A stretch of DNA of 64,000 nucleotides from Haliotis rubra (taxonomy: Eukaryota): the NCBI RefSeq assembly GCF_003918875.1, contig NW_025766470.1, positions 124,001 through 188,000 on the forward strand. Direction: 5' to 3'. Position numbers and translations under genes: made by a program. Positions 1-64,000 of the stretch are shown here, in pieces. Numbering within the stretch: position 1 is the first letter of the stretch; each line of letters starts with the position of its first letter. The notes under the pieces were generated by a model. The model was not told the origin of the DNA. It was given only the letters and a program-made list of their open reading frames with translations, and made no database searches.

Positions 1-229
1 TCCCCGTATATATAAAGCTGCTTACAGAACGCTAGCGCTGACATACGTATGTATGTTATGTTAACACATCGATGTAATTTGGAATTTGGTAAAATCGAGG
101 TATCCGTTTAATTACATGTTATCTCTTTTGCAAATAAATCCACTTAACAGGTTTGTTCAAAACGTGTCCATATCCCAGTAATAAAAACAATGTAGGAGCA
201 TTTAGGCATCAGGTACTAAAACAACATAC

Positions 230-470
230 TTTAAACATAACGCATTTCAGTATCAAGAGCCATGGATAACCTTTGTATTCTATCTCTAGATATGCTCAAG
301 GTGTCAATGTGACTTACCCGATTAACGTCCAAAAGAAGTGGCAACAAGAACAACGAACAACGGGTGCTGTTAGTGACCTATCCTACACACGACCCTGCCA
401 TCTGACCACGATAAGGTGAACCAATCTTAGAAAAGACAAGCTGGCATCTCCCACGACTGAGGCATAAGTA
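230..470 (-). other. Paralog of the gene B 5' region; probable first exon of another family member extending left of the window
   Basis: High identity to about 11563-11835, including the gacttacccg donor. Confidence 0.6.
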
Positions 471-994
471 TATTTGATCCTTATCAGAGTGTCTGAAGAA
501 TATATAACAAGATATATATATTTACCTCAAGAGGTGAGTGAGTATTATCGCCATATTGCTTGAATTATACATATAGATCTTAATTTAATAATTTATTGAT
601 GGTTCAAATATTTGATTTTTTTTGTTTTGTTTTGTTTTGGTTTTTTTAGTGTTTCTTTTTGTATTTCCACCCATATTATTCATATTTCTCCATACAATGA
701 TACATTGTCAAAAAGGTATAAAGGTATCCACTTCATGTTAAACTTGTTATATATATTTTCAACACTCTGTACATTCTCAAAATTAATACTTCAATTTCCA
801 CTTCATATTTAAACTGTTACAAACTCATGGAAGCAGACAAGGAAATGCCAAAAAGTACAGGCGCCCCAATATTCCCCTCCAGAATTTCACCCACGGTGCA
901 ATACAAAGGTTGTGAAGAAACCTGAAGAAGAACAGAGGAACATCCGCACCCCCCGGCGCGCCCCCATTCGCCTCCATGAGCATACACACATACA

Positions 995-996
<2 letters not shown>

Positions 997-1071
<75 letters not shown>
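997..1071. repeat. (CA)n microsatellite
   Basis: Perfect CA run. Confidence 0.99.
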
Positions 1072-1074
<3 letters not shown>

Positions 1075-1281
1075 TAAATATAATATTTATATATGTAAAA
1101 CATGTAAAACATGCTTCATGTAAAACATGTTACATATACAATGTTTGCCGTAAGTTGTCGAAAGTACAAACATATAAATATGAGCAGTAATTTCCTCTTC
1201 TTGTTAAACATATTGTATATACAAACCTCTCCATATGTAAAGATAGTTTATCTAATTGTATTAATTGTGATAATGACATGA

Positions 1282-1283
<2 letters not shown>

Positions 1284-1324
<41 letters not shown>
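1284..1324. repeat. (TA)n microsatellite
   Basis: Perfect TA run. Confidence 0.99.
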
Positions 1325-1326
<2 letters not shown>

Positions 1327-4300
1327 TTAACTCAATAAATAAATTCAGGTTTTCTTAATAGATTATGGAATGATGACCAGAACGCATAAAACTTGTCATT
1401 TGTACATCATGAAAAGGCACTATATTTTGTTGCCTCATAATATCTGCTTATCTCCCTTTGTACGTGCTGGAAATTGGGAATTGCTCCTTTTGCCTTTTGG
1501 GAATATGACTTGTTTACCAACAAGACATATGGCATTTAATGAATTATTATTTCATCCCTTAAATCCAAGCAAGATATTTTCTGAATTAAAATTCAATGTT
1601 ACCTTCTGCTACAGTTTTAAGCCATCTTGTTAAATCATTTCATATTTATGTTACGTAGTTACATTCACTGAAAAGGTGAACAGTTGTTTTAGGTTCTTTT
1701 GAACAGAAGGTGCACAAAGCAGTTTCTTTCATGCCAATTCTATGTAAAAAGTTATTTGAAGGCAAGATGTTACATAGTATTTTCATCTGTAGAAATTTTA
1801 GGTTACTACTTCTGGTACATCTGTTTCCCATCATGTTTAAAAAAAATTATCATTTCGCTATCATATTTTCTTTCAAAGGGTTCTCCCACTTTTTGTGTAC
1901 ATATGATTTTTCGTAAGTTGGTTCTAGAAGGCCCGGAGAGATAGAAGTATCTGGTACCCTTGCCGTTATTGATAAGTTTTGATATATTAAAAGGCATTAT
2001 TGGAGATGTGGGTAAGGGGTCTAAATGAAACTATTTATGATGTTTCTTCAAACATGCTTTAATAGTTGATTTCTTGCTTTGATATCTAAGGACATTTATC
2101 TTGATGTTAAAAATATCCCGCAGTTCATCATCTGTATAAAATTCACCTGTATTTGGGTTGATCAAATCATAAACAAAGTGAATCCCTGCATTTTACCAAT
2201 TTTTAAATAAAGCCGTTTTGTTACCCACTTTAAATAAGGTATCATACCAAAGAGACTGATTTCGAAAATCCGTTGCATTTAATGACTTGTACTGTTTGTT
2301 TAAACGCAAGCTATATGCTATAGCTACATCTTTCCAGAAAGTATTTCTTATGTTAGGGACAATATTATTTGTTATGTATTCAGGGTTGGCTAACCATAGT
2401 TTGTTATGATTTGGTATGCAGTTATCAACTAGTATCCTCCATTTACAATTGCTGGCATAAAATCTTTTTATCCATGAGATTTCTTGCGCATTAATAATAT
2501 CCTTCACAATTGGAGCACTTGTTCCACCATATTCAGATGGCATAGATAATGTTTCCCTTTTAATCTTATCCGGTTTAGATTTCCATATAAAACTGGAGCA
2601 CTGTTTTTGGAATGACTTAATCAAATCGTCTGGCGGTGATGGAAGAGATGAAAATATATGATTAAGTTTTGAAAGTAATAAGGATTTCAGTACTACATTT
2701 CTTCCTTATGTGAGTGATTGTTCGGTTTGACCATATATTCATTTCATTTCCTATTTTCTTAAATTTTTCCTCATAATTTAATTTAATCATTTCGTCAAAG
2801 TCAACATCAAATTCAATCCCTAAAAGTTTAAATTTACTTTGTGTGCAATCTAAGTTCCAATCTTTACAAAGCTTATGCCTGTATCTCTTTTTTGAGCCTA
2901 TCCAAATCAGTCTTGTCTTGTCAGCATTCACTTTCAGACCAGAGAATATTGCCAAAAATGATAGGGTATTCAGCAATGCATATAGACTACTTTCACTACT
3001 ACCTTCTAAAGGAAGGGTGTTATCGTCTGCAAATTGGGCTAAGATGAATTCTATATTTCCCTTTTAATACCCTTTATACTTTTATTATTTCTTATAAGTA
3101 TACCTAGAATTTCAGCACATAAAATAAAAATATATGGTGAAACAGGATCTCCCTGGCGACAGCCCCTACTTACTAGGAAGAATGAACTAGCAAATCCATT
3201 TACAAGTACACTTGCAGACATTAAGAAAAGTCCTTATCCACCTTTGAATACTTGGTCTAAATTTGAAAAAATTAAGTAGGTTTAATATAAATTTTCGGGC
3301 CACTGAGTCAAATGCTTTTTCAAAGTCAATAAGGACTAAGAGACCTGGTATTTGGTAAGATTCGGTATATTCCATAAGGTCATATATTAATCTAGTGACT
3401 TCGCCAATATATCGACCTGGTACAAATCCTTTTTGATCTTCATTTATTATCAACGGTAATATACTTCTTAATCTATTAGAAATAGCTGCGGATGCTAGTT
3501 TATAGGAAGTGTTCAGAAGTGAAATTGATCTCCAAGTTTTCAAATACATTTTCGGTTTATTATCCTTAGGTATACAAGTTCTCAGTCCCTGTTTCTGTGT
3601 CACAGATAAAGTTTCATTATTATAAGCAAAGTTTAGTGAGTTTATCAAGAATCTGTTTAGATCATTCCAAAAGAATTTTAGGAATTCTCGTCATTTTTCA
3701 TTTTGTTAAGGCTTCAAGAGTTTCTTCATTAGTTAGTTCTCCTTTTAAACTTGAGGCAATATCATCGTTTAACTTTGGTATTTCATATACTTTAAACAAT
3801 GAATTTAGATCTAGTTGTGTGCAATTTTCACTTGTTTATAGTTTTCTATAGAAATCTTTAGTTTCCTTCAGTAGTTCCTCTTGCTCTTTAACTATCGTTA
3901 TCATTTCTTTTAATTTCTGATATAGAATTATTTAGAAAATTTCTAAATTCTAAATATAAAAAGTATCTGCTTGTTTTTTCACCTTATTCAATCCATTTGG
4001 CTTTGGATCTAATAAATGCTCCTTTGGGGTTTTTTTCTTCGAAATCATTAAGTTCTCTCTTTATATCATCTATTGCTTTGAGAATCTCGTTTGTTTATGT
4101 TCCGAATTATCATTTGTGTCTAGTTTTACTTCCATTTCATACAATACATTCTCTAGGTTATTTATAGTATTAGCATCTTTCTTCTTTTCAGTGGAGGTAT
4201 AATAAATTGTTAGTCCCCTTATTTCCAGAAGAATCAATTCCCATCGGAGTTGATCGTTAATGACATATTTTGAACTTTCTTCCTGTTGATTTTCTTTATC

Positions 4301-4780
4301 TGTTTCGTAACATTTTTAAACTTTTACTTCATATTTTTTCTTTAACTAGTTGTACATATTCTGGATCATGTAACAAAGAATTGTTGAACTTCCAAAACCC
4401 TTTACCTCTTTTCACCTCAGATAGGGATATTGAAATTGAAATAACAGAGTGGTCTGAGTGAATACTTGGGCTTATATTTGTATGTATAACTTGCTGAAGT
4501 AGGTTATGTGAGATTAAGTAATAGTCCAACCGAGCTTGTTTCAGTGGTGTAGGCTGTCGCCAGTAAATCTTTTTTCAAAGGGGTAAGTTTCTCTCCAAGG
4601 GTCCTTCAGATCAAGGTAATTCATCATGCCTAATACCGTTTCTCTAGAGTTTGGGTTATTTATAATTTTATAGGTGAATGTATCTTTTAACTGGTCTCCA
4701 CATATTATAATTCTTTCTCCTAGTAACTGTTCAATATGTTCCTTGGTTGTATTAAAAAAGGTTGGTGTAGTTTGATTCTT

Positions 4781-4920
4781 AGTACAGATGTTGGGATACG
4801 TCACCACAAGTCAGCTAGTCTGCAATTGTGTGTCATTTTGGCAGAGAGGCTTTAACTCGTAATACAGATGTTGGGATACATGCCCACAAGTCAGCTCGTC
4901 TGCAATTGTGTGTCATGTTG
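4781..4920. repeat. Further ~1.7 units of the 80-bp repeat, abutting the 5' end of the LINE
   Basis: Same core motif as 5335-5580. Confidence 0.85.
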
Positions 4921-5334
4921 AAATCAGCTGCAGGTGGTCAGGCTTAGATCAATGCTCGCGCTGTTGATCACTGGGTTGTTTGGTCCAGACTCGATTATTT
5001 ACAGACCACCGTCATAGTGCTGTTGATATTGTTAAGTGTTGTGTTTAACAACAAACAAAATAGACAAACATATTATGAAGGATATGATTGTCACGTGTTC
5101 ACGGTAACTGTGTGAGATGGAGATCCAGTGTCATATTACGAGAGGTATTTTCTTCTTATGGTGGCTAATTATTCAAAACCATCAAATAGCTGCAAATGTG
5201 CTGATACGGCGTTAAATCATGTTAGCATGTGAACATATAATGGTATCCACATTCAATACCACTGAAGAGCAATATAAAGTCTTCGAATAAAATTACGACA
5301 TTTCTATCTGGTGAGACAGATTACATCATTCCAA

Positions 5335-5580
5335 CGCCTCTGCTGTGTGTCATCATTCTGGCAGAGAGGCTTTAACTCGTAGTACAGATGTTGGGATACG
5401 CCCCCACAAGTCAGCTAGTCTGCAACTGTGTGTCATGTTCACAGAGAGGCTTTAACTCGTAGTACAGATGTTGGGATACGTCCCCACAAGTCAGCAAGAC
5501 TGCAACTGTGTGTCATGTTGACAGAGAGGCTTTAACTCGTAGTAAAGATATTGGGATACGTCCCCACCAGTCAGCTATAC
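5335..5580. repeat. 80-bp tandem repeat (~3 units), related to the 84-bp repeat
   Basis: Period 80 (5361 to 5441). Shares the core acagatgttgggatacg...agtctgcaactgtgtgtca with the 84-bp unit. Confidence 0.9.
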
Positions 5581-5636
5581 GCCGATGTAAACTGTTGATC
5601 GTGATCCGTGCGACGTCTTCTATATACATTTTTGTA

Positions 5637-8600
5637 TTACGCCTACAGGTGGACAATGGACACGACACAGCTGAGACATGTTTGTGTCTGCCAGAAGAAA
5701 AAGTAACAATGAACTGTTGCTCATAGTTTTTATTTACCAACAGGAGGGTTTGGTAGCGAGGCGAAAATCTAGAAGAAGAAAGAAATGATTGAAATTAATC
5801 ATTTGTGTTCAAATTGCGCTCACAAATACCGAATACCTGAGTTTGCATGTTGAAGGGTCAGAAAAATAACGTGTCTTGAGTCGAAAAGATTAGGTACCTA
5901 TCTTTTGGTATGGGTGCGTCACGTAACGCTGTAACTTCATGTTGGGCGTTATAGTACATTGTGGAACTATTAGCGGCGGTGGGGTAGCCTAATGGTTAAA
6001 GCGCCCGCTCGTCACACTGAAGACACGGGTTCGATTCCCCACACGGGTATAACGTATTGAGCCCATTCCTGGTCTCCCCCGCTGTGATAATCCTGGAATA
6101 TTGCTAAAAGCGGCGTAAAACCATACTCACTCACCCACTCGCTTGTCTCTACTCGTAGCACAGGGTCCGAACAAACAGTGATAACATGTTTTTAAATCTT
6201 GTGTTACGGAATTGCATAAACTTAGACTAACTTCAAAATTGCTAACATGAACGTGTTAATTTTCAAGCTTAAACACTGAATTGTATTGTTTGTCATTTTT
6301 GTTCAAAAAGGTCAAAATGCGTCCTAGTTCGGAGTGCGATGATGACTTACCTGCTGGTACTTATTGACGAATTCCGCGAGACTGACGACGCCATCACCTG
6401 AAAAGATGATGACATGGGTTTGTTTGGGTTGTTAATTTGTAATTCCTTCAAGTTTTGTCACGTTCGGCCACGTTTGTTTTGCGTTTTGTCCCGGTTGTTT
6501 CACCCTTGCTGCCCGTTTTGTCCCAGTTCTCACGGCAAGCTTGGTTGTATGGTAGCCGATTCGTCCTGTTCCATCACGAGGCATCCAGGCGTGTGACGGT
6601 TTACAGGGCAGGCGAAATACGGCACGTTGCGTCCTCTGGCATTTCCTCTCTGCAGCCGATGATCGCCTTCTTCCTGCAGTTGATGATCGCCTTCTTCCTG
6701 ACGCAAGGACTAGATGTATGCCCGTAGCAAACTTACAAACGCAAAATAGTCTTCATCTTGGGGGTTTTATGCTGCGCTTATGTCTCAGGATACAATGGCT
6801 GCTATTACTTGGGAGGCCTTTTTTATACCGTGGACAGAAAGCTGGCCGGCATCCACGTTTCATCCGTAGCAAGTCTTGACAGAACGCGCAAAATGTGTCA
6901 AAACCTTGATCAAAACGTGAGAAACGTGAGGGAACCCATCAGAACGCGACAGGCCGGGAGGAAACGTAATGGCATCCGTAGTGGACGGCGGGCCGAACCG
7001 TAGTGCGCCTTTGAGCTTCCGGGACTCAGCAGCCTGTGTTTCCCAACAGCCCATCACGGATACCGTGATAGACCTTGAGAAAACTTAGCAGGACCTAACA
7101 GAACTTGAGTTTGGAGGAAAAACGGCCAAAACCCATGGCGCACTACGTTTCGGGGAAACGAGGCTGTCGTGGCCTCCGGGGACATAGTGTAACCCTAGCA
7201 CAACGCTGATGACCCGGGTTCGATGACCCGGGTTCACTCATGACCGGCTAAATCGTCGATTCTGGATAAGACAATCAAGTGAGTCACATCGTGAATATCC
7301 ATTTGACCACCCGATCTCGTATCTTTTGACAAGCATGGGTTGATGAAGACGTGGTCATAGTCGAGGTCAAGGTTCATTACCGTCGGTGTCGAACGCGGGG
7401 ATGACGTTTTCTGGAGGACATCGTCGTGGTAGGCGTCAACAAGCATGGGTTGCTGAAGACGTGGTCATAGTCAAGGTCAAGGTTCATTACCGTCGGTGTC
7501 GAACGCGGCGACGACGTTGTTTACTTCGGTCCTCTGGAGGACATCGTCGTGGTCGGCGTCAACAGGCTTGAAAACCGCTTGAGCAATGTATTTTGGTACC
7601 TTATTAACACTCATATACTCGGCCAATGTCATCTTGCCATCATCTGAAATTAAAAGACATATTTTAATTTATGATATTCAATAACAAAAGATTATAACTA
7701 TCTTAAGCTATGTCGTGAGTGTTAAGCAATTTGGTTCTAAATCAAAATGGCCTGGTTTAAAGTCCAGTTTTGTGAAGAACTATACTAATATATTTTCCGG
7801 GTAGTCATGGAGGAATTTTGGTGTACGAGTACTAATGAACTGGGTTGCTCGGTAGACATCCGTCTATAGTGCAACCTTTTAATGTGGATCCTGTCCTTCT
7901 GGAATATCAACTTTTCTAAAGATTGCTGTGTGGAACATATCACGAGACATAGTATAAATTTACGAGTCGGGAGACCTGATAGGTGTGTCGGCAAGGATAT
8001 TTTACAGTGAGTGAGTGAGTTTAGTTTTTTAGCAATATTCCAGCAATATCACGGCAGGGGACACCAAGAATGGGCTGCACACATTGTACCCATGTGGGGA
8101 ATCGAACCCAGGTCTTCGGCGTGACGAGCGAACGCTTTTACCACTAAGCTACCCCACCGCCCCCTTATATTTTACAGTGAAGAGCGGCATTAGTACGCTG
8201 TCGCTCGTGAAACCGTATCTTCCCCACGATGTCATTCTAAATCAACGGATACAATAAACCTGTCCATGTATATATTACACAGTCGAACTGTGGTGCTACA
8301 CTCTCTCTTGGTGACTCATTTCGTCAACACATAAGAACGGTGGGGTAGCCTAGTGGTTAAAGCATTCGCTCGTCACGCCGAAGGCCCGAGTTCGATTCCC
8401 CACATTGGTACAATGTGTGAAGCCCTTTTCTGATGTCCCCCGCTGTGATATTGCTGGAATATTACTAAAAGCGGCGTAAAGCTAATCTCACTCCGAGAAA
8501 CATGTCTCCGAACCCTTCCTTTTGATTCCGTGGCAAATTAGGATTTATATTGATTGCGAGAGTGATAGTATATGTTAGAGAGATTGTCTCGTGTATTGTA

Positions 8601-11098
8601 AAACTCATGTTTTGAATAATGAGTTGAAAATAATAAATCCTCAAAAGATATTCTGAACAAAACCTACGGTTGAGGTCATAATGGTCAAAAACATTCAGAA
8701 ATTCTGAAACATCAGCAGTGCCGCTTCCATCACTATCGATTCTGCTGAAGGCTTGCTTGAAAGTTGTCGCCAAGTCCGGCGCAGTTCTAAAAGAAATTAA
8801 ACAATGAACATCAAAAATAGGATATCGACACCTACATGAACAGTAAACAACACTTGTAAAATACTGACACCTACACCGACAGTAAACATCGCTTTTAGAA
8901 TACTGACACCTACATGGACAGTAAATAACACTTGTAAAATACTGACACCTACATGAACAGTAAACAACACTTTTAGAAAACTGACACCTACATGGGCAGT
9001 AAACAACACTTTTAGAATACTGACACCTACATGAACAGTAAACAACACTTATAGAATACTGACACCTACACCGACAGTAAACATCGCTTTTAGAATACTG
9101 ACACCTACATGGACAGTAAATAACACTTGTAAAATACTGACACCTACATGAACAGTAAACAACACTTTTAGAATACTGACACCTACATGAACAGTAAACA
9201 ACACTTTTAGAATACTGACACCTACATGGGCAGTAAACAACACTTTTAGAATACTGACACCTACATGGACAGTAAACAACACTTGTAAAATACTGACACC
9301 TACATGAACAGTAAACAACACTTTTACAATACTGAAACCTACATGGGCAGTAAACAACACTTATAGAATACTGACACCTACACCGACAGTAAACATCGCT
9401 TTTAGAATACTGACACCTACATGGACAGTAAATAACACTTGTAAAATACTGACACCTACATGAACAGTAAACAACATTTGTAAAATACTGACACCTACAT
9501 GAACAGTAAACAACACTTGTAAAATACTGACACCTACATGAACAGTAAACAACACTTTTAGAATACTGACACCTACATGGGCAGTAAACAACACTTTTAG
9601 AATACTGACACCTACATGAACAGTAAACAACACTTTTAGAATACTGACACCTACACCGACAGTAAAACATCGCTTTTAGAATACTGACACCTACATGGAC
9701 AGTAAACAACACTTGTAAAATACTGACACCTACATGAACAGTAAACAACACTTTTACAATACTGACACCTACATGCTAAAGTAAACAGCATAATTAGCGT
9801 ATCGACACCTACATGGGCAGTAAACAACACATTTACACGGACACCCACATGGACAGTAAACAACACTTTTACACTGACACCTGTACAAGCTGCAGCGAAC
9901 AACAATAACAGATATCGACACAAACAAACAAAAATGGCATATATTTTTATGTGAAACATCGTTTTAAGTCGGCTTGATTTCAGTCATACTACTTTGGAAT
10001 CCGGCATTTCGAGGGGCATCAATTTATTCATCTGCTTAGGTTATATTGTCGAAATGCCCTATCGGCGTACCATTCTAAATGATACTACAGACAACTATAA
10101 AGTAACGAAGACAGATATCACAAATGTTTGCAACATAGTTCAAATCCCAAGGTGGTGTTAAACGTTAATGTTGAAAGAATCACGTAAAATGAACCGGTGG
10201 TGTGTCTGTGGAGTTCGATACATCCGGATTTAGTTTATTTAGAATGGTTTAGACTTTGACAATCGACCATAAACGTTGATCTCTATCTTTTCTCTGGCTG
10301 ACTGGCTGGCTATCGATATATATCACAGAGATCGATCATCGTTAAACGAATATTGATCGATTATCGATAAAATATCGGAGAAGTAATTTTGAACAAAAAC
10401 GACTAAAACTCTTTAATAAGGCTCGGATTACCAACAAAACCGCAGCCCTGAACATACTTTAGGAGCAGCCCGTGAATATAGACCTAACTTTGGGTATTTT
10501 CTGAGTAAATTTAAACATTATCTTATCACAATAGTTTATTTACGATATTATCGATTACAAAATGTTCTCATCGCTAAACGTTAAGAATGATTCCTATGGC
10601 CGATATTTCCGATTACCGATCTTTTTAGTCTGCCCAAGCTCCTCACACAGCATGAGGTGAGGTGAGGTGAGGTGAGGTGAAATTGGGTTTAACGTCGTGC
10701 TTGAGAATATTTCGCTCATATGACGACGTGCATGCGTGTGTATGTGTATGTGCGGCTGCTTGTACTAGCCCAGACTTAAGCTGGGTTTATAGTGCTAGCC
10801 CACTGAGATACCATGCCGCAGTGAGGCATGAATATCCCACTCAGACACATTATACTGACTCCGAGCCGACCAGTCCTTGTTGTACCCATTAATGCCGAGC
10901 GCCAGGCAGGAACCAACAAGTACCACATTTTAACGTCTTTTGGTATGACGCGGTCGGGGATCGAACCCGCGACCTTCTGCTCTCCGGGCGGACGCTCTAA
11001 CCACACCACCACGGCGGCGGTCTTCCTCACACAGCATGAACTTACGATGGGGCGCTTAGTGCACCGTAAGCGAAAGCCAGCACAAGAAGGCAAATCAT
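5637..11098 (-). CDS. Gene B: secreted 4-EF-hand Ca-binding protein. Coding exons 11098-11046, 8786-8668, 7643-7491, 6397-6351 and a short terminal exon starting at 5642 (A-stop) or 5687 (TQTCLSCVVSIVHL-stop)
   Basis: Translation: MICLLVLAFAYGALSAPSTAPDLATTFKQAFSRIDSDGSGTADVSEFLNVFDHYDLNHDGKMTLAEYMSVNKVPKYIAQAVFKPVDADHDDVLQRTEVNNVVAAFDTDGDGVVSLAEFVNKYQQ. Canonical splice sites, phases 2/1/1/0, exon sizes 53/119/153/47. The last exon is uncertain. Confidence 0.85.
7330..7570. repeat. Local ~110-bp tandem duplication of the 3' end of gene B exon 3 and its splice donor
   Basis: gtcaaggttcattaccgtcggtgtcgaacgcgg occurs at about 7366 and 7476; the left copy has an internal deletion. Confidence 0.85.
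8008..8165 (-). mobile_element. Short (~155 bp) tRNA-derived SINE with an (ACTC)n tail; representative of about 20 copies (others near 5974, 8338, 18745, 22495, 30430, 35165, 37420, 45270, 46012, 49712, 55475, 56478, 57498, 61260, 61676, 63265, 63884)
   Basis: Head ggggtagcctagtggttaaagcgttcgctcgtcacgccgaagacccgggttcgattccc (tRNA-Asp-like); TSD atattttacagtga at this copy. Confidence 0.9.
8810..9890. repeat. 39-bp minisatellite (~27 units) in gene B intron 1
   Basis: Unit acttttagaatactgacacctacatgaacagtaaacaac with variants. Confidence 0.97.
10655..11022 (-). mobile_element. tRNA-derived SINE (Meta-domain-like) with a (CACCT)n tail
   Basis: A- and B-box head ggtgtggttagagcg...ggttcgatccc, gtcataccaaaagacg domain, and 15-bp TSD cctcacacagcatga. 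Confidence 0.85.
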
Positions 11099-11203
11099 CC
11101 TGGAAATCAATGAAATGGAAAGTAAGTAAAACGAATGTTTCTTTGAAACAATCAAATATATCTATTTTCAAAAGTTTTATATTTTTAACAAAAACAATAT
11201 TGT

Positions 11204-11350
11204 NNNNNNNNNNNNNNNNNNNNNNNNNNNNNNNNNNNNNNNNNNNNNNNNNNNNNNNNNNNNNNNNNNNNNNNNNNNNNNNNNNNNNNNNNNNNNNNNN
11301 NNNNNNNNNNNNNNNNNNNNNNNNNNNNNNNNNNNNNNNNNNNNNNNNNN
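11204..11350. other. Assembly gap
   Basis: N run. Confidence 1.
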
Positions 11351-11688
11351 ATTTGTTACAAGAAATCGAAGCATTTGTTTAGTTTTTATTTAACATTATC
11401 CCTTTTGTTGCTCCATATCCACTTATAAAAAACTGTAGACGGCATTTAAAGATTAGAGATAAGATATTAAATGTAAAATGCAAAAAGTATTGTTATCATT
11501 CTGCAGCTAAAAGGCAAGAATATTTTGTGACAACTCCAAGTTCAAGATCAATAAACAAAATAAAAACATAACGCATTTCTTATCAAAAGACAATGATCAC
11601 TTTTGTATTCATAAATTCAAAAACTCTTAAACATTAAAAAAACTGTGACCGTTTCTCTAGATATGATCAAGATGTCAATTTGACTTAC

Positions 11689-11835
11689 CCGATTGACGTC
11701 CAAAAGAAGTGGCAACAAGAACAACGAACAACGGGTGCTGTTAGTGACCTATCCTAAACACGACCCTGCCATGTGACCACGATAAGGTGAACCTATCTTA
11801 GAAAAGACAAGCTGGCATCTCCCATGACCGAAGTA
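11689..11835 (-). other. Putative non-coding first exon of gene B
   Basis: Minus-strand donor aatcgg|gtaagt at 11689/11688. The gene B ATG exon is preceded by an acceptor (tttccag). The segment is conserved in a paralogous copy at about 319-465. Confidence 0.5.
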
Positions 11836-11849
11836 AGTAAGGGCATTCT

Positions 11850-13000
11850 TCAAAAAAAAGAAACGCTCGGACGTTTTCAGAAGTTCATTTCGATATATTC
11901 TGACAGCAGTCGTCATTAAGACAATTCCTCTGTTTGAATCCCGTTAATCATGTCGTGGTTGTTGTGTATTGAGCACAAACGCATTTACAATGTCTGTGTA
12001 AACGTTTGTCATAAAGAATGAAAACGATGCATGAAAAGTGCATGCAGAAAAAGTGGTTCACGTAATGCTCGTGCATGAAACATGAGTAGAGACATCAATT
12101 ATAAAAGGTCAAACCAAATTCATCATTTCATAACGACATTTACGACGTAAACGAAGATAAAAAATGAATGCTTCTGACTGAAATTGAAATGTCATTGAAC
12201 GTTTGGAAGCAGGGGAGTCCCAGTCTGCCGTTGCATCGGCATCGATATACCCGCTTCAATTCGACCCAAGAAGTGGAAGACCAAGAGTGACCACTCCTGC
12301 TCAGGACCGATTCATCTTGCGTCACCGATTTGCTACAGCAACGGACACTGCGTTCGACAGGTGGACAGATTTGGTGGAAGAGCGTCATGTGGTGGGCAGC
12401 CCCGTCCTACACGTATAGATCAGAGCCAGTAGAGGTTTACAGCAATCGTACAGCAAATCGCTACATCGACCAAATCCTGCGACATCACCTGCTCCCACTT
12501 TTTAACCGCCAGAGGGAGCTGTTTCAACACGACAACGCTCCACCCCACACAGCTCGTGTAACAGGTGTCTGTCTCGCCAGTGCAAAGGGCAATGTACTTA
12601 CAAGGCCTTCCAAATCGCCTGATCTGAACCCAATCGAACATCTATGGGACGAACTTGTTCGACGAGTAAACGTCACCATCGTCCTGAGACAATTGCAGAA
12701 TTGCCAACCCGTTGCAGGAGGAATGGCGAAGAATTCCCCAAGCAAAAATCCGACGACTTCTGCAATCCCTTCCAAGGCGATGTCGAGCAGTGACGGCTGC
12801 TGCTGCTGGTGTCATCAGGTACTGACACATGTGCAGTGAGTGAACTGAATGAATGCTGACAATGGCAACAATACATATGTTCATCCGTGTGTCGAATGTT
12901 CTTCATCTATGTTTAAGTTTAATCGACTTATATAGACTTAAATGCACTTTATACATTTCCTTATTTTTGGCCTGTGCGTTTCCTTTTCTTTCTCTTTTTT
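11850..13000 (+). mobile_element. Decayed Tc1/mariner element
   Basis: PRSGRPRVTTPAQDRFI, FQHDNAPPH and SPDLNPIEHLWD motifs; approximate TIRs aaaaaagaaacgc / gcgtttcctttt. Confidence 0.88.
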
Positions 13001-13051
13001 TTATATATGTGATCCATTTCATTGTATCTGAGGAATATACTACAAGTTATA

Positions 13052-14204
13052 CAGTTTTCCCAGATATTATTGAGAACATCTTTGCTTCCTAATACAGATA
13101 ATAGAATTTTAAAATAGGTGTTACGTTATGTAGTAAGATACTCAATATGGGAGGCAACTCTTGTAGGCCTAAGAATGAACCTTACTACATCAAGAGTTAG
13201 CTCCCCTAGTGTAGCAGACGGCTTCCTTTGTTGACATGGTAGAATTGACAGCAGAAGAGAAAAGAAAGCTGGTTCTAGATGATTTTGAAAGGGGTGTGAC
13301 TAATGCAAAAGACTTAGCTTGTAGACATCCCATCTTGTGCCCCAGGAGTTGAGCACAAGACAGGGACAGGAGGCCAAGGAAGTTCAGTACTACGGATCGC
13401 CGGCGACTTGGTCAAATTGTGATAGGGGAAAATTGAAATGCGTTGAGGATATCAGAAATGAGATTAAGAAAGGAAGTTCTCAGGTATGTAATGAAACCCT
13501 AAGACGAGAATTACAAAGACTTAACTGGGTGAAAAAGCGCGAAGTTTCCTCACCATTGATGAAAGATGCACAAAAAGAAAGACGTATAAACTGGTGTAGG
13601 GCTCACGAAAATTAAGATTGGGATAATGTTTTCTTTTCTGATGAAAGTCCTGTCTGATTTTGTCCGAACTGTGTGAAAATTTGGACATCTACCAACGCCC
13701 GAAACATAGCCCGAAATTTCACATGTGGGGTGGGATACCATCACGTGGAGTGACGCCGTTGTGTATTGTCATCGGAAATTTGACGAAGGAACGATATGTT
13801 GACATCTTAAATGGTCACCTCCTTCCAACGGCACGAACACTGTATGACGATAACTGGATTTTCCAGCATCATAACAACCCAAAACACACTGCGGGCTACA
13901 CAAAGCAGTGGTTGTCGGACGAAAATGTTCAAGTTTTCGACTGGCCCAACTACAGCCCAGATCTTAACCCTATTGTGAATGTATGGGGACTAATGAAGGA
14001 CAGAATAAACTTTGATCGGTAGTGTACCTAGGGGCATTCAGTCGTGTATTGCAGGGCAAAGAGGTCTGACAAAGTACTGAAAAGACACTTAGATTGTAAG
14101 AGAATCATATCTCAACATATTAATGTAAGTAAAACTTCTATAGTTTTTACACACGTATTAGATATTTGCCGAAACAACTTTCTCAATAATTTCTGGGAAT
14201 ACTA
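13052..14204 (+). mobile_element. Decayed Tc1 element (family shared with the 42731 copy)
   Basis: TIRs cagttttcccagatattattgagaa / ttctcaataatttctgggaatact flanked by TA; FSDES and YSPDLNPIVNVW motifs. Confidence 0.9.
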
Positions 14205-14369
14205 TATAATTACCTTGAACAGAGTGCGAATATTATCGCCGTATTGCTTTAATGATACATATAGATCTTAATTTAATAATTAAAATTGGTTCAAATGTTT
14301 GATATGCCTTCTTCTCTGTATCTGAAGAAATGTTATCAATTCCAATAACCGACGAGCAAAACTCGTAGT

Positions 14370-16494
14370 ACAGATGTTGGGATACGTCTCCACAAGGCCA
14401 GCCAGGCTGCAACTGTGTGTCATCATTCTGGCAGAGAGGCTTTAACTCGTGGTATAGATGTTGTCATCATTTTTAATGGGGAATACAGATGTTGGATACG
14501 TCCCAGCAAGGTACCCCAATGACTAGCCAGTCTGGCAGTGTGGTTGTGAAGTTGGGAATACAGATATTTGGGGCAAGGCAGCCAGGCCTGCAGTCTGTGT
14601 GTCATCATATTGGCAGTGTGGTTGTAATGGGGAATACAGATGTTGGGATACGTCCCAGCAAGGCCAGCCAGTCTGCAACTGTGTGTCATCATATTGGCAG
14701 TGTGGTTGTAATGGGGAATACAGATGTTGGGATACGTCCCAGCAAGGCCAGCCAGTCTGCAACTGTGTGTCATCATATTGGCAGTGTGGTTGTAATGGGG
14801 AATACAGATGTTGGGATACGTCCCAGCAAGGCCAGCCAGTCTGCAACTGTGTGTCATCATATTGGCAGTGTGGTTGTAATGGGGAATACAGATGTTGGGA
14901 TACGTCCCAGCAAGGCCAGCCAGTCTGCAACTGTGTGTCATCATATTGGTGGCAGTGTGGTTGTAATGGGGAATACAGATGTTGGGATACGTCCCAGCAA
15001 GGCCAGCCAGTCTGCAACTGTGTGTCATCATATTGGCAGTGTGGTTGTAATGGGGAATACAGATGTTGGGATACGTCCCAGCAAGGCCAGCCAGTCTGCA
15101 ACTGTGTGTCATCATATTGGCAGTGTGGTTGTAATGGGGAATACAGATGTTGGGATACGTCCCAAGCAAGGCCAGCCAGTCTGCAACTGTGTCATCAACT
15201 GTGTGTCATCATATTGGCAGTGTGGTTGTAATGTGGGAATACAGATGTTGGGATACGTCCCAGCAAGGCCAGCCAGTCTGCAACTGTGTGTCATCATATT
15301 GGCAGTGTGGTTGTAATGGGGAATACAGATGTTGGGATACGTCCCAGCAAGGCCAGCCAGTCTGCAACTGTGTGTCATCATATTGGCAGTGTGGTTGTAA
15401 TGGGGAATACAGATGTTGGGATACGTCCCAGCAAGGCCAGCCAGTCTGCAACTGTGTGTCATCATATTGGCAGTGTGGTTGTAATGGGGAATACAGATGT
15501 TGGGATACGTCCCAGCAAGGCCAGCCAGTCTGCAACTGTGTGTCATCATATTGGCAGTGTGGTTGTAATGGGGAATACAGATGTTGGGATACGTCCCAGC
15601 AAGGCCAGCCAGTCTGCAACTGTGTGTCATCATATTGGCAGTGTGGTTGTAATGGGGAATACAGATGTTGGGATACGTCCCAGCAAGGCCAGCCAGTCTG
15701 CAACTGTGTGTCATCATATTGGCAGTGTGGTTGTAATGGGGAATACAGATGTTGGGATACGTCCAGAGCAAGGCCAGCCAGTCTGCAACTGTGTGTCATC
15801 ATATTGGCAGTGTGGTTGTAATGGGGAATACAGATGTTGGGATACGTCCCAGCAAGGCCAGCCAGTCTGCAACTGTGTGTCATCATATTGGCAGTGTGGT
15901 TGTAATGGGGAATACAGATGTTGGGATACGTCCCAGCAAGGCCAGCCAGTCTGCAACTGTGTGTCATCATATTGGCAGTGTGGTTGTAATGGGGAATACA
16001 GATGTTGGGATACGTCCCAGCAAGGCCAGCCAGTCTGCAACTGTGTGTCATCATATTGGCAGTGTGGTTGTAATGGGGAATACAGATGTTGGGATACGTC
16101 CCAGCAAGGCCAGCCAGTCTGCAACTGTGTGTCATCATATTGGCAGTGTGGTTGTAATGGGGAATACAGATGTTGGGATACGTCCCAGCAAGGCCAGCCA
16201 GTCTGCAACTGTGTGTCATCATATTGGCAGTGTGGTTGTAATGGGGAATACAGATGTTGGGATACGTCCCAGCAAGGCCAGCCAGTCTGCAACTGTGTGT
16301 CATCATATTGGCTTGGACAGATGTGGTTGTAATGCAACTGGGAATACAGATGTAATGGGATACGTCCCAGCAAGGCCAGCCAGTCTGCAACTGTGTGTCA
16401 TCATATTGGCAGTGTGGTTGTAATGGGGAATACAGATGTTGGGATACGTCCCAGCAAGGCCAGCCAGTCTGCAACTGTGTGTCATCATATTTAT
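14370..16494 (-). repeat. 84-bp tandem repeat (~23 near-identical units plus a degenerate left end); putative coding extension of gene A
   Basis: Plus-strand unit gtcatcatattggcagtgtggttgtaatggggaatacagatgttgggatacgtcccagcaaggccagccagtctgcaactgtgt. The minus frame reads TANMMTHSCRLAGLAGTYPNICIPHYNH. Confidence 0.97.
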
Positions 16495-19400
16495 CTGCAA
16501 AACAAAACTAAAGTTTGTAAATAGGAGTGGAACTTATACAATACGACTGAATTATTGTTGAACAAATCATTCAAAAGAGAAGCATCTGATATTTTTAACA
16601 ATTATAATTTACCGTCATCCTCTAGACTCCTCCACAGGGTTTTAGTTCTTGCTTCTGTTCTGATGCCGATTGATTGTATTGAACTGTTTTTAAGGCAAGA
16701 ATTTATGGATGCCAATTTCTTTATTTTGATGTGAACCGATTTTGCAAGTCTTGGGTTCTGAATATGCTGGTCTGGGGTATTACATTTTGCTGACACTCTT
16801 ACCTTACTGTTTTGGCAGACTTTGTTTAATCGCGTCGAGTTTCTGAAACACCAAAACATTTAGTACTTCAAAATGTACACCTAAACCTATAGAAGATGAC
16901 TGGCGGGAAGTATCAGTTTCCAAGTCGTATATTTTCCATAGTGATGGCTGGATACATGCGGACGTCGAACGGCCCTCCCTAATACAATGGGGTGTACCCG
17001 ATCTTGGCTGCTCCGTGTGTTAGTCTGGACTGTGAGTGAGTGAGTGAGTTTAGTTTTACGCCGCACTCAGAAATTGGCGTCTGGACTGTGTCGTTTAGTC
17101 AAAACGTCATCGTTTCCTCTACGGCTAGTGTTTGCCCGAGGCAGGGCGCCCTGCCTTTTTCATTTGATGCCTTCTCTTTATTACAATAATTGATGTTAAC
17201 ACTTGGTGGTTTTTAGTTTCTATTTCATGTTGAAGTTTAGTGAAATAACTGTGCTCTTTGAGTCTTTAAGAATCATATGCATGGATAACTTAACATAATA
17301 CTTGGAAATCTGCTCCTTTTGAAATAATGTCGCCCAGCCCTTTTTCTATCCTGGGGGTGACACTAACGGCAGTCGATTTTGTATATTCTATGCTATTTTA
17401 TTTGTTATAAATGTATGCATGAAACATCTCTTCACTATGAGGTGGTGTAGTCGAAAATGATATTTTATCTGTCCGAGTGTAAACAATGATGTTTCCTTGT
17501 CCTTATCCAAACTGTGTTGTTTGATCTGCACTGGTGCAAACCATGATGTTACATGTGCGCCAGTCCAAGACATGATGTTTCATAAGTAATGTCACATCAG
17601 AGTTTGTCAAACGTATTGAGTTTAATCTGCTCTTCTTGACACCATGCTTTTGTGAGTGTTGGTATAAACTGTGCTATTATTCCGTGTTAACGGATTTGCT
17701 GTTTCTGAGAAATACGTACTCCTGTCTACACTACGTATAGAGTACGTGAATCATCTTTCAATGTTTCAGATTTACTCACGATTGTCATCCAGGCGACAAA
17801 CTCACTGCGGGTGATTTCACCATTTCCTGAAGAAAATGCAGAATATAGCACTTGATGTTGTAATATAAGAGTAATATTTTCAGCATTTAATTACCATGGG
17901 AATGGCATTGCCAGTGGTTGATAGCATGAGCAAACATATAAGCTTCGTAACAGCCTGGTAATGAAATAATTAATTCGACACACAGGGGACCGCACCAGTC
18001 AGTAGGGACAGTGAGTGAGTGAGTGAGTGAGTATGATTTTTCGCCGCTTTTAGCAATATTCCAGCAATATCACGGCGGGGAACACCAGATATGGGCCAGT
18101 AGGGACAGAGTGGCTGTCGAGTGAGTGAGTCAGTGGGTGAGTGAGTTTACTTTTACGCCGCACTCAACAATATTCCAGCTATATGGCTGCGGTCTGTAAA
18201 TAATCGAGTCTGGAGCAGACAATCCAGTGATCAACAGCATGAACATCGATCTACGCAATTGGAATACAGTGACATGTGTCAACCAAGTCAGCGAGCCTGA
18301 CCACCCGATCCCGTTAGTCGCATGGGTTGCTGAAGATCAATTCTAACCCGGATCTTCACGGGCTGTGGCTGTCGAAGTCACAACAATATGATGACTACGC
18401 TCGTAGATAATGGAGTAAGTTCATGTCCTTTTGTCTTGTCACTCCATTGCATTAAAACATGCTTTAGGATTAAGTAAATATGTTCCGTGTATCAGCGTAC
18501 TGTTTGATTTAAATAGTGAGGATGTTCCCAGTGCATCAAAGACGCAGCACCCAGCGTTTGCATCCAGGACGGTTGAAGTCTTGAATGTCTGAGATAGAAT
18601 TGGTCTAAAGCAACCCATTGTTTGTGTTGAAGGCGACTAACGGGACTGGGTGGTAAAGTTCACTGACAATATGTCAATCACACGATGTCGTCACACAGCT
18701 GTAAGATTGCCGCGTGCGGCGTTAAACAAAGCGCTAAGCACCAAGTAAGTGAGTGAGTTTAGCTTTACGCCGCTTTTAGCAATATTCCAGCAATATCACG
18801 GCGGGGGACACCAGAAATGGGCTTCACACATTGTACCAATGTGGGGAATCGAACCCGGGTCTTCGGCGTGACGAGCCAACGCTTTACCCACTAGGCTACC
18901 CAACCGCCCGCTAAGCACGAAGGCAGGTCACACAATGTCTGTAAAAAGGAGGGCATCATACCGTTTGTATCGAAGAGATTGTAAACACTGTTCATGTTTG
19001 CAAGCCACAGGACATTCTCATTGAGAGTATCAAACTCCTGGAATAGACCGACAGTCTCGGGGCAGATCTCGGGGGTGTGGTGACACACTCCAAAGTAGAA
19101 CTCCTTCTCGGTCAGACGGTCGTCATCTGGAATGATATTCATAATGACATTTCCACTGGAACGACATATCTGTAACGACAGACACTGTAACGATTATGCA
19201 ACCTGTAACGACATACATACTGTAACGATACATCAAACTATATAGGGAGAGAGAATGAGAGAGACAAGGATAAGGAAGAGAGAGATAGACAAAAAGAAAA
19301 AGAGAGATATAGACAGAGAAAGCGAGAGATTGTAGAGTGTAGTTATGGAGGTCGGTGAAGAGAATGTGTCAGATAGATGGGAAACTGGTATAGAGAGGGG

Positions 19401-22087
19401 TCAAACTACAGAGGAGTCGGTTACTAGAGGGTTCCGTATTTCAAACCGGTTGATGGAAAAAGTGTGCTTGATTTCTAATCGATGGATGCCTATAGATACG
19501 TCAGTTAACAGGGAGGTCAATATAAAGGTGAGGTGAGGTGAAATTGGGTTTAACGTCGTGCTTGAGAATATTTCGCTCATATGACGACGTGCATGAGCGT
19601 GTATGTGTATGTGCGGCTGCTTGTACTAGCCCAGACTTAAGCTGGTTTTATAGTGCTAGCCCACTGAGATACCATACCGCAGTGAAGCATGAATACCCCA
19701 CTCAGACACATTATACTGACTCCGAGCCGACCAGTCCTTGTTGTACCCATTAATGCCGAACGCCAGACAGGGACCAACAAGTACCATATTTTAACGTCTT
19801 TTGGTATGACGCGGTCGGGGGTCGAACCCGCGACCTTCCGCTCTCCGGGCGGACGCTCTAATATAAAAAGAGTGACGGAATACAAAGAGGAAACTGCACA
19901 CAGAGGGTATCAGATTACAGGGAGGCCGGTACAGAGAGAAGGGCGGATATTACAACGGGGAAGACTTAAACAGTGTGCTGAATTCCATGGAGTCCAGTAT
20001 AAAGAGAATGACGGATTGCAGGGAGAAAAGTTTACAGAGAGTGGAGGATTACAGGAAGGCCGGTACAGACAGGAGGGTGGATATTACAACGTGGAAGGCG
20101 TAAAAAGAGCGCTAGATTCCAAGGAGTCCAATATAAAGAGAATGATGAATTACAAGGAGGAAAGTTTACAGAGGGTATTGGATTACAGGGAGGTCGGTAC
20201 AGAGAGAAGGGCGGATATTACAACGGGGGAAGGCGTAAAAAGAGTGTCAGATTCCAAGGAGTCTAGTATAAAGAGAATGACTGATTGGAGGAGGTAACGT
20301 TTACAGAGAATGTTGGATTACAGAGAGGAAAGTGTAGAAAGAAATAATCTACAATGTTACCATTAGCGTCATACTGATGGAAGGCCCCGAGCAGTTCTTG
20401 GCTGGAGACATCCCCGCTCCTGTCAGTGTCTAGAAGCTTGAACAGGTGCTCGGCTACAGCCTGGGTGGTTTTGTGATGATCATGTTGACTGAAACAAGCA
20501 TCGTCCTCCTCATCAACAATATCACAACATTGGGATGATTTGACGTCCACGATGGCGTCCCGAATCAGGGGCCCGTTCCTCAAAGGGGCCCGTTCCTCAA
20601 AGCGATCGTAGCGCTACGACAGTCGTAAGTCTATGTTAAAGTATGGGAGTTACGACAGTCGTATCGCTACGATCGCTTTGAGGAACGGGGCCCAGATTTC
20701 ACTTCAGTTACCATTAATTAATAACATCCAGTCTTCACTTCAGTCGACGTTTAAAGGGGCCATTTCTGACACCGTTTTAAAAACATACCGCGGAGAGAAA
20801 TAATATTTTAAAAATCAATGTTGCCATCTCTATCCTGCCTATATATACATTAGTGAGTGAGTATTGTTTTAAGCTGCTTTTCGGAATATTACAAGGCGGA
20901 GGAAACAAGGAACCAACCAACCACAGGGCAAACCCAGCGCCACTGATCTGGACATGTTTAGTCAGGGTTGAAATGTGTCACTTTCGATGCATCATATTTT
21001 TTAGCATTAATGTCACAACCATCAAAGAAAATACCTTATTTAGAAACATGCCAAAAAAAAAGAATTATCACACTAGATAGCAAGTACAATTTCAGCGGAA
21101 AATACAACAAAATCTATATTTGCAGTTTCTAACAAAGCACTAGTAATATTAACTTGTCTCTTGACAGTATGCGATCGACAGTTTGCCCCGTTTCAAAGGA
21201 AAGGTTAAAAAAATGGGGATTTGAAAAAAATCTATATGAAATGACTCGAAATTGCAGCTGACATTCATTAGTCAGCACGAAAATCCAATGTCTACGGTGA
21301 ATTTGGAAGAGAATCATTGTAGTGTAAGATGTATAATTTATCATATCTTGGCATAACATTGCAACCCAAAAGGAAATCCCCAAATAAACAAACAGTATCA
21401 TGTATCACTCTTAATGGATCCCATATTGCTGGTAAACTCCGTGGATTTGTTTTGTAGGAAAGAAATCCGACCGATTATCGACTTAATTATGTTTATATGT
21501 TCCATGCAAAGGATGCCTCCATGGTAGAAGTAATAAATGAATAAATCAAATAAATACTACAAGGAATCTGTTTTACCTAATTCTCAGTTTAACTATTTAC
21601 CCTATTGAGAGATGACAGAAGTTATAGGCTGCAATAAGCAGTGACTAACCAAAGTATTTGTATTGGAACATGTTTGGGAAATTCTAAAGTTTATAAATAT
21701 TCCGTATCAAATGCCAAAATAATAAGGCTTCTCGCTAATAATGAACAAATATTAAAATTCACGATCGCGCCTGGAGACACCCGTGTTCTGATATGTGAAG
21801 GTGGTATTAAGTATTCGATGCCCGTAAATTTCAATTCAAACCGGTGATTTGTCCCGTTCATGTTTTACCATATGGTGACATCTTAGATATAGAAAAACAA
21901 GGCTCTATCACCAAGTTCACTAGGTTAAACTAAAAATTTCTACTAGGAAGCATTCAACACTAACACGACAAAACAATATGCTTTTTGCTCATTAAAAATA
22001 TTGTTTGAGTTTTAAGCTTAGTATTAAATGTACTACCAACCTCAAAGCCAAGGATACAAGACAGGAAAAAACGACTAGGAATTTCAT
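16303..22087 (-). CDS. Gene A: secreted EF-hand Ca-binding protein. Coding exons 22087-22041, 20488-20361, 19126-18962, 17826-17780 and a putative terminal exon from 16494 into the 84-bp repeat (stop at 16303 as assembled)
   Basis: GT-AG junctions with consistent phases 2/1/1/0. Translation: MKFLVVFSCLVSLALS (signal peptide) QHDHHKTTQAVAEHLFKLLDTDRSGDVSSQELLGAFHQYDANDDDRLTEKEFYFGVCHHTPEICPETVGLFQEFDTLNENVLWLANMNSVYNLFDTNGNGEITRSEFVAWMTI, then INMMTHSCRLAGLAGTYPNIC... Exons 1-4 are well supported; exon 5 is inferred. Confidence 0.82.
19527..19860 (-). mobile_element. 5'-truncated copy of the same SINE
   Basis: Near-identical to 10670-11000; TSD aatataaa. Confidence 0.85.
19860..20330. repeat. 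Degenerate purine-rich tandem repeat in gene A intron 2
   Basis: Recurrent ggagtccaatataaagagaatga / gattacagggaggccggtacaga blocks with a period of about 130-145 bp. Confidence 0.7.
20568..20695. mobile_element. Small palindromic MITE (copies also near 56325 and 57333)
   Basis: ggggcccgttcctcaaagcgatcgtagc ... gctacgatcgctttgaggaacggggccc. Confidence 0.75.
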
Positions 22088-22142
22088 CGTTCACTGTGGA
22101 GAGATTCGAAAAGAATGAAGAATGACCCGAATGTGTCGTTAC

Positions 22143-22152
22143 ATATATATAG
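22143..22152 (-). promoter_or_regulatory. TATA-like box of gene A
   Basis: TATATATA about 60 bp upstream of the gene A ATG. No acceptor is evident between it and the ATG. Confidence 0.45.
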
Positions 22153-24103
22153 GTAATATCTGTGGTATTTTATCAGGATTATGGATTTCCTGAACTAAAT
22201 CCGCACCAATCCGGAAGCTATTGAAGTCACGAGAAAGTAAAATATATAGATTTCTTCCGATGAGAATACCTTTAAAACCATGTTATTTTTAAATATTGGT
22301 ACTTTTTTTTATTAGAGACATATGGTTACAAACCTTCTAGAAGGCTTTATCGTAAGACGAGTTATCTGTCACGCGATCTTACAACTGACTTTTCACAGCT
22401 GATTATAGCTGGTCAGGTGAACCAGGCATTACCTAACCGCACTCTGTGAACTATTTCCACGTTGACGTGCATCGCTTTCAGCATTCTTTCAAATGGCGGT
22501 GGGGCAGACTAATGGTTAAAGCGTCCCCTCGTCACACTGAAGACCTGGGTTCGATTCCCCACATGGGTACAATATGTGAAGCCTATTTCTGGTGTCCCCC
22601 GCCGTGATATTGCTAAAAGCGACATAAAACTACTCATTCACTCACTCACCCATTCCTTCAATGGATTAAACGTTCTTAACTACAAGGATCCGATAATCCT
22701 TGGTACGAATCCCAAATGACCCCTGTCCAATCAACTATTCTTTAAAGTGGTAAAAGGCTTTGGTGGGCGTCAGCTTGAGCATTTATTATCAGGTCCCTGG
22801 TTAAGCGAACCACAGTTCGAAGCACGGAGTTACCTTCCTTTACCGTGTCAGGATCCGCTTGTCGTGGACTAAAACCCTCAGTGATGAAAGCCCTAATTAT
22901 TAATCACTTGAGTGAAATCCACGAGCGAAATAAAGATGTCGCGACGTGAAATTACCGAAATAACCTGACCAGCAAAAGAATGTATTTTTGTTGTTTATAT
23001 AGATTTTCAGCCCAGTAGATACTATTTTTAAGTTTTCAATTATTTGGTCAAACTAAGTTTATACTTTCTTTTGCACGGTATTTTACGTTAATCGCCGTTA
23101 ACCCATTTACGTCATGACGTATGAAGGTCATGTAGCCAAGTTGGTAGAGAGTCCATATCACCTCCATGCCGGTCGTGGTTCGATTCCAATCAAGGAAACT
23201 TTCGAGTTTCATCATAGTAAAAACTCATGAAATAGAGAACCGGGTGGTTACAATGTGCGAACTCGCATATAGAAAGACTGCTCATTTGTTTCTCTGTTGC
23301 GCACCCCGATTTGCGCTACAGTTTGCCTGTGGTCCAACGTCTCGGATCTTCGTTCATGATGTCGCTCAGTAGTTTCTCTGGCCAAGACTCGATAATTTAC
23401 ATGCTGCCGTGATACAGTTGGAATGTTACTTATGTATTCTATAGAGGATATTATATGAGTGCCCATGTTATACTATGTTTACGACACGAGCGCCTAAACG
23501 AGAGCGAGAGATATAGCGATATTTAGGCACGAGTGTCGTAAACATAGTATGATATTGGCACGAATATAATATTCTGTTTATTACCGAAGTCGTCAAACTG
23601 AGGAAAATAAACCCAAATCTACTTTCAAACATAGGCTGGCTACCCGCCGTCGCCTTATGTAGAACGCAACGTCACAGAAGAAACGTGACGTCATAGCATT
23701 GTTCATGACGTCACCTCACCATGACAAAGTGATATTTTGCACTAGGGCATCGTATGAAAAATATGAACCCCGATATTTTCGCCCTCGTAGGTAATAAATA
23801 GCGAAATGAACAAGAAACGCGGTATGAATGTAACCGTTTGCAGCAATATGTTAAATGCTTTTTCTAGCGGTGCTACCTACAAACCTTGTAGTCGGTCTAA
23901 AATGTCCCCGTTTTGCTGGAATATTGCTAAAAGCGACGTACTAAATGTCACTCACTCACTAAAATGTCCACTGGTCAGTTTGTGTCAAGCCCTAGCGGCC
24001 AGTACAGCAAACGCCATTAGTTTAAATATCCACAGGTAAATTTCTCAGAAGCCGACCAACAGATTAGTACCAAAAGCGTCTGGTCAGTCGACAGTCGATT
24101 TAA

Positions 24104-25465
24104 AGGTCACATGCAAGGCAAAACACAACTTTGCAGATTCTGATACCCTTCGGTATGGACTTACAGTAACAAATTATCAAAACTGCAAATTCAACTTAAT
24201 ATAAAGTTGAAAAATAACGCGATGAAAAAAACCCCGCGAAATCGTAGTTCAAACGATTCACTAATTTCACCCCAGCGCTTGGGTGAAAAGTGGTTTCAAC
24301 AGCTGTGCTGCGCTGCGCCCATAGCGCATGCGCAGTGATTAGGTTCGCGCGGTATGAACCGGGAAGGCGACTCGTAAAAACACAGCAAGTGATGCGTGCA
24401 AAGATTATCATTGTGGTCGAAGTTGGAGAACAAAAGATGTTTCTTGTGCTTACAAGCATCTTTGGTCTGCAGTAATAAAAATACACTGGTCCCATACTTG
24501 GTTGCAGATTTGCAAGCCAGGCTTTCAAGAAAGTGTAGCATTAGAAATACTAGTTTCATTGTTAAAAATTGCTCAGCTTGAAAACCGGAATGCTATACAT
24601 GTCTGTGGAAACATAGAAAAATATGTTGATTTTGATAAGCAGTCTCTGTCACAGACAAAACTCAATGTCTGTTTTATTGACACCATGTGTCTGTCTGCCT
24701 GCCTATCTGCGAATGACAATATGCAATACACAACTTCAATCATTGACCACATGCAATTTGACCTTAACAAAACCTATCAGGCCATACATCATAAACAAAA
24801 TACATTGATTTATGGCTCGTGCACCTGAGTTCTGTCTCTGTCACATTATGTAATTACACTTTGCACAGACAGGCAGGTGTGATCACCATCTCAGTATGTG
24901 TTGATCGGATCGAACGCAAATGCAGAGAGCATGTATTTACAAAACCCAACATCTCTACACACATTCTTTATGGATAACAACTTTTATTGTATATGATGTG
25001 ACGTTTCGGTATGGATTCTTATACCGTTGTCAAGCAAGAGTGACAACGGTATAAGAATCCAAACCGAAACGTCGCATCATATACAATAAAAGAAGTTGTT
25101 ATCCGTAAAGAATCTTACTTTCTTATTAATCACAATACTTCTAGAATGCCAATCAAACATAGTATCTCTATATACACACACACAATGAGCTCTCAGGGTT
25201 TCGGCAAATGAACCAGCCAATGAGAGACTTCGTTACACTTGAGTGCACGCCCACCCGCTCTGACTGGGTTCGGTCTCCAGGGTGCTTCGTTTCGAGGGAA
25301 GTAAACGCAAGTACAAAATATTGCACTTTTGATTCGCCATTGTACGCTTATAATTTTGTTTATTTGTTTTTTCACAATCAGCCATGTATATTATTTGTCA
25401 TGAATAGGTGAAAATTGTGTTTTAATTATGTTTGTTGTTGGTTTTTTTTTTGTTGCATGTGACCT
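24104..25465. mobile_element. Non-autonomous TTAA-targeting DNA transposon (Kolobok-like)
   Basis: TIR aggtcacatgcaa / ttgcatgtgacct with TTAA on both sides. Confidence 0.85.
24964..25113. mobile_element. Long palindrome resembling an inverted Penelope-like pseudo-LTR remnant
   Basis: Arms of about 65 bp around aagcaagag; motif tgacaac...ccgaaacgtcgc...aataaaagaagttg. Related single arms lie at about 50850-50915 and 60930-61000. Confidence 0.6.
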
Positions 25466-27424
25466 TTAACTAACGGGTTGTGTGTTTGTCATGAAGGATT
25501 ATGTGTACTAATGTCTACTAAACATATAAAAATAGACATCGTAAAATCAGCAAGAATTTTTAAAAGTGTTGTGCAAGAACCCACCAATGCATGCTCTTTT
25601 ACGAATATGACAGGTGTTAGAAGAATATTTAAGTCTGCGTTGGCGAGCTGTCTGTCTTCTCTCACAGGACCTAGAGGTAGGTGAGCCACTCGCTGATATG
25701 AGGTGTTTTTTGTTGTTTAAAGCCGAAATCGGAAATATTCGTCACGCCGAAGACCCGGGTTCGATTTCCCACATGGGTATAATGTGTGAAGCCCATTTAT
25801 GGTGTCCCCCGCCGTAATATTGCTGGGATGTTGCTAAACCATACTCACTCACTCACTATATTGCCCTGAATATTCTGATATTGAAAAGATGGTTATACTA
25901 ATTGGTGGAATTAATTGTGCACCATCGTTACCCGAGTAATCCTATATTGACCATCCCTTCCCAGACATACAGGTAATGAGCTTCCGTTAACATTTAGGAT
26001 ATACACATGTATTTCATTTTTATGTTTTACGAAACGGAAAATAGACTTAGTTTGAATGAAAATAACTATTGTTACATTTTGTTGATTTGCTTTTGGTTTA
26101 GTTCAATTAAACATTCCAGTCTATATATTTCATACCATAATACTCCACCAAAACCTTGTGTTTATCTTGAAGGAGGCATATTTTACAGGGGTATTCTGCT
26201 CGAATTTTAAGGCGAAGCGAAAACAATCCAAAAAATCTTGGTATAATCTCTACCTTGTCTAGGTAAAGTTACCAAATGAATATACTTATTTAAGCTTACA
26301 TACGTATATGATGCTTAGATCTAAGAAGTACGTATATCTCAATATATGATATCACAATGATGTGTATCGTTACTCAGACCGTGTCTTGTGAAGTGAGCTG
26401 AGTGAGTTTAGTTTTACGCCGCACTCAGCAATATTCCAACTATATGGCGGTGGTCTGTAAATAATCGAGTCTGGACTAGACAAACCAGTGATCAACAACA
26501 TCTACGCAATTGGGAACCGATGACATGTGTAAACCAAGTCAGCGAGCCTGACCATCCGACCCCGTTAGTCGCATCTTACGACAAGCATGGGTTACCGAAG
26601 ATCAATTCTAACACGGATCTTCACGGGTTCTTGTGAAGTTGCGACCCCAGCTAATTAACATAAGTATAGTTTATGCAAGCCAGGTTTTGTGACTTGGTTG
26701 AATAAATTACTTTTTTGGCGTGAATAATTGCTCATAGAGTCAATCACTGGATTATCTGGACCTAACTAGGTGATTTACAGACCACCGTCATGCAGCTGAA
26801 GATATCCGAGTAAGTAAGTAGGGGTTTACTTCGCTGTTAGCAACATTCGAACAACGTCACGCTGGGGACACACGTTTTACCCATGTGAGGAATCGAACAT
26901 GGGCCTAGTTTTAACCCCTAGGCTACCCTCCCGCCCCTGAACAGAACTACGTTAACGATAAATCTAGCAATGCATGGCTAACTTTAGGTAGGTGGTATAT
27001 TTAAATGTCAAGTTCAAGACCACCCATTTGTGGTATGGATGAATCACGAACAGCATATTCAGTACCGTATACCGTTACATTTAAGCTCATCGGGTTCAGC
27101 ATAACGGTAAAACATGAACACAGGTAAATGACATGATAGTGACAAAATATGCCATAATGCTGCATTCGAGAAAAGACTAAAATAAATCGAGATAAAAGGT
27201 CATCTCTAGTGCATGTTCGAGTCAACGTATTTCATATACGGGTGTACTCGAGGCAGCAATGTTCTGATTGCAAAAACTATAAGAATTCCATGAAGTATAC
27301 CCATGTATTACAATACAAATTGGACAGACTCGAATTTGATAACAGATTTCTACAAAACAGTCTCATTGGTGTTTAATTAATTAAATTTTATAAAAATGTG
27401 TTATACTTATTCTTCCAGATTGAA

Positions 27425-29722
27425 ATGAACAACCTCATCATCTTCTCGTGTCTTCTCGCCGTGGCGTTTTCAGCGTGAGTTTAAGATATGATGACAAAGG
27501 TGGTCTCAGGCTGCAATGCGCTGTACAGAGTTGCCTCCCTTAGACACATCACATTCGTCACCACTCGCCGTAACATCCAAAACATTCGTCACCACTCGCC
27601 CCTTTCCGTAACCTCAAAGCTTGTCTCGGAATAACAGGAGTTGGTTACGAATGGAATGCCTCCAAAACATTCCTGACCCACTCGTGTTATTCCGGGGCTT
27701 CTTGGAGGTTACGGAAAGGGGCGAGTGGTGACGAATGCCTCCAAAAGTCGCTATTCGGCTTGTCCCGGAATAACACGAGTTGGTCACGAATGCACGTACC
27801 ATTTCGCCCTATTGTTTGTTTGTACGTTCGTTGGCTTCATGGAAACTGAAAGCATATAAGACCCGTATCAATAACACGCTCTCAGACTCTGTGTTCAAGG
27901 ACTCAAAAATCGTATGACTTTTGTACATATATCCGATAATGAGAGAAAACCCGCTTTGGAACAATGGGATGACGTCACCAGAGGTGTCTCAACTGTGCTG
28001 ACTCTATACACAGGAAGATACATTAGGTATATTTTTCTTCTCGACTTCAGCACTGACTCCCCCGTTGTAGCTGCCCTTAAAAGAGCGTTTTCCTCCGTCG
28101 ACACCGACAAAGACAATCACCTCTCAGAATCGGAATTTGAAGCCATATATGACCTTTACGATAAGAATGGTAAGTTTTCTTTCCCGTGTTTATTTGACTT
28201 TTGTTTGGCGAGCTAGCTGTCTTCTCACCAGGGATCCTCAAGATATTAGGATTACACAAACCACACCCCACGCCTTCGGGTCATGATGACACACAATTAA
28301 TCAAGCGAGTGAGCAGCCCTGACCATCGAGAGGTTGCTCCATTGTATGAATAGTTGAACTAAATCAGTTTTCATGTACAATACGTACAAGAAAGACATTC
28401 ATGTTTCAAGTCAAGTTTATTGCATTCATTAACCAAGGAATTGTCTCCACTAGGTGACGGTCACTTGAGGTTGGCTGAGTACCTTGCGGCATCCGGAGTC
28501 CCCCAGGCTTCAGCTAAAGACAACTTTGACTACTACGATACCAACAAGGATGGCGATATCACGAAAGCTGACGTGAAGAGAATATTCTCAGACTACGATG
28601 GAAATGGTAAGTGAACATTTTGCTGAAAACCAGAAGACTATTTTCGAGTGTTCGAATAAGGGTTCGACCCATTTATGTTTCCAGGTTTGTCAGCTCTCTA
28701 ACCATGCTCGACCCGTGAAGGTCCGGGTTGGAATGAACCTGCACAAATCGATGCTCATGCTGTTGATCACTGGATTGTCTGATCCAGACTCGAATATTTA
28801 CAGACCGCCGGCAAAAAGCTGGAATATTGCTGAGTTCGGCGTAAACCTAAACTCACTCACTCACTCATTCACTCACTGTAGCCATGCTCGTGGATGTCTG
28901 TCGTTATATACTGGGCAAAAATAGTTAGGGATATATATGTAAATTTTGAAATTATGAATAATGATTTATTTCTTCATTGACACACTGATAAAATATCAAC
29001 CATAAAAATACCAATATCCCTAACTTATTTTGTCCAGTATATAACTGGAATACAGTAATAATCAAAAGTAATTACCGATTTACGAAATACGACAGACTGG
29101 CGTTACTTGAGACAAAACTGGGCTGCGGTCGTAACCAGTTAACGTCAAATGTGACAGTGAAGCCGTCACCGTAAGTGGTATGTTGATGTTTGCCTTTTCA
29201 GCCCTACTTGCTGATGTCACGGTATGCATGCCTGGCAGTTTGCTGTTGGCACGTGCATATGGCTTTTTGACAGTTTTTGCCTTTTCAAGTAACGCCAGGC
29301 TGGCGGCTTTTTCTTGTTCCATCACGCAGTTGGAGGTTTACTTATGTAGCAGGGCATGGAGTCATCCCACAGATGACATCCTTACCTTGTCAGCCTCTTG
29401 ACGGGGTTAACCTCTTTGGTCATGTGAGCAAGGCGCCCGACTTCGGATCAGAAGGTCCAAGTTCGAATCCCAGCACGGGAATCGGAAAATTTATGGCTGC
29501 TACGCTTAATATGTCGGAAATAAGTTTCAATCATTATGTGTGTAACAGGCCTTTCTTGGGAGAGTATTTATCAACATTGTCTGACACGTGTGTGTGTGTG
29601 CGTTCGTGCACGCGCGCGCATGTGTATTGTTGATAACATATCAGCTGATTATATCATGGTTTCGTGTTCTAACAGGGGATGACAAAGTGACTTTCGGCGA
29701 GTTTGAGCATCACTATGCATTG
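27425..29722 (+). CDS. Gene C: secreted 4-EF-hand Ca-binding protein. Coding exons 27425-27474, 28051-28169, 28454-28606, 29676-29722; terminal exon not resolved (candidate acceptors before 30302 or 34408)
   Basis: Translation: MNNLIIFSCLLAVAFSATDSPVVAALKRAFSSVDTDKDNHLSESEFEAIYDLYDKNGDGHLRLAEYLAASGVPQASAKDNFDYYDTNKDGDITKADVKRIFSDYDGNGDDKVTFGEFEHHYAL. Exon sizes 50/119/153/47 match gene B in exons 2-4; all junctions GT-AG. Confidence 0.88.
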
Positions 29723-30864
29723 GTGAGTACTTACAGGATGATATTTTCAAAATATTCACATTGGTCGTCTAAGGCGCCCGTTCACCCGATCCTGAAATTA
29801 GACCTATTTGGCGAAACAGCATGGGTTACTGGAGTAGCTGGTGCACGTGATTGTGTCATCGGTGCGCAGGGGGTCAGGCTCGCTGAGTTGGTTGACACAT
29901 GTCATCGGTTCCCAATTACGCAGATCGATGCTCATGCTGTTGATCACTGGATTGTCTTGTCCAGACTTGATTATTTAGACAGCCGCCATATAGCTGGAAT
30001 ATTGCTGAGTGCGGTGTAAAACTAAACTCATTCACTCACTCACTCATCGGTGCGTGGCAAGGGTGTATGCTCAGTCCCTTTCTATTTCAAATTTCATAAA
30101 AGACACAGGTTTGTGAAACTGAATAGAATTGTCATTTTGGGGCTCAGTTACATTTGTATTTTTCTGCTTTGTTGATGACCGCAAGGTCATTGCGGTCCAG
30201 CACCCAGTTTTAACTGCAAGCGCCCTCATATAAACTGAAAACCTTTGCCAACAGATCATTTCAGTTTCCATAATCACATCTTTGGGACTCTCTCCCCACA
30301 GAACGCAGATGCACGAAAGGTGTTTTTAAATTCCTTGAAACCATGCTTGCCTCGCCTGTACTTTAAATGGAGTAGTGACTGGAGTTCCAAGATAAAGCAC
30401 GATTAGCAAAAGTTTAAATCATAGATGTGGTCAGTGGGGTAGCCTAATGGTTAAAGCGTCCGCTCGTCACGCTGAAGACCCGGGTTCGATTCCCCACGTC
30501 AGGACAATGTGTGAAGCCCATTTCTGGTGTCCCCTGCCGTGATATTGCTGGAATATTGCTAAATCGGCGTGAAACCACTTACTCACTTACTTTATAAATG
30601 TTTATTTCTAATGAAAAGGTGGCAAACAGAACAAATTTGCAAAAGAATATTCGTATTTCAACCATCATCCATGGTTTTGTTTTGTGAAGAATGAAAAGAA
30701 ATCCCATAATAAATTAGGCGTAGAGAATAAGCAAGTTCATAAATGTTACCAGACAGCCTAATAATAGTTTGTTATACTTCCAACAACATTGATATCCTGT
30801 AATATATTGAAGTATCCTTTAGTTTTATGCCTTCCACACATTGTTTCACACATATCATTTCGCA

Positions 30865-31133
30865 CCCGTGAAGATCCGGGGTAGAATAGGTCTTCAGCAA
30901 CCCATGCTTGCCACAAAAGGCGACTATGCTTGTCGTAAGGGGCGAATAACGGGATCGGGTGGATAGGCTCGCTGACTTGGTTGACACATGTCATCGGTTC
31001 CCAATTGTGCTGATCGATGTTCATGATGTTGATCCCTGGATTGTCTGGTCCAGACTCGATTATTTTCAGACCGCCGCCATATAGCTGGAATATTACTGAG
31101 TGCGGCGTAAAACTAAACTCACTCACTCACTCA
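30865..31133 (+). mobile_element. Second SINE-like family (~260 bp); other copies near 18130, 26395, 28710, 29860, 42260, 42435, 55950, 56960, 61550, 63573
   Basis: cccgtgaagatccggg...ggttgacacatgtcatc...ccagactcgattatttacagacc...gcggcgtaaaactaaactcactc; same 3' tail as the short SINE. Confidence 0.8.
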
Positions 31134-31258
31134 TATCATTTGGATTCCAGGTCGAGAAAGCCATCGCTGGTGCTGGAACTGGCGTTGGGAAGTAACTGGT
31201 AAGGTAAATCGGTTGTAATGTAATCTTTCGGAATCGAGGGAGTTACTGTGATCACATA

Positions 31259-32530
31259 TAGTATGACCAGATATTATTGAGAATTTTAGGAATATGTTTA
31301 ATTGGATTTCTAGTATAAACAACCTTGACCAGCTATCAAGTGCTTGGTTTCATTCAAGAGAGACGACTCCGTTAATCCTTTTTCGTTAGTTTGTGAAGAG
31401 CTCTCCCCCTTTGTTTACTTGCTAGCAGACGACATTTTCAGTGATCCTCAGTATAGATGATTTAGAGAAGAGGAAGTTGATTTTAGAGTATTATAACAAG
31501 GACATCAGATCAGCTAAAGTGATTTCAAGTAGAACAGGCATCCCTTTGTCCGCTGTTTATCGTGTTTTGAAAAATATTGCAAATGGATATGGCACTGAGC
31601 ACCAGGGAGGCGCAGGTAGGCCCAGAAAATTGACTGTCGGTGACAGGAGGCAGCTTGGTATTCTTGTTTCTAAAAATAAACGAAGGAGTTTAGAAAACTT
31701 AAGGCTGGATATGATTGATAGAGGAACTGTGGCTGTCTGTAAGGAGACAATTAAAACTGAGCTGCATGCTATGGGTTGGCAGAAAAAACGAGGAATTCCA
31801 TCACCGATCATGAAACCTGAACAAAAGGAGCGAAGGTTGAACTGGTGCTTACAGCATAGAAATTTTAACTGGGACAATGTGATTTTCTCAGATGAAAGTT
31901 CTGTGTGGCTGTTTCCTAATAGACTGAAATTCTGGACTAAACAAACTGAAAAACCTTTCTATCAGCGCCCAAAGTACAGTCCGAAATTTAACGTGTAGGG
32001 TGGCATATCTGTGTTAGGGGCAACGCCCCTATGTGTATTTGAAGGGAATATGAACGGTGAGCGGTACACAGATATTCTCGGGGGACATGTACTTCCATCT
32101 GCTCACGTGTTCTATGGAAATTTTTGGATTTTCCAGCAGGAAAACGACCAAAGACATCGTTCAAAGCATTTACAGGCCTGGTTTCGGACCCAAAATATGA
32201 CATTATTAAATCCAATAGAAAAAGTTTGGGGGCTTATGAAGGAAAGTGTCAATAAGAAAAATCTGACAAATATTGCTGAAATGAAAGAAGAGGTGGTCCG
32301 ATATTGGGACAGCATGGACCACGACTTTCTAACTTCTTTGATCAGTAGTATGCCCCGCCACATTGAAGCCTGCATTGCTGCGGGCCCATGGTGACTTGAC
32401 AAAATACTTGAATCTTTGAATCTTCCATATGTATTTTGTTCTGCTAATATTCACATTTAATACGTGAGTAATGAGTGTAAAAATAACAAATATACAATCT
32501 TTAAATTCTCAATAATTTCTGGTTGTACTG
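31259..32530 (+). mobile_element. Tc1 element with disrupted transposase
   Basis: TIRs gtatgaccagatattattgagaattt / aaattctcaataatttctggttgtactg-TA; ORFs contain GRPRKL, VIFSDES and NPIEKVW. Confidence 0.92.
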
Positions 32531-33941
32531 TATATACTAAGGCATAACTAGTTATAGCCTATCGTGGCGCTACGATCGAGCCACAAAATGTCGTATACAT
32601 ACAGCGTACGTTGGCCGTACTCAACGTTACATGACCTTGACTTAATGACGTTCCCTGGCGTTCGAAGAAAACAGCAAGAGCTCTATGACTAAGAACTAAT
32701 GGTAAATAGTTTATGCATTTAATTTAACATCATGCCAGCATTACAAATGAATTATCATGTAATTCGATAACCGAGCTCACGACACGATACGATCGATAAA
32801 AACTATCGAATTGCATTTCTACTTTGATGCAAGACTTGTAGGTTGGTCAGTGCATGTCTGTGCGGTAATGGCTGAGGTCACAACCGATTCTACCTTGACA
32901 CTGAAGAATGCTTGATACAATATGGCGTAAAATTCTTCTTACGCGTCGCCGATATAACTAAATTTGCGGCTATATAACCACCGGTATACGTCCCCAATTC
33001 GTCAAGCACAGTACAGTTATCCCCATTCTAATTCAACTCGTTTTACACTGTTTTTTTCGGGAAAGAAATTCATTATTTAAACCAGGTCAAAGTTCCTCTA
33101 GGTCAAAGGTTAATCATATCACTCCTTCAACTTACACCATCGCCAGAGAAAGTAGTTCCCTTTTCAAACTACACACGTTTTTTATGTGCACACAGACTAA
33201 ATTTGACAATGATGAATAGATCATAGTATTATAGATAAAATGGACGGTATTATGATGAAACCGCCCTCTAGCTACAGAAATGAGCGGCCCGCTGATTCCT
33301 CAACTACGGGCCATTATCAGTTCTGTTGTCAAATGACGTCATAGCAGGTGACGTCACGCTCCATAATGACGTCATAAACCTTGTTTCATGATCTAACAGT
33401 GTTGGGTCAACAGCCCGTTGCGAGTAAGTTGTTTGAACTTAAAATTAAATTTATGATACTGTTTTGTCTTTTTTTAACACAAATTCCACCCATTTTAGCT
33501 GGATAGGGGAGTTATTTGACCAATGGCTTCTGCAAATGACAATGTCCTGCGAAACAGCGTTACCCCAATAGTGTAGGGATACATTCAAAGGTTTCGGTGA
33601 ATCGGTTTTCAAATTGCGACCGTATATGCTGATTATACGGTCGGAAATTTATAGCATTGACTAATCAGAACTCGTGTTACATACTAAGTTGAATTAGAAT
33701 TCGCATTGAAACATCAGTGTAGATACATCGATGTATCGATAGCATACTTTCGAAATTCATATTCTGTATGGCAAGGTTTGCTTTTAATAGACGTTACGGT
33801 GATATGTCTGATTATATTCATTGCCCATAAGATATGTACGGACGATCGAAAGGGGACAAAACTATTAGGTGTGACGTTCCTCTTGACAAAGGGGTATCAC
33901 GCTGTGTCAGTCTTGACACGTGGTATCCATGTATGTTCTGT

Positions 33942-34305
33942 AGTAGGGGTGGGTATTGCCGAAAGTTTTCATATGCGATATGTATTGCAATATATTGCAA
34001 GAATTCTTTTAAAAAAAACCTACTTATAATCGAGTTAATGCTTGATTTACAAAGCAAAACCACAACAAAATCACTATGCTTGATTAGGCTTTAATAAAAA
34101 CTTTAAATCATGACAAAATAAAAATGCAAATAATATTTGGAACAAATGAAACAAGGAAAGGAACAAATTTAAAAAACCCGGAAATAGCCGAAGATTTCCG
34201 AGTGTTCTGAAGCCTTCCGAATGCATGTCAAAATACCGGTTTTCGATCAGCGTATCGCAATACGTATCGTTCTCATGCCTAAACCGGTTATATTGCGCAG
34301 CCTTA
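33942..34305. mobile_element. MITE-like interspersed repeat; inverted copy at about 55054-55443
   Basis: agtaggggtgggtattgc...tattgcgcagcc matches the reverse complement of 55054-55443. Confidence 0.7.
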
Positions 34306-35164
34306 TTCTGTAGGCATATTTGTTTTTTATTATAACACTAGCAAATAACGATTTAACCAGATAGAGAAATACTAAGAAGTGCTAAAATATCATGTATTTC
34401 CTTTCAGGCTCACCACCCACCTTACAAGATTGTTACGTCGCTGTTATCAGTTTGTACTGTACACAATAGATACTTTTCACTAAATCGTGTCCATCGTATC
34501 AATTATCGTATCAATTCTACCATCATCGCTTAGCTGTATGATGTCCCTCAGCAGTTAACATATACACAGAACATTAATGGTCAAATGGTTTTCGACGCCT
34601 TAGATTAACACGCAGAGTTACTTCCCTTAGCGTATCTGCTCGATCAGTTATTGGCTGATACAGTGCTCGGAAAACTCCCCAAACAGCCCTTGGTGTGCCA
34701 GTACCATACCAGTCGTTCCGGTTTGTTCAAATATACATCTGATTCCAGTTTCTCCTCTTTCGAAGGGAAGTTTCCTTAGATAGAGAAGGTATGACCATTC
34801 TTATATTTTGAGCACTTATTGTTTTCCCTTCCTGTTGAAACATTTAAGCGACACATAACATAATCACTACCTACAGTTGCTGGTGATGTATAGCCTGGAT
34901 TTACATTTTGTTGTTTTGCAATGACTAACAATTTTACACTGAACTCGAACTAGTTTTAATCAATGTGTGACAGTCTAGTTGTTATACTATCCCTTGATGA
35001 AAGGTTTTTTTAATAAGTATACATATTTTTAGTCTTAGTACATAACTTTTTGTCGTCACGATATGGCTGAAATATTGCCGATGTGACGTTAAATATTAAC
35101 TGACTCACTCACTCATAACATAATCATAACACTGTAGAGCGACCTTTGAACAATCACGTCACGT

Positions 35165-35340
35165 ATGACTGACTGACTGACTGAGTTTGGTTTTACGCCG
35201 CTTTTAGCAATATTCCAGCAACATCACGGCGGGGGACAGCAGAAATGGGCTTCACACATTGTACCCATGAGGGGATTCGAACCTGGGTCTTCGGCGTGAC
35301 GAGCCAACGCTTTAACCATTAGGCTACCCCACCACCCCCT
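35165..35340 (-). mobile_element. Short tRNA-derived SINE copy
   Basis: Full length; TSD cgtcacgtatga. Confidence 0.9.
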
Positions 35341-35767
35341 CGTCACGTATGAAGGTTTTCTTGAAAACCACATATATAATACCAAGTGCCCTTATGGAAA
35401 ACAAATAATGAGAAATATTCCTCAGCAACTATCTTTGGAGACATCTTCCAGCCAACTGTTTTATGGTAACGTATGGGTCCTAGAATGACGAACCTGTGAG
35501 CAAAAGCATCGAACACCAATATTCCAGTTATATCACAACAGTCTGTAAATAATTAAGTCTGGAACTTACACACAACAATTTATAAAACGTCACTGCAAGA
35601 AAATTACTTGCACTGACCACTGGAATTCAGCAAAACCACATGGTGTTAGCGAAAAGGGTAAGCATATCATGTCCTACCGGTATCATATGCCAGTCACATA
35701 ATTTGCATAACATCTACCAGAACCCTGAAAAAGCAAACCAAACAGTTGCGTGAAGTATGGACCAGAA

Positions 35768-36324
35768 CATTCTCTTCCCACAGAGGTTACTCCTGTCATA
35801 TCTTCCTACGTAACCTCTGTTCTAATACGGCCCTTTCATGGTGTGAGCGTTCAAGACTCGTGATTGGAGGCAATCAGATTTAGTTGTGCAATTAGCGACG
35901 TTGTTTCAAAAGTGATCATTCGCAAGGCCTCGGTAATTTCCGTATGCTTCGAGAAAACTAAACCTCTCCCCCTACGCGATGCGCAAACGTTTCTTCTAGA
36001 CAGAACTCAGTCATGTTATGGCGGATCAGTGGCGTCTCCATCGCCCTCCTTGACAACGGACAAGCTAGCCATTAAACGTCTTGTGTGTAACATCAACACA
36101 AGTCCCCGTCAGATGGGGGATATTTGTGGCCCCACATTTGCTTGTGTTAGTCAAGTTGAATCTAAGTCGATGTAAAACGTGTTCTGATTGGATAGAAAGA
36201 AGGGAGATAATTCGTGTTGCGATCTTTTGCCGCTAGGGGATTTTACGAGAACCGGGAAATATGGCCGTATTAGAACAGAGGTTCGTAGGAAGATATGACA
36301 AGTAACCTCTGTGGGAAGAGAATG
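35768..36324. mobile_element. MITE with ~63-bp TIRs and a 9-bp TSD (Mutator-like)
   Basis: cattctcttcccacagagg...cctctgtgggaagagaatg flanked by ggaccagaa on both sides. Confidence 0.9.
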
Positions 36325-38031
36325 GGACCAGAACAGCGTACGAACTGATTATGTTGAAACTTAACAAAACGACACGTTAATTCTGAATTGCGTCTGCTAT
36401 GTTCGAGTGCAGAGACAATATAAATGCCTATCGACTTCCCATGAGGCAGGTACACTCTTATGAAACTGAAATGTCGATAAATCACTGTATCAACCGAAAG
36501 TGAAGTCAATAGCTGCTTTATTATATGACACAAAAATACATATAAAATTACAAAAAAGAAATACTAGCCTGCTTAGCTCTGATACATAGCGCTCAAATAC
36601 ATGATTGAACGCCGTGTATGGGAACGCTGTGTATCTTAGCAATAGTCTGCTCACATCTCTCAACCTTTTCGTCTGCCATTGTTTGGAAAGGTAAACAACT
36701 GTGAATCGTCACTGAAACGTAGCAATGCCTACTTTGGGGGCAAATCCAACACACACGCGTGATCACGAGTTTACGTTATGGGGTTTCATTCTGTTTTTAG
36801 CCGAGTGGGGTCTGTGGGTTGTATCAACCTCACGTGAGGTTGACTTAACTTTGTGTCACGTTATGCATGTGGCAATTCAACCAGTTACCCCATGCCAAAT
36901 GTAGATATAGCATCAAAACCAGGTAATATGATACACCCGGCCTGATCACCCATACTGCATATCTTGACCATGTTGAGCACCAGAGCCATTCGTGGCCAAC
37001 TCGTGGTATTCCGGGACAAGCCGAAGTCTTCTTGGAGTTTACGGAAATGGGCGAGTGGTGACGAATGCACCAGAGCTTGTGGTTAATATACCCATGCATC
37101 AGTTGGTCTATGAACATGTGGATACTGTTTCAACAGTGGTATAAACCTTGTTTGTTTTTTAGGAACCTGATATGTGGCTAGTTCCATAACAAGAATTCTT
37201 TTAGGGTGTGAGGTGTCATACTGGCCGATAACACTTTTACTGCTCCTGAGAGATCCTGGAAGATAGGAACTTTCCTTAGCACTTGGCCTAGGACTACAAT
37301 CAGATGAACAAAACATTTAGCAGCCATGTAACAATTATACTCATAAATATAAGCAGGGAAGATCAACGTCGGGGAAGGGGGACACAAAGTCCCCGAGCCT
37401 GCACTCCACCCCCCACAATTAAGTGAGTGAGTTTAGTTTTACGGGGCTTTTAGCATTATTCCAGCAATATCACGGCGGGGCACAGCAGAAATAGGCTTGA
37501 CACATTGCATCCATGTGGGGAATCGAACCCGGGACCGGCGTGACGAGCGAACGCTTTAACCACTGGACTACCCCACTAACCGTCTCTCACAAGAAGCATG
37601 TGTTTCTGGAGCCAGTGCTACGCCATGCTTCCTATAAGGATTCTCTTTATTACGACCAGCAAAAGTTGTTCGGGACCTTTCTTACTCTCTTAGTCCCCAC
37701 AATTAGGACTGTTCTCGTAGTCTAGTCATACAGCGCTGTGTCGAAGTTACGGTTGTCTCGAAGTAAAAGCTTGGTCCCTGCATATTCCATATGTATTTAT
37801 GACTATTCGGTTGTGTCAAAGTATTTAGCCTGGAAGTATACTAGCCACATAAAGAAACTGTGCATTGTCCCAGTTGATAAGAAGTACGATAACAATGTCA
37901 AAGGTACACATAAACTTTAATGGGGCGATCATGAGACCATAACAAGTCGGGAGAATTTCAATTGAAAAGTCAATCACAATGGCGTCACGAGTCCACAAGC
38001 GGGACAGGGGTCAAACGACCATGTCACAAGC

Positions 38032-38364
38032 TCAATAACGGGTATGTCCACCATCGGCATTGAGAACAGCAGTGCATCGACGACGCATAGAGCCTATCAA
38101 ACGTGCAAGGAAGGCTTGTGGGATGTCACGCCAGATTCTCTCAAGTTCTGTTGCAAGGTCAAGGACGTTATCTGGCGGATGAGGAAGACGGCATAAACGC
38201 CGATCCATCTCGTCCCAAACATGCTCTATCGGGGAGAGATCCGGCGAATTTGCAGGCCAAGGCAGTAAGTCAACGTTGTGGTGTTGCAAGAAATCTATAG
38301 CAACCCTTGCCGTATGAGTGCGGGCATTGTCCTGTTGGAACAATAGACCGATCCAGTCTGTCAA
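38032..38364 (-). mobile_element. Tc1 transposase C-terminal fragment
   Basis: FQQDNARTH, WPANSPDLSPIEHVWD and GGHTRY. Confidence 0.9.
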
Positions 38365-41300
38365 TCAAAACTGGCGCATGCGTCAATTTTGGCCAATCAG
38401 CAGGCCGGGCGCGCTGTGTGGATTTGTCAGACTTATTTCCGGGGTCAAACGATGCCTCCGAAGCGATGTGCTTCGAATTATGCCATTTACACTCGCTATA
38501 TTTATTACATATTGCTGCAATTTGATGTGTACCTTTAACAAAACAATTAGGTCAAGACAACAGAAATGGAGGCGGATCAAGAAACGCGATAGGCCTAACG
38601 ATCAGTTAAATGTCTGCACCATCGTTCAGGAAACCTACGTCTGCCCGCTGATGAGAATTTGCACGAATTTCCACACTTTTGCACATGTGCAAAATCATTA
38701 CCAATTGATGACAACAAATAGCAGTTTAAGACTTTGCAAGTGTTATAATCACGGACAATTCTTGTAACTACAAAATTGTTTTTGCTTAACGTTTTTAGTC
38801 ACTACTACGCATTGAGTTGGTACGCCATAAAGCTCAAATGAGACAGGCGAGAAAGCCGTGACACAATGTAAACAAATCTCCATTTCAGTTAGGGTCAACC
38901 GAAATAGCAAAACTTGTTACATGAAAGAACAATGTGGCGGATATTTGTCCCCCTCCGCGCTTAGATATTGTTCAATTTGTCACACACATTGTAGGATGTT
39001 TTAAGTTTCATAAGCACAATCTGATGGCCTACAGTATCTTGTTAACAGAGCAAAATATTCGAGGAGTAATATTTTTTATTCAAACAGAAATATTGTCAGT
39101 GTCAGCAGTTGCCTATCATGCAATATCCAAGTATCAAAATTAGTTCATATGAGTGCCTATCAAACCATGCTTTAAATATTTCAGATTTTTTATAAAGAGT
39201 TGCATGGGACTTTGAATTGAATTACCTTCCTCCATGTTGATCGAATACGAAAACTATGTGAGAAGAATAGTGACTTTCTGGAGTATTGGACGGTGTGAAA
39301 TAAAGTGTATATCTTAATTATGAGAACATTATTTGAAGTTTTGTTACCACATAAATTATTCACATATATTGGTACATTTTAGGAGTAATATTACAACTGT
39401 AATTTTGATTAATTCACTGGAAATGATAGCAAGGTATGTTTTAAGAATTTAGTTTTTTTTAGTAAACGTGGAAGGGTAATAAAATTAATAATAATCTAAT
39501 CAATAATAAATAATTATTTAATTGATGACATATCAGATTCTTATGATTTTAAGGTAGAACTAGGCAAACAAACACCATACATATCATGGCAGGACAATCA
39601 CTTGGTATTAACTTAGTTTCTTGGCTCCTGCTTTTAGATGTTTTTTTAAATACTACATTTACTAATAAGATAATTCTGAAAGAGATTGCTAGTGTCATAA
39701 CTCATTAAAGTTATTTCAACATCCAGAGAATTTGAAAAAGCAAAGGCTACGTTTTGGTCAAACCCTGGTCAGGCATTATCCAGTCCTGGAACAGACTAAC
39801 TTACAAAAATCTCAGTTGACTTTTCATGTAACGGAATAAATATTGAAACATATATTTAACCCATATTTGATGTAATTCTTCTGGTAAATCATCAGTTTTT
39901 TAGGAGGTTACTAATATTTGAAGACTGAGCAAAAGTTAGTGTTTATTAAGATGATGGATTTGGACAAATTGTTCAAGGTTTGTTGATGGTTATTTGGAAA
40001 ATGAGCTTCATATTAAATTGCACACTGGTTTGTAGGAGGTGAACGCTTCAGGATATTTTCATGTCTGTTTTCCTAAACCTTTGTTATGACTTTGACCAAA
40101 TTTTGAATCAACTTTACTATAATTTTTATGACACCAGTAAGTATCTCAGAAAAGGAAATAGATCAAAATCAGTGTTATGTCCTCTAAGGATATGGTCTCA
40201 GATCTAATAAAACAAAGATTATCATTGTTTAATTAAGAAGCAATAATGTCAATATGTAATTGTATTGACAAAAAGTTTTGAACATAAGATATATTCTTTG
40301 CACCTTATTTACACTAGTAGTTAGCTGTTAAACATCTCTGATGAAAAAACAATAGATCTACCTTGTATTTTGTGTAACGTTCTATTTCAATGCTAGTTAA
40401 TTGTTCGGATAACTGTGGATCCTCTGTTCCAAGATTTTGCATCACGTTTCCTATTTCTGGAAAATGGGTCAGCTAGTGTACAGGTGCAGACTGTATCTTG
40501 GATCTTCTTTGTGTTCTGGTGCTGTGACATACCTGTACATAAACGCTGGCAGTTCATGAAATCCAGTATTGTGGAAGTTTGTATGTAAATTGGGATTCAA
40601 CAACAAAGTACATATAGAAAAATAAAATGGAAATGATGATTACAAAAATTATTTCCTTATATTCAGTGTCATTTTATCATGGTGTGCAGATTTTGAAGAG
40701 AGAAACGTTACTGAGAATTGCTGCAGATCAGCTGTTGAATATTTGCTTCTGGGTATGTCCAGATACGTCCATGGAAACATACTGTTTACAAGCCCAATTA
40801 CCTTTTCCAGATTTCCAAATAAGATCAAATAGGTTATGCTGTGATTGATTTGTTTACATTAATTATATACAGACAAATAAGGTGCATGAAGTAGTAGACG
40901 GGAAATATTTTCTGCTTTTTATTTACCATTCTCTTAATTCATTAAAAGATAGAAACCCATGTTTTCAGATTATTGAACTAAATTTGAACAACGCCAACGG
41001 ATAAGTAAAGGTGCCACGCGCAGTGTTGATAATCTATTTATAGATACCGAAACGATCTGCAACATGAACATGTGGTTGTGTTCACGAGTTTTATAAAATT
41101 ATAAACCCAAACAACAAAATTCAGTTATCCTTCCCCTGCTAATAGCTGTGACGGAGGTGAATTGCCAGATAGATTAATTGATTCGAAAGAAATTAGGCTT
41201 CCTACAGTCTCAGCAGCTAGTCGAGACGACTTTTCATCGGGCATGTAACTCATTTTCACTCGCCAGTTGCAATCTGCCAGCTAAAATATATTAAAAATCA

Positions 41301-41500
41301 CATACGTATAACTTGCCTCTTTAAATAACATTCCCAAACGACGGATACCAAAGTATCACAAGCAGAATTCATCAACAACGTTCGCAATCACGTAACGTTT
41401 CGCCGGCGGTGACGCCATTGTGATTTGTCAGTGGTTGTCCCCCCTAACGTCAAAAACGAAGTGGGCGGGGCTTATCGGCCGGGACTGGATCGGTCTATTA

Positions 41501-41571
41501 TGAAAGGGCCGTATTAGAACAGAGGTTACGTAGGAAGATATGACAGGAGTAACCTCTGTGGGAAGAGAATG
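41501..41571 (-). mobile_element. Solo TIR of the same Mutator-like family
   Basis: Reverse complement of 35768-35838. Confidence 0.85.
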
Positions 41572-42730
41572 GGGCAGGGGTTGAGCTTTCCAAAGTGACA
41601 GTATTGTGTGGCATTCGTTTGCTCTGTTTCTCTTTCTCTTGCTCTCTTTCCCGAAATGCACGTGCAACAAAGTATTGCACGTCTCAAGGACGAACCCACT
41701 GACGTCACGGAACGTGGCACGTGCATGCATGTTGGACACATATCACTAATCTCTGAGTTTAAATCCTTATGTGTCTACACAAGTTTGATAAGGTTATAAA
41801 ACTGTATCTGTATTTTGTACACACTCCCTATCAGCCATGATGTTCGTGTAGATCACGTGTACTTGCTTACCTTGCTAAGGGCGATCACAGATTGTCACCT
41901 CCCACTCTGGCTCACCTAATCTGACATTATCATGATTACTGAATTTCGATAAATTCTGGTTTCGGCTCATTCCATCCTGTACACCGCAGTCTACTCTGAC
42001 CCCGAACGTGGTCGATCATCAATATCTCGGGTTTTGTCACCCATGGACCGTCATCCACAGATAGTGAAACACTGAACGTACTGGCGATAGCAATCTCACT
42101 TCTGTCAGTTTACAAGGCGTCGGGGCAGCCTAGTGGTTAACGCCGAAGTCCCGGGTTCGAATCCCCCACATGGGTTCAATGAGTGGAGACAATTTTTGGT
42201 GGCCCCTGCCCTGATCACTTACACTCACTCTGTCTAGCAGCCAATAGCGTTGTACACGTTTAAATAATCGAGTCTGGACCAGACAATCCAGTGATCAACA
42301 GCATGATCTGCGTAATTGGGAACCGATGACATGTGTCAACCAAGTCAGCGAGCCTGACCACCCGATCCCGTTAGTCGCAATTGTCCACAGAGGTGAATCG
42401 AACTTCCATAAAAGTGTCACACAAATGGCGCCTGCCCATGAAGATCTGGGTTAGAATTGATCTTCAGCAACCCATGCTTGTCGTAAGAGGCGACTAACGG
42501 GATCGGGTGGTCAGACTCGCTTGACATGGGATAGATTGATTCTCATGATATTGATCACTGGATTCTCTTGTCCAGAATCGATCATTTACAGACCGCCTCC
42601 ATATAGCAGGGATATTGCCGAGTGCGGTGTTACGCTACAAACAAACCGTCTGTAACCGTACGCGCGAGTATGGCGCTAGTGCAAACTAAAATAACCAGAT
42701 TTGCTTTGATGTTAGCTTTACAGACATATA

Positions 42731-43877
42731 CTGTTTTCCCAGAAATTATTGAGAAAATCTTTGCTTCCTAATACTGATAATAGAATTTTCAAATAGGTGT
42801 TACATTATGTAGGAAGGTACTCAACATGGGAGGCAACTCTTGTAGGCTTAAGAATGAACCTTACTACATCAACAGTAATTCCCCCTGATGTAGCAGATGC
42901 TTCCTTTGTTGACATTGCAGATTTGACAGCAGAAGAGAAAAGAAAGCTGGTTCTAGATGATTTTGAAAGAGGTGTGACTAATGCAAAAGAGTTAGCTGGT
43001 AGACATGACATTCCTCTGTCTACAGTATACAGAACTTTGAAGAATATTCAGTCAAGAGTTGAGCACAAGACAGGGGCAGGGAGGCCAAGGAAGTTCAGTA
43101 CTACGGATCGCCGGCGACTTGGTCAGATTGTGATAGCGGAAAATTGAAAAGCGTTGAGGATATCAGAAATGAGACGATTATTAGAGGAAGTCTTCAGGTG
43201 TGTAATGATACCCTTAGACAAGAATTACAAAAACTTAACTGGGTGAAAAAGAGCGGAATTCCTTCAACATTGATTGAGAGATGCACAAAAAGAAAGACGT
43301 TTAAACTGGTGTAGGGCTCACGAAAATCAAGAATGGGATCATGTTATCTTTTCTGATGAAAGTTCCGTCTGGCTTCTTTCGAACTGTGTGAAAATGTGGA
43401 CAAAAGATACCGTGAAATCAAAACAGCCCGTAATTTCACATGCGGGGTGGAATATAATCACGTTGTGTATTTTCACTGGAAATTTGAAGGAAGGAATGGT
43501 CACCTCCTTCCAACGGCACGAACACTGTTTGAAGATAACTGGATTTTCCAGCATGATAACAACCCCAAACACACTGCAGGCTACACAAAGCAGTGGTTGT
43601 CGGACGAAAATGTTCAAGTTTTAGACTGGCCCAGCTACAGCCTAGATGTTAACGCTATTGTGAATGTGTGGGGACTAATGAAGGACAGAATAAACCAAAT
43701 GGGACTAAGCAATATTGAGGATATGAAGAAAGAAGTGGGATACGCTGTCACACGATTACAAACTTTGATCGGTAGCTAGGCGCATTCAGTCGTGTATATC
43801 AGGACAATATATCTCTTACAAAGTTCTGAAATGACACTTAGACTATCAGAGAATAATATCTCAACATATTCATTTAA
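42731..43877 (+). mobile_element. Decayed Tc1 element interrupted near its right end by a TTAA-element
   Basis: Colinear with 13052-14130; left TIR ctgttttcccagaaattattgagaa; IFSDES and FQHDNNPKH motifs. Confidence 0.9.
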
Positions 43878-44928
43878 AGGTCACATGCAACGTAAAACAC
43901 AACTTTGCAGATTCTGATACCTTTCGGTATGGACTTACCGAAACAAATCGTCAAAAATGCAAATTCAACTTATAAAGTTGAAAAATAACGCGATGAAAAA
44001 AAAACGCGCGAAATCGGAGTTCAAACGTTTCACTAATTTTCCCCCGACTTTTCGGGGGAAAACAGGTTTCAACAGCTGGGCTGCGCTCATAGCACGTGCG
44101 CAGTGAAATAGGCTTGGAAGCGGGTTGTCCGGTGAATACTCGGTGAAGGCTTTGGTGTGAGCTATTTTTCTAATGTTTTGCTGATATCTCACAGGCGCGA
44201 GCTTTTTATATGTTATGACAGTAAATTAACTGTTTATATAATTTCACCACACGTTCTTCTTACCGAGTCACTTTCTCAGTTCGATACTTAAAAGCAATGT
44301 CATTATTTAGCGTTGACAGAATTTCTAACTGTGATATAGATATGTTGTTGTCACAGACAGAACTCAATGTCTTGTTTTATTGACACCTGTGTGTCCGCCT
44401 GCCTGTCTGCTAATGACAATATTCAATACACAGCTGCTATCACTGACCACATGCAATTTGAACTTAACACCAATCAGGCTATACACCATAAACAAAATGC
44501 ATTGATTTATGGCCCGAGTTCGGTCTCTGCCACATTATGTAATTACACAGACAGGCAGGTGTGATACTTGAACACATGACATGTTATGATGTCTGTTGAT
44601 TGCAAAATGTTATACACAAAATATGAGCATGTATTTACAAAACCCAATATCTCTACATATACACACACAATAAGCCGTGAGGGCATCTGCAAATGAACCA
44701 GCCGTTACACTTGAGTGCACACCCACCCGCTCTAACTGGGTTCGGTATCGCGGCTGCTTCGTTTCTTGGGAAGTAAACCGAAGTACACAATTTTGCACTT
44801 TTGATTTGCGATTGTAGGCTTATAATTTTGTTTATATGTTTTTTCATAACCAGCAATGTATATTATATGTCACGAATAAGTGATAATTGTGTTTTAATTA
44901 TGTTTGATTTTTTGGTTGCATGTGACCT
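43878..44928. mobile_element. Second copy of the Kolobok-like element
   Basis: Same TIRs and TTAA TSD; both ends are colinear with 24104-25465. Confidence 0.85.
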
Positions 44929-46615
44929 TTAAGTAAAACGTCTATATTTTAAATGTGTGAAACCAGGGATTTCATGTAATCCCTAAAAGAGTCGGCGATT
45001 TCATGAAATCACTTTGATCCCCAGGGAATTCATATATTCCCTAAAATATCAAGAGATTTCATCAAATAACTGATTTCCATGGTTATCCATTACACACATT
45101 CACTGTTAGGTTATCAGTGAATGTGTGAAATTAATATTTGTGGCTTAAAGGGACTCTGATCCACAGCAATTCCCCGGGTGATACACGATGTCCACCATTG
45201 TTTGAAAAAAGTAATTTCGATAACAACAATAGGCAATCAATCAACGTATTGGCGGTTAATGTTTTGAAGGACTGACTGACTGAGTTTGATTTTACGTCGC
45301 ATTTAGCAATATTCCAGCAATATCACGGCGGCGGTACCAAAAATGGGCTTCACACATTGTACCCATGTGGGGATTCGAACCCGGGTCTTCGGCGTAACGA
45401 GCCAACGCTTTAACCACTAGGCTACCACACCGCCCAAATCCTTTGAAGGAAGGAACGTTGTTTTCACACAGGGACTTGTTCTGAGCTATACTCCCCAGGA
45501 ATTCCATTATTCTACTTGGTTATCCATACTGGAAGTGAAATGGACAGATATAGTAGTAACTATTTTATAACGTCTACCCTAATTCATGTTTTGTGCCTTA
45601 AAATTTGAGTTTATCTAATTTCAAAAGGATTAAACCATTTTATATTTACAATCTTTATAATTAATAACAAATATACAGGTTAAACAAGTTAATGCCATTA
45701 AAAACAACATTCAGATTTACTAGACCAAGCGAACCCAAGCTCACTACTCTCCCCAAGGTCAAAATATTTCTTAAGTCAAATTTTACATCCATTTACATTA
45801 ACATGAAATCCAAACTTTGCATCAAAATTAACATTTTTACCCAGAAATTTAACATCAGTGTGAAACTAATAAACAACAAAGTGAGTGAGTGAGTGAAAAT
45901 TTGGAGGAGTCGGGACTGAGAATCCACTATGCTGCCTCATCACCCACAGCCACGGTCACTGATGTGACGGTAACACAGATCATCTCACCCACCCAGCTTC
46001 CAACCAACTAATGAGTGAGTTAGTTTTACGCCACTTTTAGCAATATTCCAGCAATATCACGGCGGGGGACACCAGAAATGGGCTTCACACATTGTACCCA
46101 TTTTGGGAATCGAACCCGGTCTTCGGTGTAACGAGCGAGCGCTTTAACCACTAGGCTACCCCACCGCCCATCTTCATGCCAGATTATGAAACTTGTGGCC
46201 TGTAGTCTGATAATGAAACTTCTAATTGTCATAATGATCAGTTATTGTGTTAATGGTGGATAAATATTTAAAACTGATATCTATATTTGATGAAACAACA
46301 GTCTACAACGTCAGCCGTTGCGAAATTTCTTTTTCTTTTGTTTAGGCCAGAAGCGTCCATAATATATTTCTATGTAATCTGCCTTATCGAAGGAGAACAA
46401 CTCTGATGTCACACTCTTCCCCGTTTCCAAAGAGGAGAGTTACCGGTCTTGGCGATGCAAATAGTTGTTTGTAATTACTAATCTCACAATTTCTATGTGT
46501 AACAGACTATCAATAAACTTCACCACGTTATCTTCACTGCTCGACATCTTTTATGATTCAACATACGACAATTTTCAGTTCGTTCCATGCAAAATATCAT
46601 GTTAAATGAAAATAT

Positions 46616-46755
46616 NNNNNNNNNNNNNNNNNNNNNNNNNNNNNNNNNNNNNNNNNNNNNNNNNNNNNNNNNNNNNNNNNNNNNNNNNNNNNNNNNNNNN
46701 NNNNNNNNNNNNNNNNNNNNNNNNNNNNNNNNNNNNNNNNNNNNNNNNNNNNNNN
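46616..46755. other. Assembly gap
   Basis: N run. Confidence 1.
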
Positions 46756-46764
46756 AAGAGTTAT

Positions 46765-48105
46765 ATACTGAGTCAAAAAAGAAACTTCACAAAATGTAAT
46801 TGTTAAAAATAATGAATTGTTTTCCTCTGATGATACATCTATATGTATCCGAAATGGGATCCCTATCTTTCGACTCTAGAAAAACGTTAGCAAAACCCAC
46901 TCAAACCCATCCATTCGTCGTGCAAATGACGTTAGTGCTTAATCAGATTTTGCGTGTGCAGTCGATCACGTGATCTTCGCATCGAAGTTTTCTTCATATG
47001 CACGTGTTTGCATTGGCCTCAAGAATTGAAAAAACACTTTTAAACCACAGTTCTAACGGTACTTTAAATGCCACGATTGTCAAATGTGCAACGTGAACGT
47101 GCCGTTGGCATGTTGCAAGCTGGAAGATCAGTTATTGACGTCGAAAGAGCAATGGGATGCAGCCGTCGTACTGTGTATGACTTGCGAGGTCGTCTACAAC
47201 AAACTGGCACCACTTCTGATCGCCCAAGGTTGGGTCGTCCACGTGTGACGTCACGAGCAGAAGACCGTCAAATCGTCCTACGTCACCTACGTGACAGTTA
47301 TCTGCCGGCTACACGAACCAGGACTGAGATGTTCAGAGGTCGACTGTCCTCACAGACCATTCGAAATCGGTTGCGGGCTACCAATCTCCATTCTCGACGT
47401 CCATATCGTGAGCCAATATTGACGCCGTTTCATCAACGTCAACGTCTGCTGTGGGCCCAACGTCACCTCCGATGGACCCAGAGAAACTGGAATCGAGTCG
47501 TCTTTAGCGATGAATCCAGGTTTACCTTCAGAGTCTGGAGACGACGTCGTGAACGGTATGCTCAATGTTGTGTACAGGAAGTCGACAGATTCGGGGGCGG
47601 ACGTTGCATGGTGTGGGGTGCTTTCTGTGGGAACAACCGTTCCCGACTTCTGGTCATCCGTGGAAACCTCACAGCTGCTGCTTACCGCGACCAGGTGCTC
47701 ACCCCTGAACTCGTTCCTTTCATGGCGGTTCATGGCCCAGGTCTACAGTTCCAGCATGATAATGCTCGGCCGCATACCGCGATGTTGACACGAAATTTCC
47801 TTTAAAACGCTGGAATCAACGTCATGGACTGGCCATCGAGGTCCCCTGACCTTAATCCAATAGAGCACGTTTGGGATGCACTTGGGAGAAGGCTTAGTGG
47901 TCTTAGGAACCAACCTCAGAATTTGCAGGAACTTAGCGCTGCCTTGCAAGAGCAATGGCGCAGAATCCCCAACCACGTGTTCACAAGCATCAGGCAGTCG
48001 ATGAGGAGACGGTGTTTGGCAGTGGTGAATGCGCGGGGCGGCCATACACGATATTGATCTGAGAAATTTCGAATTTTTATTCTTGTGACTTGACATTCTG
48101 TATAC
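46765..48105 (+). mobile_element. Tc1 (DD34E-type) element; transposase 47068-48057 with a premature TAA at 47803
   Basis: MPRLSNVQRERAVGMLQAG HTH, VFSDESRF, FQHDNARPH, SPDLNPIEHVW and GGHTRY. The right TIR was not seen. Confidence 0.93.
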
Positions 48106-48529
48106 CCATGTTTTGGAACGGCGGTGTAGCCTAATGGAACTGATTATGGCACTGTCAGTGTATCGAGTACATCACACAGATCTCAGCAATGAAATGATAA
48201 CAATTTAACCATCTTACCATCTCTTGTTCTTGTATAGTGCCCTGAAGAAAGAATGTGAAGTTTCTTATTTGACTCAGTATATTATCTAAGTGGGATCTTA
48301 CAACATTAAGCAAAACTAGTGTTACTGACTTAAAAACTTCTCTCTGGTGTCGGAATACATAAAATAAATGATAATCTTGGACGAATGACAATCAAACAGG
48401 AGCTCTGACCCAGGGGTCACTCCAGCAAATATCAGTGTTCCAGTAGATTACTGCGTGCCTTCCATTCATGTTTGTCCAATTTGGGTTATTTTTCCTTGCT
48501 ATCTTAAAAACATGAACCATTCCTTCAGG

Positions 48530-48619
48530 CGTCGTGCCGATCCCAGGTCATGTGACTCGACATATCAGCAGTCTTTCTCCTGCCACATGGCCATTTCTTA
48601 ACTCTCACCGTTAAGACAG
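48530..48619 (+). other. Putative non-coding first exon of gene D
   Basis: Ends aactctcaccgttaagacag|gtaagg, and a homologous segment with a donor precedes gene E. The ATG exon of D is preceded by an acceptor (tgttccag). The start coordinate is approximate. Confidence 0.6.
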
Positions 48620-49087
48620 GTAAGGTTCACGGTAATACGCGGCTTTTTTATGGCCTGATAAGTTAATTAATACTTTTTATCATATTTTAAGTACAGCCTC
48701 GTACCAAAACTGCATGCGCAAGAAATGTCAAGAAAATGTTTGCTTTTCATCAGTGTTTTAACCTACCATCAAACATTTTGAGGCGTTATTTCAATTATAG
48801 TTTTAGGATTCTTTTGGTATTTATTTTTCTATTTTTTCATTTTGTAAATAAAAATTTATTCTTTGTGTGTGTCTTCGGGTTGGGTGGGGGTGTTTTTGGT
48901 TGGGATGAACGTGTTTGTGTTTTAGGGGGAGGGAGTGAGTGTTTTGGGGTTGTCTGAACTAACAATGGTATGGGCCTGGCGAACCTAAAAAACATAATCA
49001 TAATTTGGATTCGAACTCACATAGGTTTCTAGAGTGTCGAAAGGCCACCAGTCTATACAGCAGCAATTCTATGGACAGCTAAGTTTC

Positions 49088-49572
49088 GGTGTGAGCGTTC
49101 AAGACTCGTGATTGGAGGCAATCAGATTTAGTTGTGCAATCAGCGACGTTGTTTCAAAAGTGATCATTCGCAAGGTCTCGGTAATTTCCGTATGCTTCGA
49201 GAAAACTAAACCTCTCCCCCTACGCGATGCGCAAACGTTTCTTCTAGACAGAACTCAGTCAAGTTATGGCTGATCAGTGGCGTCTCCAGCGCCCTCGTTG
49301 ACAACGGACAAGCTAGCCATTAAACGTCTTGTGTGTAACATAAACACAAGTCCCCGTCAGATGGGGGATATTTGTGGCCCCACATTTGCTTGTGTTAGTC
49401 AAGTTGAATCTAAGTCGATGTAACACGTGTTCTGATTGGATAGAAAGAAGGGAGATAATTCATGTGGCGATCTTTTGCTGCTAGGGGATTTTACGAGAAC
49501 CGGGAAATATGGCCGTATTAGAACAGAGGTTCGTAGGAAGATATGACAAGTAACCTCTGTGGGAAGAGAATG
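49088..49572. mobile_element. Left-truncated copy of the same MITE
   Basis: Near-identical to 35840-36324. Confidence 0.9.
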
Positions 49573-49650
49573 AGTTCTAGTTAGTACAATGTTACAAATG
49601 CGTATCTGTGTGAGGATTACAAGACGAGCTATGTGTTCTGTGTTCCAGCG

Positions 49651-52600
49651 ATGTTCCAGTACGCCCTGCTCCTCCTCCTGCCCTGTGTGCTGGGGTAAGA
49701 ACATCTGTTGACGGGCGGTGGGGTAGCCTGGTGGTTAAAGCGTTCGCTCGTCACGCCGAAGATCCGGGTTCGATTTGCCATATGGGTACAATGTGTGAAG
49801 CCCATTTGTGGGGTCCCCCGCCGTGATATTGGTATTTGACGATACGATTATTGGTCCTCGGTATTAAAAGAAAACATACATAATTGATATCAGCAGAGCA
49901 GATTGATATTTGTATTATATTTTCATCCAACAGACAAACTTTCGGTGTGTAGGGAGGTATGCACGCATTTCCTCAAACGATACATATTTGTTCCACGAGT
50001 TTTTGGCCGCCCCAAAACACGAACCTAGCTGCTTTTGCACAGAGGATCAACAAACATTTTGTTTCGGCATGGTCGATAATTCCTGTCCTTCAGACGAGTT
50101 GCCCGCCATTTGACCGATCAGTGTATAAAGGACACAGTTTGAAACAAAGGGAGACAAATCAACACTAACAGTAACGGCTAAACGCAATATGGGTTCGAGG
50201 ATACCATCTCCAATGTCTCTGAAATAATATCTTTTACTCGGTACTATTCTCTTTCTTCTCCGCGGCTTCCATAGAAATCTGGCAGTCTCGACCACGTACT
50301 TTGTGTACCTTTTTCATAGATGTAAATTATCACAGCTCGTATGACCGGAAGATGTAAATAGAGAATTCCTTTTCAGAAAATGGTAAAACGTAGCGTAAAT
50401 TTAGGATTACAAATTCTATTACCTGTTTGACTGAAGTCATTTAACTCAGGTCTACAGAAAAGAATTTCATCTCTATTTTGCAGATGCATCACAGTCAATG
50501 TTCGTGTGAATGTGATGCTCAATTCCGCACTCAACGCTATCCCAGCTAAGGGGTGGTGGGGTAGCCTAGTGGTTAAAGCGCCGAAAACCCCAGTTCGATT
50601 CCTCGCTTGGGTACAATGTGTGAAGCCCATTTCTGGTGTCCCCCGCCGTGATATTGCTGGAATATTGCTAAAATCGACGTATAACCATGCTCTCTCACTA
50701 TCCCAGCTATACATATAGGTTGGTTGTAAATAACCCAATATGGACCAGATAATCGCGTGATTGATATTATGAATAACGACCCTCGTCGTCGGAATGCAAT
50801 GCAAACCTCATCAATTACAGTACATTATGAAGGATGAGGACTATTTTTATGGATATACAACTTCTTTATTCTGTATAGGCGACGTTTCGACATAGATTCT
50901 AATGTTGTTGTCAAACAAGTGAACGACTAGTCTGTCGTACAGACCCTGAAGTAAATATATCCAAGAAAGCCCACGCAAGTCTAGAAAATGTGGCAAGTCT
51001 AGAATTCCTCAGCTTCTGAAAATGAAGAAAGTCTCAGGGCTCCTTTTCATTATATTTTTTTTTTGACTATGAACTTTTTTTCAGTAAAATATATTCATTG
51101 CAGAGACTAGTTGTTAGTCTATTGAACGACTTTCGTTCGTTCGTGTACATTATGGCTATGACGAATTCAAAGGAACCACAAATGTTAGTTCGTTATAACC
51201 GTAGTTCTATTTACGCATTTTGACTAAAATATGCAGGTATGACCGGGACCCTAAAACTGTTCGTTATATCCGTCCGTGCATATGCAGTAGGTCACTTCTT
51301 ACCGACAAGGTCCCTTTCACCAAGCGATCTTAACGCGAAGATGATCGTAACTCCCATATTTACGACAAACGGAAGGCCTAAATTTATGTGTTGAATATAT
51401 ACTGAGGGAAACAAATAAGGCAAAACATGAAAGTACAAGTGTTCCATTATTCTTTTCACAGGTTTCCTCAAAGGCTTTGTATGGCACTGTGGGTGAAAAA
51501 CTGAGAGTGATAGGGAACACTGCGATGAAGTGGTGTTCCCTTATTTGTTTCCCTCAGTATATTTCAAGGTTGGCTTATATACTGAACAACATTAGAAACG
51601 CATCACCCATATAATACGAAAAATCCCTGTCAGACTTAAATGTACCATATCTGAGCATCGTTGGTGCATTTTAGTGTGGTGCGTTTCTAATGTTGTTCAG
51701 TATATTTCGAGATTGCTCGATAACAATACTTACTAGGGATGCCACGAAACATCGATGCATCGATACTTTTTCTAAGACAATACAATTATCGATACATTCA
51801 AAACTGTATCGATATTTAGTTTTGAAAGTATCAGTTTAAATATGTTTAAGCATCGTTTACATTTTGCAATTGTATCATGTTCCTTGATGTTATGAGAGTT
51901 ATAAATGATTATTTTTCATGCTCAAAGATGGGAAATTAGAACTTTCTAATCTCTGAGAATAAAAAATGTTGATCTTTTCATGTACAATTATAAAAAATTA
52001 AATATTAATGTTCAAAATGTAACTAAATTTACGCAATAATGCCGCGAAAATAGGTATCGTGATACGTATCGATTCATGAAATTTAATGTATCGAGACATC
52101 CCTAAAACTTACACAATATCCGCACACAAGTCTACTGACCGGAGTCATAATCTAATACACACTGTGTTGATGTCTCTGGGTATGTAGTGGGGACAATGGT
52201 CGGAGTGAAAACAAAAACGCTGAAACTACAACATAATACGAAATGTCTGTTCTAAGTTGATACATGTACGCTGTTGTCTTCCCTGGTAGCGCTCCTGCCA
52301 CGGACCCCGTCAGCGCCTGGGAACACCACGTACACCAGGAAACGGAAAGGCTGTGGGAGTCGTTCGACTTCAACAACAATGGAAAATTCGACAGGTCCGA
52401 CGTCCAGACGTTCATCCATGACTACGACACCAACGGTAAGAGTACCCTACCTCGTTGGTAATGGTCAGTGACCATTCCATGCATTGGCATGCTGACAGTC
52501 GCTGTAATCCCGCTCCATATCATTTACAAACCAACCTCAAATCGGTCATGTTCCTTACAATGACGTTTGCATGACATTCGTTCGTGCTAATCTCGGTTTA

Positions 52601-55600
52601 TCTGAAAACGTCACGCGATCCACCAAGATTTCATCACAGGCATCTGGCTATAATGTGACGTTTTAACGGGTTTACAACACGTGGTCGATGAGCATGCAAA
52701 TAAGCTGCTTGCTAATAGCGATTTCTAATTGTCTGTGGCCTGGCGCAAATGAACAGTGTTTCGATTGGCTGTTTGGGCTTGATTTTTGGATACACTACAG
52801 AATACCGGATACCTTCCGCCAGCTTTGAAAACTTTAGAACTGCGCAAACGATGTGCGCAACTCGACTCAAGTTTTTAGTACTTCGGTATTTTAGTGTAGT
52901 TACATTTTTAGCCCTTTGATATCCGTTACTATCTTCTTTTGGGTTCGTTTATGGAGACTGACAAAATTAAATATCAATAGAAATCAGAGCTCCTTGCGCA
53001 TGATATTTCCTCCATTCAAATGGACAGCGTTGAGCAAAAGGGGTATTTTCTAATCAGTCTAAGTAAACTTAGGCTCAGTATTATTCGTCACACTGCTATA
53101 CTTTCGCCAACTTTTCGCCCACTTTCGCCAACTTGCGCATGATATTTCTTCCATTCAAATGGACAGCGTTGAGCAAAAGGGGTATTTTCTAATCAGTCTA
53201 AGTAAACTTAAGCTCAGTATTATTCGTCACACTGCTATACTTTCGCCAACTTTTCGCCCACTTTCGCCAACTTGCGCATGATATTTCTTCCATTCAAATG
53301 GACAGCGTTGAGCAAAAGGGGTATTTTCTAATCAGTCTAAGTAAACTTAGACTCAGTATTATTCGTCATACTGATATACTTTCGCAAACTTTCTCGATTT
53401 GGTAAGCTGTTCTGATTGGTCAATTGAAAAGGTTACCTGACGCGACCTTCCACAAGGTTTTGTTAGACTCAGTATAGCAGTGTAACGAATAATACTGAGT
53501 CTAATTTTTGTTAGACTGATTTTCTAATATTTGAGGATCAGATATTGTTTATAAGAAAAAGAACACTCATTTACATTTTCACGCACCATACAAAGTGTTT
53601 TTACGATTGTCAGTTATCTATGTTGGTTTCTAGGAGACGGTGAGGTTTCCCGGGCCGAGTTCGACTTCCACTGGGGGGTGACGGAGCCAACTCTCAACAT
53701 CATCGGAAACGGCCTGTTCCTGGAGTACGACGACGACCAGAGCGGTGTAGTGACGTCTTCCGACCTGGACGCCCTCTACAACAGGATGGACCATGACGGT
53801 AGCACAAAATACCATGTTTTTTTAAATGCCATTATTACGTTCTTTAACGCCCAATACATTCTGTTACAAATGACACATGTTTTATTCAAATTGTCAACAT
53901 AGAAATACACCTGGCACTAAATGTCAATGACTTGCACGCGCAAGTCGCTCTATCCATGGAAAGTGGAGGACAATACACATACATTTATGCTTTTTCACTG
54001 TTATTCACTGCTCAGGCACCTGTTTGAAATCGTAGCTTACAACGGGTACAATGTGTGTTGCCTATTTCTGGTGTCCCCCGCCGTGATATTACTGTAATAT
54101 TGCTAAAAGCGTCGTAAAACTAAACTCACTCACTCACTCCAAGATAGACAGTGAAATGTCCTAGACCGTTGTACCTCTGTGATCTACAAATGCCTAATTT
54201 TTTACTGCAAAATTATCTCAGATTATATACTTGATAATGATCTTACTTAGCAGATCTTTGAGCATTTAAATAGGAAGGTACTACGCCCTGGCTAGTTTCG
54301 ACTATCTCCTCAACCCAGAATTCCAGTAATTGCGACAGCAGTTGAATTAGCGATTTTTCATGATATTTCTGCGATTTTAGTTTCCTGATAATGATTTTCC
54401 TTAATACATCATGTGTTTTACAGATGACGGAACTGTCAGCAAACATGAGTTCAAGTCTTACTACAAACAGGTAGGTAGCATGAGGGAAGACCACCACAAG
54501 GTACATGTGTATGTATTTCATCGGCGGAATAAGGGTTTCTTATGCGTCATAGCTGGATAGTTGTCAGGAACGCTGAGTCATCGTTATATTGAAACAATAA
54601 TTAGGCTCTGCTTTTAGAACAGATACTTTCTTCAAAAATGGAAAGAGTTTTATCACTTTTATAAAATTTCTTTGAACTTGCAATCCTTTGAACGCCTTTG
54701 CATTTAAGCAGAGACCATATAATATAGCTATCATATGGTCTCTGATTTAAGTTTAGACCCCAAATCAAGTGTCAATCGTTCACACTTTGAATGAAGTGAA
54801 GTGCGATGCCACACTTTGTGAACATGCAGATTTCCTTCAATTTTCCTCCGTGTCAGAAATGTGGTTGTTTCCCGTTATCAAAATTAAATTTAAATTTGCT
54901 AAGAAAAGTGTAAGGATCGTGACGCTACCCTTCCGTTTCCGTAATTAGGGAAAACATCGTAAACTAGGTTTCAACTGTTTTCAACTATTACTTCATAAAC
55001 AAAATGTGACCTTTCTGAAACCGAAAGTGTATATCGTATTTTGTTACTGTTTACTAGGGCTGCGCAATATGACCGGTTTACCGGTATTTACCAGTTCAGA
55101 CATAAAAACGATACGTATTGCGATACGCTGATCGAAAACCAGTATTTTGACTTGCATTCGGAAAACTTCGTAACACTCGGAAATCTTCGGATATGTCCTT
55201 GTTTCATTTGTGCCAAATATTATTCATATTTCTATTTTATCATGATTTAAAGTTGTTATTAAAGCTTAATCAAGCATAGTGATTTTGTTGTGTTTTTGCT
55301 CTATAAATCAAGAAGTAACTCGATTATAAGTAGTTTTTTGTGTAAAAATACTTCATGCAATATATTGCAATACATATCGCAATACATGCTTTCGCATCGC
55401 AATATATCGCAATATGAAAATTCTCTGCAATACCCACCCCTACTGTTTACTTATGCCAGTCTCTCTTGTATAGGGTGAGGTAGCCTAGTGGTTAAAGCGT
55501 TCGCTCGTCACGCCGAAGACCTGGGTTCGATTTCCCACATGGGTACAATGTGTGAAGCCCATTTCTGGTGTACCCCGCCGTGATATTGCTGTAATATTGC

Positions 55601-55801
55601 TAAAAGCGGCGTAAAGCCAAACTAAACTCGCTAACGCTTCGTCTCCAGTTCGGCTTGTCCCGGAATAACACAAGTTGGTCCTGAATGCTTGCCATCCGAC
55701 TCTAAACACGTTCCATCTTTCAGCTCCTCACAGTGTTGTTCATCCTGCAGACTCAGCACATTGAGAATCAGGTCACCACCACCGCAGCACCATCAACATA
55801 A
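49651..55801 (+). CDS. Gene D: complete secreted 4-EF-hand Ca-binding protein. Exons 49651-49694, 52290-52435, 53634-53798, 54424-54470, 55724-55801
   Basis: Translation: MFQYALLLLLPCVLGAPATDPVSAWEHHVHQETERLWESFDFNNNGKFDRSDVQTFIHDYDTNGDGEVSRAEFDFHWGVTEPTLNIIGNGLFLEYDDDQSGVVTSSDLDALYNRMDHDDDGTVSKHEFKSYYKQLLTVLFILQTQHIENQVTTTAAPST*. AATAAA follows the stop at about 55813. It resembles molluscan secreted shell-matrix-type (IMSP5-like) EF-hand proteins; this is from recall, not a search. Confidence 0.9.
51735..52104. mobile_element. MITE-like element
   Basis: Terminal IR tagggatg / catcccta with atcgat-rich subtermini. Confidence 0.55.
52995..53522. repeat. 120-bp tandem repeat (~3.3 units) with an inverted arm, in gene D intron 2
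   Basis: gcgcatgatatttc...tttcgccaactt recurs with a period of about 120-140; 53462-53522 is an inverted copy of the aatcagtctaa...attcgtcacactgctatac part. Confidence 0.8.
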
Positions 55802-57497
55802 TGATAAACAATAATAAAAACATAAACCAGTGACCAGTGTTGTTTTGTAATATCACGGGGATGCGTGCTTTCGGACAGATGCATGTTGTGCTCACACCGT
55901 GAAATACGCGTTGTATGTGAAGCATGCGTTGATTTGTTTATGTATTTGTAACTTAACGCCGCACTCAGTAATATTCTAGCTATACGACGGCAGTCTATAA
56001 ATAAACAAATCTGGACAAGACAATCCAGTGATCATCATAATGAGCACTGACCTACGCAATTGGGACACGATGACATGTGTCAACCAAGTCAGCGAGCCTG
56101 ACCACCCGATCCTGTTAGTCGCCTCTTGAGACAAGCATGGGTTACTGAAGACCAGTACTAATCCGGATCCTCACGAGTGAGCATATGTCAGGCAATTGGG
56201 TTAACGGGGCTTTTCCGGGTTCGTTTCCCACGTGAGTACAATATGTGAAGCTCATTTTCTGGTGTCCCCTGCCACGCTATTGCCGGATTATGAAAGCGGC
56301 ATAAAATCTTACTCACTCACAGATCTGGGCTCCGTTCCACTAAGCGATCGTAGCGCTACGATGATCGTAACTCCCATTCTTTAACATAGACGTACGACGA
56401 CGTAGCGCTACGATCGCTTTGAGGAATGGGTCCTGAATGGTAAGTTTGTTTGTGTGCGACGTCCTCTCAGGCTGTACGGGGCGGTGGGGTGGCCTTGTTA
56501 TTAAAGCGTTCGCTCGTCACGCTGAAGACCTGGGTTCGATTCCCCACATGGGTACAATGTGTGAAGCCCATTTCTGGTGTCCCCGCGTCGTGATATTGCT
56601 GGGATATTGCTAAAGCGGCGTAAAGCCAAACTAAACTCGCTAACGCTTCGTCTCCAGTTCGGCTTGTCCCGGAATAACACAAGTTGGTCCTGAATGCTTG
56701 CCATCCGACTCTAACACACGTTCCATCTTTCAGCTCCTCACAGTGTTGTTCATCCTGCAGACTCAGCACATTGAGAATCAGGTCACCACCACCGCAGCAC
56801 CATCAACATAATGATAAACAATAATAAAAACATAAACCAGTGACCAGTGTTGTTTTGTAATATCACGGGGATGCGTGCTTTCGGACAGATGCATGTTGTG
56901 CTCACACCGTGAAATACGCGTTGTATGTGAAGCATGCGTTGATTTGTTGATTTATTTTTTACTTAACGCCGCACTCAGTAATATTCTAGCTATACGACGG
57001 CAGTCCATAAATAAACAAATCTGGACAAGACAATCCAGTGATCATCATAATGAGTACTGACCTACGCAATTGGGACATGATGACATGTGTCAACCAAGTC
57101 AGCAAGCCTGACCATCCGATCCTGTTAGTCGCCCTTGAGACAAGCATGGGTTACTGAAGACCAGGACTAATCCGGATCCTCACGGGTGAGCATATGTCAG
57201 GCAGTTGGTTTAACGGGGCTTTCCGAGTTCATTCCCACATGAGTACAACATGTGAAGCTCATTTTCTGGTGTCCCCTGCCACGCTATTGCCGGATTATGA
57301 AAGCGGCATAAAATCTTACTCACTCACAGATCTGGGCTCCGTTCCCCAAAGCGATCATAGCACTAAGATGATCGTAACTCCCATACTTTAACATAGACGT
57401 ACGACTGACGAGCGCTACGATCGCTTTGAGGAACGGGGTCCTGAAGGGTAAATTCATAAGTTTGTGTGCACCCACGACGTCGGATCTCAGGCTGTAC
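55476..57497 (+). repeat. ~1.01-kb direct tandem duplication bounded by SINE copies
   Basis: 55476-56477 and 56478-57497 are colinear and near-identical; a third SINE starts at 57498. Confidence 0.92.
56734..56811 (+). other. Duplicate of gene D terminal coding exon
   Basis: Identical acceptor (catctttcag), LLTVLFILQTQHIENQVTTTAAPST* and AATAAA, 1010 bp downstream of the first copy. Confidence 0.9.
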
Positions 57498-57894
57498 GGG
57501 GCGGTGGGGTCGCCTTGTTATTAAAGCGTTCGCTCGTCACGCTGAAGACCTGGGTTCGATTCCCCACATGGGTACAATATGTGAACCCTATTTCTGGTGT
57601 CCCCCGCGTCGTGATATTGCTGGGATATTGCTAAAAGCAGCGGAAAACTAAGTTCACTCACACACTCCTGCTGTACAAACTCATTCAGTTCTTAAAACCA
57701 CGCAGACAGTGCTGGTGACACAAATAATTTATACTGTACAGATACGATTTGTCTGGAAAGTAGGGATTTCGAGAAAACGGTATTCAGGCCAAGGGGTTAT
57801 CGCTCAAAAGTTAATGCTACAATAGTTCGTAGTATGTCTCCTTCAGATTTTCTTTTCCATTCCAGAGTTAATCGTTATCTCAACTGTTTTTAAA

Positions 57895-57984
57895 TATTTC
57901 CCCAATCCCATGTCACGTGGCGAAGCATACCAGCTTTCCTTCTCCCGCCATATGTTCATTTCGTAACTCTCACCATTAAGACAG
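57895..57984 (+). other. Putative non-coding first exon of gene E
   Basis: Ends aactctcaccattaagacag|gtaaga and is paralogous to 48530-48619. Confidence 0.6.
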
Positions 57985-58529
57985 GTAAGACTCGTGATAG
58001 GGGCTAAAATATTTTCATAATTTTTTTAAGTACTTATGTACCTTCTTATATCGAAACAGAACTTCGTGAGATTTTAAAAACTATCTAAGTTTGCTACTCT
58101 TTCTACTATTCACTAATGGTCAGTTTCATAAACATCGAGAAGTATGTTTCATAAACGAGAAGTACTTCTGTGGGAATAGCGTTTGTTTGTCACCCCGAAC
58201 GTCCGGGTTCGATTCCTTACATGGTTACGATATTTAAAGCCAATTTCTGGTGTCAACGGCTGGGATATTGCAAGCATATTGCTAACTGTCAAGTAAAACT
58301 ATATTCATTTGCCTATATCGCTAATGGAAAAAGCAAAACGACATATCGCACGCGATCTAACATAACGTTATATGTGGCATAATGTTTTTGGCCGATTACA
58401 GAATAATCTCATGAGAAATATCCATTATCTCCCCTTGTCAATTATGACAAGGAAATAACTGACAGAAAACCCGTATTTCCGAGTTGCGCATATTCATAGT
58501 GTTACGGTTAATAAATGGCCATTAGTTCG

Positions 58530-59030
58530 GCCGGTTTCCTTTTCCCTAGCAAATTCTACAAAAGTCTCATTGTCCCTTTATAAGCATTTCTGAATTTCTG
58601 ATGATAAGCTTCAGGCACTAACTCAAAAGCTTTTAAAAGTGTCCTTTGACAAGATCATAGCCTGAGTTTTCCTGTATCGACAAGGCCGAGTAAGCATCCC
58701 TGAGCTTTACCCTTCAAAACAGTTTGCTGAGCCACCTAGGCCACTTGAGGTGTTCAGCAACTTTTCAAAATGTAGAAAGTATTTGTCTACTTCTTTCTCA
58801 TTAAAAGGAGGTACCAGTCTTGCATGCCTTTCAATTTCTCTGTCAATTTCCAGTTTTCTTAAATTTCTCTTCTTCTCTCTCTTTTCTCTTATTGCTATGT
58901 CTTTCTCATTTCAAACTTTCTTAATTCCATTTCTTGCCTTTTTAATTCTTCCTGTTTTCTATTTTTTCTTTTTTTGAATTTGTAACTGAATTTCAAGTTT
59001 TTTCATTTCCCATTGGTCAAACATTCTTCT
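58530..59030 (-). mobile_element. Decayed Gypsy (Gmr1-like, SCAN-related) gag fragment
   Basis: Minus-strand pieces RLVPPFNEKEVDKYFLHFEK, GKAQDAYSALS and LKAFELVPEAYHQKFRN with frameshifts. Confidence 0.72.
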
Positions 59031-60352
59031 TTAACCATTTCCAAAACTTCATGTCCAAAACTTCATCAATATAGTGATTCAACACAATTTTCAAAATCTG
59101 AAATTTCCTCATAGCAGGTTTGGCCTCCAATTTGAAATGTGACAGATGTGTGCACTAAATCTGATGTGGTAAGTCTGTGTGTTAGGGTCCCGCCGCACAA
59201 CGCAACAACCAAGTTTAAACAGCATTTTACAGTTTTCAAGAATTCTAGTAAAGGAAGGCAGCATCACTATCCACTAAGAACTTCAAATGGAAATCCGTGG
59301 AAAAATCCCTGACAAGCCCATGATTTAGTCAACACGATAAACAACCAGCCAAGGGAAGAGTCCCTGAACCAGCTGTCTAGAAAACAGACAAGTCTAAAAT
59401 ATTAAAAATATATATTGAATAAACATTGAACATATATGAACCCACACTACAGATATCTTATACATTGCAGTTGAGTCATAAATCTAAATCACTTAATCAA
59501 TGATATTAAAACGTCAAAACCACACTCTTGACATTTACAGTAGAGCAAATATGTGATTGAAGGTGTATCCTGACCTCAAGTTTGTGACGTCAGCAACATC
59601 GTCGTGCATGCACAGATCAACAAAGCAAACATGAACACTTTGCATTTTGTTTGTTGTTAACGCCACACTCAGCATTATTCCAGCTGTCTATATTTAGTCT
59701 ATATTTAGAACCGATGAAAGTCATTTTTTATAAGCGTTATCACATAGTTGCACCGACGATATTTTTTTTTAATTAAGTAGGTACTTTTATAATGTCGGGT
59801 TGGCCAGGTGTGAATGAAAGTGTGCATGTGCAGAGCGCAAAAGACTTTACTAGCGGAATCGAGATACAGGCTCAGTTTCCAAATATATAATACCCAGTTA
59901 TGAAAATGTTGGAAGATATTTACTCGTTTTTGTTTACTGGTGAAGTTTCAACACATCAAAAACCTAAAATTACGTTTCATTATATACACAACATATTCAA
60001 TAACCAGCAGCAACAAATATGTCAGAGTAAAATATATTACTTTCAAACACCGTTGTGTATAAGTTGACGGGACCTACATATGTACTTCGAGCTATCCGGG
60101 GTGACACAACCGCAAACTAATTACTGAGTAAGTAATGCGCAAGGACCAAGTTTTAACTTCGAGAAAACGCAAGTTCCATACATAAAGTTCGTCAAAACGG
60201 AATGTGACTGATTTCAAACAACAGAAACAAGCATGAGGTGAAATATGGATGAGACCAATATGAGGTCGAACCTACACTACAGTATGTACGGTAATCCCTA
60301 GATGAGACTGGGTTAAGACTTAAAGACTAGCTGTGTGTTCTGTGTTCCAGCG

Positions 60353-63232
60353 ATGTTCCAGTACGCCCTGTTCCTCCTCCTGCCCTGTGTGCTGGGGTAA
60401 GAACACTTGCCTCGTATAAAACCAATCCGCAGTCGTTTCCAACGAAGATCACTATGTACGGCTTCCCCATTGGACGAGTCAATGTCACGTGACTTATGAA
60501 TCGACATAATTAACCGTATGAAAAACACTGTGTGCAAAATAGGCATTATGTTGGAAAACACACGAAAAATCTCTAAATCATCATCATCATCCCGTCACAG
60601 TAACGACCATGCATTTGACACGCGGTCTGACACTTGATTAAAAATATCCATCAGCTCGTCGAATTTTCAAAAATCTCCAAACGATTCAATTCGGCGTAGC
60701 GGTAATTGTAAGCTTCTCACTGATTGTCTGGTTAAAGAGTTTACTCCTATGATGACTACGCCTATAGATCGATAGGTTATCACATGCATCACTGCCTGTA
60801 TATCAATTTCCTTATTTCCCACCGGAACTTATTGTTTGTTTATTTTTGTAACGCCACATAAACGTGTTCGCATACGGACGGTATCCGTAAATAATCGAGT
60901 TTGACCCGTCAACATGTACATGTACTTGCTTGCTAACGGTGTTAGCAGCTACACCGAAACGTCGCTCATATTGATAATAAAGAAGTTGTATATCCATAGA
61001 ACTCTCCCCGTTGTTCATCATATACAGGTACGCTCTAACATGCTTATCTCCCCTTGTAGTGACACGGATCCGGTGACGGCCTGGGAGGCCCACGTGAACA
61101 AGGAAACAGACAATATGTGGAAGACCTTTGACTCCAACAACAACGGAAAATTCGACAGGAGTGACGTGAAACTATTCATCCATGACTACGACACTGACGG
61201 TAAGTGTAGCGTATCAATGGCGGCAATCGAACGGTTATATCCCCAGATGGGGACATATATGGGGCGGTGGGGTAGCTTAGTGGTTAAGGCGTTCGCTCGT
61301 CACGCTGAAGACCCGGGTTCGATTCCCCACATCGGTACATGTGAAGCCTATTTCCGGTGTCCCCCGCCGTGATATTGCTGGAATATTGCTAAAAGGGGCG
61401 TAAAACTATACTCACTCATTCACTCACCCCCTAGGGGACATGGACAATCATGGTCCAGGCAGGGATAGAATTTGTAACTATATTCTGCGTCGGTGTGATT
61501 ATTTCGCTCAGTACCAACACCATTCAAACGTTTCCTTAAACTATCTGACCAGTGAAGATCCGGGTTAGAATTGATCTTCCGAAACCCATACCTATGGTAA
61601 GAGGCGACTAACGGGGTCGGGTGGTCAGGCTCGGTGACGTGGTGGACACATGTCATCATATCCCAAATGTGTAGAGGGGCGGTGGGGTAGTTTAGTGGTT
61701 AAATCGTTCTCTCGCCACGCCGAAGACCCGGGTTCGATTCCCCACATGAGTACAATGTGTGAAGTCCATTTCTGGTGTCCCCCGCCGTGATGTTGCTGGA
61801 ATATTGCTAAAACCGGCGTAAAACCAAATACACTCACTCAATTGCGTAGATATATGCTCATGCTACTGATCACTGGATTGTCTGCCTCGATTATATACAG
61901 ACCGGCGTAAAAATAAACTAATTCATTCACTCACTCACTTTAACTAGCTGGTCGGTTTTGCCGAATGATGGCAATCGATAGGTTGTCTATTCTCCAGTCA
62001 CACAAGTTGCATGTTATCTGACAGCTATCTCAAGTGTTCAGAAAGAACTACTCTTTATCAATGAATTATGATTAGTCACGCCCGGGGATAAATTAACAAA
62101 TAACATTTTCTATTGCAATTGCTTTTTTTAAATATGAAAAACAAGTGTTTGCCACTGATATGGCAATGTCCCCCGCCGCTAAAGAAAGGAATACCTATAT
62201 TTACTACTTTTAATATTTTGGTCACATACAAGATGCCTGAAATAACTGGTGTCTGCATAATCACCCAATGCAGGCTGTCAACATAACTGAAAACATTGGG
62301 TGCAATGTTTTATGAGATATTGTGCTTAAATAGGTTTGAAAAGCGGTCAAGTTTCATGGTGACTTTGAAGATAAGGCCAAGGTCACCCAATAAACTGGTG
62401 TCTACGTGATCCCCCAATGTAGGCTGTCACCAAATTTGAAGACATTGGGTACAACAGTCCATAAGATGTCGCGTTAACAAGAGTTTGAAAAGTGGTGGAA
62501 GTGTCGTGATGACCTTGAACATGAGGTCAAGGTCACCCAAATAAACTGGTGTCTGCGTAATCCCCCATTGTAGGCTGTCACCAAATTTGAAGACATTGGG
62601 TATAAAAGTCCATGAGATATCACGTTAACAAGAGTTTGAAAAGTGTTCAAAGTGTCGTGGTGACCTTGAAGATAAGGTCAAGGTCACCCAAATCAACTGG
62701 TGTCTGCGTAATCCCCCATTGTAGTCTGTCACCAAATTTGAAGACACTGGGTACTACAGTTCATGAGATATCGCGTTAACAAGAATCGGGACGTACGGAC
62801 GGACGGACGGACAGACGCCGCTGAATACATAGTCCCCCGTTTCGCGTTGCGGCGGGGGACACTAAAGCAAATGCTTCTGACTTTTTTGAAAAAATGCCTG
62901 TTTGTTGTAACCTACCCTTCAATATACAGCAAATCAAGTTCGTCCTAGAATATAGAAAAAAGGCAAATGCTTATTTTCCTTTTTTGAAAAAAAATATTCC
63001 TGTTTGTTTTTAACCCACCCTTCAACATACAAATCACGTGTGTCCACGGTCTGTGTTGGTTTCTAGGAGACGGTGAGGTAACCCGGGCCGAGTTCGACTT
63101 CCACTGGGGGGGTGACGGAGCCAACTCTCAACATCGTCGCAGACGCCCTGTTCCTGGAGTACGACGACGACCAGAGCGGTAATGTGACGTCTTCCGACCT
63201 GGACGCACTCTACAACAGGATGGACCAAAACA
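60353..63232 (+). CDS. Gene E: close paralog of gene D, incomplete in this window. Exons 60353-60396, 61060-61199, 63067-63232; exon 3 has a +1 frameshift in a G run
   Basis: Translation: MFQYALFLLLPCVLGDTDPVTAWEAHVNKETDNMWKTFDSNNNGKFDRSDVKLFIHDYDTDGDGEVTRAEFDFHW... Exon 3 is 166 nt versus 165 in D (G7 versus G6 at about 63106-63112). This is either a pseudogene or a homopolymer error. Confidence 0.8.
62094..62865 (+). mobile_element. Non-autonomous Helentron/pearl-like element with internal ~151-bp tandem repeats
   Basis: Sub-terminal IR tgtcccccgccgc / gcggcgggggaca, about 3.6 repeat units containing ggtcaaggtcaccc, a (GGAC)n tract and a 3' hairpin. Confidence 0.75.
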
Positions 63233-63264
63233 GTAGCTAACAATTCCGTCTTCTACAACACAAT

Positions 63265-63428
63265 GACTGACTGAGTTCAATTTTACGCCGCTTTTAGCAA
63301 TATTCCAGCAATATCACGGCGGGGGACACCAGAAATGGGCTTAACACATTGTGCCCCTGTGGGGAATCGAACCCGGGTCTTCGGCGTGACGAGCCAACGC
63401 TTTAACCACTAAGCTACCCCACCGCCCC
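63265..63428 (-). mobile_element. Short tRNA-derived SINE copy
   Basis: Full length; TSD tacaacacaNtga. Confidence 0.9.
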
Positions 63429-64000
63429 TACAACACAGTGATATCCAGGGTCATTACAGCTGGTCTATAAGTATAGACTCGTGTCTCGCATCAGGGCAGA
63501 GAAGCGTCTTTTCGACACGCCAGAAACCTAAGATCGTGACTAATTGAATAGATGGATATGAAATTGATGATAACCCGTGAATATCCGGGTTAGAATTGAT
63601 CTACAGCAACCCATGCTTGTCGCAAGAGGAGACTAACGGGATGAGGTGGTCAGCCTCGCAGACTTGGTTGACACATGTCGTCATATCCCATTTGGGTAGA
63701 ACAATGCTCATGCTGTTGATCACTCGATTGTCTGGTAGAGACTCGATATTAACAGACTGCCGCCATACAGCTGGAATATTGAATGCGGCGTTCAAGGCCA
63801 ATATTCTAACCTGGACCTTCACGGGTTTGAGCCTAACAGTAAGACCGAACTAGATTGTACACTGCTGATACCTCACCGATCGAGGGGCGGTGGGGTAGCC
63901 TAGTGGTTAAAGCATTCGCTCATCACACTGAAGGCCCGGTTCGATTCCCCGCATGGGTAAAATTTGTGAAGCCCATTTCTGGTGTCCCCCGCCATGATAT

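Follow-up and report, generated by a model that had tools for sequence, protein, structure and literature searches.

The analysed window, a 64,000-nt stretch of the Haliotis rubra genome (contig NW_025766470.1), contains five intron-split genes, with A and B read from the minus strand and C-E from the plus strand. These five are members of a tandem array of at least 12 genes spanning about 156 kb, and approximately 45 exon-3-like matches were found genome-wide. The presence of at least five secreted-type four-EF-hand genes, as claimed in the initial annotation, was borne out by models rebuilt from the sequence, in which all internal junctions are AG/GT. The genes lie in tandem and encode related small, acidic proteins whose N-terminal exon resembles a signal peptide. 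The exons and two assembly gaps are located as follows:

5730..5768, minus strand: gene A exon 5 (39 nt with stop), IFASLPNPPVGK*, AATAAA overlapping the stop; kept in paralogue Z and in agreement with RefSeq P0009
6351..6397, minus strand: gene A exon 4 (47 nt), remaining part of loop 4 and exiting helix
7491..7643, minus strand: gene A exon 3 (153 nt), remaining part of loop 2, EF3, and loop-4 start DTD
8668..8786, minus strand: gene A exon 2 (119 nt), EF1 and loop-2 start DLN
11046..11098, minus strand: gene A exon 1 (53 nt), with the start codon and the putative signal peptide MICLLVLAFAYGALSAP, donor GTAAGT, phase 2; gene model identical to RefSeq P0009
11204..11350, no strand: assembly gap, 106 nt upstream of the ATG of A, outside coding exons
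16804..16842, minus strand: gene B exon 5 (39 nt with stop), KLDAIKQSLPKQ*; 141 aa in total, as in the H. asinina gene call
17780..17826, minus strand: gene B exon 4 (47 nt)
18962..19126, minus strand: gene B exon 3 (165 nt), remaining part of loop 2, degenerate EF3 DTLNENVLWLAN, and loop-4 start
20361..20488, minus strand: gene B exon 2 (128 nt), EF1 DTDRSGDVSSQE and loop-2 start DAN
22041..22087, minus strand: gene B exon 1 (47 nt), MKFLVVFSCLVSLAL, donor GTTGGT, likewise in H. asinina
27425..27474, plus strand: gene C exon 1 (50 nt), MNNLIIFSCLLAVAFS, donor GTGAGT; gene model identical to RefSeq P0007
28051..28169, plus strand: gene C exon 2 (119 nt), EF1 and loop-2 start
28454..28606, plus strand: gene C exon 3 (153 nt), remaining part of loop 2, EF3, and loop-4 start
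29676..29722, plus strand: gene C exon 4 (47 nt)
31151..31195, plus strand: gene C exon 5 (45 nt with stop), VEKAIAGAGTGVGK*
46616..46755, no strand: assembly gap between C and D, 2.9 kb upstream of the ATG of D
49651..49694, plus strand: gene D exon 1 (44 nt), MFQYALLLLLPCVL, donor GTAAGA
52290..52435, plus strand: gene D exon 2 (146 nt), EF1 and loop-2 start
53634..53798, plus strand: gene D exon 3 (165 nt)
54424..54470, plus strand: gene D exon 4 (47 nt)
55724..55801, plus strand: gene D exon 5 (78 nt with stop), LLTVLFILQTQHIENQVTTTAAPST*
60353..60396, plus strand: gene E exon 1 (44 nt), MFQYALFLLLPCVL
61060..61199, plus strand: gene E exon 2 (140 nt)
63067..63232, plus strand: gene E exon 3 (166 nt), exceeding that of D by one base
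window-equivalent 64202-64248, plus strand: gene E exon 4 (47 nt), past the window end
window-equivalent 69823-69900, plus strand: gene E exon 5, past the window end

No reading frame crosses either gap. Both flanks of the gap upstream of A correspond collinearly to sequence upstream of paralogue Z, and the gap between C and D adjoins a Tc1-like transposase remnant. A second, identical copy of D exon 5 lies at 56734-56811, within a tandem duplication of about 1 kb.

The common layout of A-D consists of a signal-peptide exon, an exon of 119-146 nt, one of 153 or 165 nt, one of 47 nt, and a short last exon. Splice sites are canonical throughout the models of A-E, intron phases are 2/1/1/0, and EF loops 2 and 4 are interrupted, just past their third residue, by introns 2 and 3, respectively. 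The phases and the position of introns inside these two loops match those originally described; the sizes of exons 3 and 4 also agree once the original labels A and B are exchanged. The sequences diverge strongly apart from D and E, as had been stated, with pairwise identity of 19-31% between types and 77-81% between D and E.

The cluster is not hidden, as had been supposed. The model of A is identical to RefSeq P0009 ("calmodulin-2/4-like") and that of C to P0007 ("calmodulin-like protein 30"), and E and the leftward neighbours of the array are also present as RefSeq proteins; the labels used at the locus further include "visinin-like protein 1." These calmodulin-like names, under which most of the array already stands in public annotation, are automatic best-hit labels. 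D is missing from the database matches for H. rubra and therefore lacks an independent prediction in this genome.

The predicted proteins of A-D are 136-159 aa long and acidic, with a pI of about 4.4-4.7. In the profile search that had been proposed for these genes, Pfam EF-hand models (EF-hand_1, _5, _6, and _7) matched every exon 2 and exon 3 of A-E singly, with E-values from 1e-5 to 0.24 (the weakest being A exon 3) and with several matches at or above the gathering score, which places A-E in the EF-hand superfamily (PF00036/PF13405/PF13499). A near-canonical Ca2+-ligand pattern is present in 14 of the 16 loops of A-D; the exceptions are EF1 of A, where only the hydrophobic residue at position 8 is missing, and the degenerate EF3 of B. 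The AlphaFold2 model of C (pLDDT 77) contains four helix-loop-helix units, and its residues 1-17 are disordered.

The first 14-17 residues reach an 8-residue Kyte-Doolittle mean of 3.0-3.4, have small residues at positions -3 and -1, and are encoded on a separate exon present in all copies. By these heuristics and by analogy, we infer that the hydrophobic first exon encodes a cleavable signal peptide. The same N-terminus is found in relatives from Lingula (P0163), Gigantopelta (P0156), Solemya (P0055), and H. asinina (P0046). We consider it scarcely credible that A-E are ordinary cytosolic calmodulin-like sensors whose hydrophobic N-terminus is no signal peptide: the RefSeq names and the best Foldseek matches (calmodulin and calcineurin B) point that way, but the names are automatic, calmodulin-type structures align at just 14-23% identity and with TM-scores close to 0.2, and the hydrophobic exon is kept in every paralogue as well as in Lingula and Gigantopelta.

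A-E are likely small acidic proteins in which a cleavable signal peptide precedes two pairs of EF-hands and a short type-specific tail, and which act as soluble extracellular Ca2+ binders. The extracellular Ca2+-binding nature proposed at the outset is plausible, given the signal-peptide-like exon, the four EF-hands, and the signal peptide predicted for the abalone paralogue SMP5. The proteins would enter the ER via the N-terminal signal peptide and would probably be exported, because the C-termini of A-D (PVGK, LPKQ, GVGK, and APST) include no KDEL/HDEL-type retention signal. Outside the cell they might buffer or carry Ca2+ in soluble form, or they might belong to a secretion, be it extrapallial fluid and shell, mucus, a digestive secretion, or some other. 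The same tails make it very improbable that A-E stay in the lumen of the ER or Golgi, storing Ca2+ or partnering cargo receptors in the manner of CREC or MCFD2. Signal peptides and EF-hands characterise those proteins too, and MCFD2 is among the structural matches (Z 7.0), but dozens of generic EF-hand pairs match equally well, and CREC proteins have six EF-hands and MCFD2 two, as against four in A-D.

A narrower assignment of these extracellular proteins to the shell matrix or extrapallial fluid, with production in the mantle for biomineralisation, is possible but doubtful. In its favour, A-D are acidic, EF-hand proteins recur in molluscan shell proteomes, and the paralogue Hdh-SMP5 of Haliotis discus hannai is expressed most highly in the mantle, rising in the trochophore and veliger and after shell damage (PMC10741955); this mantle expression is not transferable to A-E. 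Against it, no contigs were found on the exons of gene C in two RNA-like runs, whose tissue is unstated and whose RNA status is a guess, and for sarp-19, a related gastropod EF-hand gene, expression in the hepatopancreas and induction under anoxia have been reported (cited in PMC3517415). Other tissues are possible in view of the latter gene, and diverse roles are likely given the approximately 45 family loci.

With respect to evolution, a separate named H. asinina orthologue matches each of A, C, D, and E, that of D (P0002) being equal in length and that of E being P0005, whereas the counterpart of B is a syntenic gene call of 141 aa. The array is therefore older than the split of the two species, and each type is conserved in other abalones. 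The dN/dS ratio between C orthologues is 0.25, indicating constraint, and that between neighbouring paralogues is 0.5-0.9. Diversification mainly at the C-terminus, as initially suggested, fits poorly with a divergence that is spread along the whole protein; the last exon is type-specific, yet within a type it is conserved across species.

The proposed birth-and-death mode likewise finds little to sustain it: all four types have an H. asinina counterpart, and the only candidate pseudogene feature is a single-base homopolymer shift in E, where a run of seven G (63100-63106) in exon 3 replaces the six G of D. Decay of part of the array, with E and perhaps one C allele as pseudogenes, would be in keeping with that mode but seems unlikely to us. 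The frameshift itself, the ratios between neighbouring paralogues, and a 10-nt insertion in C exon 1, seen in one DNA contig from run X18 at a depth of about 43 of 101, would be consistent with it. However, with an X at the frameshift the reading frame of E stays open for 155 codons, E has an orthologue of its own, and a shift within a G homopolymer may be an assembly error; two 97%-identical SMP5-like copies in the same assembly differ by several homopolymer indels, a pattern resembling such errors.

The intron layout of A-E recurs in H. asinina, Gigantopelta, and the brachiopod Lingula, and the family is therefore old. Like A-E, the proteins of Lingula anatina (XP_013420093, P0163) and Gigantopelta aegis (XP_041368415, P0156) have a predicted signal peptide and four EF-hands (Gigantopelta showing two modules); their intron phases are 2/1/1, and the loops of EF2 and EF4 are interrupted by introns behind residue 3. 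Gigantopelta also retains the 47-nt exon and the C-terminal VGK seen in the A and C types, whereas the Lingula gene lacks the fifth exon and has an exon 3 of 174 nt; both proteins show low sequence identity to A-E and long branches. The A-type, C-type, and Gigantopelta proteins share a [V/I]-G-K end, and some family members may accordingly be C-terminally amidated. It is quite possible, if short of probable, that these genes represent an old lophotrochozoan family of secreted four-EF-hand proteins, present in gastropods and a brachiopod, expanded to 40 or more loci in abalone, filed as calmodulin-like or uncharacterised, and defined by the signal-peptide exon and phase-1 introns in loops 2 and 4. 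If so, the family could be a major, largely unstudied system of extracellular Ca2+ handling.

Extracellular EF-hand proteins turn up repeatedly in the shell matrices and secretions of molluscs, yet they are poorly understood. The "calmodulin-like" abalone genes at this locus form a conserved tandem array whose products are probably secreted, judging from sequence and analogy, and the intron layout common to SMP5 and the brachiopod genes offers a clean family definition, which yields a candidate set for expression and Ca2+-binding studies. Current views are unchanged; the main yield is the correction of labels and the widening of a known class.

Among known systems, calmodulin is a cytosolic protein of about 149 aa without a signal peptide and with a very highly conserved sequence. 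It resembles A-E in its size, acidity, and four EF-hands in two pairs, whereas A-E differ by their predicted signal peptide, a short linker between the pairs, a different orientation of the pairs, and low identity in structural alignments with calmodulin-type proteins generally. Calmodulin proper was rejected on the hydrophobic N-terminal exon in all copies and on 14-17% identity to calmodulin structures. Members of the CREC family (reticulocalbin/calumenin) have six EF-hands and a C-terminal HDEL-type retention signal, and this assignment was rejected on the number of EF-hands and the C-termini. Invertebrate sarcoplasmic Ca2+-binding proteins are cytosolic, about 175-195 aa long, compactly folded with four EF-hands, and devoid of a signal peptide; they were rejected, as A-D comprise 136-159 aa including the signal-peptide-like N-terminus, and none was found among the top structural matches.

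By their nature, A-E would be molecules of one kind with Hdh-SMP5 and with the EF-hand proteins recovered from molluscan shell matrices. EFCBP of Pinctada fucata has two EF-hands, in contrast to the four of A-E, the two being likened by description only. This EF-hand protein is extracellular and has been implicated in building the shell (Huang et al., 2007, cited in PMC6231486). EFCB1, EFCB2, and the EFCB2-like family, identified by mass spectrometry in the shell matrix of Lottia gigantea (PMC4094399), are secreted, as A-E probably are, and form a multi-member family in a gastropod, again a likeness by description only. Hdh-SMP5 (ON803450/UYL69037) is a small abalone protein of 134 aa with a predicted signal peptide of 16 residues (PMC10741955) and EF-hand loops 20 residues apart. 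Its H. rubra orthologue, located with the primers of PMC10741955, lies on contig C2759 rather than on C1580 with A-E, and is thus a paralogue and none of the five genes; the likeness is drawn without a direct alignment. In this orthologue, as in A-E, loops 2 and 4 are each interrupted past their third residue by a phase-1 intron, and its exon 3 is close to the 165-nt exon 3 of B and D (an approximate, uncounted size). A-D, with 136-159 aa and four EF-hands, have the size (about 130-160 aa), the EF-hand number (3-4), and the gene architecture of the SMP5 type.

A motif scan of the window returned canonical EF-hand loops at five places on both strands, and reading of the flanks of these loops resolved five genes, designated A to E, that follow one common plan. 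The rebuilt models agree in nearly every detail with the initial annotation, which had proposed at least five genes with a shared exon plan.

Exon models of the five EF-hand genes (window positions; exon lengths in nt in brackets, the last exon of A–D including the stop codon)
Gene A, minus strand: 11098-11046 (53), 8786-8668 (119), 7643-7491 (153), 6397-6351 (47), 5768-5730 (39); 136 aa
Gene B, minus strand: 22087-22041 (47), 20488-20361 (128), 19126-18962 (165), 17826-17780 (47), 16842-16804 (39); 141 aa
Gene C, plus strand: 27425-27474 (50), 28051-28169 (119), 28454-28606 (153), 29676-29722 (47), 31151-31195 (45); 137 aa
Gene D, plus strand: 49651-49694 (44), 52290-52435 (146), 53634-53798 (165), 54424-54470 (47), 55724-55801 (78); 159 aa
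Gene E, plus strand, exons in the window: 60353-60396 (44), 61060-61199 (140), 63067-63232 (166); protein length not given (frameshift)
Gene E, plus strand, exons 4 and 5, outside the window: 64202-64248, 69823-69900 (window-equivalent positions)

All internal junctions of A–E carry AG/GT and the intron phases are 2/1/1/0, introns 2 and 3 both being in phase 1 and falling directly after the third residue of EF loops 2 and 4, which confirms the phases and the loop-splitting positions proposed previously. The earlier exon sizes (47 nt for exon 4; 153, 165, or 166 nt for exon 3) also hold after two labels are swapped, the former gene A being B here and the former B being A. Gene B could be read as a truncated or broken gene without an EF1 exon, its exon 2 (128 nt) having been taken for exon 3. 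This reading was ruled out by synteny with a 141-aa gene call of H. asinina, owing to which the true 165-nt exon 3 was found at 18962-19126, and by length arithmetic; gene B is intact. The last exon of gene D is present in two identical copies (55724-55801 and 56734-56811), which originate from a tandem duplication of approximately 1 kb (duplicated stretches 55660-55856 and 56669-56866), and either copy may be spliced.

Database searches were run exon by exon, with the score restricted to the exon, or with database proteins, while the joined exons of B and D served only for local work on alignment, composition, dN/dS, and a tree. The exon-level searches led to Haliotis RefSeq proteins, those of H. 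rubra being encoded on the contig of the window, C1580 (NW_025766470.1). The models of A and C are identical to the H. rubra proteins P0009 ("calmodulin-2/4-like") and P0007 ("calmodulin-like protein 30"), respectively, and E corresponds to P0006 ("uncharacterized LOC124278854"), whose model skirts the frameshift; no 100% match to D was present among the proteins returned by these searches. H. asinina, H. cracherodii, and H. rufescens have orthologues, which are labelled visinin-like, calcium-binding protein 1-like, calcineurin B-like, or uncharacterised. Thus, the cluster, initially described as hidden, is already annotated (A, C, and E in RefSeq), and its names are automatic and misleading.

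The Haliotis discus hannai protein Hdh-SMP5 has 134 aa, a SignalP-predicted signal peptide of 16 residues, and EF loops (residues 36, 56, and 112); its expression peaks in the mantle and is elevated in the trochophore, in the veliger, and after shell damage (PMC10741955). Its identity with one of A–E was considered and rejected, since the RACE primer has zero matches in the window and two on another H. rubra contig, C2759. At the C2759 locus, exon 2 ends in phase 1 after DLD and exon 3 ends in phase 1 after DQD. These primer matches and the loop-splitting phase-1 introns on C2759 mark SMP5 as a paralogue of the same design. The SMP5-like gene occurs in two 97%-identical copies (C2759:115439-118465 and C2759:164077-167103) that are several homopolymer-length indels apart, one in frame and the other not, which suggests either homopolymer errors in the assembly or a broken duplicate.

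The frameshift of gene E is due to an extra base within a G7 run of exon 3. Because of this run, of a reading frame open over 155 codons with an X at the break, and of the homopolymer indels in the SMP5-like copies, an assembly error is as likely as a real lesion. In exon 1 of gene C, a 10-nt insertion at window position 27440 (a third TCTTCTCGTG copy) was seen in one contig of the DNA sequencing run X18, at approximately 43 of 101 depth. The signal-peptide exon would thereby go out of frame, so that the insertion may represent a segregating null allele.

Exon 2 and exon 3 of each gene match the Pfam EF-hand family by themselves, and 14 of the 16 loops of A–D fit the Ca2+-ligand pattern; EF1 of A lacks only the hydrophobic position 8, and EF3 of B (DTLNENVLWLAN) is degenerate. 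The mature proteins are acidic (pI 4.4-4.7), contain 0-2 cysteines, and showed no N-glycosylation sequons in a sequence check. The N-termini (MICLLVLAFAYGALSA, MKFLVVFSCLVSLALS, MNNLIIFSCLLAVAFSA, and MFQYALLLLLPCVLG) combine a hydrophobic core with small residues at -3/-1, and a check of the C-termini found an ER-retention motif at none of them. In the AlphaFold2 model of C (pLDDT 77, pTM 0.71), residues 1-17 are disordered, and four helix-loop-helix units come after them. Structure searches with Foldseek (PDB) and VIA-align wide returned generic EF-hand pairs only, among which no specific four-EF-hand relative stood out. From the hydrophobic N-termini and the lack of a retention motif, and by analogy with SMP5 and shell-matrix EF-hand proteins, we infer that the proteins are secreted, and reading them as secreted Ca2+-binding proteins is reasonable. 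EF-hand proteins do occur in shell matrices; a shell role of these particular genes, offered initially as a possibility, is unproven. The C-termini of A (5730-5768), C (31151-31195), the left-hand paralogue Z, and the Gigantopelta aegis protein P0156 (XP_041368415) end in [V/I]-G-K in these divergent members; this is the pattern expected for Lys removal and amidation at Gly, which would fit passage through the secretory pathway.

Small RNA-like data sets under the same species label, available as contigs only, were placed on the region of gene C (27300-33299). None of these contigs lay on C exons, the placements being limited to repeats and a Tc1-like element (31.4-32.4 kb), which speaks neither for nor against transcription. 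A 1,017-nt Logan contig, L020 (SRR27896765), contains an uninterrupted 300-aa ORF consisting of a signal peptide and two D-type-like modules, and relatives of these genes are therefore transcribed and spliced somewhere.

Neither of the two assembly gaps overlaps a coding exon, and fragments of mobile elements are located between the genes.

Assembly gaps and fragments of a reverse transcriptase and of Tc1/mariner-type transposases (HTH_Tnp_Tc3_2, DDE_3) (window positions)
3187-3648: reverse-transcriptase fragment, between genes
11204-11350: assembly gap, 106 nt upstream of the ATG of A
12330-12839: transposase fragment, between genes
31441-32394: transposase fragment, between genes
43396-43779: transposase fragment, between genes
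46616-46755: assembly gap, intergenic, adjoining a Tc1-like transposase fragment
47068-47805: transposase fragment, between genes

The flanks of the gap near A are collinear with the region upstream of Z, the corresponding spans being 366 nt for A and 450 nt for Z. The start codons of A, D, and E are preceded, at a distance of 1-2 nt, by an AG with a pyrimidine tract (e.g., 11099-11113 and 49636-49650), which suggests an untranslated upstream exon; if such an exon exists, the gap near A could be in an intron or in the promoter. Intron 1 of A (8827-9871) contains a 39-nt minisatellite of approximately 27 copies, one frame of which is open and continues into exon 2, and the same array is present in intron 1 of Z. 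An 80-84-nt satellite directly follows the 3' ends of B (14573-16491, 22.5 copies) and A (5362-5577, 2.7 copies), with further copies downstream of Z. Intron 1 of B carries, just upstream of exon 2, a near-perfect MITE-like palindrome of approximately 100 nt (20590-20690) that is missing from the aligned H. asinina region.

The whole H. rubra genome was searched with a profile built from ten family proteins. On C1580, 11 places between 38 and 187 kb gave a match of exon-3 size (profile positions 57/58 to 109/110); approximately 34 further such matches are spread over 13 other contigs, and some of these may be duplicate haplotigs. Exon 3 of B is too degenerate for the profile to score and was counted in addition, so that the local array comprises at least 12 genes. 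Its member Z (P0012), the neighbour on the left, is located immediately beyond the window.

Identity between types A, B, C, and D is 19-31%, and that between D and E is 77-81%. The dN/dS ratio is 0.25 for C of H. rubra vs. H. asinina, 0.50 for D vs. E, and 0.89 for A vs. Z. In the maximum-likelihood tree, E pairs with the H. asinina protein P0005 and A with P0011, both with high support; thus, even close paralogues predate the species split. The dS of A vs. Z (0.18) is lower than that of the C orthologues (0.33), which may reflect gene conversion. The birth-and-death array and the mainly C-terminal diversification proposed initially found little support. The last exon differs between types yet is conserved within each type, and the cluster is an old array that has been retained and whose neighbours evolve fast, rather than a clear case of birth and death.

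H. asinina keeps the order B(-) C(+) D(+), and its C orthologue has identical exon sizes (50/119/153/47/45). An HMMER search of the whole protein library with the family profile was dominated by long multi-EF-hand proteins and left only approximately 10 usable small matches. P0156 of Gigantopelta consists of two modules (74/110/156/47 and 127/156/47/36 nt), and the brachiopod protein P0163 (Lingula anatina, XP_013420093) has exons of 32/116/174/62 nt in phases 2/1/1 with the same loop-splitting introns. The architecture is therefore older than the split between molluscs and brachiopods.
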